This document shows, one piece after another, positions 1 to 64,000 of a DNA stretch of 64,000 nucleotides (positions are counted from its first letter, which is position 1; every line of letters starts with the position of its first letter). The position numbers were made by a program, and so were the translations under genes. The DNA comes from a virus, in the IMG/VR virus record IMGVR_UViG_3300024999_000038, positions 64,001-128,000 of that record; one strand, 5' to 3'. The notes beneath the pieces were generated by a model. That model was not told where the DNA came from. It saw nothing but the letters and a program-made list of their open reading frames with translations, and searched no databases.

Positions 1-2
1 AG

Positions 3-635
3 AAAGTAAAGTCAATAATTTCTCAGATTCAAAGAACAGGTAAATTCGATTCAACAGAAAATAATATAATGCTAATCGAAGATGAAACAGAAAGAAATTA
101 TGAGATTGCAATATATAACTTGAAACAAACTTTGGATGCAAATCCCAATGATATGCTCATGCAATTTGCATATAAGACCAAAGTAACTGATTTAGCTACA
201 TATAAGCAATCCAGAGAATTAAAACTATTACAAGGTAAAATAGAAGGTTTAGAAAGTGATGTGTCTGGTGTCAAGAAAGATACAGAGCTAATCAAGGGAC
301 AACAAATGTTTGTCTGTAATAGAACTAATTTTAATGATAAAATAAAAATTCTTGCAAATAAATACTATGGAAGGGAAATTTCAAAAGCATATAATGCATT
401 GTTTGCTAAAATGAAACAATTAGGAAGTTTTGATGTATATGCTAGATGTAAAAATGAATGGGATAAAATTAATGAAGATAGAGTAGCAGATGGTAAAGAA
501 CCGTATGCAAAAAGCACATTAAGGGGCAAAGTAAATTATTTGGACATCATTAACAAACATGATAAATGGGAATTATGTTCTGAAGCATACAAAACAATTG
601 AAACAGAAGAGTATACTGCAAACACGGCAAAATAA
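3..635 (+). CDS. BRO-N family antirepressor-like protein, 3' part (starts upstream of window)
   Basis: Frame is open from position 3, reading KVKSIISQIQRTGKF before the tracked Met. This resembles the BRO-N end motif (..VLPSIRKTG.Y) and is followed by a coiled-coil C-terminal region. Confidence 0.55.
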   Translation, partial: KVKSIISQIQRTGKFDSTENNIMLIEDETERNYEIAIYNLKQTLDANPNDMLMQFAYKTKVTDLATYKQSRELKLLQGKIEGLESDVSGVKKDTELIKGQQMFVCNRTNFNDKIKILANKYYGREISKAYNALFAKMKQLGSFDVYARCKNEWDKINEDRVADGKEPYAKSTLRGKVNYLDIINKHDKWELCSEAYKTIETEEYTANTAK

Positions 636-676
636 AAATACATAATAAATATAGTTTAAAATCTTCTGCTTTGTTT

Positions 677-721
677 CCAACCAACGTGACTAAATGCTGT
701 TTTGGTGCGTTGGTTGGTTTT
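677..721 (+). terminator. Rho-independent terminator
   Basis: CCAACCAACG...CGTTGGTTGG stem followed by TTTT, downstream of the 635 stop. Confidence 0.6.
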
Positions 722-877
722 CTAAACCTCCGATAAAAAGCGAATTAAAACCATTATAAATACAAAAATAATATTTTTATTTTACCTCATTTAGTATTGT
801 ATTACTAAATATTTTGTGATAGTATATACCCAAGAGGTAAAACAAACCAGTCAGAAAGTAGGTGAACATATTAAACC

Positions 878-1144
878 ATGAACTTCATAACGCAGAAGGA
901 TCTAGAAAATCTAATCACAAAATTCAACAGCACAGATTCTTCGGTCATCAAGAAAAACTTAATCAGAATTATTGATAACTCTCAATACAACCGAAGTAAT
1001 CAGATGTTGGCTGATAAAGTAGGAGTAAGCGTTCAGACAATTTATCTATATCGACAGGTTCAGAAGAAAAGCAATATTAGTTTTGAAGTCATTCTTAAAT
1101 TAGCAAATGCTTTAAGTGTTAAGGTAGAAGATTTTATGGAGTAG
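878..1144 (+). CDS. XRE/Cro-family helix-turn-helix regulator
   Basis: SNQMLADKVGVSVQTIY...ISFEVILKLANALSVKVEDF is a typical XRE HTH. Confidence 0.8.
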   Translation: MNFITQKDLENLITKFNSTDSSVIKKNLIRIIDNSQYNRSNQMLADKVGVSVQTIYLYRQVQKKSNISFEVILKLANALSVKVEDFME

Positions 1145-4100
1145 AAAGGATAGTTGAGTCATGACTGATGATAAACTTCTAAATGAAAAAATGGCTCAAA
1201 TAAGAGAGCAAGTAATTCAACACAAATTGCAAAAGTTTGAACGAAGAATTAAACCTGTTTTCATATCTTGGATGATTAGTATTATTACTTTAATCTTAAT
1301 ATTGGCTTTTACTAATGTTGCCAATCAATATGTTTCGTATCTAATTTTTATTCTAATGATGTATGTTGGAGCAATTCCTAGTGGTTTGATTTTATATATG
1401 ATATTCAGAGGTTTAAAAAAATTGGCTCGTTAATTATTGAGTTCAAAGATGAGGAGGAAAATATCATGAAATGTCAAGATTGTGGAAGAGAATGTTTTGA
1501 TGATAAATATCCAGAAATAGTATTCAAAGATAAATACCATTGTATCTGTGAAAATTGCAGTATCAACTATTATGAAGATTCAAAAGGTAAAATCAAATTG
1601 AGAGAAAGATTTTAAAGGAGTGGTAAAAATGATCAATACAAATGATTGGATTCATACTGGAGAAACTGAAACGGGGCTACAAATTTTTATCAAAATTGAT
1701 GATTTACATGGAGAAAGATATTTGAAAGTTCAGTATAAAGATCCTAGTGGAAATAAAGTTGGAGAGATGCAATTATACACTGTTAAACAAGTAAGATTGT
1801 TAAACAGTTTAATTGATTCTTGGGATACAGGAATAGAAGGAGGAAATATTATGTTAAATTGGACAAAGATTAATGAAAAAGGTGTTTCAATTAAATGTTC
1901 AAATGAAAATGAGAGAACTATGTTTTTACAAGAATGTGAAAAGGCAAATATCAATTGGAAAAGCGGATTAAAACCAATGGAAGTATCTAAATGTTATAGA
2001 AATATTTCTACAAATTGTGGTGCATATTTGACAGAAGGTTCAGACATAACATTTGACAACATTTATGTTAATTTTTCAGAAGTTTTAATACAGGATAATT
2101 TAGTTTAAGGAGGCAAACACAATGAAAAAGTTAATATGGAAAGACATGAGCAACGAGTCAACATCAATACTTGAATGGTTAGAAAGTCCTGTGACTGATA
2201 AGAAATTAACTCTTACTGTCAAGAAAAATCAAATGTGGTCTAGAGAATGGGGAAATATCAATATCATGGCGACTGAGGATATATTAGATGAAATAAGGCA
2301 ATATGTTAATCAAGAGGATGATATTATTATGGTTGAGGATAATGGAGATAAGTTAATTTTTAGATTGAAATAAGGAGGAAATTATTATGACAATGGATAA
2401 AATGTTCTCTATGTTTTCTAATGAAAAATTAAAGGAAGCTTTTGAAGAGTTTCAAGAACATGAAGCAACACAAGTTCTTAAAGATGGAATTCTAAGAGAT
2501 ATGGTTAATTTAATTGAAGAGCAAAGTCCAAACCAAAATACTATGGTGTTAATGATTAGTGTAGAACATGGATTGCTAAGAGAAATGGCAACAAGATATT
2601 ATAATCTTGCCGAGTCAAAGGAAAATATAGTCATTACTAAGTTACCAGATAAATTCAAATTTAAAAGTACAACTAAAGGAATGCAAGAAGTAATATATAC
2701 AGCAATTAAAGCCGGAAACAGCTATGTCATTACTTGGAATTTCTTAGGAGAAAATCAAGATATGGTCATGAGCGTAGGAACTATGAATTATCATTTTAAT
2801 CAAAATGAATATGAATTTGTTTATGCTTAAAACAAATGAAAGGAAGGATTTAATTGATGTTTAATAAAGTTTTTTATGCCACCATAGATAAGGTTCTAAT
2901 CGAAGAATTTATATTAGAGGTTGGAATGCCACTACCCGTAACTGGTGAATATGTATGCCTCAATGAAAAACATTATCAAGTGACACATCGAGATTTTGAT
3001 TACAGCAAAAAGTTAATTGTTATTATTATTGAATTAACATAAATATACTATTTTATATCCAATAAGAAAGGAGTTTATTGAATGCAATCAATAATGAGAA
3101 CAACTAAAGAAGATACAGAAGTTTTAGATAGAGCAAGAAAAAGAATAAAAATGGGAGATGTCGTTTTATATCAAGATAAAAAACTAAAGAAAATTAAAAA
3201 TGGTTGGGAAGAAGTAGACAATAAAGCATATGCAAAATTAGTTATTATACAGGTTTAAAACAAAATCAATACAAGTAATTGAAATGAGGGGGAAGGATAG
3301 CATGAAAGGGATATATACCGATAAGGATTTATGTCCAGTATGTAAAAGAAGACATATCACATATGATAGAATGGAAGTTACCAATGACAATATCGGAGTT
3401 TGCGGAAAAGAATGTAAAGAAAAACATGATGGAGAAATTGAGTTAAATTGTAAAACTAAATAAACTCCCGAATTCATGCTATCGTAAAATGGAAGGATGA
3501 TTATTAATATGAACTCAGAATTTGAATCAATTGAATCTAGAAAGAAAATCGAATTATCTTTGAATGAACTTAAAAATCTAAACAATGAACATATTTTAAT
3601 TAAATCATTACCAAAATGGTTGAGTGTGAACAAAAAGTGTGAATCTATTGAAGAATATCGGAAGATTAGTTCTGGTACTAAAATATCACCTAAGAAATTA
3701 GATTTGCCTTGGAAATGGAACGAAAACAATTATGGTGAGTATTGGATTGCTTATCTCTGTAAATAAGGTGATAAGAATTCTTAGTATTATAAAATGAAAG
3801 GATGATTATATTAATGGAAAAAATTGATAAAGGATTATTATATGATATTACTGAAAAAATCATTAAACATAACGAGACTGAAGTTGATAACAAATTTAAT
3901 CAACTCTGCGTATGGCAAGGTACTATATTGAAGTAGTCGTAAAATGGGATGAAGAAAATCAAGAATTTGGAGTAGAAACTATTGGTAAATCTGGATTTTG
4001 GTTTACGTTAAAAGAATTCTATAATGCTTGGGATACTAGTATATATAGAACTGGAAATATACTCGAAAGACCAAAGGAAAGATTAATTTAAAAAATATTA

Positions 4101-6376
4101 TAAACTGATTCGACAAAGGGCGAACAGTTAAAAGGAGATTATTAAAATGGGTGTAAGTACATGTGGAGCTTTAAAAAGAGAAGTAACTGCTAAAGAAGTT
4201 TTTGATTTTGTTGTAACCAATTTTGATCAAAAGGCCAAGTTAGAACAAAATTCAACCGACTCTCATTATATTAATTTAAATTATCTAGGCGAAACTAGAT
4301 CCCTTCATATTTACTACGGTAATGATTATAGAGAAGAAACAGATGGATATAGCGCAAATAACGAAATTACTGAGATTAGCGTTAATAAATGGGGTCACGC
4401 AGAACAAATTGTTGAACCAATTGTAAAACATTTTGGAGGTTGGTATATTGCTGATGATTGTATTAGTCATCGAGAAGAACATGTTATCTTTTATGAATTC
4501 AATGTAAGTCCTGATGTTATTACAACTACACCAATTGAAAGATATGTTTTTGATAAATTAGCAGAGGAAAAAGATTGGAAATTAAAAATTAAACTAGCAC
4601 AATTTATTAAAGACAATTTAGATGAGATTAAAACCTTCCAAAGATAGATTTGATGCTATATAAAAATTAAAGGAGTGATACTAATGGTAAAAAGATGTCC
4701 ATTTATATGTAATTCCGAAACTAAATCTAATAGTGGAACTACTGGTAATTTGACTTGTGGTTATTCTGTCACAATTTCTTTTGGAGAGTGTCATGAAGAA
4801 CAATGTCAAGCGTGGGATGTAGAAACTAAAAAATGTTTAAGAATGAATTTTCCTTTTCCTGTAGAAAAATCAACCACTAATCCTATTAATCAAATAGAAG
4901 ATGCCGTTGATTTAACTAAATCATTAACTAAATCTCCTTGTGGAGCAGATACATGTTCTGAATGTCCTGATTACGGTTATGCTAATGAATATCCTTGTCT
5001 AGATTGGAGTGATGCGGAAATTCAACATAGGAAAATGTATCAAAAAAAGAAAGAAGGAAATTAAAATGAGCGAATACTCTCAATTTGCACTAAGTAAATT
5101 ACAAGCACTATCAGAACAAATTATTAAAGATTTAAATTGCTATAGAGTGTCAACATATTGTTATGATAATTCTTTTTGTATCAGTATCAAAAAAGTTTTT
5201 GATTTTTCCAATTTAGAAAGTTTACAAAAAATTAGTAAATCAATAATCGAATATTTCAATATTGAAAATCCAGAAGTTTCGATAAATTCTAAAAGAGAAA
5301 TGTTAATTGTTAAATCTGATAAAATTGAGATAGAAGTAGAAGTTTATAGTTGATGGGATTTTTAGAAAGGTACAATTTTTAAATTAAAAAGGAAGTGATA
5401 ATTTGAGTATCAATATTGCTTGCAAAGGTTGCAAATTTTCTTCTCAATACAAAGGAATTAACAATAGATGGTGTTCATTAAGGAATGGAACTGTCACTAA
5501 TATTCGTAATTGTAAGGATAGGAAAGGATGATAAATTATGAAATTATGGGAGATTGTTAAATTAGTATCCGAAGAACAAATGCTTTGTCAAGGATATAAA
5601 TGGAAAGGTATAAACACACCAATAAACCTGATAATTGAGTTTGATAATGGTTGCTTAGTATATAATACTCTTATGAGTGACACTATTTCTAGAGATCCTG
5701 TATCACTATGCAGCGAAATGTATACTGACTTTGAAAGAATTTAAAAAGGTATTTTTGGGATAATTAAGGAAAGAAGGAATTTAAGATGGTGGAAGCAACA
5801 GGAGTATGTTCAAGATGTAAATATATGTGGTTTGATGTATCTACCCAACCTTGTAGGAATTGCAAAGAGTGTTCTAAGTATGGTGGAACTGAAAACAATT
5901 TTGAAGAGAAAGAAAGTGGTGAATAAAATGAGCTTAGTAACAATGACGGTTAAACAAATAATGGATTTGGGTTTATGGGAAAAGGTTTGTGATTATAAAG
6001 GTTGGAATTTATGGATTGTAAATGAAGGGAAAATTGATTCTTCTGAAGAAGTTGAATTTGACACAGAATTTAAAAAGGAAAATAGTAAGTATCTCGAAGC
6101 ATTGCCAATTTCAATTAAAGATATGGATTTATTTTCATATAATATCAGTTGTACTCCTAGTTATCAAGGTATGTATTTTGGAATCATATTTGCTAAAGAT
6201 AAACAAGATGCATTAGAGAAAATTAATGTACAATATTCTTGGGAAGATGATCTTAAAATAACGTTAGATGATATTACACTTTTAGACTACAATCAATTTG
6301 AAAATGATTGTTATGAAATAGGAAGTCATAGAGAATAGACTACCGGAAAGAAGTAAATTTTAAATACTTTAAATTA

Positions 6377-6664
6377 TTGAAAGAAGGAATTATTATGAAT
6401 GAGAAAATTGCAGTACAAATAATGAAAAAGATAATTGTTCTTAATTATCCAGATAATTCAACTGTTTTTAGAGAAGCATTAGATTTAGCAATAAAAGCTT
6501 TAGAGAAGCAAATACCTAAGAAGCCAATAATGGGAAAATGGAATCCTGCTCGATGCCCTTCGTGTGATGAAGCGCTGAGTGAAAGTGCAGGAGATGGTTA
6601 TTATAGACACAATTCCTTCTTAGATATATGCGATTGCGGACAAAAATTGAATTGGAATAATTAG
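6377..6664 (+). CDS. Phage Zn-ribbon protein (QIPKKP...CPxC...CGQKLxW type)
   Basis: AIKALEKQIPKKP...CPSC...CDCGQKLNW; likely start at the ATG at 6395. Confidence 0.6.
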   Translation: MKEGIIMNEKIAVQIMKKIIVLNYPDNSTVFREALDLAIKALEKQIPKKPIMGKWNPARCPSCDEALSESAGDGYYRHNSFLDICDCGQKLNWNN

Positions 6665-6727
6665 AGACTCTTACTACAGTAGGGTTACAGGATTCTCTAA
6701 ATCCCAAGAAAGACTCATTTCAAAGTT
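6663..6727. repeat. Composite 65-bp site, copy 1
   Basis: AGAGACTCTT-actacag-TAGGGTTACA-ggattctctaaa-TCCCAA-GAAA-gactca-TTTC-AAAGTT. Confidence 0.7.
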
Positions 6728-6958
6728 AGGAGGTTTATCAATGAAATTTTATGAATTTGAACAAAAGAAACCAAAAAACAATAGGGATCTATTAATTCAA
6801 TTTAAAGAATATGGTTGGGGAATTGGAAATACTCTTAGTACAGGTTGTGCTAAATTTGTAGAGGATAAATGCATTATGTTTCCTACTATTTTAGAGATAG
6901 AAATGTCTTTAGATAGAATTGTAAGATGGAGTTATATTTAGAAAGCGAGGGAATATAA

Positions 6959-7300
6959 ATGTCTAAATGTCTAAGATGTGGTTATTGTTGTAAAGGTTAC
7001 TTATGTTTTGTACCTAAATATGAAACCAGTAACTTATCTCCTGAATTTCTAGAATCTATAAATGAAGATCGTCTAAATGATTATATAAATGAAAATATCC
7101 AAGAGCAAGGAGATATTTGTAAGTGGTTAACTGTTGATGAGCAAGGACTACATAGTTGTTCTGCTTATGAAAGAAGGTCTAGTATGTGTAGAGATCATAA
7201 TTCTTTGATTGGAATATGTCGAGTTGGTCAGGCATATTGGAATAAGAAAGACGATATTCCTGAAGAAATTAAAATTATGTTAAATGAGAGGAAGATGTAA
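6959..7300 (+). CDS. YkgJ-like Zn/Fe-S cysteine-cluster protein
   Basis: CLRCGYCC...CKWL...CSAYERRSSMCR motif. Confidence 0.65.
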   Translation: MSKCLRCGYCCKGYLCFVPKYETSNLSPEFLESINEDRLNDYINENIQEQGDICKWLTVDEQGLHSCSAYERRSSMCRDHNSLIGICRVGQAYWNKKDDIPEEIKIMLNERKM

Positions 7301-7527
7301 AATGGAAGAAAGAGATTATTCATTAACATTTGGGTTCATTGGAGAAATTGAGGATATGTATAATGAACTAAGATACCTTAGAAAAGAAGTAGTAAGATTA
7401 CAGGGGATTGAAAAACAATTTAATGACTCAGTGCAAGAATCAATTAAAAACAGCCATGAAATGATGGGTAATTGGTTAAATGTTTTAACAAGTGGTAAAA
7501 TATCAATTAATCCATAATCATCAAAAG

Positions 7528-7592
7528 TGAAACCCTTATGGGAGTAGGGTTACAGGGTTTGATACTTAGGATAAAATACTTATTTGAAAGGA
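7528..7592. repeat. Composite 65-bp site, copy 2
   Basis: TGAAACCCTT-atgggag-TAGGGTTACA-gggtttgatact-TAGGAT-AAAA-tactta-TTTG-AAAGGA. Confidence 0.7.
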
Positions 7593-7606
7593 GGATAAAA
7601 AACAAA

Positions 7607-7780
7607 TTGGATGAAAAAGAAATACCAAAAGCATTAAAATTATATCATGGGACATATAAAAGAGATCGTGGTAGAGTTCATTGTCCTAATTGCGAAGAGT
7701 TATTACCAGTAGGAAACGGAAAAATTTCGAATTGTCCGTTTTGTGACCAAAAATTAGATTGGGATTTACCAATGAAGTAA
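7607..7780 (+). CDS. Phage Zn-ribbon protein
   Basis: TTG start after GGAGG; EIPK...CPNC...CPFCDQKLDW. The tracked upstream start at 7538 lies inside a composite site. Confidence 0.55.
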   Translation: MDEKEIPKALKLYHGTYKRDRGRVHCPNCEELLPVGNGKISNCPFCDQKLDWDLPMK

Positions 7781-8777
7781 ATTATATAGATGAAGGATGA
7801 GATTTAATTATGTTTATTGTTTATGAGATTACAGCAACAGCACATTTTGCTTTTTTCAATGAACAAAAAGTAAGGCACAGAGAATTAATTACTGATAAAA
7901 ATATTATCACAGATAAATTCTTAAAGGATTGGGAACAAAGAGTTATTCGAGCAACAAAGGAAAATATGAGAGAAGTTTTAAAACTGACTGATTTTAAAAT
8001 TGAAGAACTTGTTGTGTTGGAATCTTTAGATGAATTAAGAAAGTAAGAGGAGGAGATAAAATGAAAGAATTTATTATTAATCATTTTAAAATAATTTATG
8101 GTGGTGGATTAATCATATTATTTGTTTTGATTTTGCTTCAATCATTTATGGGAAAATTTTATCCAAGAAGTTAATTTAGACGAGGAGGAATAAAATTGAA
8201 ACAAAAATCAGAAGTAGAAAAATTCCTAAACAAAACAAAGAAAAAGTTTGATCATTTTTACGGTGAAGATGTGGTAAAAATCATAGACAATAATTTTGAA
8301 ATGCATATGATTATAAGAACTAAGCATAGTTTAAATATTCCATCTAGAGAAGACAATGAACACACTTATTATTTTCTTAGAGAAATTCTAGATAAATCGG
8401 ATCAAATATTTATCAATGTTAATCATGAAGGGTTATTGGAGACTTGGTTTGTGTTTAATGGTTTAGATTTTAATTTATAGAAGGAGAGATTAATTATGAA
8501 TATTAATTATAAATTTGAAGGCAATAAAATAACTAAAACTATTGAATCTAAACTTACTGAAAAAGAAATCGATTTATTAAAAAGAATAAATCATGAATGT
8601 AAAGTTAATATTACCAGTTGTCCTAGATTCGATGAAGAAAGAGAACTAAATATATCTGTTTATCATTTAAGAAAATGCAATTTAGTAAAAGATCAATTTG
8701 GAATAGATGAATATACAATTACAGATATTGGCTGTGATTTTCTTAAAAGTTATGATAATTTCCATAATTCCAAAAAC

Positions 8778-8842
8778 TAAGAATCAAGCTACAAACCACT
8801 TTCAGGGTTCACAATATCCCATAAAAATTGCATTTTAAACCA
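8778..8842. repeat. Composite 65-bp site, copy 3 (degenerate left part)
   Basis: TAAGAATCAA-gctacaa-ACCACTTTCA-gggttcacaata-TCCCAT-AAAA-attgca-TTTT-AAACCA. Confidence 0.55.
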
Positions 8843-9549
8843 TCAAAACATTAAGGAGGTAAACTTTTGAAGAATTTTTATTTAACAGATTCAATGAATA
8901 AATCAGAAAAAATAAATGCAACGAAGGAATTTTTAAATGATTATATAGATGAAGTAGAAAATTCTGACAGTGATTATGTAAAATTAAATTGTGGAGAAGC
9001 AGTTGAAATGTATAAATTACTTTTAGAACTTATTAATTTAGCATAAAGAAGGAGAGATTTAATTATGAAAGCAATTGTAAAAGGTAATCAAATCCAATGC
9101 CCAATATGCCAAAACAATGAATTTAATATAGAAGAAGATATTGAAATTAGAGGAACAATAAGAAAGAATTTTGAAGATCATTTGTATAATATCTGCAAAG
9201 ATGAATTGGAATGTAGGAATTGTTGATGGACAGGATATTTTCAAAATAATGTAGATCCTGAAAAAGATTATAAAGCAAATAAAATTACTTATGAAAGATA
9301 ATTATATTCAATTAAAAATTAAAGTAATCCGCAATTGTAAATCCTGCTTATACCACTATATGAAAGACCTAGAGGATGATCAATGTTATGAGAAAGGTGG
9401 TTGTGCTCAATTCTCTCCCATAGGACTTAGACCGAAAGATGTTGAAGTTGTTGTAGAAATTATGTCAGATAAATCCAAACATTCTCTTGAAATACATTAT
9501 GATTAGTGATATGATAAATCAAGAAATAATTATATTGGAGGCATATAAA

Positions 9550-9790
9550 ATGACATCACCAGCAAGAGAAAAACATATCGCTTCAATCAACGCTACCTTA
9601 GTCAAACATGGAGACATACTTGACTGATGGGGAATGTACCATATTGGAAACTATAAATTTGATACACGCCAAGTAAATCTTAAAATATATTTTGGTAAAA
9701 TTAAAATAAAGTCAATAGTTATGACTAAATTAGATTTAGAATCGTCGAGAAAATGTTGGTAATTTATACAAAGAATGAATGTGGAAACTA
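9550..9790 (+). pseudogene. Probable pseudogene
   Basis: GGAGG RBS and ATG at 9550; in-frame TGA at 9625-9627 (…DILD*WGMYHIGNYKFDTR…), after which the frame stays open; probable late frameshift. Confidence 0.45.
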
Positions 9791-10120
9791 ATGGCTTTGA
9801 AACAATGGATTGATGCTATCCGAGAATATTTTAAACGACCACCTACATATGATCAACAATGGAAAAATAATTATTTTACAAAGGAGGTTATTTAAATGAA
9901 TGAAGCAGATAAAAACCTTGAGGATTTTAAAGAAGCTCAAAAACAATTAATTGAGTTGCTAAAAGAAGAAACTTTAGAAAGCATTCAACAAAAGATAAAT
10001 GATTCTAAAGGAGAAGTAAAAGAACTTTGGAAATGGGTATTGAATGCAAAAATATATTATGATAATTTATGTAAACAATGTAAAAGGTAAAAATAATTAA
10101 ATATAGAGGAGTTGAAACAA

Positions 10121-10240
10121 ATGAAAAAGATACTCATAATTGCCGTTCTAATCATTCTAACAGTAGCAACTTATATTAACCTAAAATCTACCAATTCAAA
10201 TGCTTACAAGTCCAATCCAGGGCATACAGTGAAGATTTAA
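10121..10240 (+). CDS. Small secreted peptide (39 aa), Phr/AimP-like propeptide architecture
   Basis: GAGGAG RBS; MKKILIIAVLIILTVATYINLKSTNSNAYKSNPGHTVKI has a basic N-terminus, hydrophobic core and polar tail. Not in the ORF track. Confidence 0.6.
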   Translation: MKKILIIAVLIILTVATYINLKSTNSNAYKSNPGHTVKI

Positions 10241-10267
10241 ACCACAAAAAGGAGATGAGTCTGCCTT

Positions 10268-10846
10268 ATGGAATTCGTCCAACCAATACGCGACAAAACA
10301 AAAATTGAACAAATGAAACAATATCTAAAATCACATTCACTTAGAGATTATACCCTTTTCACATTAGGAATTAATTCCGGCCTAAGAATATCTGATTTGC
10401 TAAAAATGAAAGTATCTGATGTTGTAAGCGAGGATGGTAAAATTAAGGATCGGATTTCTATTCGAGAGAAAAAGACTGGCAAGGCGAAGACGTTTCCTTT
10501 TAGTCAAAATGTAGTCGAAGCATTAAAAGAATATCTTATCACAATTCCAAGTAATCAAATAATGCTATTTGCTTCTAGAAAAATTGAAGGCTCCGAAGGT
10601 AAAGGTTCCATAAGCAGACAAAGAGCATACACCATATTAAATGAAGCAGCTAAAGCTTGCGACATAAAAGGACAAATTGCGACACATTCACTTAGAAAAA
10701 CTTTCGGATTTATGGCTTATGAAGCTGGAGTGGACATAACTCGTATCCAGTCCATTCTCAACCATTCTTCGCCTAAAGAAACGCTCAGATATATTGGTAT
10801 AACTCAAGATGAACTGGATGACGTTTATTTAGAATTAAACCTTTGA
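10268..10846 (+). CDS. Tyrosine recombinase (catalytic-domain-only, 192 aa)
   Basis: Full catalytic set: GLRISD (R), EKKTGK (K), HSLRKT (HxxR), LNHSS (H), RYIG (Y). Confidence 0.93.
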   Translation: MEFVQPIRDKTKIEQMKQYLKSHSLRDYTLFTLGINSGLRISDLLKMKVSDVVSEDGKIKDRISIREKKTGKAKTFPFSQNVVEALKEYLITIPSNQIMLFASRKIEGSEGKGSISRQRAYTILNEAAKACDIKGQIATHSLRKTFGFMAYEAGVDITRIQSILNHSSPKETLRYIGITQDELDDVYLELNL

Positions 10847-11450
10847 TTAAGAGAAGGAGGTGAGAAATACTGAAATATAATTTCAAAAGCGATGGATACC
10901 CATTAAAATGTAAATGTGGTGAATGGTCTAAATGGTGCTTAGTTCTTGATTCAGGCAAAGAAATCTATGTTTGCGAACGATGTTTTAAAAAAGATTGGGA
11001 CAGAAGATTAAAGTAAGATTTATTATACAATTTTAATTAGAATCTAATTAGATACAAAAATAATTATAGAGAGGAGCAATTACATAATGTATCAATTATA
11101 TTTCCTACCAAAGCGAGTCATCCAAGAATATCAAACTAAAATTCATGGTGGTAAAAACTTAACTTCTCCAATAATATCTCGTAGAGTAAGTGCAATGATT
11201 TACGCTACAAAATATTGTAGAGTTGATTTAGGCAATGGCAAATATCAACATCGTTTTGGTCACTGTAAGATAACTGTTGAAGAAAATGCTAAAGTTGTAT
11301 CTAAGATTGAATATACTATTGTCGGCAATGTTAGTGGAAGTGATGGCAAGTTTTATGATCAATTATGTAAGATTTGCTATAGACTTAATGATAAGCATAC
11401 AGATTTTGCTTCAAGTAGTAAAAATAAAAATTATAGACAGGATGATAAAA

Positions 11451-11651
11451 TTGGAAACAAAAGAATGTCCCAAATGTAACAGCATCAATGTTGGTTTATA
11501 CCAAAATATATGTGAAACTACTTCAAATGGATTTGGATTAAGAATACAATGTAATGTTTGTAAATTTGTTCCACCTAAGTCAAAATGGCAATGGAATTCA
11601 GCTAAAAAAGCAATTGAAATTTGGAATAAATATAAAAGAAAAATAGATTAA
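11451..11651 (+). CDS. Lar-like (restriction alleviation family) Zn-finger protein
   Basis: TTG start; KECPKC...IQCNVC...AKKAIEIWN pattern. Confidence 0.5.
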   Translation: METKECPKCNSINVGLYQNICETTSNGFGLRIQCNVCKFVPPKSKWQWNSAKKAIEIWNKYKRKID

Positions 11652-14600
11652 AATGTTGATTTCGAAGTATTAAAAGAAGGGGAGTTATTTATTATGAAAG
11701 TAGATGGAGAACCATGCCCATATTGCGGTAAACACACATTTAGTTCTACTCATCTAAACGAGAGTGGAATGTCATATGTTGAATGTTATAAAGAGGATGG
11801 AGGTTGTGGTAGACCATATGTTGTATATGTTCCTGCTCCGACTGTTCAGGCAAGAAAATTAACCGAAGAAGAAATTAACCACATTCAATATATTTATCCT
11901 TGGCACAAAGAATTAAATATGAGTAAATGAAACTTAGCATTTCTGGGAATTAAGAAAGGATGATAAAATGAGTATTAAAAATGAACTATCAAATAAAAAA
12001 GAAAAAGCATTAATATACACTTGGAAGATTAATGATGTCGAACCAAATGAAAAGATAAAAATAAAAGAAATATTTGAGGCAACACCTATTAATGGCTTAG
12101 ATTTATTTAAATGGTGTGCTTTTTGCGGAGCCATGATTGAAAATGCAGAGGAAATAAATTTAGAAGATTATTATTTTCTTGAATTTGTAGGTTGTGGATC
12201 GTACAAAGCAACAAAAGCAGAGAAAAATGAATTGGTAAAAATTATTTCCTCTGTAGCAATGAGCAAAATTTGTGCAGGAGAAAATGTATATCGTAAAGTG
12301 GCAGGACATTATAAATTAGTTGAAGGAGGACATGACATATCAAATATAGCAGATTGGTTTTGTTATGGAGAATGGTATGCTGAAAGTAATTAAACTATAT
12401 AGAAAGGAGTAAGTGGTAATTATGATTAAATGTGAAACATTTGTATTCTTTAAGAATAATGTAAGATCAATTATTGCAATACACATTAAATGTAATTTAT
12501 TCACAAGAACATTTTACCTTGATAAAGAAATTGAATGGGTATCAGGGCCAGTTTATGATTGTATATTAAATAAACAAAAGATTGAGGTAAAATTAGTTAA
12601 TGATGATCCTAAATATGAGTTTCTAGTTGATGTTGTAGAATGGGAAGAACTTAAAACTTATAATGATCAGATTAATGAGTTATTAAAATAGAGAGGATGA
12701 GTAATAAATGAAATTAAATCTAACAATCGTAGGACAATCAATGCAAGAAATAAGAAATGCAATGGATGAATTCATGAAAGAATTTAATGACAATAGATTA
12801 GACAGTAATTGTAATTGGCCTCTTAATGATGGTAAACAAACTGAAATTGATTATGAGTTTACTAATGGAACTGATGTTTTCAATAAAAGCATGGAAGGAG
12901 AAGAGATTGTATATCCATATCAAGGCGAACAATGGTGGGAAGAAATAAGGAAAGAAGTTGTATTGGGAAGGAGTTAAAGTTATGTTAAAATTTGAGGAAA
13001 TGTTTATTAAAGGAAGATCAACAAATATTGAAAATCCTGCTTACAATAATTATTCTCAGTTATGGGAATGGTACAAACTTCACACTGAAAATAAAAAATT
13101 TCTAGAGAAAACTAAAAATAGAAAACCTATAGTAGATTTTAAAATTAGAGATTAATTCCATTCAAACTGCGATTTTAAATGATAATAATTTTAGAAAGAA
13201 GGAATCAAAATGACACTATCAAAAGAAAATTATGATAAATTAAATACTAATTATCTATATAAGAAAGAACCTGTGACTATAGATCATAGTCTTTACATTG
13301 GACGCACACCTATTACATATCATTGTAAGAATTGGACTTTTAAAGTTTATAAATACGATGATGGTAAGGCATATATGAGAGACACCGATTTTAATGATGC
13401 AGGAATTCAAGTCACAGATGAAAATATTGATGAATTTAAATTTGTTTTTGATTTTCGTGAAGTAAAGCAAATTCATGATTCTCATTCAAATGAATACAAT
13501 GAAGAAGATTTATATTATGTAGCTACAAATAGTGGAGGATATTCTTGCGGAGGGTGTTATTGGGTTAATAAAAACACTAAAGAATCTAAAGAATTATTAA
13601 TTGGTAAAAAGAAAAGAGAAATTGGTTCATTAAAAAATAAATTAGAATGGGCAGAAAATGATTTAGTAAGATTATTAGGAGGAATGTAAATATGAAAATC
13701 ACAACAACTTTAGAAGTATCCAAAGAAGAGAAAAATCTAATTCATTCTGCCCTAACAACATATGTTGAACATCTCACCAAAATGCTCTCAGACAGTCCAG
13801 AAAGTGGTTGTAAGACGTTTATTAATACTACCCTAACAAACGCCAATCGTCTATTATCTGAGATGGAATTAAGCTTATAAAGGAGAATAAACGAAATGTC
13901 TGAAACAGAATTATTAATTCAAGAAACAATAATATATCTGTTAGAAATTAGAAAAGATTATTCTAAAAGTGTATCAATGGATGATATTGGGAAAGTAAGG
14001 ACTATAACTAATGCTGTAGAATTATTACATCAGTATTTAGGATTGATGCAATAAAGGAAAGGAGATTAAAAATGAAAAACAATAAATTGACAAAAGAAAT
14101 AAAAGAATTCTTTTCAGAAAAAGGAATCGATAATACACAAGAAAAATTAATTATGTGGTATGGATTTGCAGAATTGCAAATTAAGGAAGATACTTATTGG
14201 AGTCCTTGCGAAAACTGCGATAATCCAAGTTGTAGTAAAACAGAAGATTTTCCAATATGGTTTTGTGCGGATCAGAGATAAGAAAGGAGATTACATAAAT
14301 GTTTTTTTATTTAACTAAACAAAAAGCAGAAGTCAAGAAGGAAAAAATTATTAAAAGAGATGTCAAGAAATTTAAGAAATTATGTTTTAAAGAGTTCAAG
14401 TACAATGTAAGTATGGGCAAAGGTGTTACATTTGTAGATTTTTGTTCAAATGTAAATCATGATTTTCAACATGAGATAGCAAAAATTGTACTAGAAGAAT
14501 TAAAACAAGAACATAAAAACATAGATTTTTCATTTTGTTTCAGACATTGTGAAAATAGTTATCAAGGGATTAAAATGGTGGCATTATGATGTCAAACACA

Positions 14601-17600
14601 TGTATTTCTTGTAGATTTTACTCGCCATGTTCTATTGTAGGTAAATTGTGTGATATCTTAAACGGTTATTATCATTATTATGAAGAAAATCCAATAGCAA
14701 AAGATTGGAACAACGGGCATTGGGATGATGATAGTGGAGATTAATCTAATTAAAGGTATTCTTATCCAACTTGTCGAATATATCACTTATATAAATTAAA
14801 ATTAGTAGAATTAGCAGGTGATAAAATGAATTATCAAGTACCAAAATGTAATAAATGTCAACACCATAAACATAATTCATTTCTCAGAGGATCACATTAT
14901 TGTACATTTTCAGCAATTAACAAAGATGAGATAAATGAGTGGATAAGAGTCTATGGTAGAGATATGAAGACGAGTCCTAAATGGTGTCCGATAAGAAAGG
15001 AGAAGGAATTATGATTAAAAATTTTAAATTTTTACAAAGAGAAAAATATTCGGAAGACATAGATATTTTATGGTTTTCAATTGGTAAATTTAATTTTAGA
15101 TGGTTTACAGATTATGGATGGTGGTTTATTTATATTGAATTGGAAGATGATAAAAATATAAAAGGATATAGATTTAGTAGTGCAGGTAATATGAAGATTG
15201 ATAATAAGAAAGGATGAATAAAATGATAATAGAACAAGAATTTAAAATAGACAATAGAGTAGTACATTATGCTTATGGAGAAGGGACTATATTAGGCAAT
15301 TATCACAAAAGATTAGACGGTAAATATTATTGGCATATTCAATATGATAATGGCACATTTGGTTATAATCAAGAAATAAGTCTACATTTGATAGATTAAA
15401 TTAATTCTTAAAAGGAGAATAAAAATAAGATGCAAAGAGATTTAACATTGGAAGAACTAATATTACTTAATAAATCCAAAGTAAAAATGCTTGAAGATAA
15501 ATATAATATTCAAATTAATGTCCAAACACACAGTATTGGGATGGGCGATAAAGGGTATGATTATGGTATTTATAATCCACAGAATGGTAAATCGTGGTCG
15601 AGTGATATAGATGGTGAGCGTTTAGAGATTGATGTTTTATGGGTAGTTTATTAAACTCTATAAATACACTTTGAAAGGAGATATAAATATGAGAGATTTT
15701 ACTAAAGAAGAATCTAAAAGATATGAGGAAGTGTTGAACAAATTATACAAACCTACAGGAAGAAATTTCTTTGATGATATTAGCGAGAATGAAAAACCAA
15801 TAAATATTTACATAGTAATCCGAAGACAGTCAACTTATAATTTTGGTACAGACGAAAGAATTTTAAAATCTTTTACAAGTGAAGAATCTGCACAACAATT
15901 TATTAATAAGGATTGTATTTCAACATCAGAAAATGTATGGTTTTCAATTGAAGAGTGCGAATTAGTTTCCTAGAAATTTCCACTTTCAACGTAATTTAAA
16001 AATTATAATGGAGGATGAAAATATATGAATGCAATACAAACTGCAAAAGCGATTATAAGGATAATAGATGATATAGAGGCAAATGCAATCGAAAGTGAAT
16101 GGGATGAATTAAACGAACTAAGTCAAGGTGATGATATGAGTTTACAAGTAGTTGCAGATAAACTTGTTAAACTAAATCAAAGAGTAAATGAAAGAATAAA
16201 AACAGAACGTTATAGGATATCTATAGTTGATCATGAACAAACTACAATTGATTTCGCATTTAATCAAGATACAACAATGAAAGAGTTTATTTCAGAGTTA
16301 GAGAAAACCGCACATTGTGATATATCAGACATAAAAATACGTTATATATGCAGGGAATAAACCCACCAAAAGACATCTTTGAATGGATTTTTGAAAATAA
16401 TTAGAAAGAAGGGTGTTTATGAACAATTTAAAAATTAAAGCATTTATTAAACCAAAATTTGATAAACATAATAGTTTTGATTATGGTGGATTTGATGTGG
16501 GTGAAGGGACTCCGTACAAGATTGTATCTATTAATTTTAATAGACGATCCATTACAGTTCATGAACCTAAATGGATTGATTGTATGGCATTTTCAATTAA
16601 TATTGAACAAGGAAGAACTGCGTCTGGATTTTGTGGATACACAACTAATGATTATTCATTTGATGATATCGAAATACAGTCAATAGATATTGATAGCAAT
16701 ATATTATCTGAAAGTGAAATGAAAAGTATGAGAGATATTGCGGAAAATGAAATTAGGTTAATGAATGAATATTGAGCATTTAAAACACAACACTTATTGG
16801 AAAGGAGAAAAAGAATAGTGAGTAATGGAGATAGAGAATGTCCAAATTGTAATGAATTTAGTTTATATGAACTTGGTTTGAACATATGGAAATGTGACTT
16901 ATGTGGTAGTGAATTTAATGATAAATGGTTAGATGAAGATATAGAAGAATAAAAAGGAGTGTAAATAAATGAATAGCCTAAAAATGAACATAGGCGGTAT
17001 AAAATGTGACAACAAGGAATGCAACTTCAATGATATGACAGTCTTATTTGAGGATTATGACAAATGGTTAAATAAACCATGCCCCAAGTGTGGAAGTAAT
17101 CTATTAACTCAAAAAGACTATGATACAGTTAAAATGTTAATGGATATTACTGGAATTATAAACGAGTGTATTCCAGATGCTATTGAAGATGGACAATCAT
17201 ACAAAATGTCAGCAGATTTTAATGGAACAGGAAAAGTGGTTTTCTCTGAAATTGAACCAATAGAGAAAGAAGGAATTAGATAATGAAATACTGGGAACAC
17301 ACTATTGACAATAATTTATCATTTGAAAATGTTAAACGTCAAATCAAGGAATATTATCCTTACTATGCTACAAGACCTTGTTGGGATGGAGTTCATTTTT
17401 ACAGTAAACAAGGGCAGTATTGTATATTACTTAAAGATGGAACTGTTATGATTGATGCTTTGGATAAAGTATACTCAAAAGATGAAAATGATTGGATGAT
17501 AGTAATAATTACAGATGAAGCAGTTAAGATATTGGAAGATAATAATTTATTGGAATATATTCATAGATATGATTATCATGGATTAAAAATATGTCCTTAT

Positions 17601-18628
17601 AATAAGGAATGTTGCCCTCTTAAATTAGATTGGAATTGGTGCGTAGAAGATTGCGATACTTGTGAAAGAAAGTTGGAGAGGAGGAATAATTAATGTATAG
17701 TTCATCTTTAGATTTTTGGTATAAAAAGAGATTTGAACACATAAGCAAGAAGTTGAATAAGGAAGTTGATAGAGAGCATGATTTAATACTTAGAAAAAGT
17801 TATACTAAAAAGAATTAGTATTTGGTATGAAAATATTTTTACTTTTTGGTGTAGAACTTGGCATTTGGATCGGATATTTAATTTGGGCATAAAATTACAT
17901 GAATTAGTTACTAAAAGAAATATGGGAGGAATAAATAATGAAACAATTTGAGAAATGTTCAATATTAAAAGAAAAAAATAGTCATTATTCAAATTCATCA
18001 AATAAACTTCGTGATATTTTTTCATTTGGTGAAATGAATCGTACAGATGGTAAATATGCACATGGAGAAATAATGCCAATGACCGAAGAAGATAAAGCAA
18101 GAGATAGAGAAGAGATTAGGGCATATATGAGTAATGAAAACTATAAAGAAGTAATATTTAAGCTAAATGAATTAATAAGACATTTGCTAATAGATTCTGG
18201 CGATGTTAAAGGAGAGAATTTGAAATATTGGATTGATTACTGGGATAGGATTGAATCTGAAAACCAAGATATTATTGATGAAATATATAATGTTTAGCAA
18301 ATCAAATCGTTCTTTTATCGGATAGAAGAAAGGAGATTAATATTATGCTTGATAAAGAAAGTCATATGAAAATTTGTAATTTATTTAATGAAGTATTGAA
18401 GGATTTGGAAAAAGAATACAGAAGTGCTAATTTTGAATATGGAAATTTTAATGTAGTGAAAGGAAGAGAGATTACAGAACAAGAAAGACAATATATTCAT
18501 CAATATAGAGTTAAATTAAATCAATTGTTAAAAGAAATCTAAAGCATTTAAAAGCATTAAGCAAGCATTAATCTATTTGGTTTTGATAAATATGCTAACA
18601 AAAAATAATATTAAGGAGAGATAAAAAA

Positions 18629-19543
18629 TTGGCAAGAAATATACCATATGAAGAAAATCATCGAATTAATGAAAATGATGAATTACAAAAGAAATGTAAT
18701 ATCCATGAGGAATATTTTCACGGAGAAGATCCTTGGTTTCCTTGTACAGATGAATACTTCTATAAAGTTAAAAATAAACATGATGGTTTAGGTACTTGGT
18801 GTAAAAAATGTAGTAGTAAAAAGGCTATGAAATGGTCAGAAGAAAATCCTGATAAATTTACAGAATCTCAAGAAAAATACAAATTAAATCCAAATAGACC
18901 TGAGACTTTTAAAAGGCATAATGCAAAAATAAGGGCAGAAGGATATTTTGAAGAATATATTAAAAGACCTGAAGTTAAGGCTAGGAAATATCATGAGAAA
19001 CATAAAAATCATGATATAAGTGAAAAAGAATGGCTGGCTTGTAAAGACTATTTCAAAGATGAAGACAATGACTGGTGTTGTGCTTATTGTGGATTAAAGA
19101 TTCAAGACCATTGGATAAGAATTAGAGAAAAAGTATTAAGAAGTGATTTTCATAAAGAACATAAGGATGATAAAGGTTATAACGATATTAGAAATTGTAT
19201 ACCGTCTTGTCGAAATTGTAATAGTGATAAACGTATTATTGATTGGGAAAAATGGTACAGGAAACAATATTTCTTTTCTGAAGAAAGATATAATAAAATA
19301 ATAAAATGGACTAATGAAGACTATAAACTATACATAGAGGATAAGCCTCCTTATAGAATAGTAAAGAAAAAGAATAAATTTGATAATAAATTTCATCACG
19401 AATTATGGAGCGTAGACAAATACAGGAATATGATAGAATGTATACATACAGAAATTACGAAAAAAGACGTACAAGAATGGATAGAAGATAATCCAATTGA
19501 ACTTGTAATAAATAAAGAGGAGGATATAATTAATGAATTGTAA
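18629..19543 (+). CDS. Free-standing HNH endonuclease (McrA/HNH-type Zn finger)
   Basis: CAYCG...HKEH...NCIPSCRNCNSDK; paralog of 46527-47564. Confidence 0.8.
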   Translation: MARNIPYEENHRINENDELQKKCNIHEEYFHGEDPWFPCTDEYFYKVKNKHDGLGTWCKKCSSKKAMKWSEENPDKFTESQEKYKLNPNRPETFKRHNAKIRAEGYFEEYIKRPEVKARKYHEKHKNHDISEKEWLACKDYFKDEDNDWCCAYCGLKIQDHWIRIREKVLRSDFHKEHKDDKGYNDIRNCIPSCRNCNSDKRIIDWEKWYRKQYFFSEERYNKIIKWTNEDYKLYIEDKPPYRIVKKKNKFDNKFHHELWSVDKYRNMIECIHTEITKKDVQEWIEDNPIELVINKEEDIINEL

Positions 19544-19973
19544 ATATTGTAATTTAGAAATCACCAAAGAACAAAACAATTACTATAATGGATGTTGTGA
19601 TGGAGTTTGTGAAAATAGATATAAAAATGCACTTAAACAATTACAATGTAAATTATGTGGTTTAAAAATAACTGAAGAAGAATATCAATATTATATTGGA
19701 TTCTGTTCTAGCGGCTGTGCAGGTGAGTATGATGAATTGCGTAGGGAAAGAGAAAGGGATTAGAATTGTCATTCTAAAGGAGAAATATTCAAAATGAAAC
19801 TTTATGTTACTAAAGAAGAGGCAGACAGATTAGAAAAATTAATTCAAATAATCAATAATAAATTTACTACAATAGTATCTAGGGAAATAGCTAAAACTCA
19901 ATATGAATCAACAATAAGATTTATCAAAGGCAATCGTGGTTATGAGAGATAAAGAATTAATAAATAAAATATG

Positions 19974-20003
19974 TTGACCTTAATATAAGCAGTGTGGTAT
20001 ACT
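19974..20003 (+). promoter_or_regulatory. SigA-type promoter
   Basis: TTGACC-18-TATACT with extended TG, in an intergenic gap. Confidence 0.55.
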
Positions 20004-20714
20004 AAGACGATAAAGAAATTTATGTTTGAGAGGAAGTGAAAATAAAATGATTAATAAATGTTTCAATTGTGGTGAAGAAATTGATGATTAACTTGATATA
20101 TATGCTGTTTTGGTTGGAATAAGTGGCAGTATTAATTTTTGCGAATTATGTGGAAAAAACTTATAATATTCCAAATTGGTATAATAAGAAAACAAAACCA
20201 TATAAACATTCTGGCAAAATTAGAATAGATTTTATGGATTATGATCGTAATTATGATGAATAGGAGGTGAATACCCCATGAGCGAACCATTATACGAGTG
20301 TCCAAAATGTCACACTTATCACAATACAAAAGAATGGAATGATTATAATAGATTAGGTATTGAACTTCGTGCAACAATTAAATTACCAGAAGCAATAGAT
20401 AGAAAAGCAAATTTAATTTGTCCAACTTGTTACAGAAGAGTTTGTTGTGGAGATATGTGTGAAATAATTTAAGGAGTAAAATTATGAATAAAACAAAATG
20501 TTTAAATACATTAGCTTGGTTCATTTGGAAATCACAAGAAGACAATTGGAGTCTTGAATATGACAAGAAAATTGATTCTAAAATATTTGGGATTATTGAC
20601 AATGATGAATATGATGGATGGAAATTCGTTCCAGTTTTACATATGGGATCTTATGTTTATGATGTTAAAATTAAAGGTTAGAAGGATGAATAAGTAGGAG
20701 TAAGGTGAGAAAAC

Positions 20715-21128
20715 ATGTCAAAAATTAAACATAGTTGGATAGATGATCTAGAATGCGGAGATATAATCCAAAGACATGAAACAGGTGTAACTTATTCATT
20801 TGTTGGAATAAATGAAGATGGTGAATATATGTTATATGGTATGCCTTATGGACATAGCAGAGAAGTATTTGAAACATTTGTATTAGTTAAAAAGAAAAAT
20901 GAGATTAAGATTAATGAACATCCTAAAATAAAAAATCATAATATTAGTAAAGAATTAGGATACACATCCCTTGAGCAATTTGAATATGAATACAATGGTA
21001 TTATTGAATTTAAATTATCATCTACAGAAGATATACATTCACTAATTGGTAGACTTATACATGAGAAATGGAAATTTGCTGTAGATGATTATACTTCAAC
21101 AACATTAAAAGTAAAATTTAATAAATAA
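20715..21128 (+). CDS. Hypothetical protein; N-terminal domain paralogous to 26181-26378
   Basis: WIDDLECGD...YSFVGINEDGEYMLYGMPYG versus WIYELERGD...YEFMGMNDEGLYMLCGMPFG. Confidence 0.7.
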   Translation: MSKIKHSWIDDLECGDIIQRHETGVTYSFVGINEDGEYMLYGMPYGHSREVFETFVLVKKKNEIKINEHPKIKNHNISKELGYTSLEQFEYEYNGIIEFKLSSTEDIHSLIGRLIHEKWKFAVDDYTSTTLKVKFNK

Positions 21129-21198
21129 TTGTAGGATGAATTTAAGGATGTGATGATATATATGATTGTGATAAATAAATTTTAGCAATTATGAAAGG

Positions 21199-21435
21199 AT
21201 GATTAAACAAATAATGAATAAACAAACAAATAATTATCCAAAAGACTATTGCATAATGTCTTTACAATTAGCTCAGATATTGATGAATAAAGGTTATGAA
21301 TTACATAATACTGCACCAAATAAAAAATTTCCTAATCTAAATGTTTATTATTTTTATTACAATGATTTAATTGAACAAGAAGTAAAATTATATGAACAAA
21401 ATAATAAAAGAAATAAATTTAACAAACAATTTTAA
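21199..21435 (+). CDS. Small protein (DUF5659-like) upstream of the putative origin
   Basis: IMSLQLAQILMNKGY...PNKK.P...VYYF pattern. Confidence 0.45.
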   Translation: MIKQIMNKQTNNYPKDYCIMSLQLAQILMNKGYELHNTAPNKKFPNLNVYYFYYNDLIEQEVKLYEQNNKRNKFNKQF

Positions 21436-21465
21436 ATTTATTTTTCGGTAGGGAGGATATTAGTT

Positions 21466-21585
21466 ACTCTTATTAAGAATTAGTCTCTCTTATTACACCT
21501 TATTAGGCGTACTGAATTTGACACGGGTAAACTTAGGTATACCTTAGATTAGGCGTACTAGATTTAGTACGGGTAAAATTTTACC
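21466..21585. repeat. Iteron-like direct repeats and palindromes; putative replication origin or operator
   Basis: ATTAGGCGTACT-N9-ACGGGTAAA at 21502 and 21548 (46-bp period); CGTACTA-gatt-TAGTACG at 21554-21571; GGTAAAATTTTACC at 21572-21585; three CTTATTA copies at the 5' side. Confidence 0.55.
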
Positions 21586-21619
21586 TTATTTATAAAACAA
21601 ATTTAGCAAAGGACAGTGA

Positions 21620-23056
21620 ATTAACATTAAACAAATAAACAAACAACAAGATAGAGAATTTTCTAAGATCCCAAACAAACTTTTCTATACTAAAGATGAA
21701 GGAAAGAAAAGTATTTTAGAAAAAGCAGAGTTCAATGAAAAAGCATTATGCATTTTAGATTATCTATATATGGGAACTGACAGAAGAGGTATAATTAGAT
21801 TTACAATTGAAAATATGATAAAACAATGTAGATTTAAAATAAGAACTGGAGAAAAAGAATCTGCATCTCAATTTAAAAAGATATTACATATATTACAAAG
21901 ACAATCAATAATACAAATTCTATCGGACGATGAAAATTTAACATGTAGTCCACTGATAGAAAATTATAAATTAAAAGATTTAATTATGTGTTCTTTGATG
22001 ATAGATTTAACCGAACAATTTGTTTTGTTAGATGCAAAAGAGAAAGATAAAATATATGAATATGATGAAGAGAAAATAAATCATTTAAGACTTTTATTAT
22101 ATTATTGCTACTTGAAATGTAGAATACATAAGCGTACAAAAGGTGATGAGTTAGTTAAGTCAGGAGGTAGAGCTGAAGTAGCATATCCAACATTTGAAAG
22201 AATTAATAAAGATTTAGGTCTTACAGATGATACAATTGATAAATATAATAAAATTCTAGTTACTTTAGACATGATAAGATATAGGTCAGCAGGTACTTGG
22301 TATTATAAAACAGATCCTAATAAAATAGTAAGAGAAAGTGTTAATTTTTATACTCTATTTACTGACGAAGAAGATTCACAACATAATTTAAATGAAGGAA
22401 TAAAATTCTTTAAGAAATTAGAAATAAATTCTAATAAGATTTTCACAGGGAAGAAGGATTATAAAAATAATAATAAAGTATTAAACGGTGAGCTTGGGTC
22501 TATTATAAAGAAAGAGAAGAAAGGTACTGCTACAGAAAAAGATATAAACAGAAAGAATGAGATATTGTACTCAATTAATGCCAATGAAGAACAATATGCT
22601 ATTCAAAGTTTGTTAGAATCTAATCTAGGTAAATTGCTTTCAGAAATTTACGAGGGATTTAATAGCGATAAGAAAGCAGAAAAATATTATGAGTTAGAAG
22701 AAAAATTAGGACTTCTTGATACTGGTGATAATGATAGTGGGGTTGACTTTGAGTATTATAAATGGGTAATGATTAACTATGAAAAAGATGAGCATGATTA
22801 TTATGTAAGTTGTGTGAATAAACGAAAAAGAGAAATGTATAGTCTTGAAGATATAATAAATTTCTCAGAACAAAAACAAAAAGGATTACATATTAATGGA
22901 GTGCCTTTGAAGAAGAGTAAAGATAATAATAAAGAAAAAGTAATAGAACAAGATGATAGTGATATTATAGAAGAATTAGGATTATGGGAAGACATAGACT
23001 CATTGAAAGAAGAAAATAAAAGATTTAATGATGATTGGTATTCAGAAGAAGAGTAA
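21620..23056 (+). CDS. Winged-helix DNA-binding protein, putative replication initiator (probable ATT start)
   Basis: AYPTFERINKDLGLTDDTIDKYNKILVTLDMI wHTH. Frame is open 50 codons upstream of ATG 21770 (…EFSKIPNKLFY…) back to ATT 21620, which follows AAAGGA. Confidence 0.55.
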   Translation: MNIKQINKQQDREFSKIPNKLFYTKDEGKKSILEKAEFNEKALCILDYLYMGTDRRGIIRFTIENMIKQCRFKIRTGEKESASQFKKILHILQRQSIIQILSDDENLTCSPLIENYKLKDLIMCSLMIDLTEQFVLLDAKEKDKIYEYDEEKINHLRLLLYYCYLKCRIHKRTKGDELVKSGGRAEVAYPTFERINKDLGLTDDTIDKYNKILVTLDMIRYRSAGTWYYKTDPNKIVRESVNFYTLFTDEEDSQHNLNEGIKFFKKLEINSNKIFTGKKDYKNNNKVLNGELGSIIKKEKKGTATEKDINRKNEILYSINANEEQYAIQSLLESNLGKLLSEIYEGFNSDKKAEKYYELEEKLGLLDTGDNDSGVDFEYYKWVMINYEKDEHDYYVSCVNKRKREMYSLEDIINFSEQKQKGLHINGVPLKKSKDNNKEKVIEQDDSDIIEELGLWEDIDSLKEENKRFNDDWYSEEE

Positions 23057-23066
23057 GTGAGAATAA

Positions 23067-23088
23067 GGGGCGGTTAATTCCGTCCCTA
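23067..23088 (+). terminator. Stem-loop/terminator after the Rep-like gene
   Basis: AGGGGCGG-ttaatt-CCGTCCCT followed by an AT-rich tract. Confidence 0.5.
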
Positions 23089-23757
23089 TATTTAAAGGAG
23101 GTGATAAAAAATGAAAGAACGTATTACAATGAAGCAGTTAAAAGAGTTAACTATTGATCAATCAATCAAATTAAAAAGTTGGTGGCAACCAAGAAAGTAT
23201 GACGTTATTATGGTAAAAGATAAAACATTTACTTTTAATAAATTACACTTTAAGACAGATGTTATTTTCGAAGATAATTATGATACTCAAAAAGAATTTC
23301 GTATGCCATTATTGTCAATTGGTCAGATGCTAAATATTTTATATGATTATAAATATGATTTTATCAATACTCACAATCTAAATTGGTACGGACATAATGA
23401 AACAGTATTATGTAGTTTAGGATTCATTATTACTTCATATCCAGAGTATATTTGTGACGCTCTTTGGGAAACTGTAAAAAGTATTTTATAAATACCAATG
23501 AATGTTCTGTTTCGAAGTATTATAAAATAATTAAGGAGGTGATAAAAATGTTATATTGTCCTCACTGTGATGAATTCCATTTAGATAGTGAATTAACCAT
23601 TCTTGTAGAACTTGATTATGTAGAATGTTTTAAATCAAATAGAGAAATAAAAACATACAAATATATCAATTCTGAAAATGTGATTACTTGGAGAAAAGAA
23701 CATGATTTTACTGAACTGTAAAATAAAAAATAAGATAATAAAAGGAGAGATAAAATA

Positions 23758-24477
23758 ATGGAATTAAAATTTATTGGCACAGGTTCAGCGTTTAATACTA
23801 AATTAGGAAATACTTCAGCATATATCAAAGAAAATGGTTGTTTATTACTTCTTGATTGTGGTGAGTTGACTTTTGATAGGATTATAAATATGAATCTATT
23901 AAATGATGTTAATGAAGTACATATTGCTGTAACTCATTGTCATCCAGACCACATAGGGAGTTTAGGGAGTTTAATATTCTATTGTCATTTTATTAAGAAA
24001 ATTAAGCCGATATTTCACGCAGTTGATATTAAATCTATTGAATTATTAGAACTTATGGGAGTTACTTATGATCATTGCTATTTTTATAATTGTATGGTTG
24101 ATAAGTTTGCAGAAATTAAATCTCTTAATCTTCAATTGTTATTCGTTCCTACAAAGCACGTAAATAAAATGAATTCTTTTGGAATATTAATTGCTAATCT
24201 AATCACAAGAAAAACTATTTATTATAGCGGAGATAGTTGTGAGATACCAAAATCTATTTTGTATGGTTTAAAATGCGGAGAACTTCATTATTTGTATCAA
24301 GATACTTGCAAAGTAGATTATGATGGTAATGTTCATTTGTCCTTAAGGAAACTTACAGAACTTATTCCCGAAGAGTTAAGGAGTATGGTTTATTGTATGC
24401 ATTTGGACAGTGTATTTGATAGAAGTGAGGCAGAGGGACTAGGATTTAATGTTGTTGAGATTGAAGGAGGTGAATAA
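23758..24477 (+). CDS. MBL-fold metallo-hydrolase (RNase Z-like)
   Basis: FIGTGSAF, LLLDCG, THCHPDHIG, YYSGDS, MHLD motifs. Confidence 0.9.
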   Translation: MELKFIGTGSAFNTKLGNTSAYIKENGCLLLLDCGELTFDRIINMNLLNDVNEVHIAVTHCHPDHIGSLGSLIFYCHFIKKIKPIFHAVDIKSIELLELMGVTYDHCYFYNCMVDKFAEIKSLNLQLLFVPTKHVNKMNSFGILIANLITRKTIYYSGDSCEIPKSILYGLKCGELHYLYQDTCKVDYDGNVHLSLRKLTELIPEELRSMVYCMHLDSVFDRSEAEGLGFNVVEIEGGE

Positions 24478-25089
24478 AATGGATTTTAACAAAGAATTGC
24501 AAATACTTAAGCAAAAAGAGCAAGAATTAATTAATAAAGCAAAGGCTAAAGGTTATAAATTTATCAATAATCAATTCACCAAAGATGAATTTATTCCTGT
24601 GATAGAGATTTATGCATACGGAGAAACAACTTATGAATCTTATGGTAATTTTATGATATTTAAAAAGACTATACCTTTAACAAAAGAACAGCTTTTAGAA
24701 ATCAAAGGTATACAGCAAACCAAAGAAAATATAATCAATGATTTTATGTATAATGATGGATTCTTAACAAAATTAGATGGATTAGATAGTTTTTATGATA
24801 TATCAGAATGGCATGGTATGTTGGATTCAGAAAACATTGATGGAATAGTAGAAGATTTAGAGGAAGAATATTCAATGTTAGAGGATGGATGTAATTTATA
24901 TTTAGAATTTTTCTTTGAGATAGAAGAGGGATTAAGGGGCTATATTAGTGTTTATGATATGCCATTAGATAAATTAGGACAACAAGATAATATAGATTTA
25001 ACTTTGCATAAATATCTTACTCAAAATTGATACCCTATGAAAGTCAATTTTCAACGGATAAAAAATAAATAATAAAAGGGGAATTATAA

Positions 25090-25509
25090 ATGAGAGAAAT
25101 TAGGTTTCGTGGTAAGTGTGTAGACGATAATGAATGGGCGTATGGAGATTATTATTCATCTGATGAAATGCCAATGAGGGGAGAAATAGGGCATTTTATT
25201 AAGTGTGGATTAAATGAAGAGTATAGAGTTATCCCTGAAACTATTGGTCAATATATTGAACTTCATGATAAAAACAAAAAGTGGATTTATGACGGCGACA
25301 TTCTAGAAAGAGAAGGTTATTGGTCTATAAGAATTGAGTATAAAGAAGGAACATTTTGGATTCGTGATTTAGATAAGGTGCGTTATAATAATAGGATACT
25401 AAATACACCTATAGCATTGTTTACAACTCTTAACGAATATGAAGTGATTGGTAATATTTTTGAGAATCCAGAGTTATTAGAAGAGGGAGATGAATTAAAT
25501 GAAAACTAA
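25090..25509 (+). CDS. YopX family protein
   Basis: MREIRFRGK...TIGQY..LHDKNKKWIYDGDIL...EVIGNIFENPELL. Confidence 0.9.
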   Translation: MREIRFRGKCVDDNEWAYGDYYSSDEMPMRGEIGHFIKCGLNEEYRVIPETIGQYIELHDKNKKWIYDGDILEREGYWSIRIEYKEGTFWIRDLDKVRYNNRILNTPIALFTTLNEYEVIGNIFENPELLEEGDELNEN

Positions 25510-26143
25510 ACCATATTTGAACTATTTTAAATATGTCCTAGAACACAAAAAGAATGTCTTTAAAACTTGTTGGAAAAGAAAGTTATATCTCCACGCCATT
25601 ACACATGATTTAAGTAAATTTAGTCCTAAAGAATTTATGCCTTATGCAGAATGGTTTTACGGATATCATGGTGTAAAACTAGAAAAGGAATATAATAAAG
25701 AACAACTTAATAATGGAATGTCATGTTTAAGTAGAAATTATTTAGAGTGTAAAAGCAATTTTGATAAAGCATGGGAGCATCATTACAATAATAATCCTCA
25801 TCATTGGGACTACTGGTTGGACGAGAAGGGGATTCCTAAACCAATCTCTTATGATTATCTGCAACAAATGTTAGCAGATTGGGAGGGGATGAGTTTAAAA
25901 TTTGGTGGAACTGCACAGGAGTATTATTTAAATAATTATCATAAAATTAAATTAGAAAGGGATACAAGAATAAATTTAGAAATGTTGTTAGGTTTAAATA
26001 ATAGTTTAGCACATAATTATGGTCATACATTAATAGAATTTGCAAATAAATACGATAAAAGTGATTATAATATGATTTTTAGGTTTATTAAAGATAGGTA
26101 TGAAATTGATACATATGAATTGTTAAGAAATAAAATCCAATAA
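25499..26143 (+). CDS. DUF5662-like HD-type protein
   Basis: HKKNV...HDLSKF..E...AWEHHYNNNPHHWDYW...MLADW. Confidence 0.7.
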   Translation: MKTKPYLNYFKYVLEHKKNVFKTCWKRKLYLHAITHDLSKFSPKEFMPYAEWFYGYHGVKLEKEYNKEQLNNGMSCLSRNYLECKSNFDKAWEHHYNNNPHHWDYWLDEKGIPKPISYDYLQQMLADWEGMSLKFGGTAQEYYLNNYHKIKLERDTRINLEMLLGLNNSLAHNYGHTLIEFANKYDKSDYNMIFRFIKDRYEIDTYELLRNKIQ

Positions 26144-26180
26144 AACCCAGATTTTATCTTATGAAGAGAGGAAAATTTAA

Positions 26181-26378
26181 ATGAAAAAGGTTAAAAAGAA
26201 TTGGATATATGAATTAGAACGTGGTGATATGATTTCAAAAGGTGAATTGGGAGCGTCTTATGAATTTATGGGGATGAATGATGAAGGTTTATATATGTTA
26301 TGCGGTATGCCTTTTGGATACTATAGAGAAACTATGGAGACGTTTAAATTACTACGCAAGAAAAATGCGGTACAATGA
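26181..26378 (+). CDS. Hypothetical protein, paralog of the 20715 N-terminal domain
   Basis: Direct alignment to 20715-21128; flanked on both sides by junction palindromes (cores at 26142 and 26377). Confidence 0.7.
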   Translation: MKKVKKNWIYELERGDMISKGELGASYEFMGMNDEGLYMLCGMPFGYYRETMETFKLLRKKNAVQ

Positions 26379-26450
26379 AAACCTTATTTGATGTGCCCAT
26401 GGTATAAATATAAAAAGTAAATAAAAGAAAGAAAGAAAGAAGGAATAGTT

Positions 26451-27401
26451 ATATATACAGCAGTAGATTTTTTCTGTGGTATGGGTGGTGTTTCTAAAGG
26501 ATTAGAGGATGCAGGTTTTAAAGTTTTAAAAGGGTATGATATGTGGGAAAATGCACTTAAAACTCATAAACAAAATCTGCAAAATATTGATGTAGAAAAT
26601 ATTGATATTACAAAATTGGAAATCGAGGATATCCCAGATGCAGATTTATACCATTTTAGTCCACCATGTCAATCTTTTAGTACAAGTGGTAAAAAGGAAG
26701 GAGCTAAAAGTGATAAAGGTCAATTAATATATGAAACAGTTAGGATTTTAAAAGGCAAAAACCCAAAGGCATTCACATTTGAAAATGTAAAAGGATTAAC
26801 CTTAAAAAATAATAGGAGCGATTTCGATAAATTAATAAGTATATATGAAAATATTGGTTATGTATGTTCGTGGAAAGTAATTAATGCTTATGATTATGGA
26901 GTAGTTCAAAGCAGAGAAAGGTTAATTTTGGTTGGTATAAGAAAGGATTTAGATGTAGCTTATGAATTTCCAGATAAAATTCCTAATAATAAAACAATAA
27001 AAGATGTTATAAAAAATATAAAAAACAATAAAGGTGTATTAAAACACAAACCTGAAACAGTAGAAAAAATAAAACATGTTCCATATGGAGGTTCTATTTT
27101 AGATATTCCATCCGAAATAAGACCTAAAGCGTTTGGCAATGCTTATGTTAGATTAAAATGGAATGAAATACCTCCAACTATTACTAGAAATTATAATTGT
27201 CCATGTAGTGCAAATTGTATTCATCCAGAAGAACATAGGGCGTTAAGTGATACAGAAGCATTGCTTATACAAGGGTTTGATGAGGAGTGGGAGGTATTAG
27301 GAACAGGTAAGGATTTACAGATAGGCAACGCATTACCACCACAAATAATGAAGGTTATAGGGAAAAGTCTAATACATATTTTGGATATGAAAAATAAATA
27401 A
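26451..27401 (+). CDS. Orphan C5-cytosine DNA methyltransferase (probable ATA start)
   Basis: Motif I YTAVDFFCGMGG begins upstream of the tracked Met; motifs SPPCQ, ENV, QSRER and IGNA present; no cognate restriction endonuclease adjacent. Confidence 0.92.
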   Translation: MYTAVDFFCGMGGVSKGLEDAGFKVLKGYDMWENALKTHKQNLQNIDVENIDITKLEIEDIPDADLYHFSPPCQSFSTSGKKEGAKSDKGQLIYETVRILKGKNPKAFTFENVKGLTLKNNRSDFDKLISIYENIGYVCSWKVINAYDYGVVQSRERLILVGIRKDLDVAYEFPDKIPNNKTIKDVIKNIKNNKGVLKHKPETVEKIKHVPYGGSILDIPSEIRPKAFGNAYVRLKWNEIPPTITRNYNCPCSANCIHPEEHRALSDTEALLIQGFDEEWEVLGTGKDLQIGNALPPQIMKVIGKSLIHILDMKNK

Positions 27402-27769
27402 TTCTTGTACAATCAAATTAATAATCTATTTAGTACATAAGAAGTTAAAAATAATTAATCTTTAGGGTATTGCAATTAAGAGCGATACCCTATATAATTG
27501 ATATAGAAAGTAAATTAATGGTGGTGGTATATGTGAAAGGAATAGGATTTTATAAATACCGAAACGAATTAATATTACTTAATGAAAATGATAAGTGGTG
27601 GATAACAAATTATTTTGATATTGAATTTGATAGTATAGAAAAAGCCAAGAATCACATTGACAAACATTTAGGTGGTTGGTCTGGTAAATGTATGCCTCAA
27701 AGATGGTTGAAGGATGAAGCGTTAAAGGAATATTATGAGGGAAGAAAGTATTTTTGAGGAGGAATAAAA

Positions 27770-28369
27770 ATGCGGAAGAGAGTAATGAATAAACATATTT
27801 TAAAAGATAACTTAAAAATTAAAAAAGAATTTGTTAATTCACAAGAAGTGAAATTATTAAATATGTCTGATATCTTATTGGTTGAACCAATACATATTAA
27901 TGCAAATTGTGATATGTCTGAGTCAATTGAAAGATTTAAAAGTAAAAATTTAATACAATTAAACGTCCCTATTGTTGTTAAGGAAGAATTGGATGGCAAA
28001 TATTCATTAGTAATTGGGTATAGTGGTTACATGATAGCAAAATCATTAGGATTTACTGAAGTTCCATGTATTATAACCAGTGAAAAACGAACGGATTTGA
28101 ACTATAAATTAGGTTTTAAAAGTCAGATACCGATTAATGGATCTATAGCAGATAACTATTTATCAATTGATAAGATTACTATTCCCAAACGAATTGTAAA
28201 TGTAAACGAAGAAAAGATTAATAAGTGTATTGAATACTATAATAAGAATGGATATTTTAAGAAGCCTATACTTATTCGAAAAAATGGAGTATGTGTAGAT
28301 GGGTTTTCAATACTAATTGCTGCCCAGAGATTGAAATTGGATAAAGTTGAAGTTGAAATTAAGGTATAA
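27770..28369 (+). CDS. Protein with two degenerate ParB/Srx-like N-terminal domains
   Basis: PIVV...YSLVIGYSGYMIAKSLG...VPC and KPILI...VCVDGFSILIAAQRL. Confidence 0.55.
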   Translation: MRKRVMNKHILKDNLKIKKEFVNSQEVKLLNMSDILLVEPIHINANCDMSESIERFKSKNLIQLNVPIVVKEELDGKYSLVIGYSGYMIAKSLGFTEVPCIITSEKRTDLNYKLGFKSQIPINGSIADNYLSIDKITIPKRIVNVNEEKINKCIEYYNKNGYFKKPILIRKNGVCVDGFSILIAAQRLKLDKVEVEIKV

Positions 28370-31300
28370 AATGTTGCGTTTAAAGTAAGTTAAAAAGGAG
28401 ATATTATTATGAATTTACTCAAAGTTTCACTTTCTGAATCATTACAAGAAGAATTGAATAAGGAAATTATTTTCTCATTAAAGGATTTAGGTTTCAAAAT
28501 AGATAAAGAGATTAATTGGAAAGGTGCTATTTTGCTTTGTCACAAGACAAAACAGGGAATTATAAATATCAGGCAATGGGAAGAACAATTCCAAAAATAT
28601 GCCTGTTGGAGATTCACAAAAAAGAAAGAATTAAGTTTTGATAAGTATGAAGAAGGAGGAAAGTAAAAATGAACAGTGAAAATATGATAGTAAATCTTAA
28701 TAATGAGGATATAGTGGGATTATGTAATGATATTTACGATTGGGAGAAGGGCAATGGCGATCTGAATAATGATAGTAAATTAAGAAAGTTATTTTTAAAT
28801 CATCGAAACATTTTTCGTGATATTTACCATCTTAAAGATTTAATATTATTTGAGGCACATGAAAGGTTTCATAAAGTTGCTAGAATATTGATTATAAATA
28901 ATCCTAGAATGTTTATTAAGTAGATAGTGCCAAGAAATGATGTTTTTATCTTATTATGAAAGGAGTGAATAATATAAATGAAATATTCAAGAGCTAAAGT
29001 AGGAGACAAAGTAAGTTTTACTTTATGGGAACAGCGTTCAGGATGGATGGAAAATCCTAAAACCCCACCTTATTATGGTGTGATAATGCGTAAATACAAA
29101 AATTATTTAGGAACATTTTATGATGTGAAAAGAGATATAGATGGCAATGTTATAAAATTACTTGGTTGTGATTTTCAAAAGGTATAGAATCTTGCTTTTA
29201 AGTTATTTAAGGAGGAGAAAATTTAATGGATTGTATTTATAAGTTGGGGCTATCAGTAAATATGTTTGGAAAGAAAACACGTTATTCTTTTACCGTATTG
29301 AGATGTAATGTAAAAAGTCAAACAAAAGATAATGTTATTCTTCATGATAGCAGAAGAATTAAAAAAGAGAATCTAGATAAAATTATTGATGGATTTTTAA
29401 CTAATAGTTCAAGGAATATAAATTATGTAATTTGGACATTTGATTTATCTAAACAAGAACTTTATAAAAAGCAATTAGTAGGAAAAATAACTTTTCAAAT
29501 AGAGAAATATAAACAAGAATTAATAGATTTAGAACAAGCAATGTTGTCTGAGCCGCAATTTACAGAATTAGATAGAGAATAGTATCCTACGAAAGAAGGG
29601 TTTCTTAGGATTTAGATTGGAGGGGATTAAAAATGGAATATATTAATTGGGAATGTAAAGATTGTGGATGGCAATGGGTAGGAGATAGAACAGATGCATG
29701 GTGTCCTTGTTGTGATGAGAATAATATTTTCTCTCCTAGTCATATAATTGAAGAATGAAGGAGAAATTTAAAATGATAGAGAAACAAATTATGATTCCTA
29801 AAACAGTTTATGAAACAAGTGATGGGCAACAATTTGAAAAAGACTATGATGCAGAAAAGTGGGAGTGTAAACTATATTTTAAAAATAATATGGAAAATAG
29901 ATATCGGGATGTTATGGAAATCGGATACTGTGTGCTTAATTCCAAAGAAGAAACTGAAATTTTAGAAACATTATCTAGGAATGGTTATATTAAAAAGGGA
30001 TTTTATAGTCATTATTTAAATGATGAAATTAAATTTCCTATTATGGTTAAATTTAAAGAAGAATTTGGGCGGTCAGCCGTAATAGCAACGAAAAATGATT
30101 ATGATAGATTTAAAGATATGGCAGAAAGATTTCAAACGCTTTGCAAGATGTACGAGTCAGTAAATTAACTATAGGAGAAGGGTATGATGGCAAATTGATC
30201 ATAATTAACGATGGTTCATTATCGGAGATATATTTTGATTATGGTGAAATGATATATACTAAATTCCAAAAAGGGAGTTACATTGAATATATTCCTTTTG
30301 GAAAATTTATGTCGTTTAAATGCTCTAAATATTGTATTGATTTGGTTAACGAAAATGGAGAGGCGATGCCATTGGATTTATGTTATAGATTTGTCGAATA
30401 AAGAGAAAGGTTGTTGAAATTTATGACAAAAGATGATTCATTAAGAATTCTACATAAATGCATTAAAGAATTAAATAATATGAGTCAAAAAGAATTTGAT
30501 CAAAAAATGTTGCAACAAGGAGCGTTCTTTGATGAATACTCATATGAGGAAGATGGTTTTAGTTTAGTATTATCTCATGAACATATTCCTAATAAATAGC
30601 ATTGAAAGGAGTTTTGTGATAATATGGAAACGATTAAACTTTCACAGCTAAATACAGATACAACCATTGCGTATGGTAGTAAAAATATTTTAGCATGTGC
30701 GGAAAGATTGTTCTATGATATTTATGAAGGGAAAAGAAAAAGAAAAGCTATTGCAATTATTGGTGATAAAAACTATGAAGTAGAATATGATATAAATCTA
30801 GAACAGATTAAAAAGGTTATAATTTGTTGTAATCACAATAAAGAAGTTGATAAGGATGCCAGCAGATGCCAGTTCGGTTGTGATGATTATTTAGAGGATA
30901 AGGAATTTGAAGGTAGTTGTTTGGAAATAAGACATTTATTAATTTAAATACAGTGAAAGGCAGAGGTTATAAGTTATGGCAATTTGCGGATATTGTAATA
31001 AAGATATGTCAAAAGTTAATTCGTGTGTTGAGGTTGCAATTACAATCAACAAAGAAGTGTATAAACCAATACCTTATGGTCAAGAAACAAGAATTAATTG
31101 GGAATCTGAAAGATGTCATGATTGTAATATTGAACAAGGTGGATTACATCATCCAGGTTGCGATGTAGAAGAATGTCCTGTATGTCATGGTCAATTAATT
31201 TCTTGTGGATGTATAGATGATGAGGAGAAAGAAGAAATTGACTAGAAAAAGTGTAAAAGAAGCTGTTTAGGAAAGGAGGTATTAGGTATGGAAAGCTATC

Positions 31301-31601
31301 CTGAGAAATTAGTTCAAACTGTAATTGAATACTTAGAAGAAACCAAAGGAGCAAAGATATTTCATTATGACTCATACACTGGGACACCTTACAAAGACAA
31401 GTCTATTACAGATACTACTTATCGTATTTATGTTTTATATGGTAATTTATTTGAAGTTTTTAGTTATACTATAAATTCTAAACCAGAATGGAATTTTGAT
31501 GAAGTATCAGTTAGTTCTATGATTGCTTGGGAAATTAAAGAGTGTTATGAGAAGTCAGGTTGGCCTTGGAGTTAATTTGAGGGAATGGCAGGTGGTTTAA
31601 A

Positions 31602-31787
31602 TTGTTTGATGAAGATAATTATATGACGGTTACAGAAGCATCTAAAGCAATAGGTAAAACAAAACAAGAAACACTTGAACTTATTGAAAAGTATCAAATT
31701 AGGAAGTTTAAAGCGTTTCCTAATGATACTAGATTTTTGGTTTCAATGAAAGATGTTAATTTAATTTTAATGAGAAAAAGTCGTTAA
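31602..31787 (+). CDS. Excisionase-like HTH protein
   Basis: YMTVTEASKAIGKT...LI...IRK...RFLV pattern. Confidence 0.55.
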   Translation: MFDEDNYMTVTEASKAIGKTKQETLELIEKYQIRKFKAFPNDTRFLVSMKDVNLILMRKSR

Positions 31788-32983
31788 AACAAAAGTTTGA
31801 AAGGATTATGATATGGGTTGGGAAGAAAGAGAAAAGCAAGAAATTACTAATCTAATATTTGATATATCTATGATATTAATATTTTGTATATTATTTGTTT
31901 TTGTTGTTATAACCCTATGAATCGAGAGTTTTATGCTAGTTATGGTTATGAAAAACGTAGTAAATCGAAGAATTAGCGAGCATGAGAGAGGTGGATTTTT
32001 ATGGATGAAAAATTAACGCACTTAGAAAATCTTGCTTTGGCTTTAATGCAACAAAGTGAACCAAAAGAGACTTTACCAATGACAAAAGATTGCAAGTATT
32101 GTACACATTACTCCGAAGTTAAATGTTATGCAGGTGGTTTTAAATTAAACCAAGATAAAATCATTGACGAGTGTTATTATTCAAAAGGTAAACGTAGAAC
32201 CATTGAATCTTTACATCCAATGATAGATTCAGGTGAATTAGGGGTATTTGAGTTTGAAAATATAGAACTTACTGAGAATGAAAAAGTGATTGAAGAATTA
32301 AGAGAAGATGCATTAAAAAAGTTATTTCAAAGTTTAGGGGTTAGTTTGGCAGATATAATTGGAGAAAATAGAATAAAGGAGGGAATATAATGGATATTAA
32401 TTATTTGAAACATCTTAGAAAAATTTATGAAAATTATTCGAATATTAACGGAAAAGAAATAAAAATAATGTGGAATATTATTGGAAGATATGTTGGAGAA
32501 ATAGAAAGTGGTGAAATTGATTATAGTGCTTTTGGAAAATATGTTGGAAATATAATAAATGAAGCTAATATAAAATAGATATTTTATCCTAGTTTGAAGC
32601 TAGAGACTCAAAGCATTTAAGAGCATGAGAAAGTATGGAGGAGGTTAAAATTATGGAACAAAAGGAATTACATATCTGGATGGGTACACCTGATTTAAAT
32701 AGTAGAGATGTGTTATTTACCACCTTTGATGAAACGGATACAGCATTACAAAATGGTCATAATAGAGTAAATACAGTACAACCTCATTTTTGTAGCACAG
32801 AATGGATAGTAAGAGGGTATCGAGTATTTATTCATATGCTAGATGGTAAAGTGGTTGAAATGAAACTAGGTTACATTGGTAATTGTGGTAGAGAAGTTAA
32901 GATTTCTACTGCTCTTGAGAAAATGATGTTATCCAATTGTTTTGGGAAAGCGACTAGGGATTATGATAAAGGAGCGAATTAAT

Positions 32984-33520
32984 ATGAGCGATAACCATAA
33001 AAACAAAATTTTCATGATTTCAGATCCACATTTCCATCATGAAAACATTATCAAATATGAGAGCAGACCATTTGAAAATGCTGAACAAATGACTAAAACA
33101 ATTATTAAAAATTGGAATAAAGTTGTTCATAGAGATGATGAAGTTTTCTGTTTAGGGGATGTTTGCTTTAAAAATAAAGAAATTACAACAGAAATTGTTC
33201 AGCAATTAAATGGAATCAAAACATTAATCTTAGGAAATCATGATAGATCAAAATCAGTAACTTGGTGGAAAAGTGTAGGATTTCAAGAGGTGAGTAAATA
33301 TCCTATTATTGTTGGTGATTTTTATATTCTATCACATGAACCAATTTATTTGACTGAAGCAATGCCTTATGCAAATATTCATGGACATATTCATCATCTG
33401 AAATATGAAGGTGAACAACATTTTAATGTTAGTGTTGAGTGTATTGATTATACTCCTATGGATTTTGAGGATATTAAGAAGGAAATTTTTATTAGAAATA
33501 TGGAGGAGGAAAAGGAATGA
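32984..33520 (+). CDS. Calcineurin-like metallophosphoesterase
   Basis: ISDPHF, LGDV, GNHD, HEP, HGHIH motifs; ATG 32984 follows AAGGAG. Confidence 0.9.
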   Translation: MSDNHKNKIFMISDPHFHHENIIKYESRPFENAEQMTKTIIKNWNKVVHRDDEVFCLGDVCFKNKEITTEIVQQLNGIKTLILGNHDRSKSVTWWKSVGFQEVSKYPIIVGDFYILSHEPIYLTEAMPYANIHGHIHHLKYEGEQHFNVSVECIDYTPMDFEDIKKEIFIRNMEEEKE

Positions 33521-33968
33521 AAGATATGACACTTACACAAGCACCTGAATTGACTGAGGAAGAATTAGAAATGGTAGAAGAAGATCAAGTAAAGGTGATC
33601 AGAGGAAAATGTTATTTTGTTTTTGAAAATGGAAAGATCAAAAGTTACTGTAAAGATTTTGATGAGTATGAAAAGGAAATGCTTAAAAACGAATATACTA
33701 TCTATGATTTAATAGATGGGAAAAGTTTCGCAGAATCATTAAAATACAATGGGTTTACTGATTATGATGGAAGTTTGTGTGAAATATTTGTTAATGACTA
33801 TGTTACCAATCTTGGTATTTGGAGCAATAATTTTCATCAAGGAGAAGGATTTTATGTAAGTCTTAAAGACTTTAAAAAACTATGTGGTCAATACAAAGTT
33901 GAAATTAATTGGGCAAACAAGTAATCCCTCGAATAACGCATTTGATGTTTAAGTGAGGAGAATGGTTG

Positions 33969-34155
33969 ATGGATTTCAAAGGTAAAGATAAAACCTATAT
34001 TGACGAATGGGTTAGAACGATGTTACCTAATCTTGATTTATCAGCATATGAAAGATTAGGATATCTAAGGGGATATTTCAGGATACAAAGGGAAGTTGGA
34101 TGGGTATTTTCAAGAACAGTATGAGCAATTGATTGATATTTTGACTAAGCAATAA
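33969..34155 (+). pseudogene. Probably frameshifted small gene
   Basis: MDFKGKDK...LRGY continues in another frame as GYKGKLDGYFQEQYEQLIDILTKQ*, whose stop overlaps a junction palindrome at 34154. Confidence 0.4.
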
Positions 34156-34864
34156 AACAAACACTTGGAATTTAGTAGTAGAAAAATCATGTAAATGGAA
34201 GTATAATAGAGCATGAGCGAGGTGTAAAATCATGCAAGATATTATCAACGCTATTAAAATTTCAAATAATCCTAATGAAGTGAAGCAAATGTTAAAAGCA
34301 TTGAAAATTAAAGAAGTGATTAAAATAGCAAATGGTCTGAATGTTTATATCAGAGGAAATGAGAACAAAACTGAAGTAATTAGTAATATTATTTTAGGGA
34401 TTATTAAAGAAACTTGAAGGAATGATTAAATGAATATTGATTACTCAAAGTTCACGCTAAAATGTGGTGGAAACGGTTACAATGATTGTGGTCAAAATGA
34501 AAAACAAAGATGCTGTGTGGCGTGTGATAAATATGAAGAGTGTGTTAAAAAAGGTTGGACTTGCTTTCCTTTAAAAGATTTATTTAATAATGATCCACTG
34601 GAATGTCCTGCATTGTATTTGAAAATTGAACGATAAATCATAATAGTAGTAGGAGGTTTAATTAAATGAAAACAGATATATCTCAAGTAGGCATGTGGTG
34701 GAAATGGAATGAGCATTGTGATAATTGTGGTAGAAAGATTAGAGACTATGATGAATTTTCTTCAAGTGCTGAACCGGATGTGGATAAAGAAGATTATTGT
34801 TTGGATTGCATGAGAAAGAAATTAGATGGTGTTGTTGAATTATAAAATAAATATTTGTAAAGTG

Positions 34865-34893
34865 TTGATTTTATAATTTGTATATGATAGAAT
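34865..34893 (+). promoter_or_regulatory. SigA-type promoter
   Basis: TTGATT-17-TAGAAT with extended TG. Confidence 0.5.
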
Positions 34894-35373
34894 ATGGGTA
34901 AGAAGAATTTGAGGAGGAGATTTATTATGGAAAAGAAAATGGTAAGATTCACTATGACAATCGTTAGGGATATAGAGGTAGATTTAGCCGATTATCAAAA
35001 TATGGGTAGTGAAAAACATCCAGAATCACCATGTAAAACTATTGAGGACGCATCTGAATTTAATATGGAATGTGACAAAGAAGATCCATTTGCTTTTATT
35101 GATGATAAAGATACTAAAATTGAAATGAAATATGAGATATTACCAGAATAGAAAGGTGGAAGATAAAATGTCGGAAAGTATTAAACCTGAATGTCAACTA
35201 TCTGGAATTAATGGAAATGTATTTAACATAATTGGAACAGTTTCAAAAGCATTAAGAAATGCAGGATTGAGAGATAAAGCAGTTGAATTTTCTGATAGAG
35301 CTGTGCAACAAGAAAGTTATGATGCTGTGTTGAGATTGTGTTTTGAATATGTTGATGTTTGTTAGAAAGTCAA

Positions 35374-35442
35374 ATCCTGAAACCATTGGTACATAATGGT
35401 TTCAGGATACATAATATGGCATAAATGACGTAATTGAATGTA
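35374..35442. repeat. Composite site, copy 4 (perfect 14-bp inverted arms)
   Basis: ATCCTGAAACCATT-ggtacat-AATGGTTTCAGGAT, then TGGCAT-AAAT-gacgta-ATTG-AATGTA. Confidence 0.75.
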
Positions 35443-37657
35443 ATTTAAGGAGGAGGAAAATACATGAAAGACAAACTATTAAACACATTCTCAACTGAAA
35501 GTAATGGAGAAATCATTAGAATCAATATTCTAGAAACAGACAAAGGTATTGTCTTTGATATTGTCGGTAAGTCAATGGATGTTTTTATTAATGGAGAAGA
35601 ATTTTACAGCAAATATGATAAGGAAGAATACAAATATATTCCATCTCATTTAAGAAGTTTTGTTGAAGAAAATATATGTTCTTGTGGAGACGGTTTAGTA
35701 AAAGAGGGATCTGAAGTTCAGTGTGATCTATTATTAGAAGGAAAAGAGTATTTCTTAAAGATTCCAACCAAAAAAGCAAAGAAAAATACTTTGACATTAA
35801 CTGATTGGCTCATTAATTATGAAATGTTAGTAGATGATGGTAAGATTACAGATAAGGAAAAAGAGAAGTTAAAATATAAAGAATTTTTAGATTTAGTAAA
35901 AGGTTTTGGATATGAAATGAAAGTTAGTCATGGTGGTAACGATTATGATAACTGGTATAATTTAGTAATTCCCATTAATGATTTTGATTTAGACAAAATT
36001 AAGAAATGTTTGAAATTGTGGCAAGAATATAACCAATATTTAATTGACAACTATTTAGATGGGAAGTATTAGAGAAGGGAGATTTGGATGATGGATGTTC
36101 CAAAAATGTCTAAGAAAGAATTAGAAGAGTTAAGTAAATTGGTTGAATTGCAAAAACAACTATTGAAAGATGAAGAAGTAAACAAATTAAAAGAGAAAGC
36201 AAAAGTAAAAATTGAAAAACTCAGAGAACAAAAAGATTTGATCCTTAGTTTAATTGATCATAGCAGAACTTCTTGTAGTGATTCAAATGTTTGTAATGGA
36301 TATGACTCTGCTGATTATGGTGCTAGGTGTACGAAATGTCATTTGATTGAATTATTTGATCAAGAATGGTCTGATGGTGAGTGGGAAATTGATTTTCATG
36401 TTACAATAACTAAGGTGCAATAATCCTTCGAATCGTGAATTTTCTGGGAAAGGGAGTGAAAAAATGTTAAGAGGTTGTGAATTAGATCATCTTAATAAGA
36501 ATAATTATGTTTATATCGGAGGAAGTTATGACGGTTTTGTATGTGTTGCAAAAGAATTGTGGTATGCTTTATTAAATAGTGAAGAAAATCAAAAATTAAT
36601 CAAATCAATGAAAAACAAAGCCGAGTAAAATTAAGTTTTAATTGAAAGGGAGTAGTACATATGAATTTATTAGGTGTAACTGTAAATATTTCTGCTGAAA
36701 AATTGAGAGTAGAGATATCTAGGAATGAAATCATTAAAGAAACTGACAAATCATTTAAAATGAAGAATACTAATGATTTGCTTTTTAGATGTTTAACTCT
36801 CATACCAAAAGATATTATTGGCAAGATTCAAAAAGGACATTACGGCGATCATGTTAACAGTTTTGAAAGAACTGTATGGGTTATAGAGAATGACAACGTA
36901 ACCGAACAATCTTTGATAGAAAGACTTAAAGGAGAAATAAGAAAAGAGTTGGATATTAGGAAAAATCATCTTGACAAAATGATAAGCAATATCAACAAAG
37001 AAATGGAGGATTAAATATGCAAGTAGGGGACAATATTTATCTAAAACCAACCAACAACGCAGCTAGACGAACTTCTGAAATTAGAGAATGGAAAATCAAA
37101 TCTGTTGGAAGAAAATATTTTGAAGCATGGGATGGAGAACGGGATCATTCTGCTATGAAGTTTTATATTGAAGGTTTTAAACAAGTTACAAAATATTCTC
37201 CAGATTGGGTTGTATACTTTTCTAAACAAGAAATCTTAGATGAAAATGAATTTTATAAACTCTTTAATGATATCAGAATATTTTTTGGAGGTTATAGCAA
37301 ACCGAAATTAACATTAGAACAATTAAGGAATATTAAAAAGATCATTGATAGCGAATGAAATTATTCATTTATGGTACTAGAAAGGATTGATAAAATTGTA
37401 CAAACCAATTCCATTTATACAATTTTTTAAAACAAAAAGAGTTATAGAAATTGCTGATTTGATAGTTACTAAAATTGAATCGTCTGAACAATATTATATT
37501 CATAAATTTAGATATAGTAATTATTATAGAATTGGAGATATTATTAGTAAAAAGGAATTTGAAGTTATTTTATCTAAGGCTAAGAATCCAATTGTATTAA
37601 GTGATATTTACATTGATTTAGAACTGAAATAGTTTTCGTATAATTCAAATATAATTA

Positions 37658-37686
37658 TTGTATTCTATCTAACAACATGATACAAT
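37658..37686 (+). promoter_or_regulatory. SigA-type promoter of uvsE
   Basis: TTGTAT-17-TACAAT with extended TG. Confidence 0.55.
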
Positions 37687-37719
37687 AATTATATTAAGGT
37701 TATTAGGAGGAATACATAA

Positions 37720-38601
37720 ATGATCAGACATGTCGGATTCGCCTGTATGAGTAAAAAGTGTAACACTAAATATCAAACATTCCGATTAGCATCATTCAGT
37801 GAATACAGGTCGCGTCAAGCAATTGCTCACAATCTAAAAGAAACTGAGCGTACAATTCAACATTGTATTTCAGAAGGAATTAAATTATTCAGAATAAGTT
37901 CTGATTTAGTTCCATTTGCTACACATGAAATCATGAAAGATATTGATTATATTTCTTGGATTGAATCTGATTTAAAAAGGATTGGTGATATAGCAAGAAA
38001 TAATAATATGCTATTATCTATGCATCCATCTCAAATGTGTTGTATAAACAGTCCAAAACAAGAAGTTGTAAATAATTCTATCAAAGATTTAATGTATCAT
38101 TATGATATTCTTAATACTATGGGCCTTACTGATTTTAATATTATCATTCATGTTGGTGGAGTTTATGGTAATAAATTAGAAGCAAAGAAGAGATTTGTTA
38201 GTGTATTTAATAGTTTGCCTGTTGATTTAAGAAATCATATCTTGCTTGAGAATGATGACAAAAGTTATACTGTTAATGATATAATGGAAATACACAAAGA
38301 AACTGGAGTTAGACTAGTGCTAGATTTTCACCACAATGTTTGTAATAATGATGGGACAGAATTAGATTTAGAAGCTGTATTTGCCACTTGTGGGGTTGGT
38401 AAAGTACCTAAGATACATCTTAGTTCACCTAAGAGTATTAAAGAGTTCAGAAGTCATTCTGACATGATTGATTATGAATATTGTAGAGAGTTCTTTGAGA
38501 AGTATAAGGGATTAGAATTTGATGTTATGATTGAGGCTAAGGATAAGGATTTAGCTGTAGAGAAGTTTATTGAGGATTATAGGAGGGAGATGAGATTATG
38601 A
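37720..38601 (+). CDS. uvsE: UV damage endonuclease (UvsE/UVDE)
   Basis: GFAC, FRISSDLVPFATH, SMHPSQ, IHVGG.YG.K, LENDD, DFHH, KIHLSSP, HSD, DVMIEAKDKD motifs. Confidence 0.95.
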   Translation: MIRHVGFACMSKKCNTKYQTFRLASFSEYRSRQAIAHNLKETERTIQHCISEGIKLFRISSDLVPFATHEIMKDIDYISWIESDLKRIGDIARNNNMLLSMHPSQMCCINSPKQEVVNNSIKDLMYHYDILNTMGLTDFNIIIHVGGVYGNKLEAKKRFVSVFNSLPVDLRNHILLENDDKSYTVNDIMEIHKETGVRLVLDFHHNVCNNDGTELDLEAVFATCGVGKVPKIHLSSPKSIKEFRSHSDMIDYEYCREFFEKYKGLEFDVMIEAKDKDLAVEKFIEDYRREMRL

Positions 38602-39365
38602 TTATTAGTTTTGATAAAATAGTAGAAAGATTTATATCTGCACAAGGAATAAGAGCAGTTGTATTAAAAACTGAATTTATTAATGAAAGTGAATGCGAAA
38701 TATCTTTACGTGGAGGATTTTCAACAAATGTAAAAGTAATTGAAGACAAATTGTATAAAGATGATATGTTATATTGCAGAGTTGAAGATTTGTTTTTATT
38801 CGGTTAAACAGTCCCAGAAAAGTGTGGTTTTAAGCTAAGTGAGAAAGGAGTAATTTTATGCAAAAGGAAATGGATTATTCTGTTTGGGTAACTTTAGATA
38901 ATAAGCGTTTAAAGATATCTGAAATGACCACAGATCATATTAAGAACTGTATTAAAATGATTAAACGTAGTAAATTTTTAGATGTTATGGAGCGTTATGA
39001 TACAGTTCCAGAACCACCTCCAAGATATGTAGTTGACTATGATAAATATAAACCATATTTAAAAACTTTTAAGAATGAATTAGAAATACGTTGAAAGTGT
39101 AAATATAATTGTTTAGGAGGGTTTTTATGGATATAAATGTATTTAATATCAAATGTACTAAATGCAATCAAGGAGTATTCATAGGTAAAGCATTCGAAGA
39201 AAAATGTGATCATTGCGGAGAAAACATTTCGGATGAACTCATCGTTGCTTGTTTGGAAAATGTAAGCGAAGAATTAAAGAAATAGTGTTTACCATGAACA
39301 TCTAGTTTTATCTTGAGAGTTTTAAAATAGCTGTTGTCTTGGATATAATTTATTTCTAAAGAGGA

Positions 39366-39560
39366 GTGGCAAAAATGGAATTGAAATGTGGAGATGTTGT
39401 TCAATTAAAAAGTGGTGGGCCAGTAATGACTGTTGTAGAAGTAGCTAAATTTAGAAGTTATAGTGATGGTGAACAAGCAAAATGCACATGGTTCGATAAA
39501 ACTGGGATTAAGAAATTTGATGATTTATTTGAACTGGAGACACTTGAAATTGTAGGTTAA
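39366..39560 (+). CDS. YodC/DUF2158 family protein
   Basis: GDVVQLKSGGPVMTV...CTWF...F..ETL. Confidence 0.85.
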   Translation: MAKMELKCGDVVQLKSGGPVMTVVEVAKFRSYSDGEQAKCTWFDKTGIKKFDDLFELETLEIVG

Positions 39561-39644
39561 TTAGTTGTAGGAAATGAATTCTAAGGCAACAGTTATTTTA
39601 AAACTCTTAAATTTTTAATTAGAGAAGAAAGAGGGAAATTTATT

Positions 39645-40160
39645 ATGAAATCAACAGGTATTATTAGGAGAATAGATGACTTAGGAAGGGTAGTAATTCT
39701 TAAAGAAATTAGACGAACTTTAAGGATTCATGAAGGAGATCCAATGGAATTATGTGTGCATGAAGGTGGAGTATTTTTAAAGAAGTATTCTGCATTAGGT
39801 GAAATGATAGATTATGCTCAAAACTTTGCTGATACATTATTTGAACAAACTGGCCATATTGCTTTAATTTGTGATAGCGATGTTGTAATTGCTGTATCTG
39901 GAACGTCAAAAAGAGATTTTTTAAATAAACCAATTTGGAATTTAGCATCTAAAGCAATGGAAGAAAGATTAACATTAACTGGCCTTAAAGATGGAATACA
40001 AGAAGAATTTGAATATGAAAATCAAATTGTTACACCAGTAATTTGTGAAGGTGATGTAGTAGGAGCAATAGGGTTAGTAGCGAAAGAAGAAGTTGGAATT
40101 GTAGAACAAAAACTAGTTCAATCTGTTGCAAGATTTTTAGCGAAACAAATGGGACAATAA
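39645..40160 (+). CDS. spoVT: SpoVT-like regulator (AbrB N-terminal domain + GAF domain)
   Basis: MKSTGIIRRIDDLGRVVI.KEIRRTLRI.EGDP...LKKYS...GDVVGAI...FLAKQM. Confidence 0.9.
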   Translation: MKSTGIIRRIDDLGRVVILKEIRRTLRIHEGDPMELCVHEGGVFLKKYSALGEMIDYAQNFADTLFEQTGHIALICDSDVVIAVSGTSKRDFLNKPIWNLASKAMEERLTLTGLKDGIQEEFEYENQIVTPVICEGDVVGAIGLVAKEEVGIVEQKLVQSVARFLAKQMGQ

Positions 40161-42309
40161 AGGAGTAGTAAATATGAAATGTGAATTCGGATTATGTGCA
40201 TTTGAAAGCACTGGATCTTGTTTAGTTGTAGAATCATGTAAACAATGTGATTATGGTAAACTTGTTTTTAAAAGTTTACCATTACAAGTTGTTAAAACTG
40301 ATAAATCAAGTCAAGTTTGTCAAGTTTGCAATGTAAATGTTAACAGTAATTATTGCTCTAATTGTGGGCAAAAGTTAAAATACTAAACACTCAAAACGAG
40401 GATTTTAAGCTATTAAAGGAGGGATAATTAAATGAAAATTATTACTAAGAGCAACTACGACGATGAAAGGCTTAGTGAATATGTTGTCGCCGAAGGACTC
40501 AATCAGTATTATGGTAAACTAATTTATGACTTTTTACTTAATAGTACAGATAAACGTGATAGTAGTATCTTTGAATTGGTTGAAGATAATTATATATTGT
40601 ATGAATTCGAACCGTGAAAAGGAGAGGCATTATGAATAAAAACCAAAAGATATTATTAAAGGCACTAGAAACAATAACTAATTCGGTGTTATTTTTAGAA
40701 GATGCTCAAAATATTATTGAGAAAATAACTAAAGAAGAAGTTTCAGAGGTAATTGCTAAATTTTCAAACAAGATTATACCTTTTGACGAAGATAGTCTTT
40801 ATCAAGATTCTTATAATTTTCAAGGGTATGCAGATAGTATAATTGGTGGCGTAGTGAATAAGATTGGTGAAAATTAATATACTTTAAATCTAAGAATCTA
40901 TCGGGTTAGGAGTTGAAATATGTTTATTATAGAAGGTAAGTCTGGCAAATCTAGAATATTAGAAACAGCAGTTAATGAATTACCAGAAGGTAATTGTATT
41001 GTTATAGATTCTGTGGGTGTTCCTATAGACTGGAATAGGACTATTTTTGCTTTCGATTTTAGAAGTATGTCTCACGATTCTATTATTAATTGGTTAAAAG
41101 TGTCTTTGGGAAAATATATAAATGAGGAAGAAACACTAGTATTGGAAGTAAATTGTCCAAAAGATAAATTAAATGATTATTTAGAACTGGAGAATATTTT
41201 AGGTTTCCAAAGATATATGATTACTGTACAAAATAATGAAATTGATGATATTTTACAATATAATGTAATTTTGTAATCCAAGGAAACTTTGATTTTAATT
41301 GAGAAAGGAAGATAAGCTAATGAGTAAGATCAAAATTATGACCGATAATGTTGAAAGTTTTCAAAAATGTTCAGAGATTATAAAAGTATTCAAAGAGAGT
41401 TTCAAAAGTTCAATTAAGTATATTGAGGATAATGGGTTATATATTAGAATTCATGTCGATGTGAATAATCTTTCAGATCAACTTTGTCTACCTGAAAATT
41501 ATAAGCATAGCACTTCGATTAAAATTGAATCAGAAAGCAAAATGAGTGTATCATTAAATGGTCATTTGTTGATTGAGGAAAAAGATTATCATATTGTAAT
41601 TGAAGCAACGGCATATAAGAATTTGGAAATATGTTAGCGTATAAAGAGGAGAATCTATAATGCCAAGAAAATACGATGTAAATAATATCAATCTACAAAT
41701 AGACAATATAGATTTTTGGTCTGCTCATACTGGTAATAAGGGTGGAATGAGAATCTATTGGAGTGCTGATATTGGATATGGTCAACTTGATATTGTTAAA
41801 CGTAGTGGTAATGATGGTGAGGGTAGAGATATTCTAGAAGGAGCATTAGAAGAGGAATTAGTATTAATTGTAGATACTGAACGAATGGATCATGAAGATG
41901 ATAAAGAATTTACGAGTAAGATTATGAGTTTGTTGGTTGAGATGTTGAAAGTTACTGGGTAAATGATTGTTTATTGTTAATTTTAGTTCATTATTTGCAT
42001 TAAATCTTAATAATTACATCTAATTAAACAATATATTATTTAAAAATAAATATTTAAAGGAGATTGTAATATGTATTATGTTTACACAATTTGTATGAAA
42101 AATGGAAAAGAATACAAAACCGAAGTCAAACAAAATCTTAATGAATTAATAAATCAACTTATGCCACAATCTTTAAATGAAATTAAAATATTTAATTGTA
42201 ATTTATTTAATGGAGAAGGCAGAAGCGTAGCAATAATCGGGAGTGAAGTATCAAGCATTGAATATCTTGTTACAAAAGAATCTGTTCTTGCAAGTATGTA
42301 AATAATTAT

Positions 42310-42338
42310 TTGTTTTACTATACATTACATGCTATAAT
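42310..42338 (+). promoter_or_regulatory. SigA-type promoter
   Basis: TTGTTT-17-TATAAT with extended TG. Confidence 0.5.
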
Positions 42339-42670
42339 GAATACAGAAATAAATATTTAGGAGTGATGATACATAAATGACATCAGGTGATGGAATAAGA
42401 AGTTGTATACATAGGCATTCATTATCTACAAGTTTTAAGATTATTCCTGAAGGTGAAAGAAAAATTAATTATGCTCCAAATATAAAATATGAGTGTCCTG
42501 TCTGCGGTGGACATAATGTAAATAAATTACCAAGTAATTTTCTATATTGTTTAGACTGTGGCTGTGAAATTGATCAGAGTGGGAAGGCATATACGATTCA
42601 ATGGGATGGTACTTTGACTGATTATTATGTTAATGAATTTGAGAATTGTGGATAAGGAGAGATTACATAA

Positions 42671-43354
42671 ATGATTTTTATCACTGGTGATCGTCATGGA
42701 TCAAAAGGAATGTCAAGATTAAATTCAGATAATTTTCCAATCAACAAAGAATTAACAAAAGATGATTATGTAATTGTTACAGGTGATTTTGGTGTAGTTT
42801 GGAATGGTGATAAAGAAGACAAATATTGGTTAAATTGGTTACATGAAAAGAACTTTACAATTTTGTTTTGCGATGGAAATCATGATGGTCATGATATATT
42901 AGATAATCTTCCAGTTTCAGAATGGAATGGCGGTAAAGTACATTTTGTCAATGATAGTGTAATTCATTTAATGAGGGGTCAGGTCTTCAATATCAATGGC
43001 AAAAAGATATTTACTTTTGGTGGAGCTGATTCAATTGATAAAGCAGATCGTAAAAGAGGAATTGATTGGTGGGAACGTGAGATGCCATCTACTTCCGAAT
43101 ATGAGGATGGTTTAGACAATTTAGACAAGTGTGATTGGAAAGTTGATATTATTGTTTCGCACGACTGTTCAACAAGAATTTTTGAAAAATTAATGGCTGG
43201 ATTATACGTAAAGAGTTTAACTTCAATTAACAAGTATTTTGAGGTCTTAGAAGAGAGATTAGATTATAAGCAATGGTATTTTGGACATTATCATGAAGAC
43301 AAATGGATTGATGATAAACATAGGTTAATTTATAATGATATTATAATGTTATAA
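42671..43354 (+). CDS. Calcineurin-like metallophosphoesterase (second family)
   Basis: TGDRHG, GDFG, DGNHD, SHDC, WYFGHYH motifs. Confidence 0.9.
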   Translation: MIFITGDRHGSKGMSRLNSDNFPINKELTKDDYVIVTGDFGVVWNGDKEDKYWLNWLHEKNFTILFCDGNHDGHDILDNLPVSEWNGGKVHFVNDSVIHLMRGQVFNINGKKIFTFGGADSIDKADRKRGIDWWEREMPSTSEYEDGLDNLDKCDWKVDIIVSHDCSTRIFEKLMAGLYVKSLTSINKYFEVLEERLDYKQWYFGHYHEDKWIDDKHRLIYNDIIML

Positions 43355-43689
43355 GAAAGATGAGGGAGGAATTTTAATGTATTTTATTACTGGAATTGAG
43401 AAACTAGATAAAGATTATGGTATTAAAGGAAGTAGATGTTTCGGTTACAAGAAAACATTTGAAGAAGCAGATTTGGCGGTAAAAGAAAATCATTGTGACA
43501 TCAATGAAACAATTTATGATTATGCTGTGATTGAGTTGATTGAAGATGGAATACATCAGATTTGTTGGAATGATAAGAGATGGTTTTATAAGTTTGATTA
43601 TGATAAGGGTATTTATGAGGCGATTGATGAGCCGGAAGAGGTTAAGGGATTGTGTAATTTTAGTATTGGGTAGAATGTAAAAATAAAAC

Positions 43690-43718
43690 TTGACTTAAAT
43701 TGATAAATAATATATACT
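43690..43718 (+). promoter_or_regulatory. SigA-type promoter
   Basis: TTGACT-17-TATACT. Confidence 0.6.
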
Positions 43719-43865
43719 GAACACAAGGTAAATCAAAAAATACATAAGTTAAATATTAAAGGATGTGAAAATAAATGTGGGTAAGAGGTCATACATAACT
43801 AAGCAAATTTATTTCAATTACTAATCACATTGAATCATAAAATAAATATATTGGAGGAATTAAAA

Positions 43866-45974
43866 ATGGATTTTAAAGAATTTAAAGCACTGCAACAAAA
43901 ACACGTTTCCGAAATGTTAAAAAATGCTACTCACTTATTTGAGGTTGGTTTAAACAAAGATGCTTTATATGACCTGTATTTATCGAGTTTCCCACCAGGA
44001 ACGAATGAAATGTTTAGAAATAGAAGAGAATTTGATTGTGGTTGTTGTAGACAATTCATTAAAAATATTGGAAATGCAGTTATTACCAAAGACAACAAAA
44101 TTACAACTATTTGGGACTTTGAAACAAATGATTCAACATTTCAACCAGTAATTAATGCTCTATCAAAATACATTAAATCTCAAGTTGTTTCAGATATTTA
44201 TGTCACTAAGTTTAAAAAGATTGGAACTGATAAGAATTTTGAAAAAGGTGTAAACGGAGGAATAACTGAATGGCAACACTTTTTTCTTGAACTGCCTAGT
44301 AAATTTGTTGATACAAGTGGAAAATCAGAAGGAGATATCAAAGGTGGTTATAGGGATACAAGAAATGTATTCAAAAGATCATTAGATGAAATTACTGAAG
44401 AAAGTTTACTTACTGTATTAGAGCTTATTTCTCAGAACAGTTTATATAAAGGAGAAGAATGGAAAGCAGTATTAAATGAGTTTCTTAAATATAAGAAAGC
44501 ATATGATAAACTCAAAACTAATAAAGCAAAAGAAATTTATGCTTGGGAGCAATCTGTAAAAGTTGGTGGTTCTATCGGAAGAATTAAAAACCATTCAATT
44601 GGAACATTGCTTATCAATATCAGCGAAGGAATGGATTTAGATTTGGCAGTTAAGAAATATGAAGCGATTGTGGCTCCGTTGAACTATAAGCGTCCAAAGG
44701 CTATATTCACCAAGAAAATGCTAGAAGATGCTAAGAAAACAATTCAAGAATTAGGATATATGGATTCATTAAATCGTAGATTTGCTACACTTGATGATAT
44801 TACTGTGAACAATATCTTATTCTCAAATAAAGATTCTGCCAAAAGAATAAATGGTTTAGATATTTTTGATGAAATGACTAGCAATATTCCTGTTAATCCT
44901 AAAAAATTCTCTAAGGTTGAAGAAGTTTCTATTGATAATTTTATCAAGGATATTTTACCTACAGCAAAAGAATTAGAGGTATTTCTAGAGAATAAACATG
45001 CGAGCAATATGGTATCTTTAATCGCTCCTGAGAATAAGGATTCAAAAACAATGTTTAAGTGGGATAATTGTTTCAGTTGGGCATACTCAGGAAATATCAC
45101 AGATTCAGACTTGACAGAAAGAGTAAAAGCTGCAGGAGGAAGAGTTGATGGTGTTTTAAGATTTTCTCACAGTTGGAATTACGATGGTATGAGAAATGGT
45201 TCATTAATGGATTTACACGTATTTATGCCAGGATCAAGTCAATCAGTAACTATGAAAAGTGGTAAAGAAATACATGATAATTATGGCAATGATAAAAGAG
45301 TCGGTTGGAATCATAGAAATAATTATGAGTCTGGAGGTGTTCAAGATGTAGATTATGTAAATATTGCTCCAGTTGGATATATTCCAGTAGAAAATATTAC
45401 TTTTCCATTAATAGATAGACTAAAGGAAGGAATCTATATATTTAAAATTCATAATTGGAGTTTAAGACAACCTACAACGGGTGGATTTAAAGCGGAAATA
45501 GCATTTGGTGGACAAGTGTATAAATTTGAAAGAAAAGAACCACTGGGGCATAAAGAATGGATTACTTTAGCAAAATTAGAACTTAAAAATGGAGAATTTA
45601 AAATATTGGAAATGATGGAAAATGACACAGTACCAATCGAAGTTTGGGGAATTAAAACCCATCAATTTATTCCGGTTTCAGTTGTTTGTAATTCTCCTAA
45701 TTATTGGAATGAGCAACAAGGCATTGGACACAAACATTATATGTTCATGTTAAAGAATTGTATCAATTCAGAATTGCCAAATGGATTCTTCAATGAGTTC
45801 TTAAAACAAGATTTAGTTCAACATAAAAAAGTATTTGAGGCATTAGGTGCAAAAATGGCGGTTAAAGATGTTAATGACCAACTTAGTGGAGTTGCATTCA
45901 GTTCAACCAAGAGAAACGAATTGTTAGTTAAAGTTAAAGGGCAAACAGAAAGAGTAGTCAAAATTAAATTCTAA
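43866..45974 (+). CDS. Large hypothetical phage protein (~702 aa)
   Basis: ATG 43866 after GGAGG; CGCCR motif; C-terminal RFSHSWN..MDLH segment reminiscent of DUF2135/YfaP-like domains. Confidence 0.7.
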   Translation: MDFKEFKALQQKHVSEMLKNATHLFEVGLNKDALYDLYLSSFPPGTNEMFRNRREFDCGCCRQFIKNIGNAVITKDNKITTIWDFETNDSTFQPVINALSKYIKSQVVSDIYVTKFKKIGTDKNFEKGVNGGITEWQHFFLELPSKFVDTSGKSEGDIKGGYRDTRNVFKRSLDEITEESLLTVLELISQNSLYKGEEWKAVLNEFLKYKKAYDKLKTNKAKEIYAWEQSVKVGGSIGRIKNHSIGTLLINISEGMDLDLAVKKYEAIVAPLNYKRPKAIFTKKMLEDAKKTIQELGYMDSLNRRFATLDDITVNNILFSNKDSAKRINGLDIFDEMTSNIPVNPKKFSKVEEVSIDNFIKDILPTAKELEVFLENKHASNMVSLIAPENKDSKTMFKWDNCFSWAYSGNITDSDLTERVKAAGGRVDGVLRFSHSWNYDGMRNGSLMDLHVFMPGSSQSVTMKSGKEIHDNYGNDKRVGWNHRNNYESGGVQDVDYVNIAPVGYIPVENITFPLIDRLKEGIYIFKIHNWSLRQPTTGGFKAEIAFGGQVYKFERKEPLGHKEWITLAKLELKNGEFKILEMMENDTVPIEVWGIKTHQFIPVSVVCNSPNYWNEQQGIGHKHYMFMLKNCINSELPNGFFNEFLKQDLVQHKKVFEALGAKMAVKDVNDQLSGVAFSSTKRNELLVKVKGQTERVVKIKF

Positions 45975-46012
45975 AAATAAAATATTAAAATTAAGAAGGA
46001 GCGTGTATTATT

Positions 46013-46411
46013 ATGACAAATGCAAATACTGTAAACATTTTTGAGGTTGCCAATAGAAATATGTATCGCTTCCCATTTAAGGGAACGAGCAATGTTGAAG
46101 ATATGTGGCAAATTAGTGTAAAAGAATTGGATTCTGTTTTCAAGGTTCTTAATTCTCAATTGAAACAAGTGCAAGAGGAAAGTCTTCTAGATGTAAGAAC
46201 TCAACAAGATCAAGAATTAGATATTAAAATCGCTATCATCAAACATATTGTAAAAGTTAAGCAAGAAGAGGCAGAAAAACAATTGCAAGCAAAAAGTGTA
46301 AAAGAGCAAAAGCAAAAACTTATGGAAATTTACGCATCTAAAAAAGATGAAGATTTGCTGAAAAAGTCACCAGAAGAAATTAAAGCAATGATTGATGCGT
46401 TGGATAGTTAG
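46013..46411 (+). CDS. Coiled-coil partner protein of 43866-45974
   Basis: IFEVA.R..YRFPFKG...VEDMW; co-transcribed and followed by a terminator. Confidence 0.65.
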   Translation: MTNANTVNIFEVANRNMYRFPFKGTSNVEDMWQISVKELDSVFKVLNSQLKQVQEESLLDVRTQQDQELDIKIAIIKHIVKVKQEEAEKQLQAKSVKEQKQKLMEIYASKKDEDLLKKSPEEIKAMIDALDS

Positions 46412-46430
46412 GGTTAGATTAGTTAAAATC

Positions 46431-46464
46431 AAATAAGTAGGGAGTTAATTCTCTCTACTTATTT
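46431..46464 (+). terminator. Rho-independent terminator
   Basis: AAATAAGTAGGGAG-ttaatt-CTCTCTACTTATTT. Confidence 0.65.
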
Positions 46465-46526
46465 GAAAAAATTAAAATACATAAAAAATTCATTAATTTG
46501 GTTTAAATAATATATAAAAAAGGAGT

Positions 46527-47564
46527 ATGGGAAGATTGCCGGGTAAAAGAAAATTTCTAACAGGTCAAGTATTTGGACATTTAAAAGTTTTAAAAGAAGT
46601 CCATTCTGAAAAATATGGAAAAGCATGGTTAGTTGAGTGTGATTGCGTTAATAAAACTCAACAAGAGGTAGATACTACGAGATTAACTAGTGGTATAAAA
46701 CAACATTGTGGTTGTCTAAAAGTATATAAAAAGCGAAGCGAAATTAAATTGCCTTCAGAATATATAAATAAAACTAAAATATGTAATCAATGTGGAATAG
46801 AAAAAGTATATGGGGATTTTTATTCAACGGAATATATAAATTCAGAGAATATACAAATATATAAATTTGATTCAAGATGTACAGAATGTGTTAAGGAAAA
46901 TTCTAAGAATAGAATATTAAATAATCGTGAAGATCATTTAAAAGCATTGAAAATAAACAATGCCAGAGAAGAAACTAAAGAAAAAGTTAGAATATGTGGT
47001 AAAAGATATAGAAGTGGTGAAAAATATGTGGCATGGAAAGATAAGAACGCATATAGATTTAAGATTTATAGTGACAAGCACAGAGTTCACGACATTACAG
47101 AGGAAGAGTGGAGAGGATGTTTAATTGCATTTAATAACACCTGTGCATACTGTGGACTGCCAATTGAAGAACATATTATAAAACGAAATGGCAAATACAT
47201 AATTATGAAATTTCACAAAGAACATGTAGACGATAAGGGTTATAATGATTTAAGGAACGGAGTACCATCTTGTAGATCGTGTAATAGTAGCAAACACACT
47301 TCTAGTTTAGAAGAATGGTATTTTAAACAAAAATTCTTTTCTATGGATAGATATATCAAAATACTGTGGTGGACGAACGAAGAATATAAAGATTATATTG
47401 AAGAAAAACCACCATATAGAATTGTTAAGAAAAAGAACGATGACAATAATAAATTTCATCATGAACTTTGGTCGGTTGACGAAATGAGAAATTTTATTGA
47501 AATTATAACCACAGGAATAAAGAAAGAAGATATTAACATTTATATTGCTAATAATAATTTGTAG
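46527..47564 (+). CDS. Free-standing HNH endonuclease, paralog of 18629-19543
   Basis: LTGQVFGHLKVL...CDC...CGC N-domain; CAYCG...HKEH...PSCRSCNSSK. Confidence 0.8.
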   Translation: MGRLPGKRKFLTGQVFGHLKVLKEVHSEKYGKAWLVECDCVNKTQQEVDTTRLTSGIKQHCGCLKVYKKRSEIKLPSEYINKTKICNQCGIEKVYGDFYSTEYINSENIQIYKFDSRCTECVKENSKNRILNNREDHLKALKINNAREETKEKVRICGKRYRSGEKYVAWKDKNAYRFKIYSDKHRVHDITEEEWRGCLIAFNNTCAYCGLPIEEHIIKRNGKYIIMKFHKEHVDDKGYNDLRNGVPSCRSCNSSKHTSSLEEWYFKQKFFSMDRYIKILWWTNEEYKDYIEEKPPYRIVKKKNDDNNKFHHELWSVDEMRNFIEIITTGIKKEDINIYIANNNL

Positions 47565-49428
47565 TACCGTGAATATCAAATTTCGTGGGATTGTAAGAAA
47601 GGAGTAAAATATGAAAGTAATTAAACATGAAAGTTATATTTACCCTAAAGTTGATATGAGTATAAGTTTTATTTGTCCGAGGTGTCTTACCTCAGTTGTG
47701 ATCCATATAGAAAAAGAAGGACTATACGGCAATGAGTTATGTGATTGTAATCAAAGATATCAGATTAGTAAACCAGGACTAATTGATTTTTTCAATCATG
47801 AACAACTATAGGAAGGGGGTTTAGATTAATGGAAGAATTAGATATTTTTAGCGTTAGCTTAAAGAAAATTGAAGGAACTGTACATGATTTTGAACAAATA
47901 CTAAGAATTAATCCTATGTTTAGTAGTTTACCTGAAAATAAAGTCAAAGAAATAGAGAATATTGTTAATAGTGCTGTTGAAAGTATTCAAATGATTTTGA
48001 GAGATTAAATACTAGCAAAGAGTTATTTCGAATGTTTTGAAGAAAGTAGGAAATTAAATGCTTAAAGGCCAAAATGGAACAACTATCTTGCAAGTAGAAA
48101 ATGGAGTAGTAAGATTATGCCATGATATGGTTACTTGTAGTTATACTATTGGAATTAGAACTGATAAAGACTTCCAATGGAAAGATATAAGTAAAGAATT
48201 ATATGAATTAATGGTTAAAGAATTATCAAATAAAGAAGGAAATAGGTGGTAAAATAATATGAAAGAAAGGAGGATCAATTCTCATGAAAGATATTTTTAA
48301 TTTTGAACTAGATGAAAATAATAAAAAGAAATTTCCTAGTTGTGATTTTGTATTCAAAGCAGAAAAGGAAAATGATGGAAAGTATAAAGTAACTTGGATT
48401 GAAGATGGAGAATTAGAACAATCGTATATAGGAGAGAAGAGAATGAAGCAAGGATTAGAAGAAGGGTATTGGGTTGTAAAGGATGATTAGAGATGTCAAT
48501 TCAAAGAATACATTTAAAGGATAAAGGATGGAATTATTAATGAATAAATATAATGAATTAGAGAACCTAATGTATGCAATCGGAAGACAATTATATCATA
48601 AAGATAGAATATTGTATGACTTATTCGATAGTAGATTTAATCATACATATGTCTCATTTGGATATTGCTCCTCTGAAGAAGATAAAATTCAACAATTAGG
48701 AATTATTAATAATCTTATGGAAGAGTTTTCTTTAATTGACTTAATAAAAATGGCGATGTCTCATTCAGATTACTATAGATTATATCAATTAAATTGGTGG
48801 ATTGGTAATTACACTGAAAAGATAAAGGATTATAAATTGGATTGTGAACCAATAGTAAAATTAATAGATATTAAAGATGCATTTGATAAAAGAATTAATA
48901 AACTAGAAGACGAGAATTTAAACAGTTGGAGAAAATCAGATGATGATATATTGCATTCTCATTATCATTGGTGGATAAATAATTTAATGAATAATGAAAA
49001 TTATGCTATATGGGCCTTACGATACAATGATACAAGAACTTTTGATACTTTTCATCTGAGTAATTGTGGTGAAAAAATATTCCCTAAAATTATATTGCAG
49101 TACATTTTGGATAATCATATAATTCCAGACCAAATTAATAAAAATGCAGAAATAGAGATAATGAGTCCATTTAATAATTATGGTACAAATGGTTACAAAA
49201 TAAAAACATCTTCTAATATGGGCGGAATGTGGTATATGATTTATTTGACAGCTAAAGAATTTCAAGAAATATATAAGAGCGTAGGGAGTAAGAAAATAAG
49301 TGATATGAATGTAAGACCATTTTTCAGTTATGTAAATAGTTTGAACGAAGGTGATGAGTTAAACGAAAAATTCTATTTGTATTTTAAAAAATGAACTAAA
49401 AATGAAGACTTGGTAGAAAATGATAAAT

Positions 49429-49493
49429 TAAAATCATTGCAGGAGTAGGCTTTCAGGGTTCGGTACATGGCATAAAACATGTCTTTCGTTGGA
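49429..49493. repeat. Composite 65-bp site, copy 5 (last junction site seen)
   Basis: TAAAATCATT-gcaggag-TAGGCTTTCA-gggttcggtaca-TGGCAT-AAAA-catgtc-TTTC-GTTGGA. Confidence 0.7.
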
Positions 49494-50326
49494 TTATAAG
49501 GAGAATTATATGCATAAAATAAAAGGATATTGGAGTAAATTTGTTTTAATTCAAATGATAGTAATAATACTTTTATCTATAGTTGGATTGCCTAAAAGTA
49601 ATTCTGGTATGTATTGGTGGATGGGAGTCACTTTTGTTGATATGATTGCTACTCATCCTGTATTTTATGAAGAGGAGGAAGATAATCATGGATTTAGCAG
49701 ACGTAATTAAAAACTGTAAAGAAGGCGAAGTATATAAAGCTACTTATGCTTTATGGAATAATTGGTATATAACCAAAAGCGTTGGATTTATAAGATATTG
49801 TGATGAGAATGGAAATGTATCCAATGAAGATGAAACAATTAAGTTGACTCCTAGTAATTTAAGAGCAGAATATGAATTGATTAAGGGATAGAAAGGAGCA
49901 GTGAATAATGGACGATGGAGGAGTACAAGAAATCAAAGTAATACCATTATGGGCAAGAATCATATCTTGGATATTTAGTGGAGTGATCACCATTATGGGG
50001 ATTATAATATTTATTATTGGTTCTTGGAGTCTAGGAAGCAGTATGTTGAAAGAAATTAATACATTTGGAATGTTAGAATCTTTAATAACATTAGGAATGG
50101 GATTTTTAATAATGTTATCTTCATTGTTGTTTGCTACATTATTTGTTTTAATACTAAAACGTTTAGTGAAATGGAAATGGTTATAAACAATTGAAATTTA
50201 ATTATATATTGACGAGAGGATGTGATTGTAATGTAGAAATAAATATTTTGTTGGACAATGAATAAAAAATAAGCTGTTGGCAATACTATCTACCAAGGGA
50301 ATAAATTAAAGGTAAGGTGATAGTAT

Positions 50327-50758
50327 ATGCAAGTAGTAAATAAAGTTGCACAACATAATCAACCACAACAATTTAATAGAGGAGACATTTACTTAGCTAC
50401 AGTTGAAAATAATGTCGGAGGGTCAGTGCAAAATATTTGTCAGAGACCAATGATTATAATTTCAAATCCTATGAGTTTACTGCACTCGCCTGTGATTCAC
50501 GCAATTCCATTATCTTCTAAGACTTTTAAGCGATGGATTCCAACTCACGTTTCTGTACCTATGGCTAGTAGTGGTTTATTAAAGGATTCAATTGCACTTT
50601 GCGAACAAGTAATGTTGCTCCCGAAAGAGGTTTTTAGTAAAAAAATTGGCACATGCAGTAGTTTAATTGTAAACAAATTAGAAGAGGGTTTAATGGTACA
50701 ATTCGGGTTGTTTAATCATAGTCAAAATGTAAGAAACAATGTTGCTTATGCAAATTAA
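50327..50758 (+). CDS. PemK/MazF-family endoribonuclease-like protein
   Basis: RGDIYLA...GSVQ...RPMIIISN...SP...IPLSS...PTHV...GLLKDSIALCEQV. Confidence 0.85.
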   Translation: MQVVNKVAQHNQPQQFNRGDIYLATVENNVGGSVQNICQRPMIIISNPMSLLHSPVIHAIPLSSKTFKRWIPTHVSVPMASSGLLKDSIALCEQVMLLPKEVFSKKIGTCSSLIVNKLEEGLMVQFGLFNHSQNVRNNVAYAN

Positions 50759-50780
50759 AGAAGGAGAGATTATTTAAATA

Positions 50781-52379
50781 TTGGGGAAAATGAAAACTAC
50801 AGAACAGTATAGACAAGATTTAGAAGAATACAATTTAAAATATAATACAAAAATAGAGTTAAAGAATGGAGTTGAATATAATGGTGCTAATACTAAAATA
50901 TTACATATTTGTTCGTGTGGTAAAGAGTGGTTAGTTTCACCTTCAGGCGTTATAAATAGTAGTTCGAAAACAAGTTGTGGTTATACGTTTGCAGAAAAAG
51001 GAATCGATAATCTAGGGTATAATTTTTTAGAAAAATATTGGGATTATAAAACAAATAACGAATTAGGAATTGATCCTTGGAAAATTAGTTGTAGTTCTGG
51101 AAAAGAAGTTTATATATTTTGCCAAGAGAAAGATTATCATGGAAGTTATAAAGTACGTTGTGCTGATTTTAGTAATGGAAACAGGTGTGGTTATTGTCAA
51201 GGATACTATTTGGTTCATCCTTTAGATAGTTATGGACAGTATTTAATTGATTCATTTGGAATAACCGCACTAGAACTGTATTGGGATTATAATATAAACA
51301 CTGTTGATCCTTGGAAGATTACAAAACAATCAAATAAGATGGTATATATTAAATGTCAGAGGAAATATTATCATGGAAGTTATGGCATCAGGTGCAATGA
51401 TTTTATAAAAGGAGATAGATGTGGATATTGTGGAGGTAAAAAAGTACATCTATTAGATAGTCTAGGAACGTTACATCCAAAATCACTAGAATTATGGTCA
51501 AATATAAACGAAAAATCCCCATATGAATATATGCCTGGGAGCGATATGGAGGTTTGGTTTAAATGTGACAACAAGAGACATGAAGATTACCAAAAAAGAA
51601 TATATAATGCAGTAAACTGTAATTTTGGATGTCCGACATGTTCACAAGAACAAAAAGAATCTATCATGGCCTCCACACTAAAACAAGTACTAAGATATGA
51701 ATATAGTCACACAAAATGGGAATATGATGCAGGATTTAAAATAGATAATAGTATTAGTAGGTATGATATTTATGTTCCAGAATTGAATAACTTATTAATA
51801 GAATGCCAAAGTGAATATCACGATGATGAAAAACATATTATTAACGATCAACTTAAAAAACAGTTTGCTATTGATAATGGATATGAATATATAGCAATAG
51901 ACAAAAGAGATTTTTCCATAATAGAAATACTAAGGTTCTTTATACCATACATGGATAAAATTCCTGATTATGTACAATTAAATAAAAATACTACAAGAGG
52001 TTGGGATATAGAAAACGCTCAAAAATTGTTAGATAGTGGTCATACATATATAAATATAGCTAATATATTAGAAACATCAGTTACCGCGATACGTGCAAGT
52101 GTAGGAGACAATGGGTTAATCAAACCAAATAATTATACTTTTCAAGGTGAAAATATTGTTTGTCTGTCTATGGATAATAGTTTAATAAAAACATATAATT
52201 CTTGCAGTTCTGCCGCCAAAGATTTAGGAAAAGCAAATGGAACAAGTATTAGTTCATGTCTAACTAAGAAGCCTCGTTCAGACACAGGGAAAATTCGTGA
52301 AACAGCTTTTGGTTTTAAATGGATGTATTTAGTAGATTATGAAAATATGATTAAAGATCAAAATAATAAACCTCCGTAA
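50781..52379 (+). CDS. Putative homing endonuclease: repeated Zn-ribbon domains + PD-(D/E)xK-like domain + NUMOD1-like tail
   Basis: Three W..C...H...CGYC/CPTC repeats; RYDIYVPELNNLLIECQSEYH; YNSCSSAAKDL...ISSC...TAFGFKW. Confidence 0.7.
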   Translation: MGKMKTTEQYRQDLEEYNLKYNTKIELKNGVEYNGANTKILHICSCGKEWLVSPSGVINSSSKTSCGYTFAEKGIDNLGYNFLEKYWDYKTNNELGIDPWKISCSSGKEVYIFCQEKDYHGSYKVRCADFSNGNRCGYCQGYYLVHPLDSYGQYLIDSFGITALELYWDYNINTVDPWKITKQSNKMVYIKCQRKYYHGSYGIRCNDFIKGDRCGYCGGKKVHLLDSLGTLHPKSLELWSNINEKSPYEYMPGSDMEVWFKCDNKRHEDYQKRIYNAVNCNFGCPTCSQEQKESIMASTLKQVLRYEYSHTKWEYDAGFKIDNSISRYDIYVPELNNLLIECQSEYHDDEKHIINDQLKKQFAIDNGYEYIAIDKRDFSIIEILRFFIPYMDKIPDYVQLNKNTTRGWDIENAQKLLDSGHTYINIANILETSVTAIRASVGDNGLIKPNNYTFQGENIVCLSMDNSLIKTYNSCSSAAKDLGKANGTSISSCLTKKPRSDTGKIRETAFGFKWMYLVDYENMIKDQNNKPP

Positions 52380-52430
52380 TCAATACATAAATTCTAATAA
52401 TAAATAATAAAAGGAGAGATAATATAATAA

Positions 52431-53048
52431 ATGGTTGAAACATTAATATTTAGTCTGCTGTGTCTAAAAACAAAATTTGATCTAAAACTAGGCAAACTCC
52501 AAATACATAAAGAATCATACCTAATAAAACCAATGCTAAAAAGATGGAGCATCTATCCTGTAATATTTATGTCAATATTCTATGTCTATCTACAATACAC
52601 AATAATGAATCAGAATTACTATTTTCTTCAATATCAACACATAATAAAGAATGCTATATTAGGTTCATATATGATTCTAGGGCTTGATGTTTTGTTTAGG
52701 CATGAAAAGTATAAAGAGTATATTATAGCCTGTTGTAGTCTCTTGTGTGGCTTTACATTGAATAAGATTGTAATGCATTTCAATAATAATCTCATGCCAA
52801 TCTTCCCATCAATATCTTATTCAACAGGTTACACGCAATATGGTATGATTACGAATGCTTCTAAATTTAGCGATTTTCATGTTCTCGGAGATCATACAAC
52901 AAGATTGATATTTTTGGCCGATGTGTTTGATATAGGTGGTAGCATTTGGTCGGTCGGGGATATTTTAGTTAGATTATTTGCTTTTATAATTGTGTATTAT
53001 GCGGGTAAAGTAGTTAGTAAAATGCATACGAACAAAATATTGAATTAA
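52431..53048 (+). CDS. DUF5317-like integral membrane protein
   Basis: G..LN..V...N...MP...H....T.L.FLAD...SVGD motif set. Confidence 0.65.
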   Translation: MVETLIFSLLCLKTKFDLKLGKLQIHKESYLIKPMLKRWSIYPVIFMSIFYVYLQYTIMNQNYYFLQYQHIIKNAILGSYMILGLDVLFRHEKYKEYIIACCSLLCGFTLNKIVMHFNNNLMPIFPSISYSTGYTQYGMITNASKFSDFHVLGDHTTRLIFLADVFDIGGSIWSVGDILVRLFAFIIVYYAGKVVSKMHTNKILN

Positions 53049-53064
53049 TAAATAAATATAAAGC

Positions 53065-53093
53065 TTGCATTACACTCTTACATATGGTATACT
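53065..53093 (+). promoter_or_regulatory. SigA-type promoter for the membrane protein-agrD unit
   Basis: TTGCAT-17-TATACT with extended TG. Confidence 0.65.
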
Positions 53094-53133
53094 TGTTTTA
53101 GATTAAGAAACGAATAAGAAAGAGGTAATACAT

Positions 53134-53955
53134 ATGCAGAGTGTAACAAATGCTTTGTTGAATACAGTATTTGTAAGTTTACCAGAGGAAACATTTTACG
53201 CAATGATGACATTGATATTTTTGAAAAGATATGATCTATTAGATTTTAGAATGTGGAAAGAAAACATTACAACACTTATGATACCTATAATTCCAGTATC
53301 AATATTAATTAATATATTTAGATATATTATAATTATAGATAAAATACAAATGATGATTATTACAATAGTGATATTTTACATATTGTTATTATATATTGTT
53401 ATAAAATATAAAGTTGAAGATATTGAAAGAATACATATGAAAGTTTTATTAAACTTAGCATATAGCGTAGCAATATGGGTGTTCTTAGAAGAGATAACCT
53501 ATCCATCATTATTGTTTTTGATGAATTACCCACTCGAATTTATATCAAATAATATATTTTGGAATTTTATTTTAAGTGTTCCTTCAAGGATAATTGCTAT
53601 GGTTATAATAATATACAACATAGTTAAAAATAGTAACGAAATAAGCAATATAGAAGTTCTTGACGTCATTACTAATAATAAACTTTATCGAAGAATAATG
53701 CTTTTCTGCACAATGTCATTTATTTTATTATCATTATTCTTAATTAAACTTATTTGGTGTAATAAAATATTTGACAATAAGGTTCCTTTGTTTGAAAAGA
53801 TTATTATTACTGAATCGCTTTTTGTTTTGCCAGTAGTTGTAATATTCCTAATAATTATATTAATCAACAATCTTCTTGTAAAAGAAAAACAAATACAACA
53901 GTCTTATGAAAATCTTGTTATGCAAGACGACATAATGCTTGATGTAGAAGATTGA
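53134..53955 (+). CDS. Polytopic membrane protein resembling an AgrC/VirS sensor domain without kinase (paralog 1)
   Basis: About 7 hydrophobic segments; ends ~25 aa after the last TM with no H-box or HATPase; directly precedes agrD. Confidence 0.55.
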   Translation: MQSVTNALLNTVFVSLPEETFYAMMTLIFLKRYDLLDFRMWKENITTLMIPIIPVSILINIFRYIIIIDKIQMMIITIVIFYILLLYIVIKYKVEDIERIHMKVLLNLAYSVAIWVFLEEITYPSLLFLMNYPLEFISNNIFWNFILSVPSRIIAMVIIIYNIVKNSNEISNIEVLDVITNNKLYRRIMLFCTMSFILLSLFLIKLIWCNKIFDNKVPLFEKIIITESLFVLPVVVIFLIIILINNLLVKEKQIQQSYENLVMQDDIMLDVED

Positions 53956-53977
53956 TATGAAAGGAGGTGAAAAATTA

Positions 53978-54094
53978 ATGAAAAAGTACGCAATTATCGC
54001 TGGAGTGGTTGCTTTGTCAGCCGCAATGTTCTCAAATGTATTTGCTTCTATGTTCTTTTCTCATCAACCAAAAACTCCTAATTGCATGAAATAA
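53978..54094 (+). CDS. agrD: AgrD cyclic autoinducing peptide precursor (38 aa)
   Basis: AAGGAGGTGA RBS; MKKYAIIAGVVALSAAMFSNVFASMFFSHQPKTPNCMK carries the clostridial A-[C/S]-x-F/W-F-x-HQP-x-x-P signature. Not in the ORF track. Confidence 0.9.
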   Translation: MKKYAIIAGVVALSAAMFSNVFASMFFSHQPKTPNCMK

Positions 54095-54106
54095 TTTTAC
54101 CATACA

Positions 54107-54136
54107 TATAGGGAAGGACTTCGGTTCTTCCCTATA
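54107..54136 (+). terminator. Strong stem-loop after agrD
   Basis: TATAGGGAAGGAC-TTCG-GTTCTTCCCTATA (cUUCGg tetraloop); no U-tract, so terminator or mRNA stabiliser. Confidence 0.6.
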
Positions 54137-54176
54137 AATCTAATATAAAATATTTTATAAATTTACTAAAAATCTA

Positions 54177-54204
54177 TTGACATATCTCCCAAATATGGTA
54201 AGAT
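54177..54204 (+). promoter_or_regulatory. SigA-type promoter for the HTH-mazF-agrB unit
   Basis: TTGACA-16-TAAGAT with extended TG. Confidence 0.6.
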
Positions 54205-54271
54205 GTATTTAATGAAGTTGTAAATAAATTATATATACATCATTATAAATTGAAAAGGGAGTTGTGTTATT

Positions 54272-55060
54272 ATGTTTGAAAAATTTATTGGTAAAAAAGA
54301 GAGTACTATTACTGAGGAGAATACAAAAAAGGATTTCAAAAAGTTGGCTACATATGTTACTTTAGCCAAAGGCCCAAGAACTATTAATGGATTCGCAGCA
54401 GACTGCAAAACAAATGCTGACTATCTAGCTGATATTATCCATGTAAAAATCAATTCTTATCCTCAAGTTCAATTTCTGAAAATAATATCTGAAAATTCAC
54501 AAGGCAGAGTTTCATTAGATGATCTTAAATTATCTTGTGGATATTCTTTATATGAACATAATGATATGGAGCAAATAAAAAATATTAATGTTCGCAGAGG
54601 ATGGTTTTGTTACGTAAATCTAGGCCAAGTTTTGGACTCGGAATATGGGGGAAATCGAATGTGTTTGGTAGTGCAAAACGACGTAGGGAATCATTTCTCA
54701 AGCACATCAATTATTTTACCATTGACTTCTAGAAAATCAAAAGTAAAGCTTCCTACTCACGTCGAAGTTGGAATAAAAAATTGCGGATTACCGCAAGATT
54801 CGATTGTTAGTTGTGAGCAAATTCGTTGCGTATCGAAAAGGAGACTTATTCAAAATGGAATAGTCCAGAAAGTATCAGAATGTCCTCCAGATGTAATGTT
54901 AAAGGTAGAGGTGGCTTTATTAAAAGCACAAGGAGTTATACATCTTAAAATGAATGAACAGGAAGCTATTCAGCACTTAATGAACATGAATACCCAAAAA
55001 ACATACCAGTATCAAAATAATTATGCTAGTGCAGGACAGCAGGTGGCCTATGCACGATAA
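54272..55060 (+). CDS. XRE-like HTH fused to a PemK/MazF domain
   Basis: N-term LAKGPRTINGFAADC...P..QFLKII...QGRVSLDDLKLSCGY; C-term VRRG...SEYGGNRMCLVVQNDVGNHFS...LPLTS...LPTHV...DSIVSCEQIRCVSKRRL. Confidence 0.85.
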   Translation: MFEKFIGKKESTITEENTKKDFKKLATYVTLAKGPRTINGFAADCKTNADYLADIIHVKINSYPQVQFLKIISENSQGRVSLDDLKLSCGYSLYEHNDMEQIKNINVRRGWFCYVNLGQVLDSEYGGNRMCLVVQNDVGNHFSSTSIILPLTSRKSKVKLPTHVEVGIKNCGLPQDSIVSCEQIRCVSKRRLIQNGIVQKVSECPPDVMLKVEVALLKAQGVIHLKMNEQEAIQHLMNMNTQKTYQYQNNYASAGQQVAYAR

Positions 55061-55076
55061 AAGAAAGGAAGATTAA

Positions 55077-55784
55077 ATGTTTTCAGTTCAAGATATTTCT
55101 GATCAATTGGCTACTAAACTATCAAAAAAAATATCATTAGATAAATTTAAAGAAGTTTGGGGGATCGTTATAAAAATATTCCCATCACTTGCTGATAAGC
55201 TTAATCTTGAACAAATAAAATCAATAAATGACTTATTAGGTTTATATAGTTATGGGATAACGGTATTTGTAGGATTACTATTCAAAGGCCCATTATTGAT
55301 TATAATATCAATTATCTTTGGAATATTTACACCAATTATGTTTGTGGTAACCACATTTTCAAGTTTTAGGGTTGTAGCAGGTGGTTACCATATGCAGACA
55401 TATTTAAGGTGTTGGATTGTAAGTTTTGTCACATTTATTGGATCTGCACTTATAGTCCAACACACACTTCAATATTGGTCTACCCAAAATATCTCTTCAC
55501 TCTTCATATTTTGTATTTTAATGGGATTATATATAATTTTTAGATATATTCCTCGCGACACACCCAATAAGCCAATTACAGAGCCATTGGAGATAGCAAA
55601 GTTTAAAAAATGGTCGTTATACTACTTAATTTCATGGGTAACAATAATGACCATTTTCTTATTCTTTAATCTAAAATTAATTGTTATTTCAAGTTGTTTT
55701 GGATTATTATTGGAATTATTTTCAATAAGTAAAATTGGTTATAGTCTATATTCCCTTGTAGATGATATTGGTATACATAAATAA
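55077..55784 (+). CDS. agrB: AgrB accessory gene regulator protease/cyclase
   Basis: FRVVAGGYHMQTYLRC (conserved R, GG-x-H and catalytic C) and PRDTPNKPI motif; multi-TM. Confidence 0.92.
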   Translation: MFSVQDISDQLATKLSKKISLDKFKEVWGIVIKIFPSLADKLNLEQIKSINDLLGLYSYGITVFVGLLFKGPLLIIISIIFGIFTPIMFVVTTFSSFRVVAGGYHMQTYLRCWIVSFVTFIGSALIVQHTLQYWSTQNISSLFIFCILMGLYIIFRYIPRDTPNKPITEPLEIAKFKKWSLYYLISWVTIMTIFLFFNLKLIVISSCFGLLLELFSISKIGYSLYSLVDDIGIHK

Positions 55785-55956
55785 TATCTCACAAACCACC
55801 TTACTATCCCACCTTATCCCATAATTGCAATACTTTATTCAATTTATTTTTCCAACATTTATGATATATTTACAGCAACAAGTAATAGCACATAATAACT
55901 GCCCCTTACTCAAACCACACCCACAAACTAAATAAAAAGAAGGAAGGAAACCCTAT

Positions 55957-56820
55957 ATGTCTATTACCAATGCTGTACTAAATCTACTATTTGTCTCCAT
56001 CCCAGAAGAAGCATTTATAGCAATAATAGCTATAACATTCCTAAATAAACTAGATAATCTTTTCGATATCTATATGTGGAAGAACAATCTCAAATGGCTT
56101 ATGATAGCAACATTGCCCACATCAATATTAATTTGTGTTTTACGATTTGTAATGTCTGTTCCCCAAAATATTGTAGTAAAATTAGCCATAATTATAATGA
56201 TTGCTTCAATGATATACATAGTAATTAAAAACTCTGACAAAATTACTATTCTATTAATATTTAAAACAGCAATGTTTACATTAGCAGGATTTGTAATTAC
56301 AGGAATATTGGAATACTCATATTGCCCAATAATATTCTCATTATTACATAAACCACAAGAATTTTTTAATAATGTTTTCCTCTATAATTTTCTATTAGGT
56401 TTACCTGCAAGAGTCCTTTACACCTGTATTATCACTTTTATCATAATGAAGAAAAATGGCAAAGTTAAAGTAAATTTATTTGATACTTTAGTCAAAAGCA
56501 AATTAATCATTGGTATTTTCATTGCTACAATATTATCTGTAGTTTCATTAATTGCCTATGTTGCTAAATTGATAGAAAATGAAAGCATTTTGTTTAGTTT
56601 TCAATTCATTGATCAATTTATTATCATTGTAATAATCACATCTGTACCAACTATTTTAATCACATTGTTATTGATAGTTATTAATTATTTAATATCAGGT
56701 GAGAAGGAAAATCAGCAAATGTACGAGAATGCTATGGGTAGTAGGGATGAGAATGAGGATATAAATGAGGATGGTAATAATAGTAGCGATGAAGATATTT
56801 ATGAAAATTATTATGAATAA
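55957..56820 (+). CDS. Polytopic membrane protein, kinase-less AgrC-like (paralog 2), acidic tail
   Basis: SITNAVLNLLFVSIPEEAF versus SVTNALLNTVFVSLPEETF; NFLLGLPAR versus NFILSVPSR; EKENQQMYEN versus EKQIQQSYEN. Confidence 0.55.
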   Translation: MSITNAVLNLLFVSIPEEAFIAIIAITFLNKLDNLFDIYMWKNNLKWLMIATLPTSILICVLRFVMSVPQNIVVKLAIIIMIASMIYIVIKNSDKITILLIFKTAMFTLAGFVITGILEYSYCPIIFSLLHKPQEFFNNVFLYNFLLGLPARVLYTCIITFIIMKKNGKVKVNLFDTLVKSKLIIGIFIATILSVVSLIAYVAKLIENESILFSFQFIDQFIIIVIITSVPTILITLLLIVINYLISGEKENQQMYENAMGSRDENEDINEDGNNSSDEDIYENYYE

Positions 56821-56991
56821 TTATTATAAATAGGAGGCGATAATAATGCTCTAAAAATAGTTCCAAAGCACTAAGACTATTGACCTATATCAAATGGCAA
56901 TATTCCTATTCTAATAAATAAATAAGATAAAACAATGTCGAAAAACCGAACATAACATCCCAAAATAACATAATTATTGGTAATTTTGTTC

Positions 56992-57020
56992 TTGATTCTT
57001 GAACAAATGTTCTATATAAT
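56992..57020 (+). promoter_or_regulatory. SigA promoter with a LexA (SOS) box in its spacer
   Basis: TTGATT-17-TATAAT with GAAC-AAAT-GTTC at 57001-57012. Confidence 0.7.
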
Positions 57021-57101
57021 AATATCAAGGAGGTATTGAAAGAACAAAGATATAATTTGTTGAATATCCAAATATTAGAAAATAAAGGAGAGATTTTAAA
57101 T

Positions 57102-57509
57102 ATGAATTGTATTAAAACAGAAGACAATGTGAGATATACATGGGCCATCAAAGATTCAAAAGGTAATTTTGCCCATAAGGGCAGTATACGTAAAATCAAT
57201 AAAGATACTTGGCAATACATATCGTTTAAGACATTCTCCCAAGAAGCTAGGGGATACACATCCAAGGAATCTGCTGAAAAAGCATTGGCTTTCTTAAATA
57301 AAAAGAATGACATTGCAGGATTCAAATTTGTTTTTCATATTGAGTGTCTTAACTTAAATAAAATAATTGATGAAAACACCATATTCCAAGGTAAAAATAT
57401 GCTTATATATGAAAAAGAAGTGGTATCAGCTGCTTATAAAATGGGAAAAGTGGCAAAAACATGTGTCTGTACATGTTTACCAACTCTAATATTAGCCAGT
57501 ATAATTTAA
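57102..57509 (+). CDS. Hypothetical protein, probably SOS-inducible
   Basis: ATG 57102 after AAAGGAG (tracked TTG 57036 is an alternative); monocistronic between the SOS promoter and a hairpin. Confidence 0.65.
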   Translation: MNCIKTEDNVRYTWAIKDSKGNFAHKGSIRKINKDTWQYISFKTFSQEARGYTSKESAEKALAFLNKKNDIAGFKFVFHIECLNLNKIIDENTIFQGKNMLIYEKEVVSAAYKMGKVAKTCVCTCLPTLILASII

Positions 57510-57525
57510 TTAATTAACTCCACGC

Positions 57526-57568
57526 ACAATAAACTACTCTGAGATCATGTCACTGAGTAGTTTATTGT
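57526..57568 (+). terminator. Stem-loop terminator
   Basis: ACAATAAACTACTC...GAGTAGTTTATTGT 14-bp stem. Confidence 0.6.
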
Positions 57569-57587
57569 AGAAATAAAGTATTTTTCC

Positions 57588-57617
57588 TTGACATTATTGC
57601 ACAACTCATGTTATTAT
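57588..57617 (+). promoter_or_regulatory. SigA-type promoter of the repressor operon
   Basis: TTGACA-18-TATTAT with extended TG. Confidence 0.55.
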
Positions 57618-57649
57618 ATATACATTAATGATGTGAAGGAGAGATATTT

Positions 57650-59020
57650 ATGCTTAAAGAAAAATCGGTTGCACTCATGAGGGAACTAAATGTGTTAATT
57701 AAGAAGTATAGTTCAAACGACAAGGTAAGAAAATTAATTGTAGAAGAATTTGATAAAAGAAATATGAAGGGCAGTTTAGCGGTCGGCATCTTAAATGAAA
57801 ATAGAGAGCTATCCACATTAGATATTGATGAAAGCAAAGATGTAATAATGTTATTTATTTTCACTATGAGTATGTATAATGCATTGACATATAAAGAGGA
57901 AGAAGATAAAGAGGCGTTGGGAGAAATTGAAGAAGGGTTAAGAATTGATCCTAAAAATTATTTTACTGAAATTGAAATTGAAAACCTAAATGACTATAAG
58001 TTTGAAAAGAAAATAGACAAAAAAGACGAAGTTATTATTTTCCCCAAAATGAGTAGAATTGCCCCTGATTTCTTTTCAGGCTATATGTCAGGAAAGCATT
58101 TTGCAGAATTAGATGCAGGAAATGAATTTATCTATAATTTTAAGACTCAGCGTGACCCAATTATTGATGTATCTGGAATGAAGAGGATACATTTAAATAA
58201 AACAAATGCAAAAGAAATTAGAGATGGCCTAATCTCAAAGAATCAATTCCCAACTACCATAGTAGTAAATGTTCTTAAAGACGGTGAAGACGAGATATAT
58301 TATGATGAGAAAACAGGCGATTTGTCTATTATTTCAGGTACTAAAAACCTTGTTGATGGAATGCATAGAAAAGTTGGTAATAGTTTGGCTCTCGCTATTG
58401 ATCCAGACTTGGAGTTTAATTGGTTATTAGTTGTAACAAACTATAGTGAAATTAGAGCACAAAAATATATGGTGGAAATTAACAAGCAACAAAAAATGAA
58501 ACAAGAACATATTAAAAATATGGATACTGCCAGTCTTGGAAATATTGTTGTTGATGTTATTAAAGATATCAATAGTTCTGAATTTGCTGGACATATCAAA
58601 GATAGCGACAAGGAATTAGAACATGGAGGTTTAACTAGGAAGTCAATTTTAACTTTAGCAATTGAGGAAATATACAAAGATAAACTTGAAAACAAAACAT
58701 TCATAAAACCTATCGCCAACCACATTACAAACGTTATGGATCATATTATTGCATTGAGAGTTGATGAGTTTATGAAATATCCTGAAGCCACACGTAAAGT
58801 AAGCTATATCAACCACAAGAATATGTTTGCAGGATATGTAGCTTTATCTGAGAGACTATATGGAGTTGAAAAATGGGATGACCTCCTTGAGGAAATTTTA
58901 GATAAAATTGATTTCAGTATGAAAAATTCTTTTTGGGAAGATATTGGATTGGGCAAAGAGTCCGATATGAAGAAAACTACACGAAACAATCTATACGAAT
59001 TCTTTCAAAAATTAATTTAA
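57650..59020 (+). CDS. DndB/DGQHR (ParB-like) domain protein, SPbeta YopQ/SroE-like
   Basis: YNFKTQR...FPTTIVVN...LVDGMHR...EINKQ; 456 aa; directly upstream of a recombinase-fold protein. Confidence 0.7.
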   Translation: MLKEKSVALMRELNVLIKKYSSNDKVRKLIVEEFDKRNMKGSLAVGILNENRELSTLDIDESKDVIMLFIFTMSMYNALTYKEEEDKEALGEIEEGLRIDPKNYFTEIEIENLNDYKFEKKIDKKDEVIIFPKMSRIAPDFFSGYMSGKHFAELDAGNEFIYNFKTQRDPIIDVSGMKRIHLNKTNAKEIRDGLISKNQFPTTIVVNVLKDGEDEIYYDEKTGDLSIISGTKNLVDGMHRKVGNSLALAIDPDLEFNWLLVVTNYSEIRAQKYMVEINKQQKMKQEHIKNMDTASLGNIVVDVIKDINSSEFAGHIKDSDKELEHGGLTRKSILTLAIEEIYKDKLENKTFIKPIANHITNVMDHIIALRVDEFMKYPEATRKVSYINHKNMFAGYVALSERLYGVEKWDDLLEEILDKIDFSMKNSFWEDIGLGKESDMKKTTRNNLYEFFQKLI

Positions 59021-59036
59021 CAAAGGAGACTTTAAA

Positions 59037-60080
59037 ATGACTAAAAATGAAATCATTGATGAAACTAAAATCCAAGAAGTCGAAGAAAAATTAATGTTTG
59101 AAGTTGATCCTGAAGTTAAGGAAGAATTTTTAGAAAAGCAATTAAAATCAACTAGAAGTTATTATCGGTATATTTTAAAACTTGCCGATGAATTTGAAGT
59201 TAAATTAGGAAAACCAATTTACAATTTCAATACTGAAGAAAGAGATGAGTTATTGACTGTTCAATATAAAAACAAAAATATATTTGCATTTCAAACTGTT
59301 TTGTCTCCATTAAAAACTTATGTTGATTTTTGTATATCTCCTAAGAATTTAGTACGACACAATGAAAATCGCTTTAGTAGTATCCTTACTTCAAACTACA
59401 AAGTTTATATCAGTAAACAAGCAAAAGAAAATTCTTATATCCCTTTATCTGAATGTAGAGAATTTCAATCTAAATTAGCGAATTATCAAGACATGTTAAT
59501 TCTTGAATTGCCAAATCTAGGAGTTAGAGGTCGTACTGAAAAAGGAAATACTCTTGAGGAACTGGTTAATCTAAGGGAAAAAGATATTGAATGGGAGAAA
59601 AAGAGATTACATCTTACCAAAAACAATGGTGAAGAAAGATGGATTGAAGTTGATGATTACACTTTAGATTTACTCAAGAAAACCATCAATCAAGATTTTT
59701 ATATATCCAATAATGGATTAAAGACAAAACCGAACGACGATGGGGTATATGAACGTACAGAAAGGGGAAGAATGATTAATAAAACTGAATATGTATTTAG
59801 AATTCCAGGTAAGAATAAACATGGTAAGGTTGAATACCAATTTTTTGCTAGTAGAATCCAACGTATTCAAAAATGGTTAGGTAAACCGTATATTAGCATT
59901 AGTAATCTGTATTTTTCTGCTATTATAGAATACTCAAAGAAACTAAAAGAAGAGAAAGGTGAATTGATTAGAGAAGATTATATTTCAATCAATCAAAGAT
60001 TTGAATTTGGAGAAGATGGTGAGAAATATGTCTTTAAAACTAGAGAGCTTGTTGAATCATATCTTGACGATGAGAGGTAA
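59037..60080 (+). CDS. Tyrosine-recombinase-fold protein lacking catalytic HxxR; putative lysogeny master repressor (YopR/MrpR/SroF-like)
   Basis: SAM-like N-domain (FEVKLGKPIYNF...LKTYVDFC); G..G...EELVNLREKDI; ISNLYFSAII in place of HxxR. Confidence 0.65.
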   Translation: MTKNEIIDETKIQEVEEKLMFEVDPEVKEEFLEKQLKSTRSYYRYILKLADEFEVKLGKPIYNFNTEERDELLTVQYKNKNIFAFQTVLSPLKTYVDFCISPKNLVRHNENRFSSILTSNYKVYISKQAKENSYIPLSECREFQSKLANYQDMLILELPNLGVRGRTEKGNTLEELVNLREKDIEWEKKRLHLTKNNGEERWIEVDDYTLDLLKKTINQDFYISNNGLKTKPNDDGVYERTERGRMINKTEYVFRIPGKNKHGKVEYQFFASRIQRIQKWLGKPYISISNLYFSAIIEYSKKLKEEKGELIREDYISINQRFEFGEDGEKYVFKTRELVESYLDDER

Positions 60081-60085
60081 ATACT

Positions 60086-60490
60086 ATGCAGAACACACTA
60101 TCTGAGATGTGGAGAAAATACAATTTGCTTTTCTCTTTTAAAAATGAGATGAATAAACGAGGGTACGCTAGTAGGGATTTGTATAGTATCCATGTTCAAT
60201 TATGTTTGTTAATGGAATTGATTGAAATCGAAAGTATTGATATCCTAGATGATTTGTTAAAGAAAAAAACTTATTTCAGACTGTTGAGGAAAATCAATAG
60301 AGGTATTGAATATTTACATGAAATTGTAGATTTACCTGAGAATTGGTCACTTAACACTATTGAGAAAGATACGGACGCATGGATTGATCCAAATGTTCTA
60401 ATATTTACTACGAAATCAAAAGTTGCAGTATTCAGTAAATTGTCCCGTAAGAATGATGGAAGTTTGTATATTGATGGAAAATTTCAATAA
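60086..60490 (+). CDS. Hypothetical protein
   Basis: ORF with RBS inside the repressor operon. Confidence 0.55.
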   Translation: MQNTLSEMWRKYNLLFSFKNEMNKRGYASRDLYSIHVQLCLLMELIEIESIDILDDLLKKKTYFRLLRKINRGIEYLHEIVDLPENWSLNTIEKDTDAWIDPNVLIFTTKSKVAVFSKLSRKNDGSLYIDGKFQ

Positions 60491-60504
60491 GAGGTGTATT
60501 TTTT

Positions 60505-60912
60505 ATGAACGTAGGAGAAAAAATTTGCCTATACAAAGAAAGATTAAACTTTAGAGACTATCAAGAATTTGGTAGAGCAGTTGGTATCAGTGGCAATTGG
60601 ATAAATGAAACATCTAAGAAATCAGAGATTAAACAAATCAACGATTTAGGTTATTTGGTTAAATTATGTGGATTTTTAGGAATAACGATAGATGAATTTT
60701 TAAGAGATGATATAATTGAAACAGATGAATCAATTGAACTTAAAATTATTGATGCAAATTCGGAAGATATTGGTATTTTGCTCAATAATATGATATTATT
60801 ACTAGGAAAGGATGGTATAAAAATAGACGGAGCGTTAATGAATGACAAGAGCAAAGAGATTTGTATAGATAGCCTTGCGGTGGTAAGAACACTAGTCAAG
60901 CAACATTTATAA
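60505..60912 (+). CDS. XRE-family HTH regulator
   Basis: MNVGEKI...QEFGRAVGISGNWINE...LVKLCGFLGITIDEFL. Confidence 0.75.
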   Translation: MNVGEKICLYKERLNFRDYQEFGRAVGISGNWINETSKKSEIKQINDLGYLVKLCGFLGITIDEFLRDDIIETDESIELKIIDANSEDIGILLNNMILLLGKDGIKIDGALMNDKSKEICIDSLAVVRTLVKQHL

Positions 60913-60927
60913 TGGAGGTCGATAATT

Positions 60928-61788
60928 ATGGTTCGAAAGAATTACAGGTCTGTAGACACATATGAGATGGATGATATTGAAGTCTACTCATTAGTTAAAA
61001 ATGGTAGTCTAAGGGCATTTCCTTCAAGGTTTTGGGAAGGTGTAATAGGTCTTCAAACTTCCAAGAAAATTCTAAAATATGTTTTCGAAACTCTATTAAA
61101 TTGGTCTATCGAAGACATCAAAGTTAAGGCCACTAGAGATATGTTTGAAGAATATAAATTAGTTGGAATGGTTAGCACTGCATTTGATGGTAGTATGTAT
61201 ATTGCTATTGGAGAAACTTATCCAGAACTTAAAGAATGGGCAGATGAATTATATCAAACAAACGAACATGCTGATTTTGTTTATAGGAAATATTCAGACG
61301 AAGAATTAATTGGTATTCTTCAGGAGAAAGCAAAGGAATTAAAAAGAATACCAAAAGGAGTTGATATGAAAACTCCCAGTAGTGGAATCTATAATAGAAG
61401 ATTTGGCTCATGGGAAAAATCATTGATGAAAGCAGGATTAATTGAAGATATTTATAAGAATGTTGACTTTGAAAAACACTCAAAAGAATCTGTAATATCT
61501 AACTTAAAAGAACTTTTTTCAAACAAAGAGAGAGTGTTAGATAAGAAAGAGATACTTGCTATTTATCCAGAAGGATTAATAAAAGAATATTTTGGAACTT
61601 ATAATAACCTTGAGAAAGTTATTATAAATGAGTATACCAAAAGGGATCTTATCAAAATCTTAAAAAATAAGAAGGGAAAATTAGGTAGAACTCCAAGCAA
61701 TAAAGATATGAAGTTTCCAATGGCTATTGTATTCATAGATAAATTTGGGAGTTGGCAGGAGGCGATTGATAAATTGGAGAAAACTTAA
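60928..61788 (+). CDS. Homing-endonuclease-associated repeat protein (DUF4046-like N-domain)
   Basis: FPSRFW N-domain; repeated YSDEELI..L...LKRIP...RRFGSW / LGRTP...DKFGSW units. Confidence 0.6.
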   Translation: MVRKNYRSVDTYEMDDIEVYSLVKNGSLRAFPSRFWEGVIGLQTSKKILKYVFETLLNWSIEDIKVKATRDMFEEYKLVGMVSTAFDGSMYIAIGETYPELKEWADELYQTNEHADFVYRKYSDEELIGILQEKAKELKRIPKGVDMKTPSSGIYNRRFGSWEKSLMKAGLIEDIYKNVDFEKHSKESVISNLKELFSNKERVLDKKEILAIYPEGLIKEYFGTYNNLEKVIINEYTKRDLIKILKNKKGKLGRTPSNKDMKFPMAIVFIDKFGSWQEAIDKLEKT

Positions 61789-61882
61789 ATTTTTTATATT
61801 AGATATTGAGGTATTATAGAAATATCTCAATAGTACATAATCTGGGATATTATTAAAATATAATTAGAAAGTGAGATAAGTA

Positions 61883-62455
61883 ATGAGGAAAAATCCACTA
61901 AAGCATACTAAATTATTTGTCACATTTATTAGTGTGTTTATTCTCATAAGTAGTACAAATGGAAATCATGTTATAAATAAAGATATAAAGAGTGTTAAAC
62001 ATATTAATAATTATGTAAGGAGTGATGTCTGTGAGACACTAAAGCAAATGAGAAAGCAATACATTGTGAAAGTAAAGCCAAAAGAAAAAGTAGTTACTAA
62101 GAAAGAAAATATATTTCTAGTCACAGTTTATGATCTTTCATTCCAGTCATGCCAGAAGTCAAGAGGCAATTCTGAATATGGCATTACTGCTTCGGGATAT
62201 GACTTGAGAGGCCACACATTATCGTCTGCTAGGATAATTTCTGTAGACCCTACTATTATATCGCTTGGAAGTAAAGTGAGGATTACATTCAAAGAAGATA
62301 AGTATAAGAAGTACAATGGAATCTATACGGCAAGCGATATTGGAGGTGGAATTAAAAATAATAAGATTGATTTGTTTGTTGGAGATAATATTTGGTCTAG
62401 AAAAAATATTAGAGATTTTGGAGTCAGGGAATGTGTTGTAGAAATAATCGAGTAA
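61883..62455 (+). CDS. Secreted 3D-domain (lytic transglycosylase-like) protein
   Basis: Signal-like N-term; GITASG...ISVDP..I.LGSKV...ASDIGGGIKNNKIDLF. Confidence 0.85.
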   Translation: MRKNPLKHTKLFVTFISVFILISSTNGNHVINKDIKSVKHINNYVRSDVCETLKQMRKQYIVKVKPKEKVVTKKENIFLVTVYDLSFQSCQKSRGNSEYGITASGYDLRGHTLSSARIISVDPTIISLGSKVRITFKEDKYKKYNGIYTASDIGGGIKNNKIDLFVGDNIWSRKNIRDFGVRECVVEIIE

Positions 62456-62880
62456 TTAGTTGTAAAACAGTAACAAATTTAGATGATTAAACATATTGTG
62501 AACAAATTAGTAAATGCAAAAATAAATATTAAGGAGATTGATAAACATGGCAGTTAGTATTACAGACTTCCCAGTAAAGAATGATTATAACGCAATGATA
62601 GGTTTGAGATATTTTGATCATAAAGATAGAATTGCAAAAACAAAATTATTAGAAAGAGAGATGACAGAAAAGAAAAAACTAAATAAAGGGAATTTTAGAA
62701 TTTCGTCAAAGGATGATTGTGTTTTCTGTGAGTTTTGGGATAAATCAATTTATTATTAATACATAAAACAAGACAACAAAATATTTTTCAATAAATCTTT
62801 CCATGACACCCTTAATTTACAATGCTCACACGTACAACATTATAATCATAAAATTAAAGAGGAAAGAGTGTGAATTAAAT

Positions 62881-63387
62881 ATGAGAATATATGATAATGT
62901 AGAAACAGTAGTTATTGTTCCGGTTTTAGTAGGGTCGCTCTGTAATAAATGTGGCAATGTTTTTGAACCCAATGATACCAATATACAACCATTAAATACC
63001 CCATTAGTAGGATACGGGAATTTAAAATATGAAATATGCAATGATTGTCAATTAAAATTTATCAAAAGTTTTACAATTGTTCCTACTAATTTTAAAAGTA
63101 GTCCTCATTTCACTTCTTCTTTTGATTTAGACCATGATTTGCACCAAAGTCTCTTCGAAGAGTGGAAGAAAACAGATGTATGGAACTGTGATGAAAACCC
63201 TTGGAAAAGTTATTACAGTGAAGATATTTTAGATCAAGAAAATGAATCTTACGAAGAATATGAGGAATACTATGAAGATATTTCTAATGCAATAGAAGTT
63301 CGTAAACCTTTACATATCAATATTGTAAGGTTAGCAACCGTTCATCAAATTGGATTAGCAAAAAGGTGGTGTGAAAATAATGACTGA
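62881..63387 (+). CDS. Hypothetical Zn-finger protein
   Basis: CNKCG...EICNDC; acidic C-terminal region. Confidence 0.5.
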   Translation: MRIYDNVETVVIVPVLVGSLCNKCGNVFEPNDTNIQPLNTPLVGYGNLKYEICNDCQLKFIKSFTIVPTNFKSSPHFTSSFDLDHDLHQSLFEEWKKTDVWNCDENPWKSYYSEDILDQENESYEEYEEYYEDISNAIEVRKPLHINIVRLATVHQIGLAKRWCENND

Positions 63388-63572
63388 CAATAATAAATCT
63401 ATTCAAGATATTAAAAATATTCAAGAAGAATTAGACAACATTATGGAAAAATATTATTCATGTTGTTTTGAGGCCCATGATGTAAAAGCTTTTAAAAAGT
63501 TTCTAATTGATAATAAGGAAACTTTGATGGATATTATAAAATAGAAGTGGAATGAATTGGAGTAGAAAATAA

Positions 63573-63959
63573 ATGAAAAAACAAAATGAAGACAAATATC
63601 TTCCATACACTAAAAAAGATTTCAGAAAATATTGGTGCTATCCTGATTCAACATTCCCAACATTTCAACCATATGAAATAATTAGACCATTTACAGAAGA
63701 AGAAAAATTAGATTGGACAAAAGGTGAGGACTATGATGAAGAAGTATATTTAGTAAAAAGTTTTGATGAAAATGGATCAATGGATGAATGCTGTGCTTCT
63801 GATAGAGATATTCTTATTGAATGTAAAATTGATCCTGAAACATGGAGAATTTGTTTAATTAATCTGCTTGACAGAATGGAATATTGTGATGATGATATAT
63901 TGGATTTTGTGAGTGAATGTAAAATTGAACAATATATAAAGAAACATTTAAATGATTAA
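63573..63959 (+). CDS. Hypothetical protein
   Basis: ORF with GGAG RBS. Confidence 0.5.
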   Translation: MKKQNEDKYLPYTKKDFRKYWCYPDSTFPTFQPYEIIRPFTEEEKLDWTKGEDYDEEVYLVKSFDENGSMDECCASDRDILIECKIDPETWRICLINLLDRMEYCDDDILDFVSECKIEQYIKKHLND

Positions 63960-64000
63960 AAGGAGTTGAATAATAAAATATGAAATTAAGCGATGAAGAA

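Follow-up and report, generated by a model that had tools for sequence, protein, structure and literature searches.

Introduction

Phage mosaicism is usually ascribed to random illegitimate recombination plus selection, or to homologous exchange in shared genes. DNA-repair, methylase and nuclease genes are among the accessory genes of SPbeta-like phages. The large genomes of T4-type phages have hyperplastic regions, where short repeated intergenic elements, the PeSLs, lie at the borders of small non-essential genes that have been inserted, deleted or replaced among relatives. A PeSL is made of a sigma-70-type promoter and a terminator stem-loop, and any two copies recombine by homology, giving mini-circles (Arbiol et al. 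2010, PMC2839356). In integrons, small promoterless genes stand in arrays with a common orientation; each gene has an imperfect inverted repeat behind it, and a tyrosine recombinase is encoded close by. Two 11-bp arms around a 6-bp spacer is the geometry of dif-type tyrosine-recombinase sites, and strand exchange by these enzymes needs matching centres. The dif/pdif sites stand in many copies at the borders of small gene modules, and related replicons differ in these modules. In laboratory cassette exchange, heterospecific lox or FRT sites have the same arms and different spacers, and only same-spacer sites recombine, so that replacement is ordered and occurs without deletion. Temperate phages also harbor dispersed repeated protein-binding sites, such as the L5 stoperators and the SPBRE elements of SPbeta. 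The latter are bound by MrpR, which has a tyrosine-recombinase fold and is reported from ChAP-seq in SPbeta at ten sites only, all of them SPBRE promoter regions (PMC10516654).

We analysed a 64-kb stretch of a phage genome (the window), in which an initial annotation had noticed a recurring palindrome between small genes and had proposed an integron- or pdif-like cassette array. The element is a 28-bp dyad, ATCCNWTGAAA-N6-TTTYAWNGGAT (11-6-11), and no published description of such a class of junction dyads was found in literature searches. Like the PeSLs, the dyads are short repeated intergenic elements in a large phage genome, and they bound the insertion, deletion and replacement of small genes in the two pairs of phages compared here. 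Unlike the PeSLs, they have no promoter or stable hairpin, are 28 bp long, and carry centres that differ from copy to copy and keep their map order in relatives. They share with the XerC/XerD sites dif and pdif the 28-bp length and the 11-bp arm, 6-bp spacer and 11-bp arm. However, the XerC and XerD sides of dif/pdif have asymmetric arms and the sites that flank a module alternate in orientation, whereas the arms of the dyads are mirror images, and the dyads stand in a phage operon at stop codons with junction-specific spacers. The attC sites of integrons measure 57-141 nt and are recognised in single-stranded, folded form, with extrahelical bases and with structure conserved instead of sequence, and integron cassettes enter at attI in an order that is not conserved. 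The dyads have no such fold, and neither trait of the cassettes holds for them. An IntI-type integrase beside attI and a Pc promoter was not found at the array end, and the sole recombinase of the array has 192 amino acids and is encoded mid-array. SPBRE has a different sequence, CAAATACAAAWAATATGTATA (as read from SPbeta promoter regions), and occurs at about ten promoters, while the dyads lie inside operons and away from promoters. The L5 stoperators are asymmetric 13-mers with no junction-specific part. The logic that we propose for the dyads is that of lox/FRT, although those sites are engineered (13-8-13) and Cre or Flp is shown to act on them, whereas the dyads are natural 11-6-11 sites with a presumed enzyme and a presumed dependence on the spacer.

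Definition of the dyad

A weight matrix was seeded with the sites of the initial annotation and iterated until it converged, yielding 64 copies of the dyad genome-wide; at a looser cut-off of 8 bits the window contains 40 (Table 1). The information content is concentrated at positions -6 to 4 and 11 to 21, with six variable bases between. Dyads of at least 14 bits were observed 37 times, against 0-2 times in block shuffles, and up to 21.5 bits were reached at sites that lie outside the window and were absent from the seed set. The enrichment at gene ends that the initial annotation proposed to check with a weight matrix is confirmed below, and the recurring palindrome is real and far beyond chance. 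This holds for the full 28-bp dyad but not for the short core by which the motif had been described, since AA-N8-TT / RAAW-N6-WTTY is not enriched (304 copies versus about 431 in dinucleotide shuffles). Similarly, the original list of 43 sites was retained in part. In leave-one-out rescoring, allowing a register shift of +-2 and taking at least 8 bits as a pass (a score reached by only 0.056% of genome positions), 32 of the 43 passed and 11 were weak or non-members (3041, 5365, 5743, 6347, 14751, 19762, 32572, 34154, 39296, 39587, and 41960). Dyads with centres at 2844, 4645, 9805, and 32321 had been overlooked.

The strand composition of this phage is strongly skewed (A 40%, T 31%, G 19%, C 10%). 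Despite this skew, the base frequencies of the two arms mirror each other, degenerate positions included. Co-variation between the arms is absent, the counts of Watson-Crick pairs being equal to the column-shuffle expectation at every position. Mirror-image arms that do not co-vary are expected of a site that is read by sequence on duplex DNA.

Placement in the genome

The dyads sit within operons, with a stop codon upstream and the next ribosome-binding site downstream. A stop codon starts at motif position -25 to +10 in 64% of the dyads of at least 11 bits but at only 8% of random positions, in agreement with the initial observation of palindromes by the upstream stop at gene ends. Two stop registers are favoured, one immediately outside the left arm (-8 to -10) and one at the T(G/A)A of TGAAA (position 0), and the median distance from the dyad centre to the next start codon is 38 nt. 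Among the 34 dyads of at least 11 bits the median spacing is 1.1 kb and an interval holds 1 to 10 genes, most often 1, so that the palindromes do bound small gene units as had been claimed. No dyad was found from position 49480 through the window end, corroborating the absence reported earlier for 50.2-64 kb. Promoter-like matches were no more frequent than in shuffles (124 versus 135) and none was tied to dyads. A terminator function was also rejected, with one terminator-like hairpin in 20 kb and a dyad folding energy of about -2 kcal/mol.

Table 1: Junction dyads and candidate genes in the window (G1, nearest relative; G3, another relative).
Feature	Position	Strand	Remarks
40th window dyad	362-389	.	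Outside the array
Dyad array	2831..49494	.	39 of the 40 window dyads (at least 8 bits, 28 bp each), inside long co-oriented + strand operons of small genes
Dyad, centre GATAGA	4632..4659	.	Stop TAG in spacer; left arm and spacer identical to G1, homology ends at the spacer's right edge
Dyad, centre GACTCA	6701..6728	.	Same centre collinear in G1 (86959) and G3 (13361); flanks unrelated
Dyad, centre TACTTA	7566..7593	.	13-nt core identical in G1; upstream side unrelated, downstream gene 82% identical
Dyad, centre ATTGCA	8816..8843	.	Collinear in G1 and G3; interval to next shared centre 3.1 kb here versus 10.6 kb in G1
Small tyrosine recombinase, 192 aa	10268..10846	+	Catalytic domain only; Arg, Lys, His-x-x-Arg, His, and Tyr all present; inside the array
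Dyad, centre CTGCGA	13156..13183	.	21 bits; partners in G1 and G3
Dyad, centre GACATC	16361..16388	.	Left arm unrelated to G1; spacer and right arm run on into conserved downstream gene
Dyad, centre CACAAC	16775..16802	.	Left arm and spacer identical to G1, continuing conserved upstream gene; homology ends at the spacer's right edge
Dyad, centre GAAGGG	29584..29611	.	21 bits; best palindrome of the set
Dyad, centre CGTGAA	36423..36450	.	With next dyad (36619-36646) bounds a single 54-aa gene slot; content without detectable homology between this phage and G1
Dyad, centre CTTTGA	41276..41303	.	Partners in G1 and G3; outer arms differ
Dyad, centre ATCAAA	47564..47591	.	Partners in G1 and G3
Dyad, centre CATGTC	49467..49494	.	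Last of the array; partner in G1; next dyad only beyond the window end
YopQ/DndB-like gene	57650-59020		Precedes the MrpR/YopR-like gene
MrpR/YopR-like protein, recombinase fold	59037..60080	+	Pfam PF22822 N-terminal domain; follows the YopQ/DndB-like gene as in SPbeta

Junction-specific centres in related phages

The centres of all 64 dyads are distinct and none is palindromic (0/64). They are more dispersed than in shuffles (nearest-neighbour distance 1.86 versus 1.67 +- 0.09), and their G+C content is 43%, compared with 29% for the genome. Between this phage (G0) and its nearest relative (G1), 39 dyads have an identical 6-nt centre and 37 of them form one collinear chain. Permuted centres gave chains of 9.8 on average and of 14 at most (1000 trials), and control 6-mers taken 30 nt to either side of the dyads gave 13-14 matches and a chain of 5. 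Another relative (G3) shares 20 identical centres with G0 (chain of 19) and 24 with G1 (chain of 24), and for 24 of the 40 window dyads G1 or G3 has a dyad in collinear position whose 6-nt centre is the same. A crude 10-mer test detected no retention of the centres in relatives with a 57-70% identical version of the 714-aa protein (window 43830-45974).

In matched pairs, the identity of the flanks was at background for 32 of 36 on the left and 36 of 36 on the right, and that of the outer arms (0.48 and 0.55) was barely higher than the all-against-all baseline (0.42 and 0.48). Among the 35 intervals between consecutive shared centres, tblastx found no homology in 17, partial homology in 16 and homology over most of the interval in 2, and the lengths differ up to about three-fold between G0 and G1. 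Beside conserved genes, the homology ends at an edge of the spacer, and each arm stays with the gene on its own side, the left arm upstream and the right arm downstream. Gene gain, loss, and replacement between G0 and G1 are bounded by dyads, so the breakpoints in relatives, which the initial annotation had named as a check, speak for its motif. Its reading of the variable spacer as mismatch tolerance or insertion scars does not stand, as the spacer is junction-specific, unique per genome and conserved in map order. The gene pair was adjacent in G1 too at 0 of 16 informative dyad junctions versus 21 of 88 junctions without a dyad, but this comparison is confounded because the dyads lie in a hypervariable tract where most adjacencies are broken anyway. 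The contigs showed no reliable cassette circle or deletion joint.

The dyads of SPbeta and phi3T

The phage is large and SPbeta-like by its portal protein, an 898-aa ORF (of YonO size and matching phrog_8308) and its YopQ/MrpR module. The Bacillus phages SPbeta and phi3T have the same dyad architecture and behaviour. In SPbeta, TAAAA-N6-TTTTA occurs 34 times, compared with 0-3 times for each of the remaining spacings between N2 and N11. The centre is identical at 41 dyads of SPbeta and phi3T, 39 of them in a chain; only one flank is homologous in 12 and neither in 9. Both ends of a 3.2-kb block that is 99.97% identical lie inside dyads. Of the megablast block ends, 7 of 46 are within 18 nt of a dyad centre, against an estimate of about 2% for random positions (1.1% lie within 10 nt). 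The homology ends anywhere inside the shared 16-bp core and not at one fixed bond. At one junction the left arm is joined to a different centre, so matching centres are no absolute rule, and one difference looks as if a unit flanked by two dyads of unlike centre had been lost or gained. Both traits of SPbeta-like junction dyads, inverted arms with a strict 6-bp spacer at junctions and collinear junction-specific centres, are present in the phage studied here.

Candidate enzymes

The 192-aa tyrosine recombinase is catalytically intact by its residues and is a candidate enzyme for the dyads. It occupies the same slot in G1, is also found in G3 and four further dyad-bearing phages, and has a weak partial match to IntI4 (E 2e-4). 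Its more distant homologues are in unrelated phages of about 35-90 kb without G0-type dyads. SPbeta bears dyads, but no homologue of this recombinase was detectable there by tblastn, and no recombinase was found common to this clade and SPbeta with the exception of the MrpR-like repressor. The MrpR/YopR-like protein is probably not the dyad binder. In this clade the actor could be the resident recombinase, and in SPbeta one of its orphan tyrosine recombinases, YopP or YomM; further candidates are a Xer enzyme supplied by the host and the joint action of a nuclease and an annealing protein of the phage. The SPbeta annotation lists a Sak4-like annealing protein.

Discussion

We give about even chances to the reading that the dyads are protein-recognised, position-specific joints in double-stranded DNA for ordered gene exchange among related SPbeta-like phages. 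The sequence of the 11-bp inverted arms (ATCCNWTGAAA) would be recognised by a protein, in the simplest case by two copies of a single one. The arm consensus is common to all junctions, and the centre only to equivalent junctions of different phages. If exchange needs matching centres, only like would join like, which would swap cassettes, keep the gene order and avoid deletions within one genome, in a natural parallel to the recombinase-mediated cassette exchange done with heterospecific lox/FRT sites. We infer that the arms are bound by a protein and that the exchange is site-specific rather than short-homology recombination. The identical 12-16 bp core (AAA, centre, TTT) could nevertheless support short-homology recombination without a site-specific enzyme, and the sequence fits both. 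The lack of a recombinase shared with SPbeta besides the MrpR-like repressor, and the distant homologues of the 192-aa recombinase in phages without G0-type dyads, also argue against site-specific exchange, and the SPbeta/phi3T junction with a different centre argues against centre matching. More tentatively, the dyads may form a natural heterospecific-site system, with a dedicated recombinase and dozens of sites that have shared arms and a private 6-bp crossover region, where any slot could be swapped by a double crossover.

A possible though doubtful alternative is that the dyad serves as an operator, which the initial annotation had also considered, for a dimeric DNA-binding protein of the phage with a regulatory or architectural role (for example, a roadblock or silencer like the L5 stoperators), and that recombination is a by-product: as the sole short sequence common to unrelated neighbours, it would be where homologous (RecA) or annealing-type (Sak4-type) recombination joins mosaic segments. 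The symmetric, non-co-varying, sequence-read arms agree with this, as do the location inside operons between stop codon and following ribosome-binding site, the homology ends scattered through the SPbeta/phi3T core, the Sak4-like protein of SPbeta and the case of the PeSLs, where repeated intergenic regulatory elements can drive modular shuffling (PMC2839356). However, a regulator reading the arms gives no reason for a spacer that is best conserved between phages while the arms drift to baseline, nor for spacers that are all distinct, non-palindromic and G+C-enriched. An identity of 12-16 bp is also very short for homologous recombination. Moreover, the only sites reported for MrpR, the known master repressor of SPbeta, are SPBRE promoter sites (PMC10516654).

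It seems distinctly unlikely that the resident recombinase or the host XerC/D works within one genome, cutting out single cassettes as circles and inserting them with tolerance of spacer mismatch. The intact recombinase within the array, the 11-6-11 geometry and the SPbeta/phi3T difference that resembles unit loss or gain between different-centre dyads would fit, but unique centres would block intragenomic recombination by a homology-dependent enzyme and free insertion would scramble the conserved order of the centres. The symmetric arms are unlike XerC/XerD sites, and SPbeta has dyads with no detectable homologue of the 192-aa recombinase. What remains of the proposed integron/pdif-like array is the tyrosine-recombinase geometry and the gene turnover bounded by sites; the tolerant spacer and the likeness to integrons were not upheld, as no attI-type primary site was seen and there is no folded attC-like structure. 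Least probable is an mRNA hairpin for processing, message stability or translation coupling, even if the consensus is self-complementary and, on the transcribed strand, comes after a stop codon and before the following ribosome-binding site. Co-variation of the arms is absent, and their folding is no more stable than that of chimeric arms (mean folding energy -2.2 versus -2.4 kcal/mol, with -1.6 for shuffles), about 5.4 of 10 stem positions pair on average, and there are no compensatory changes nor any excess of G-U over A-C pairs beyond composition. A hairpin would also leave the conservation of centres between unrelated genes unexplained.

The common junction palindrome spans a family of large temperate phages, from groundwater phages of 29% G+C to the laboratory model SPbeta, and dyads with private, collinear centres point to an organised, site-directed exchange of accessory genes. 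Since SPbeta and phi3T carry the same feature, the idea of addressed joints is directly testable in Bacillus subtilis, and a spacer-addressed enzyme, if found, would be a ready-made multiplex tool for cassette exchange. If true, heterospecific-site exchange would be a new mode of programmed modular virus evolution, with order and genome integrity enforced among co-resident relatives.

A 28-bp Dyad at Gene Ends

The initial annotation described an array of some 40 palindromic sites, 43 of them listed, with a core of AA-N8-TT between TCC and GGA arms. The bare core proved unremarkable in this AT-rich genome: RAAW-N6-WTTY has 304 copies, below the roughly 431 of dinucleotide shuffles, and AA-N8-TT and AAA-Nn-TTT likewise showed no enrichment over such shuffles and no favoured spacing. 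It is the full dyad, with its TCC/GGA arms, that is specific. When the 43 sites were aligned, the information added beyond the core was C-C 5-6 bases leftward and G-G rightward, and an iterated weight matrix settled on 64 sites. Their consensus is ATCCNWTGAAA and TTTYAWNGGAT on either side of six variable bases (the centre, or spacer). At 14 bits or more, 37 sites were observed against 0-2 in shuffles, and sites outside the seed set, many of them beyond the window, reach 21.5 bits. Of the 43 listed sites, 32 passed leave-one-out testing and 11 failed; four good sites had been overlooked.

The base frequencies of the two arms are mirror images, degenerate positions included (A/C/T at -2; T/G/A at 17), despite a strongly skewed strand composition. 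The arms vary independently, the number of Watson-Crick pairs at each stem position being that expected from column shuffles, and the excess of G-U over A-C pairs is the ratio expected from base composition alone. The mean folding energy of the dyads was -2.2 kcal/mol, not better than the -2.4 of chimeras made of one site's left arm and another site's right arm and near the -1.6 of shuffles. An RNA hairpin was rejected on these grounds, as was a promoter or terminator role, since the dyad region was not enriched in promoter-like or terminator-like sites. From the mirror-image arms and these absences, we conclude that the element is a dyad on duplex DNA read by its sequence, and not a selected hairpin, promoter or terminator.

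The placement at gene ends claimed for the sites was borne out: a stop codon starts at motif position -25 to +10 in 64% of sites, compared with 8% of random positions. The favoured registers put the stop immediately left of the left arm or make it the T(G/A)A within TGAAA, and the next start codon follows the dyad centre at a median of 38 nt. No dyad lies between 49.5 kb and the end of the window, a span that covers the lysogeny and signalling region and includes the 50.2-64 kb noted earlier as free of the motif. Sigma-A-like promoters can be made out only in a few long gaps between genes, which places the dyads within operons; those promoters probably mark off several operons in the accessory tract.

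The Phage and Its Sample

The source record of the phage (G0), an IMG/VR virus record of which the window is bases 64001-128000, has 150,268 bp, a G+C content of 29% and an estimated completeness of 71%. Genes lie on the minus strand to about 31 kb of the genome and on the plus strand from there to its end. The portal is 35% identical to SPbeta-group portals, and an 898-aa ORF is the size of YonO and matches phrog_8308. The portal similarity, together with a YopQ/DndB-like and MrpR-like gene pair ordered as in the Bacillus phage SPbeta, makes G0 a distant SPbeta-like phage, probably a temperate one. Relatives of its 714-aa protein (the product of 43830-45974) are encoded in more than 500 IMG/VR stretches. 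The G0 stretch is present in four sequencing runs, all groundwater metagenomes of one study with no RNA run among them, and a megablast search of the phage collection with the window returned zero matches.

Summed contig depth over 24001-44000 in the groundwater runs ranged from about 25 to more than 1000, with its peak at the UvdE gene; single genes of the array seem to be common to many related phages in the sample. The HNH endonuclease paralogues may be mobile endonuclease genes inside the array.

Features of the phage and of compared genomes (window coordinates unless stated)
Feature	Location	Remarks
Portal, terminase, helicase, 898-aa ORF	genome, up to ~31 kb	minus strand
YopQ/DndB-like protein, then protein with MrpR N-terminal domain	57650-60080	gene order as in SPbeta
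Tyrosine recombinase, 192 aa	10268-10846	candidate; catalytic domain only, all catalytic residues present
Sigma-A-like promoters (TTGACA-17-TATAAT type), found by eye in long gaps	19952-20278, 27401-27770, 34845-34927, 37358-37720, 42301-42671, 43673-43866	
Second short repeat GTAGGGTTACAGGGTT (0-2 mismatches)	6679-6694, 7544-7559, 49445-49460	plus strand; ~20-35 nt 5' of three dyads; chance expectation ~0.2 matches
Perfect hairpin, 14-bp stem (ATCCTGAAACCATT ... AATGGTTTCAGGAT)	35374-35408	just 5' of the dyad whose centre is at 35429; sole terminator-like structure in 24-44 kb; minus-strand call by terminator scan
C-5 cytosine DNA methylase	26481-27401	accessory tract, amid small genes of no known function
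UvdE UV-damage endonuclease	37720-38601	same setting
HNH endonuclease paralogues (three)	18629-19543, 46527-47564; genome 53024-53926	each ~37-41% identical to SPbeta YoqL
HNH endonuclease copies in G1	G1 85891, 107522, 126752	several, scattered
SPbeta dyad TAAAATTGGAATTTTA	SPbeta record 76171-76215 (stretch L106, 26171-26215)	aimR promoter region, 5 nt 5' of SPBRE (operator of the repressor MrpR); the two too close for separation by ChAP-seq resolution
G1, among the genomes closest to G0	IMGVR_UViG_3300024999_000034	181 kb
G2, likewise		167 kb, complete, terminal repeats
G3, likewise		66-kb fragment

Centres Shared between Related Phages

G0 and G1 form a mosaic of small homologous pieces in collinear order, and 68 of the 262 plus-strand genes of G0 have a G1 homologue. 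None of 16 gene pairs across dyad junctions is also adjacent in G1, compared with 21 of 88 at dyad-less junctions, a test confounded by the location of the dyads. The initial annotation had proposed that breakpoints between relatives be checked against the motif, and at the gene and spacer levels G0/G1 homology beside conserved genes does end at a spacer edge. For dyads 4645 and 16788 it carries on from the gene upstream through the left arm and spacer; for 16374 and 7579 it spans the spacer and right arm and runs on into the gene downstream. These two levels are the informative ones; the ends of blastn HSPs, 4% of which fall within 15 nt of a dyad, are a poor test because HSPs stop within diverged genes.

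Identical centres were found in 39 dyad pairs of G0 and G1, 37 of them in a single collinear chain. Permuted centres produced chains that averaged 9.8 and never exceeded 14, and for control 6-mers taken 30 nt either side of the centre there were 13-14 matches, the chain being 5 long. Between G0 and G3 there were 20 identical centres (chain 19), and between G1 and G3 there were 24, all in the chain. Of 36 collinear pairs, 32 had a left flank at the random level (~0.3) and every one had such a right flank, and the outer arms hardly exceeded the all-against-all baseline. Since the centres are identical while flanks and outer arms are near background, what differs from junction to junction is what the phages conserve. 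No two of the 64 centres in G0 are the same, and none reads as a palindrome; their dispersion exceeds that of shuffles, and they have a G+C content of 43% against 29% for the genome. By tblastx, 17 of the 35 intervals between successive shared centres were without homology, 16 partly homologous and 2 mostly homologous, and their lengths are unequal in G0 and G1 (for example, 3.1 kb and 10.6 kb).

Four more large phages, reached via the small recombinase, have a dyad density of 10-17 per 20 kb, and their centres are collinear with those of G0. In distant relatives (L007-L086; 714-aa protein 57-70% identical) exact centre 10-mers were no commoner than control 10-mers, and by this crude test the centre addresses were traced no further than the clade of G0, G1, G3 and L108-L111. 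Two apparent joints listed for the groundwater contigs touch dyads (28949 to 30423 and 36642 to 38819) with sides of just 20-22 letters, and the ends of the contigs fell elsewhere than at dyads.

Dyads in SPbeta and phi3T

TAAAA-N6-TTTTA occurs 34 times in SPbeta (NC_001884), compared with 0-3 times at any other spacing from N2 to N11. These dyads have outer arms of the TCTAGA / TCTAGA type and are located at gene ends. SPbeta and phi3T, another Bacillus phage, have 41 centres that are identical, 39 of which keep a collinear order. Of the 41, 20 are embedded in fully homologous DNA, 12 have a single homologous flank and 9 have none. SPbeta 83687-86899 is 99.97% identical to phi3T, and this block opens precisely at one dyad's TAAAA and closes after another dyad's TTT; further blocks begin or stop inside dyads at 87603, 92747, 113536, 113654 and 131142. 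Within 18 nt of a dyad centre we found 7 of 46 block ends, compared with about 2% of random positions as estimated from the 1.1% within 10 nt. The left arm at 87603 is joined to another centre, one that in SPbeta is found 0.8 kb further on; units can thus be gained or dropped between dissimilar sites as well.

Candidate Proteins and Proposed Explanation of the Dyads

MrpR (YopR), the SPbeta master repressor, has a tyrosine-recombinase fold and binds the repeated element SPBRE (PMC10516654). Stoperator-like sites of an MrpR-like repressor were set aside, and the dyads are unlikely to be MrpR sites, because SPBRE as read from ten SPbeta promoter regions, CAAATACAAAWAATATGTATA, is unlike the dyad and the published MrpR ChAP-seq gave ten SPBRE peaks only (PMC10516654). 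The candidate 192-aa tyrosine recombinase is 63-68% identical in G1, G3 and four other dyad-bearing phages and occupies the same slot in G1. No homologue was found in SPbeta by tblastn, and its remoter homologues belong to smaller, unrelated phages that lack such dyads. Two further orphan tyrosine recombinases, YopP and YomM, are encoded by SPbeta and phi3T, and no assigned function was found for them in the literature searched; tblastn with the SPbeta proteins gave no match in G1, G3 or G0, the last only 71% complete.

In that literature, including papers on SPbeta genome comparison, hybrid phages, MrpR and yomM/yopP, no account of these dyads was found. The main rival explanation is an operator, regulatory or architectural, with a short common core that serves homologous or annealing recombination, the mechanism put forward for the promoter-early stem-loops of T4-type phages (PMC2839356). 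Such an operator accounts for the joints but gives no reason for the centre being better conserved than the arms. The integron- or pdif-like array of the initial annotation has support in site geometry and cassette boundaries, and lacks it as to structure, the meaning of the spacer and the enzyme.

The 11-6-11 layout is that of dif-type sites, and heterospecific lox and FRT sites in engineered cassette exchange work with matching centres only, a logic that the dyads may share by analogy. Arms in common and a centre private to each junction would yield the conserved order, the unique, non-palindromic and G+C-rich centres, the arms that travel with the adjacent gene and the homology that ends in the core. 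The best-supported explanation of the sequence comparisons is that the dyads are protein-recognised joints through which related phages exchange gene cassettes in an ordered way; the common arms would make every junction recognisable and the private centre would limit productive exchange to equivalent junctions.

Follow-up and report, generated by a model that had tools for sequence, protein, structure and literature searches.

[quoted passage not shown] The arbitrium peptide of SPbeta and phi3T is a linear hexapeptide that is re-imported into the cell (PMC8612738, PMC10769878, bioRxiv 10.1101/2025.11.27.690993). Signaling genes of the agr type are also known from a phage: the agr3 locus of the C. 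difficile phage phiCDHM1, a 54-kb myovirus, encodes an AgrC of 453 aa with a HATPase domain, that is, a kinase-type receptor, as the preliminary description of the locus analyzed here had it, and agr3 was not reported to be linked to MazF or to a repressor module (PMC3901668). Another relevant case is the orphan AgrD Clo1313_2818 of C. thermocellum, the pentapeptide product of which was seen by LC-MS although no agrB, agrC or agrA lies beside the gene (PMC5322536). Here we describe a phage gene cassette that, judging from its sequence, is a strong candidate for another system, in addition to arbitrium, by which phages communicate with one another. We found no published description of this cassette, in a search that covered few subscription journals.

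The phage that carries the cassette is large and SPbeta-like, with anaerobic Clostridia as hosts, and the cassette lies immediately 5' of the lysogeny-repressor genes. The window, that is, the whole stretch of 64,000 nucleotides that was analyzed, comes from a 150-kb virus record that is 71% complete; no integration system was identified in this record, where only a catalytic-domain tyrosine recombinase was found. All genes of the cassette region are on the plus strand, and the gene set and order given in the preliminary description (AgrB, AgrD, two MazF domains, DUF5317, the Mem paralogs, the SOS gene and the repressors) were borne out, with some shifted gene boundaries. Promoter counts across the region are at chance level, and accordingly, only conserved promoter sites are considered below.

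The core of the cassette, Mem1-agrD-HTH-MazF together with agrB, was found in about 22 related phages, on the same strand and directly upstream of sroE-sroF, and in a reverse control, 17 of the 18 loci fetched with SroE-like repressor queries carried the cassette; the synteny with yopQ/yopR homologs that the preliminary description named as a check holds in these relatives. Other genes that had been taken for core parts, namely MazF1, DUF5317 and Mem2, are accessory, and so is the homing-endonuclease-like passenger gene (50781–52379; three DUF4379 zinc fingers and NUMOD1), which is replaced or missing in many relatives. MazF1 was not seen in three relatives (L014, L015 and L081) and DUF5317 (52431–53048; Pfam E 5e-17), a membrane protein whose family occurs in virus-rich clusters, is absent in two (L009 and L014); one further relative, L129, retains sroE-sroF, MazF1 and DUF5317 without the agr core, so the cassette is dispensable. 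A fold search with DUF5317 produced no match (model pLDDT 70), and the idea that this protein is a signal-peptidase-II-like leader protease found no support from fold searches.

The most likely start of agrD is at 53978, a correction of the earlier boundary that yields a propeptide of 38 aa (53978–54094; NCBIfam TIGR04223, 22.4 bits against a cut-off of 19). This small ORF is accordingly of the AgrD type and not an AimP-type linear peptide equipped with a secretion signal, and it has the layout of canonical agr propeptides, with a predicted five-residue Ser lactone ring, SMFFS, followed by HQPxxP. AgrB (55077–55784), by family the peptide protease, cyclase and exporter, is recognized by its Pfam profile (PF04647, E 5e-35) and is present in every complete cassette, either at the same place as here or upstream of DUF5317. 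The ring is hypervariable: 21 distinct sequences were found among 21 loci, and among close relatives, AgrD identity amounts to 34% at ring positions, 70% in the leader and 81% in the tail. Downstream of agrD, a 13-bp hairpin (54107–54136; -19.4 kcal/mol, z -5.2), probably a terminator or a transcript stabilizer, occurs at the same site in all 13 aligned loci, followed by a sigma-A-type promoter (54177–54204; TTGACA, 16 nt, TG-TAAGAT) in front of HTH-MazF, with the TTGACA element kept in most relatives.

Mem1 (53134–53955; 273 aa, AF2 model pLDDT 82) and Mem2 (55957–56820; 287 aa) are paralogous seven-helix membrane proteins, 32% identical to each other (E 8e-28), without a kinase domain. In profile comparisons, Mem1 aligned over 226 columns with residues 3–239 of a 463 aa HisKA_3/HATPase kinase that is encoded between agrD and a LuxR-type regulator (P 96.5, E 8e-10), as well as with the membrane half of a split AgrC (P 92), and Mem weakly matched GHKL kinases adjoining LytTR regulators. 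Such Mem-kinase fusions were detected by a genome search, having been missed, as false negatives, by word-based searches for longer fused forms. By these matches, Mem is an agr histidine kinase of the clostridial type reduced to its sensor domain. Fold searches with the Mem1 model were uninformative (Foldseek best E 3; VIA best Z 7.8, to generic helical bundles), and neither Mem1 nor AgrB had a match among GenBank phages. Mem-agrD pairs without a kinase occur widely on the chromosomes of Clostridia, in 40 of 87 genomes in one order, and an AgrD-like ORF lies directly 3' of Mem in 29 of 41 chromosomal loci; some of these pairs adjoin an XRE regulator related to the HTH domain of the phage (P 96.6–96.8). 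The kinase-less receptors are no phage invention and were acquired from Clostridia chromosomes. Interpretation of the tail of chromosomal Mem as a His-less SpoOB/DHp helix was rejected, the similarity being not significant.

The ring co-varies with Mem1. Ring distance tracks Mem1 distance once the contributions of HTH-MazF, AgrB and the leader have been partialled out (partial r 0.46, p 0.001, a signal that is partly explained by gene adjacency and co-inheritance, in loci whose relatedness makes the Mantel p-values optimistic) and does not track HTH-MazF (-0.12) or AgrB (0.10). A natural swap points the same way: two relatives have AgrDs that are both ~92–95% identical to that in the window, and the one with the ring SMFFT (L088) has a Mem1 90% identical to that of the window, whereas the one with the ring SWLFS (L001) has a Mem1 that is only ~41% identical. 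Being homologous to agr-linked kinase sensors and co-varying with the ring, Mem1 gains real support as the receptor, and we consider it likely to be the receptor of the phage's own peptide. Mem2 sequences from phages whose rings are unrelated fall into a single clade (support 100/99). Mem2 is present in 10 of 21 loci, and its distance shows little relation to that of the ring (rho 0.16, p 0.11), so it appears to be an optional component, independent of the peptide that its phage encodes. Of the two stand-alone membrane receptors proposed originally, homology and co-variation thus sustain Mem1, whereas Mem2 does not track the peptide of its own phage.

HTH-MazF (54272–55060), the predicted effector, is present in every complete cassette and consists of an XRE-type HTH (residues ~20–100), a MazF domain (PemK at residues 109–217, E 3e-22; B. 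subtilis MazF, E 1e-21) and a helical tail. It keeps the MazF catalytic positions R129, T152, H163 and E182; in the stand-alone MazF1 (50327–50758; Pfam PemK E 6e-15, PDB MazF E 4e-13), a predicted MazF/PemK-like RNase, Arg40 equals R25 of B. subtilis MazF and a Ser occupies the T48 position. For R129/T152 and for R40/Ser, we assume the catalytic roles of the B. subtilis residues. In some HTH-MazFs, His replaces the catalytic Arg, and in L088, Mem2 is immediately followed by another HTH-MazF. HTH-MazF can be 91% identical between phages whose Mem1 proteins are 43% identical, giving no hint of a tightly co-evolving interface. A constitutively active MazF without an antitoxin would be toxic. No mazE is adjacent, directly upstream, to either mazF-type gene, and no MazF inhibitor was identified. 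In a PF04014 search, the statement that the window lacks MazE holds for the antitoxin and not for the fold: the sole PF04014 (MazE/AbrB-fold) match in the window, at 39645–40160, 10 kb away, is a SpoVT-like regulator and was rejected as an antitoxin, and a PF04014 search of complete relatives produced no match.

The reported lack of a histidine kinase, LytTR regulator and AimR was confirmed within the record (71% complete) and extended to relatives. HATPase_c, HATPase_c_5, LytTR and Response_reg domains are missing from the record, three complete relatives contain no kinase or LytTR domain, and a GHKL-kinase profile had no match in nine records, six of them at least 90% complete; there is, accordingly, neither a DHp plus HATPase kinase nor an AgrA-type LytTR regulator in the record or these complete relatives, and no cognate AgrC/AgrA pair elsewhere in the latter. 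The cassette contains no AimR-type TPR/RRNPP ORF, and an SPbeta YopK/AimR query, a single sequence run without a positive control genome, retrieved nothing from the record or four complete relatives. As an objection to a kinase-free system, a kinase of the host might take this role.

Downstream of the cassette, the SroE/YopQ-like, DndB/ParB-like co-repressor (57650–59020; DndB E 5e-7) has a tblastn match to SPbeta yopQ that covers 81% of the protein (E 1e-13), and the SroF/MrpR/YopR-like master repressor (59037–60080), of the recombinase fold, matches MrpR_N_CB (E 4e-13) and solved SroF/MrpR structures (PDB 9rd5, E 8e-12; 8a0a, E 1e-5). No equivalents of yopM-yopP (sroA-D) were recognized between the cassette and sroE, the promoter of which is placed at 57588. 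Two small genes of 134 and 135 aa (60086–60912) come after sroF, an arrangement confined to one of the repressor clades; the second (60505–60912), originally labeled XRE, retains a weak PHROG match (E 0.002) and has no match in Pfam. A single perfect GAAC-N4-GTTC box exists in the 150-kb record: this LexA/SOS box, at 57001–57012, separates the -35 element from the -10 element in the promoter of the next gene (57102–57509, with the start corrected from the earlier boundary), close to sroF. Homologs of this gene in at least 10 relatives are preceded by perfect or one-off boxes, and the family is conserved either before sroE or after sroF. The protein has no sequence match among solved PDB structures, and divergence is a known trait of Sar proteins; this gene is a candidate Sar-like antirepressor on the grounds of its location and regulation alone. 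The histories of the cassette genes agree with one another (Mantel rho 0.69–0.86) and are uncoupled from those of SroE and SroF (rho -0.06 to 0.15); the cassette is freely exchanged relative to the repressor module and yet remains adjacent to it.

In the mechanism that we propose, AgrB would cyclize the core of AgrD to a Ser lactone of five residues and export it, as expected from the family and the sequence, and the peptide would bind Mem1, a step that homology and co-variation support well; this pair of steps is probable. As Mem1 stops ~25 residues past its final membrane helix, it has no means of phosphorylating a partner. Binding of the peptide might instead change the cytoplasmic face of Mem1 such that HTH-MazF is released or activated, replacing AgrA; such direct coupling is a tentative suggestion that we hold possible rather than probable. 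At high peptide concentration, HTH-MazF would cut RNA and/or bind DNA, and SroE/SroF repression would win, leading to lysogeny and damped induction, by analogy with phi3T, where active MazF favors lysogeny; control of lysis and lysogeny as the output appears fairly probable. The DNA-damage input would be supplied by the LexA-controlled neighbor gene, and Mem2 would be an optional second sensor, probably hearing the peptides of other phages or of the host. That an agr-derived density signal feeds an SPbeta-type lysis-lysogeny switch without a phosphorelay has, in our estimate, slightly better than an even chance; the fuller scenario, an independently evolved system on the SPbeta repressor chassis, with a cyclic peptide, a kinase-less receptor directly controlling HTH-MazF and a spare eavesdropping receptor, falls just short of one.

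The same genes could serve manipulation of the host, as proposed for phiCDHM1: the phage would produce an agr peptide and sense or sequester it, and would thereby influence host physiology such as sporulation or growth arrest, whether or not a kinase of the host takes part, and the place beside sroE-sroF would merely reflect a gene block expressed in lysogens. Clostridial agr peptides control sporulation (PMC8251862) or slow growth (PMC5322536), the phage carries the SpoVT-like regulator, and the hosts own Mem-agrD pairs themselves. Nevertheless, 21 rings in 21 phages, each tied to its own Mem1, fit private channels better than mimicry, which would require neither a constant location nor an HTH-MazF gene that is always present, and we consider host manipulation unlikely.

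Alternatively, the peptide might report lysogen density or kin, and the MazF proteins would be directed at other phages, by abortive infection or superinfection exclusion, and not at the switch of the phage itself. In B. subtilis, MazF works as an RNase against phages (PMC10769878). The spread of Mem2 as one clade over phages with unrelated peptides fits a role in prophage competition, as does the co-occurrence of many related phages in the same groundwater samples. The DNA runs of these samples belong to one study and probably include the source sample of the record, and no RNA run was listed as containing it. Defense genes usually move among accessory slots, and the strict linkage of the cassette to sroE-sroF in two divergent repressor clades argues against this explanation, which we judge improbable. 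Finally, the shorter Mem of the phages (~270 aa versus 290–325 aa in chromosomal relatives) and the loss of the core in L129 might indicate a captured agr locus in decay, its kinase lost by truncation and its signaling gone; the intact reading frames across phages at 26–90% identity, the conserved promoter and hairpin, the diversified rings and the normal occurrence of kinase-less Mem-agrD pairs on chromosomes make this highly improbable.

If the communication reading is correct, phage communication has evolved more than once, on the same repressor pair with a chemically and mechanistically different peptide, and MazF was recruited twice, as a host copy in Bacillus and as a phage copy here. 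It would further imply a widespread, phosphorylation-free mode of agr signaling in Clostridia, with the Mem family as candidate receptors for orphan AgrD peptides that have no AgrC/AgrA nearby, a testable answer to how these are sensed. Clo1313_2818 likewise yields a Ser-cyclized five-residue ring with no tail, but it is chromosomal, whereas the cassette is phage-borne. With agrBDCA of Firmicutes, including clostridial agrBD, the cassette shares AgrB, AgrD with the QPxxP follower and hypervariable ring, and a seven-helix sensor homologous to those of agr-linked kinases, and differs in lacking DHp/HATPase and AgrA, with HTH-MazF as the candidate output; with agr3 of phiCDHM1, it shares phage-borne agrB, agrD and receptor genes without a response regulator, the kinase-type AgrC setting agr3 apart. 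Compared with arbitrium, the cassette has no AimR or AimX match, its peptide is of the AgrD/AgrB type and predicted to be cyclic, its receptor is a predicted membrane protein, and its MazF is phage-encoded, with one copy fused to an HTH. What the two have in common is a variable peptide-receptor pair, MazF in the circuit, an SOS-box gene beside the repressors, and a peptide gene with its receptor gene beside it, both immediately 5' of repressors that resemble SroE/YopQ and SroF/MrpR: as noted in the preliminary description, the cassette occupies the same slot as aimR-aimP of SPbeta.

The IMG/VR record analyzed here is a linear contig of 150,268 bp from groundwater metagenomes, with 28.5% G+C and an estimated completeness of 71%, of which the window covers bases 64001-128000; related phages with complete genomes span 167-230 kb. 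The gene list and gene order of the preliminary description were borne out, with all named genes found on the plus strand in the proposed succession. Both the stand-alone MazF1 (50327-50758) and the HTH-MazF fusion (54272-55060; residues 109-217) match Pfam PemK, the products of the DUF5317 (52431-53048), agrB (55077-55784) and DndB-like (57650-59020) genes match their respective Pfam families, and the 38-aa AgrD ORF (53978-54094) scores above the NCBIfam cut-off, so that the proposed PemK, AgrB and AgrD assignments hold. The two membrane proteins, Mem1 (53134-53955) and Mem2 (55957-56820), are paralogs. The DndB-like gene corresponds by homology to YopQ/SroE, and the gene directly after it (59037-60080) to MrpR/SroF. 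The SPbeta gene order is aimR, aimP, yopM-yopP, yopQ, yopR; here, the entire stretch 5' of the yopQ-yopR pair is taken up by the agr cassette plus a single SOS-box gene (57102-57509).

Elsewhere in the window, the phage encodes a SpoVT-like sporulation regulator (39645-40160; AbrB fold plus SpoVT_C, E = 9e-33), a metallo-beta-lactamase-fold protein resembling anti-Pycsar Apyc1 (23758-24477; 49.9 bits, cut-off 50), a UvdE UV endonuclease (37720-38601), a C5 cytosine methyltransferase (26481-27401) and a 192-aa tyrosine recombinase comprising the catalytic domain only (10268-10846), with similar short recombinases present in most relatives. Next after the repressor module, here and in nearly all relatives, comes a gene for a secreted 3D-domain (lytic transglycosylase-like) protein (61883-62455 in the window).

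A domain search of the record, at its 71% completeness, detected no kinase, LytTR or receiver domains. Because the record is incomplete, the searches for kinases and regulators were rerun on relatives: no HATPase or LytTR domains were found in three complete relatives, the GHKL-kinase profile matched nothing in nine records, and the SPbeta AimR query found nothing in five, namely this record and four complete relatives.

A profile search among 1.84 billion representatives recovered 235 relatives of Mem, and each of the best 150 of these is shorter than 330 aa; the model consists of seven long helices, the last extending into a polar tail. In several Clostridia (L038-L045), AgrC is split: agrB and agrD come after separate genes for a 160-aa membrane protein and, downstream of it, a two-helix SpoOB/GHKL kinase. 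Mem residues 11-169 align with the membrane half (P 92). The N-termini of two GHKL kinases of 452-455 aa that adjoin LytTR regulators match the Mem profile (E 1e-6 to 1e-5), and a 463-aa HisKA_3/HATPase kinase encoded between agrD and a LuxR-type regulator matches both the wide profile (E 1e-41) and the phage-only profile (226 columns, P 96.5). Judging from these matches, Mem is the sensor domain of agr kinases, existing both linked to a kinase and without one.

The nearest chromosomal relatives of Mem come from Clostridia, one of them named from Ruminiclostridium cellobioparum; matches were found in 40 of the 87 genomes of one clostridial order, and an AgrD-like ORF lies directly 3' of Mem in 29 of the 41 chromosomal loci examined. 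In the tree, phage Mem proteins form one group, set apart from chromosomal members with 94/98 support (not starred, and with long branches); Mem2 is a single clade within this phage group (100/99). Kinase-less Mem-agrD pairs are found widely across Clostridia, often in multiple copies (L018, L023, L030, L034-L036, L046-L050, L089, L092-L115, L119), with tandem copies in L096 and L119, and some are accompanied by agrB and an XRE gene. At one chromosomal locus (L118:1567-6443), a kinase-less Mem and agrD stand side by side with a LuxR-type regulator and two Mem-HisKA_3 kinases, of which the second occupies two frames. The chromosomal pair is apparently an undescribed signalling unit, and kinase-less Mem may be the receptor through which orphan AgrD peptides are sensed.

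In the Clostridium thermocellum peptide, cleavage falls at an Ala-Ser junction and the five-residue product is closed as a lactone (PMC5322536); by likeness to it, the predicted product of the phage AgrD is cyclo-SMFFS. The rings of 21 loci are all different, and among eight close relatives identity is 34% at ring positions 2-5 vs 70% in the leader and 81% in the tail. Once the effects of HTH-MazF, AgrB and the remainder of AgrD are removed, ring distance still tracks Mem1 (partial r 0.46); it tracks neither HTH-MazF, nor AgrB, nor Mem2. The clearest example comes from two related phages, L088 and L001, which have an AgrD nearly the same as that in the window and an HTH-MazF 81-82% identical; Mem1 is 90% identical in L088 (ring SMFFT) and about 41% in L001 (ring SWLFS). 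Since linkage and common ancestry inflate these statistics, they support, and do not prove, pairing of Mem1 with the phage's own ring.

Searches with cassette and repressor genes, along the lines of the proposed synteny check, yielded about 22 distinct related phages. Mem1, agrD and HTH-MazF are consecutive in every cassette; agrB is always present, either 3' of HTH-MazF or 5' of the DUF5317 gene. Mem2 occurs in 10 of 21 loci, the presence of MazF1, DUF5317 and the endonuclease (50781-52379) varies, and sroE-sroF lie downstream on the same strand wherever the contig extends far enough. As a control for query bias, loci were fetched with two divergent SroE-like proteins, and the core was present in 17 of these 18. 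The remaining one, L129, is a natural signal-blind variant; it keeps MazF1, DUF5317, the SOS gene and sroE-sroF (L129:2278-6881), and is missing Mem, agrD, HTH-MazF and agrB. Pairwise distances of Mem1, AgrD, HTH-MazF and AgrB are strongly correlated (rho 0.69-0.86), as are those of SroE and SroF (0.86), whereas correlation between the two blocks is about 0, which indicates that they were exchanged independently, though still side by side. Because a strong hairpin 3' of agrD and a promoter 5' of HTH-MazF are both conserved, HTH-MazF and agrB are probably on a transcript of their own.

The MazF domain of the fusion resembles Bacillus subtilis MazF (E 1e-21) and retains the equivalents of the functional residues R25, T48, H59 and E78 of that protein. 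The N-terminal domain of the fusion has no match in Pfam and resembles XRE proteins whose genes neighbour Mem on chromosomes (P 96.6-96.8); XRE neighbours occur at further chromosomal Mem loci, and in L088 a second HTH-MazF lies directly 3' of Mem2. Together, these observations suggest an ancestral receptor-peptide-XRE unit, the XRE component of which would have been fused to MazF in the phage. The L088 stretch (L088:4858-6552) runs from Mem2 through a promoter-like segment to this additional HTH-MazF, which shares 54% identity with the first type. Both MazF proteins of the window and most homologs end in VAYA plus one residue, possibly a degradation tag or an interaction motif. Given that free host MazF favours lysogeny in phi3T (PMC10769878), the phage MazF effector would act in the direction of lysogeny.

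The only perfect LexA box of the record is in the promoter of the SOS-box gene, and in most relatives the homologs of this gene, located before sroE in some and after sroF in others, also have LexA boxes upstream. The Sar proteins that inactivate SPbeta-type SroF are LexA-controlled and poorly conserved; the LexA box and the location near sroF make this gene, by context only, a candidate Sar antirepressor. A strong hairpin (57526-57568; z -4.3) between it and the sroE promoter (57588-57617) likely separates the two transcripts.

In layout, the cassette is like arbitrium, standing upstream of the SroE/SroF repressors, and its purpose is probably arbitrium-like; however, with no AimR match and a peptide of the AgrD type, it falls outside arbitrium. 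It shares the synthesis half and the sensor with canonical agr but has no kinase and no AgrA, and so is not a canonical member either. A literature search found no paper on this cassette, whose standing as a new phage communication system we consider about evenly balanced; we regard it as a novel form of agr signalling.

Follow-up and report, generated by a model that had tools for sequence, protein, structure and literature searches.

Two genes for MazF-type toxins lie in one region of a phage genome with no antitoxin gene beside either, which raises the question of what the two proteins do for the phage and what restrains them. The region belongs to a stretch of 64,000 nucleotides, here called the window (positions 64,001 to 128,000 of IMG/VR virus record IMGVR_UViG_3300024999_000038); the source is a large uncultured SPbeta-like phage. 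The initial annotation proposed that the two homologues were controlled by each other or by the acidic cytoplasmic tails of neighbouring membrane proteins, or that they titrated host MazE. The genes, designated here MazFA and MazFB, and the features around them are as follows, in window coordinates.

50327..50758, plus strand: MazFA, stand-alone MazF/PemK homologue, 143 aa (PF02452, phrog_1936, PDB alignment)
50781..52379, plus strand: treble-clef zinc finger/NUMOD1 homing-endonuclease-like gene (PF14311, 4e-17; NUMOD1, 4e-4)
52431..53048, plus strand: DUF5317 membrane protein, conserved module member (PF17248, 5e-17)
53134..53955, plus strand: TM1, multi-pass membrane protein, 273 aa (tail alignment, relatives)
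53957..54094, plus strand: AgrD-type precursor peptide (TIGR04223)
54111..54138, plus strand: palindrome or hairpin after agrD, 28 bp (conserved in 9 loci)
54177..54204, plus strand: predicted sigma-A-type promoter-like site for the HTH-MazFB/AgrB unit (consensus scan)
54272..55060, plus strand: MazFB, HTH-MazF fusion, whole gene, 262 aa (homologues, AlphaFold model)
54308..54544, plus strand: MazFB residues 13-91, five-helix XRE/Cro-C1-type HTH domain (structure model)
54545..54586, plus strand: MazFB residues 92-105, conserved acidic linker (alignments)
54587..54931, plus strand: MazFB residues 106-220, MazF RNase core with R129 and T152 (PF02452, Foldseek)
54932..55057, plus strand: MazFB residues 221-262, helical extension and disordered tail (alignment)
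55077..55784, plus strand: AgrB-type peptide-processing membrane protease (PF04647, 4.7e-35)
55957..56820, plus strand: TM2, TM1 paralogue with a long acidic tail (alignment)
57650..59020, plus strand: YopQ/SroE-like (DndB-fold) gene, first of an SPbeta-type repressor pair, marking the slot (PF14072)
59037..60080, plus strand: YopR/MrpR/SroF-like integrase-fold repressor (PF22822 MrpR_N_CB, 4e-13)

Domain architecture of MazFA and MazFB

Both products were MazF homologues, as the initial annotation had stated. MazFA matched Pfam family PF02452 (PemK_toxin) with 55.8 bits (E 6e-15, residues 18-125) and MazFB with 79.2 bits (E 3e-22, residues 109-217), each far over the cut-off of 23.1 bits. The residues singled out in that annotation were also in place. 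An alignment to S. aureus MazF put R40 of MazFA (QRP) at the position of the catalytic Arg and S63 (IPLSS) at that of the catalytic Thr, with Ser instead of Thr. In MazFB, R129 (GGNRM) aligned with R25 and T152 (LPLTS) with T48 of B. subtilis MazF/YdcE (1NE8, 4MDX; phmmer); the T48A change abolishes the RNase activity of the B. subtilis enzyme (PMC10769878). The MazFB core superimposed on B. subtilis MazF with a Foldseek TM of 0.89 at 39% identity (VIA Z 16.9). The Arg and the Thr or Ser were kept in 11 MazFA orthologues. R129 was invariant across 23 close and 19 distant fusions, in which the Thr position held Thr (at least 90% of the fusions) or Ser (the remainder). This conservation shows purifying selection on the RNase dyad.

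The fusion itself was conserved. We found 54 full-length HTH-MazF homologues at 49-81% identity across many contigs and a wider family of such fusions at 27-42% identity, so that it is no assembly artefact; the family was seen on phage and metagenome contigs alone. The XRE-like HTH assigned earlier to the N terminus of MazFB stood at the level of fold, and no Pfam HTH family matched this domain. The AlphaFold model had a pLDDT of 73 overall and of 81-92 over HTH residues 13-91, and the only VIA-align matches of its confident part were XRE/Cro-C1 domains. The N-terminal ~90 residues matched 2ofy (Z 9.5), C.AhdI (Z 8.7, rmsd 1.7), SinR (Z 8.2) and ImmR (Z 8.1), and further P22 c2, 434 and HigA, where Z values of 8-9.5 are about the noise level that VIA-align states for small helical domains. 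In each of 9 members the domain gave a match to phrog_18248, annotated as "transcriptional regulator", the best at E 4.8e-5. Acidic residues occur in its predicted recognition helix, and the net charge of the helix-turn-helix segment is about zero.

Between the HTH and the MazF core lies a linker, Y-x-N-N-D-M-E-Q-I-K-N-I, in which N97, D98 and I102 were invariant among close relatives; the linker was acidic in the distant fusions as well (EED..W). Its likeness to MazE was judged by eye, and hhalign found no similarity between it and AimX. An N-terminal HTH followed by a conserved acidic linker corresponds in arrangement to a cis-fused antitoxin, a point that the initial annotation had missed. 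In CapRel(SJ46) and EzeT, too, a toxin is preceded in the same chain by an antitoxin-like N terminus, without a separate antidote gene. The toxin of CapRel(SJ46) is a RelA/SpoT-type pyrophosphokinase and that of EzeT a zeta kinase, whereas that of MazFB is a MazF; cis-inhibition has been demonstrated for both, and in MazFB it is inferred, with the acidic linker as a putative inhibitory segment.

Inspection of the open reading frames showed no small mazE-like ORF before either gene, in agreement with the initial annotation. No ToxI-like tandem repeats adjoined them and no Rfam family lay next to them. The sole MazE/AbrB-type domain in the 150-kb record was that of a SpoVT homologue lying 10 kb upstream; RHH_1 had no match in the record. 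We concluded that neither MazFA nor MazFB is one half of a classical toxin-antitoxin operon. MazF/EndoA of B. subtilis and S. aureus MazF (PF02452; 1NE8, 4MDX, 4MZM) share their fold and catalytic Arg and Thr positions; unlike these, the phage proteins are phage-encoded inside a peptide-signalling module, have no upstream mazE gene and end in [AQ][YF]A, and MazFB adds the XRE-type domain, the acidic linker and a 45-residue C-terminal extension.

The Agr-type module and its position

Both MazF genes were core parts of a module found in about 17 related phage contigs. Loci L003-L016, L099-L101, L103 and L111 had the module, at protein identities down to ~32%. Its order is MazFA, DUF5317, membrane protein, AgrD, HTH-MazF, AgrB and sometimes a second membrane protein. 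DUF5317 was present in nearly all loci and TM2 in about half; the homing-endonuclease-like gene was missing between MazFA and DUF5317 in L005, L006, L013 and L014, and is a variable insertion with no functional part in the module. A search of 185,579 species genomes returned no full-length relative.

The peptide system has a precursor and a protease. AgrD scored 22 bits against TIGR04223 (cut-off 19); its core (...FASMFFS-HQPKTP) has Ser at the usual position of the ring-forming Cys and was variable among orthologues. AgrB contains the GGYH...C motif. TM1 is a candidate peptide receptor: it had no Pfam match and no kinase domain, its relatives (263-279 aa) occurred in this phage group only, and its identity between loci did not exceed 50%, even in cases with AgrD at 92%. 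An Atlas lead for TM1 read "sensory transduction protein kinase" (0.93). The record held no AgrC-type kinase domain and no LytTR domain above threshold, and the module therefore needs another output. To our knowledge the agr locus of phage phiCDHM1 has no MazF genes, and it presumably includes an agrC kinase homologue as well; the module here has no kinase and two MazFs. What the two phages share is agrB and agrD homologues, which phiCDHM1, a Clostridioides difficile phage, is known to carry (PMC3901668).

The module always lay just upstream of YopQ/YopR homologues. In the window, the first of these (57650..59020) matched phi3T_96 (yopQ) by BLASTP (1e-15 over 347 aa), and the second (59037..60080) matched phi3T_97 and SPbeta phages by tblastn. 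The phi3T map reads aimR-aimP-aimX-phi3T_92..97 (yopP, yopQ, yopR). Judged by gene order, the module occupies the aimR-aimP-aimX slot of the SPbeta/phi3T phages, which had escaped the initial annotation. AimR, AimP and AimX were not found in the 150-kb record, nor were homologues of AimX, YosL or phi3T_93 found here.

Candidate routes of control

The spacer from the MazFB stop (55060) to the AgrB ATG (55077) is 16 nt, as annotated. In a second clade agrB lies elsewhere in the module, so that this adjacency is not universal; the annotation had overlooked this. The promoter-like site before MazFB (TTGACA, 16 nt, TGgTAAGAT) agrees with the consensus at 10 of 12 positions and has an extended -10; its -35 and -10 were conserved in 9 loci. 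The hairpin after agrD, ATAGGGAAGGAC-TTCG-GTTCTTCCCTAT, has no U-tract, and it was kept in 9 loci with compensatory changes in the stem.

Of the routes first proposed, control of the two MazFs by each other in a hetero-oligomer gains indirect support from the sequence comparisons, because the two are sister clades, travel together and have a family-specific C-terminal motif in common. MazFA and the MazF domain of MazFB grouped apart from ordinary MazFs (100/95 support), and both genes were present in 16 of about 17 loci. MazFA ends in ...RNNVAYAN, with an [AV]YA tail in 10 of 11 orthologues, and MazFB in ...NNYASAGQQVAYAR (family consensus ...QVAFA), so that the two families have an [AQ][YF]A end in common. 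The form [AQ][YF]A(x) occurred in 29 of 53 close MazFB relatives and in 6 of 148 MazF representatives, all six of them fusions, against a chance expectation of ~5e-4 per protein. It was absent from MazFB of L100 and L103 and from MazFA of L111 and L112. This end probably serves both paralogues as a shared signal for docking or degradation.

Control by the acidic membrane-protein tails is weakened. The tails were present as quoted in the initial annotation (...QDDIMLDVED; ...DENEDINED...YYE), and the cytoplasmic end of TM1 is KEKQIQQSYENLVMQDDIMLDVED; however, the acidic run was conserved in one clade only. In the second clade TM1 ends in ...NSEKQTFRND, and the TM2 tails varied; a juxtamembrane Q-x-Y-E-N motif was the sole conserved feature.

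Roles considered for the two MazFs

In phi3T, arbitrium acts through host MazF, which it turns on or off; the RNase activity of host MazF promotes lysogeny, and AimX and YosL inhibit MazF (PMC10769878). AimX has been described as a MazE-like antitoxin (bioRxiv 10.1101/2025.11.23.689978). The locus described here resembles that of phi3T in its slot directly upstream of yopQ/yopR-type repressors, in the adjoining secreted-peptide system and in a MazF-type RNase with a part, here a putative one, in the lysis-lysogeny outcome. It differs in having an Agr-type peptide system (AgrB/AgrD, ring peptide) rather than AimR/AimP, and a phage-encoded MazF in two copies, whereas phi3T borrows that of its host. 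The reading that we favour, tentatively and at something close to an even chance, is that MazFA and MazFB would be phage-owned RNases forming the effector arm of a peptide-controlled lysis-lysogeny decision. Solitary MazF-mx of Myxococcus xanthus, controlled by the transcription factor MrpC (cited in PMC2701414 and PMC4803016), is similar in having no linked MazE, in taking part in a developmental decision and in being held by a DNA-binding regulator. Its regulator is separate and unlinked, whereas here the HTH is fused to MazF in a phage setting.

Several observations count against the effector reading, among them those given above on the HTH model, the linker and the members that lack the tail motif. 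In addition, MazFA carries Ser for the catalytic Thr, and the putative RNase has left no sequence footprint: UACAU, where MazFs of Bacillus, Staphylococcus and Clostridioides cut, was not depleted in the phage (295 on the plus and 278 on the minus strand) or, beyond codon composition, in the repressor genes.

Absence of cut-site avoidance also suits host takeover, in which the MazFs would degrade host mRNA early and be mere neighbours of the Agr genes with no part in lysis-lysogeny. MazFA (1.8e-18) and MazFB match phrog_1936, "MazF-like growth inhibitor", in the category "moron, auxiliary metabolic gene and host takeover". Many phages that carry no Agr genes, among them those of Lactobacillus and Lachnospiraceae, have solitary genes of this kind, so that a generic host-shutoff role is possible. 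Those of the Lactobacillus and gut Lachnospiraceae phages are likewise phage-borne MazF homologues, but they are plain proteins of ~118 aa, near replication genes, without HTH fusion, Agr genes or [AQ][YF]A tail. A UACAU-rich phage genome would itself suffer from a general shutoff RNase of that specificity, and linkage to the module and the repressor slot persists in ~17 contigs, to ~32% identity, while flanking genes and even repressor alleles are exchanged. We regard host takeover as a minor but real possibility.

It is unlikely that MazFB is mainly a transcription factor whose barrel dimerises or binds a ligand or peptide, as an analogue of AimR, with RNase activity irrelevant or lost and MazFA as a heterodimer modulator. 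The module lacks AgrA and AgrC and has no DNA-binding-type protein other than MazFB, whose modelled N-terminal fold is XRE and whose putative promoter is conserved together with a downstream element. Catalytic Arg and Thr/Ser kept down to 27% identity are hard to explain without catalysis, and the reports that MazF proteins bind quorum-sensing peptides (EDF), which would favour this role, are contested. The binding is reported in PMC3668371, and a reviewer comment in PMC2701414 contests it.

Quite unlikely is prophage defence, in which the MazFs, inactive in the lysogen through a cis domain, a membrane protein or host MazE, would fire on superinfection in a peptide-tuned abortive infection. 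Fused toxin-antitoxin defence proteins exist, CapRel being an example, and the genes sit beside the immunity region, as prophage defence morons typically do. MazEF also acts against phage (PMC10769878, discussion). Against this role, PADLOC models matched no module protein, no trigger-sensing domain is evident, and two paralogues plus a peptide system exceed the needs of exclusion. Very improbable is a decoy role, in which the phage MazFs would titrate host MazE and so release host MazF (the third route first proposed), or poison host MazF by heterodimerising: phi3T_93 does bind MazE, release MazF and promote lysogeny (PMC10769878), and MazFB is 39% identical to Bacillus MazF, but decoys have no need of kept catalytic residues, and the 185,579 species genomes held no full-length relative that would point to a host and its MazEF.

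Under the effector reading, both genes would encode the phage's own MazF-fold endoribonucleases and be constant members of an Agr-type peptide module that lacks a kinase. MazFB would be an antitoxin-toxin pair in one chain, with an XRE-type domain and acidic linker before an intact MazF core; with this layout it could bind and regulate its own promoter and restrain its own RNase until a signal arrives, and it may pair with its sister MazFA. Because the module lies in the arbitrium slot of related Bacillus phages, a new version of the arbitrium switch probably acts through these enzymes, and this phage group would thus bring its own MazF RNases to the decision between lysis and lysogeny.

MazF homologs and the absence of an adjacent antitoxin

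Two MazF homologs are encoded in the region, MazFA, which stands alone, and MazFB, which has an additional N-terminal domain. They are located among the following genes:

50327–50758, MazFA, 143 aa (PF02452, 55.8 bits, E 6e-15)
50781–52379, treble-clef zinc finger/NUMOD1 protein, homing-endonuclease-like, 532 aa, between MazFA and DUF5317
52431–53048, DUF5317 membrane protein
53134–53955, TM1, multi-pass membrane protein
53957–54094, AgrD, ending 177 nt before MazFB (TIGR04223, 22 bits vs. a cut-off of 19)
54272–55060, MazFB, HTH-MazF fusion, 262 aa (PF02452, 79.2 bits, E 3e-22, residues 109–217)
16 nt after MazFB, AgrB (PF04647, 4.7e-35)
55957–56820, TM2, paralog of TM1
57650–59020, YopQ homolog (1e-15)
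59037–60080, YopR/MrpR homolog

Both open reading frames that the initial annotation assigned to MazF proved to be real and to encode clear members of the PemK/MazF family (PF02452), with scores exceeding the curated cut-off of 23.1 bits. It had also stated that MazFB keeps the catalytic Arg and Thr and that MazFA keeps the Arg with Ser in place of Thr. The alignments agreed: R129 and T152 of MazFB align with R25 and T48 of Bacillus subtilis MazF, and R40 and S63 of MazFA occupy the same two positions when it is aligned to solved MazFs. By sequence, both proteins have the catalytic Arg/Thr pair of MazF, with Ser in MazFA, and among orthologs both Thr and Ser are found at the Thr position. The activity of B. 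subtilis MazF is lost in the T48A mutant (PMC10769878). The model of MazFB (pLDDT 73) was compared with B. subtilis MazF (1NE8, 4MDX; TM 0.89, rmsd ~2.1) and S. aureus MazF (4MZM; VIA Z 16.9), and in a structural search of the whole model against representatives its C-terminal half matched the MazF/Kid/CcdB group; as modeled, MazFB has the SH3-like barrel fold of that group. For MazFA the fold assignment was made at the sequence level, from the alignment to solved MazFs over 113–120 residues.

No antitoxin gene was found next to either MazF, as had been claimed, and the arrangement is not that of a mazEF-type operon. The stretch upstream of MazFA contains a spacer of 140 nt and small, variable membrane ORFs with little conservation; that of MazFB contains agrD, a conserved hairpin of 28 bp, and a site resembling a promoter. 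The hairpin is a palindrome directly 3′ of agrD (54111–54138; ATAGGGAAGGAC-TTCG-GTTCTTCCCTAT) with no U-tract, and it is kept in nine related loci with compensatory stem changes. A search of the whole record for MazE/AbrB-type domains gave only a SpoVT homolog 10 kb away, and RHH_1 was not found. The SpoVT homolog (39645–40160; SpoVT_C, 9e-33, with an AbrB/MazE-type N-terminal domain) is probably a sporulation regulator rather than an antitoxin. Neither MazF had ToxI-like tandem repeats or an Rfam family beside it that could represent an RNA antitoxin. The proposal that acidic tails of the membrane proteins control the MazFs was weakened, as the acidic run is clade-specific and only a juxtamembrane Q-x-Y-E-N is conserved. 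A resemblance of the MazFB linker or these tails to MazE or AimX (GY.EMA.IN motif) was seen by eye and rejected when hhalign and phmmer were negative; specifically, hhalign gave no similarity between the linker and AimX.

N-terminal domain, linker, and C-terminal motif of the fusion family

The initial annotation described the N terminus of MazFB as an XRE-like HTH, and this assignment was supported at the level of the predicted fold. Residues 13–91 of the full-length model form five helices (pLDDT 81–92) with a helix 2-turn-helix 3 unit. Among the top 50 structural matches, those other than MazFs were almost all XRE/Cro-C1 domains, with Z of 7–9.5 and rmsd of 1.6–2.9 over 62–76 residues, Z values close to what the tool states as noise for small helical domains. 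They included 2ofy (Z 9.5), C.AhdI (Z 8.7, rmsd 1.7), SinR (Z 8.2), ImmR (Z 8.1), CapH, P22 c2, the 434 repressor, and HigA; the XRE assignment is based on the agreement among these matches and not on any single Z. When the N-terminal domain was modeled alone, the model was poor (pLDDT 62) and had weak HTH and winged-helix matches. No Pfam HTH was detected in the window protein, in nine N-domain sequences, or in 10 distant fusions, and a profile of the N-domain family searched against the PDB and Pfam gave nothing significant, the best match being the ATfaRel2 antitoxin (E 0.56). A PHROG family annotated as transcriptional regulator, phrog_18248, matched nine of nine N-domain sequences (best E 4.8e-5). 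DNA binding by the domain is putative; the modeled helix-turn-helix segment has a net charge of about zero, and 12-mers common to the promoter regions of the module were at chance level, giving no shared operator. A separate N-domain gene 5′ of MazF in gut Heliusvirales phages was also considered and rejected, because the tblastn extension was a ride-along and BLASTP and hhalign found no similarity.

The close family consists of 54 full-length homologs of 256–279 aa with 49–81% identity, from many metagenome and phage contigs, and an exhaustive HMMER search added a wider set of HTH-MazF fusions with 27–42% identity. The catalytic Arg does not vary in either set, and Thr or Ser fills the Thr position. 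The two domains are joined by a conserved, acidic linker, which reads N-N-D-M-E-Q-I-K-N-I among the close homologs and EED..W among the distant fusions; residues 92–105, the linker in MazFB, are a candidate groove-occupying, toxin-neutralizing segment. No full-length relatives were found in 185,579 prokaryote species (one genome each) or among deposited phages and plasmids, and single distant members searched against IMG/VR were not found there. A maximum-likelihood tree was made with 11 MazFA orthologs, 10 MazFB cores, 17 distant fusion cores, and 28 ordinary MazFs picked as the best hits to MazFB. In this unrooted tree MazFA and the MazFB-type fusions are united on the same side of a branch supported at 100/95, and six distant fusions group with the ordinary MazFs.

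An [AQ][YF]A end, at times followed by one residue, is shared by members of the MazFA and MazFB families and by many distant fusions, as in ...QVAYAR, ...QVAFA, ...NNVAYAN, and ...LQYA. The strict motif, with a chance expectation of ~5e-4 per protein, was present in 29 of 53 close relatives and in 6 of 148 MazF representatives, all six of which are fusions; it is absent from some members. Proteases that recognize C termini read non-polar ends, as ClpXP does on ssrA tags, and by analogy the [AQ][YF]A end resembles such signals. The shared motif points to a common partner.

The Agr-type module and its genomic position

The fusion led to 14 IMG/VR loci, and maps of these made by tblastn gave the order MazFA, a variable homing-endonuclease-like gene, DUF5317, TM1, AgrD, HTH-MazFB, AgrB, TM2 (in about half), a small gene, YopQ-like, and YopR-like. 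Five more loci were reached through a distant fusion or YopQ. The reported adjacency of MazFB and agrB held in the window, where 16 nt separate them, and did not hold generally: in a second and a third clade the parts are the same but rearranged, with AgrB ahead of DUF5317. Membership in the module is universal; the adjacency is not. MazFA is present in all loci but one. The genes flanking the module, even the repressor alleles, have been exchanged between loci, with YopQ identities of 23% at some loci and 84% at others; the persistence of the module through such swaps points to a functional link rather than to mere inheritance. In all these phages the Agr genes are accompanied by DUF5317. The 532-aa NUMOD1 gene looks like a mobile insertion, being missing from that point in four loci (L005, L006, L013, and L014) and 93% identical in another, L099, whose neighboring genes are only 30–40% identical. 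A reduced module was observed in one related phage locus (L112, 2278–4351), in which MazFA and DUF5317 are followed by a small gene and YopQ/YopR, without the membrane receptor, AgrD, HTH-MazF, or AgrB.

Both the AgrB protease and the AgrD precursor of an Agr system are present. The AgrD core, AS[WMY]xx[SAT][HY]QP in the window and in related loci (L003–L016 and L099–L103), has Ser at the position of the usual ring-forming Cys, which implies a lactone ring. The leader is conserved and the five ring residues vary between phages (SMFFS, SWLFS, SWLGA, SYFIS, and others). AgrC and AgrA were not found: the 150-kb record (~71% complete) has no HATPase_c_5, its only LytTR signal is sub-threshold (16.3 vs. 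22.6 bits) and outside the module, and TM1 and TM2 lack a kinase domain. The TM1 proteins of other loci share at most 50% identity with that of the window, including where AgrD is 92% identical with different ring residues, as would be expected of a peptide receptor. Compared with the related locus L003, TM1 is 41% identical, diverging with the peptide core, and TM2 is 82% identical; the two may sense different signals. No relatives of TM1 were found outside this phage group. The possibility that TM1 is a truncated AgrC was rejected, since it has no longer or kinase-bearing relatives and no PDB or NCBIfam match, an Atlas name being the sole lead.

The module lies directly upstream of the YopQ/YopR-type repressor genes. 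In phi3T the order is aimR-aimP-aimX-phi3T_92...95 (yopP)-96 (yopQ)-97 (yopR). A tblastn search with phi3T proteins found YopQ, YopR, YopX, and YoqB, the SPbeta-like gene types of the window, and no homologs of AimR, AimP, AimX, or phi3T_93; genomic position alone is common to arbitrium and this phage. Position and gene content together indicate that this place is occupied in the present phages by another peptide system and by MazFs of their own.

The window, which has 29% G+C and nearly all of its genes on the + strand, spans positions 64001–128000 of a 150,268-bp IMG/VR virus record (CheckV completeness ~71%), and the 9-kb region had no Megablast match in phage and plasmid collections. The spacer between AgrB and TM2 (55785–55956) is strikingly C-rich for a genome with 29% G+C (CACAAACCACCTTACTATCCCACCTTATCCCA ... 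CCCCTTACTCAAACCACACCCACAAAC), and GC skew falls to about 0 at 54–56 kb. Just 5′ of the YopQ-like gene (57526–57617) is a terminator-like hairpin (ACAATAAACTACTC...GAGTAGTTTATTGT) followed by a promoter-like site, TTGACA, 18 nt, TGTTATTAT, which with 11/12 is the best promoter match of the region.

Possible roles of the MazF pair

In phi3T, host MazF RNase activity promotes lysogeny; MazF is bound and inhibited by AimX and YosL, and is released from MazE by phi3T_93 (Zamora-Caballero et al. 2024, PMC10769878). AimX of phi3T is described as a MazE-like antitoxin in a 2025 preprint (bioRxiv 10.1101/2025.11.23.689978). We tentatively consider it most likely that a lysis-lysogeny switch controlled by the peptide has the two MazFs as its RNase output. 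In that case MazFB would have the layout of an antitoxin, a DNA-binding domain and an acidic linker, fused to its own toxin; such a layout would explain the missing mazE, and the N-terminal domain would give a module without AgrA its only DNA-binding-type protein.

A fuller version of this switch is possible but doubtful. SPbeta-like phages of anaerobic Firmicutes would have swapped arbitrium for a kinase-less Agr-type ring peptide with two phage-owned MazF RNases as its output. HTH-MazF would be a DNA-binding, single-chain antitoxin-toxin gated by the peptide-sensing membrane protein, the A-[YF]-A tail would be a shared degron or docking site, and RNA cleavage would set the choice between lysis and lysogeny. 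As a degron, the tail would make the toxin the regulated, short-lived partner, unlike classical TA systems.

Sequence-specific cleavage of single-stranded RNA is predicted for both proteins, and the record was examined for footprints of cut sites. UACAU is not avoided genome-wide, UACAUA is also without a footprint, and ATAACA occurs 68 times on the + strand and 105 times on the − strand. A purge of UACAU(A) from the repressor genes was rejected; the raw density is low, and codon-shuffle controls accounted for it by codon composition. Strong avoidance was seen for palindromic restriction sites: GGWCC, AGATCT, GGATCC, AGGCCT, and TCCGGA have no copies in the whole record, and several further 6-bp palindromes show strong under-representation, a typical footprint of restriction-site avoidance.

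Host shutoff is the foremost of the other explanations, though we consider it unlikely. It is less likely still that HTH-MazF is purely a transcription factor. Prophage defense is somewhat more improbable, and the module proteins had no match among the PADLOC defense-system models. Least of all do we expect a decoy for host MazEF, a role close to the titration of host MazE suggested initially.

MazF itself, solitary MazFs, phage “MazF-like growth inhibitors,” and the link between MazF and arbitrium are already known, as are phage agr genes (phiCDHM1, PMC3901668). In our literature search we came across no account of an XRE-HTH-MazF single-chain family, of a fixed MazF pair in a kinase-less Agr module at the arbitrium position, or of the shared C-terminal motif. 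With the fusion, MazF would join the few toxins that occur in single-chain toxin-antitoxin proteins. The family provides new candidate sequence-specific RNases, which may be of practical use, and the module a simpler, self-contained system for finding their RNA targets. The arbitrium signal of phi3T ends at the host MazF; a lineage with its own MazFs and a different peptide system in the same position would independently support the view that MazF-type RNases generally act as effectors of the phage decision.
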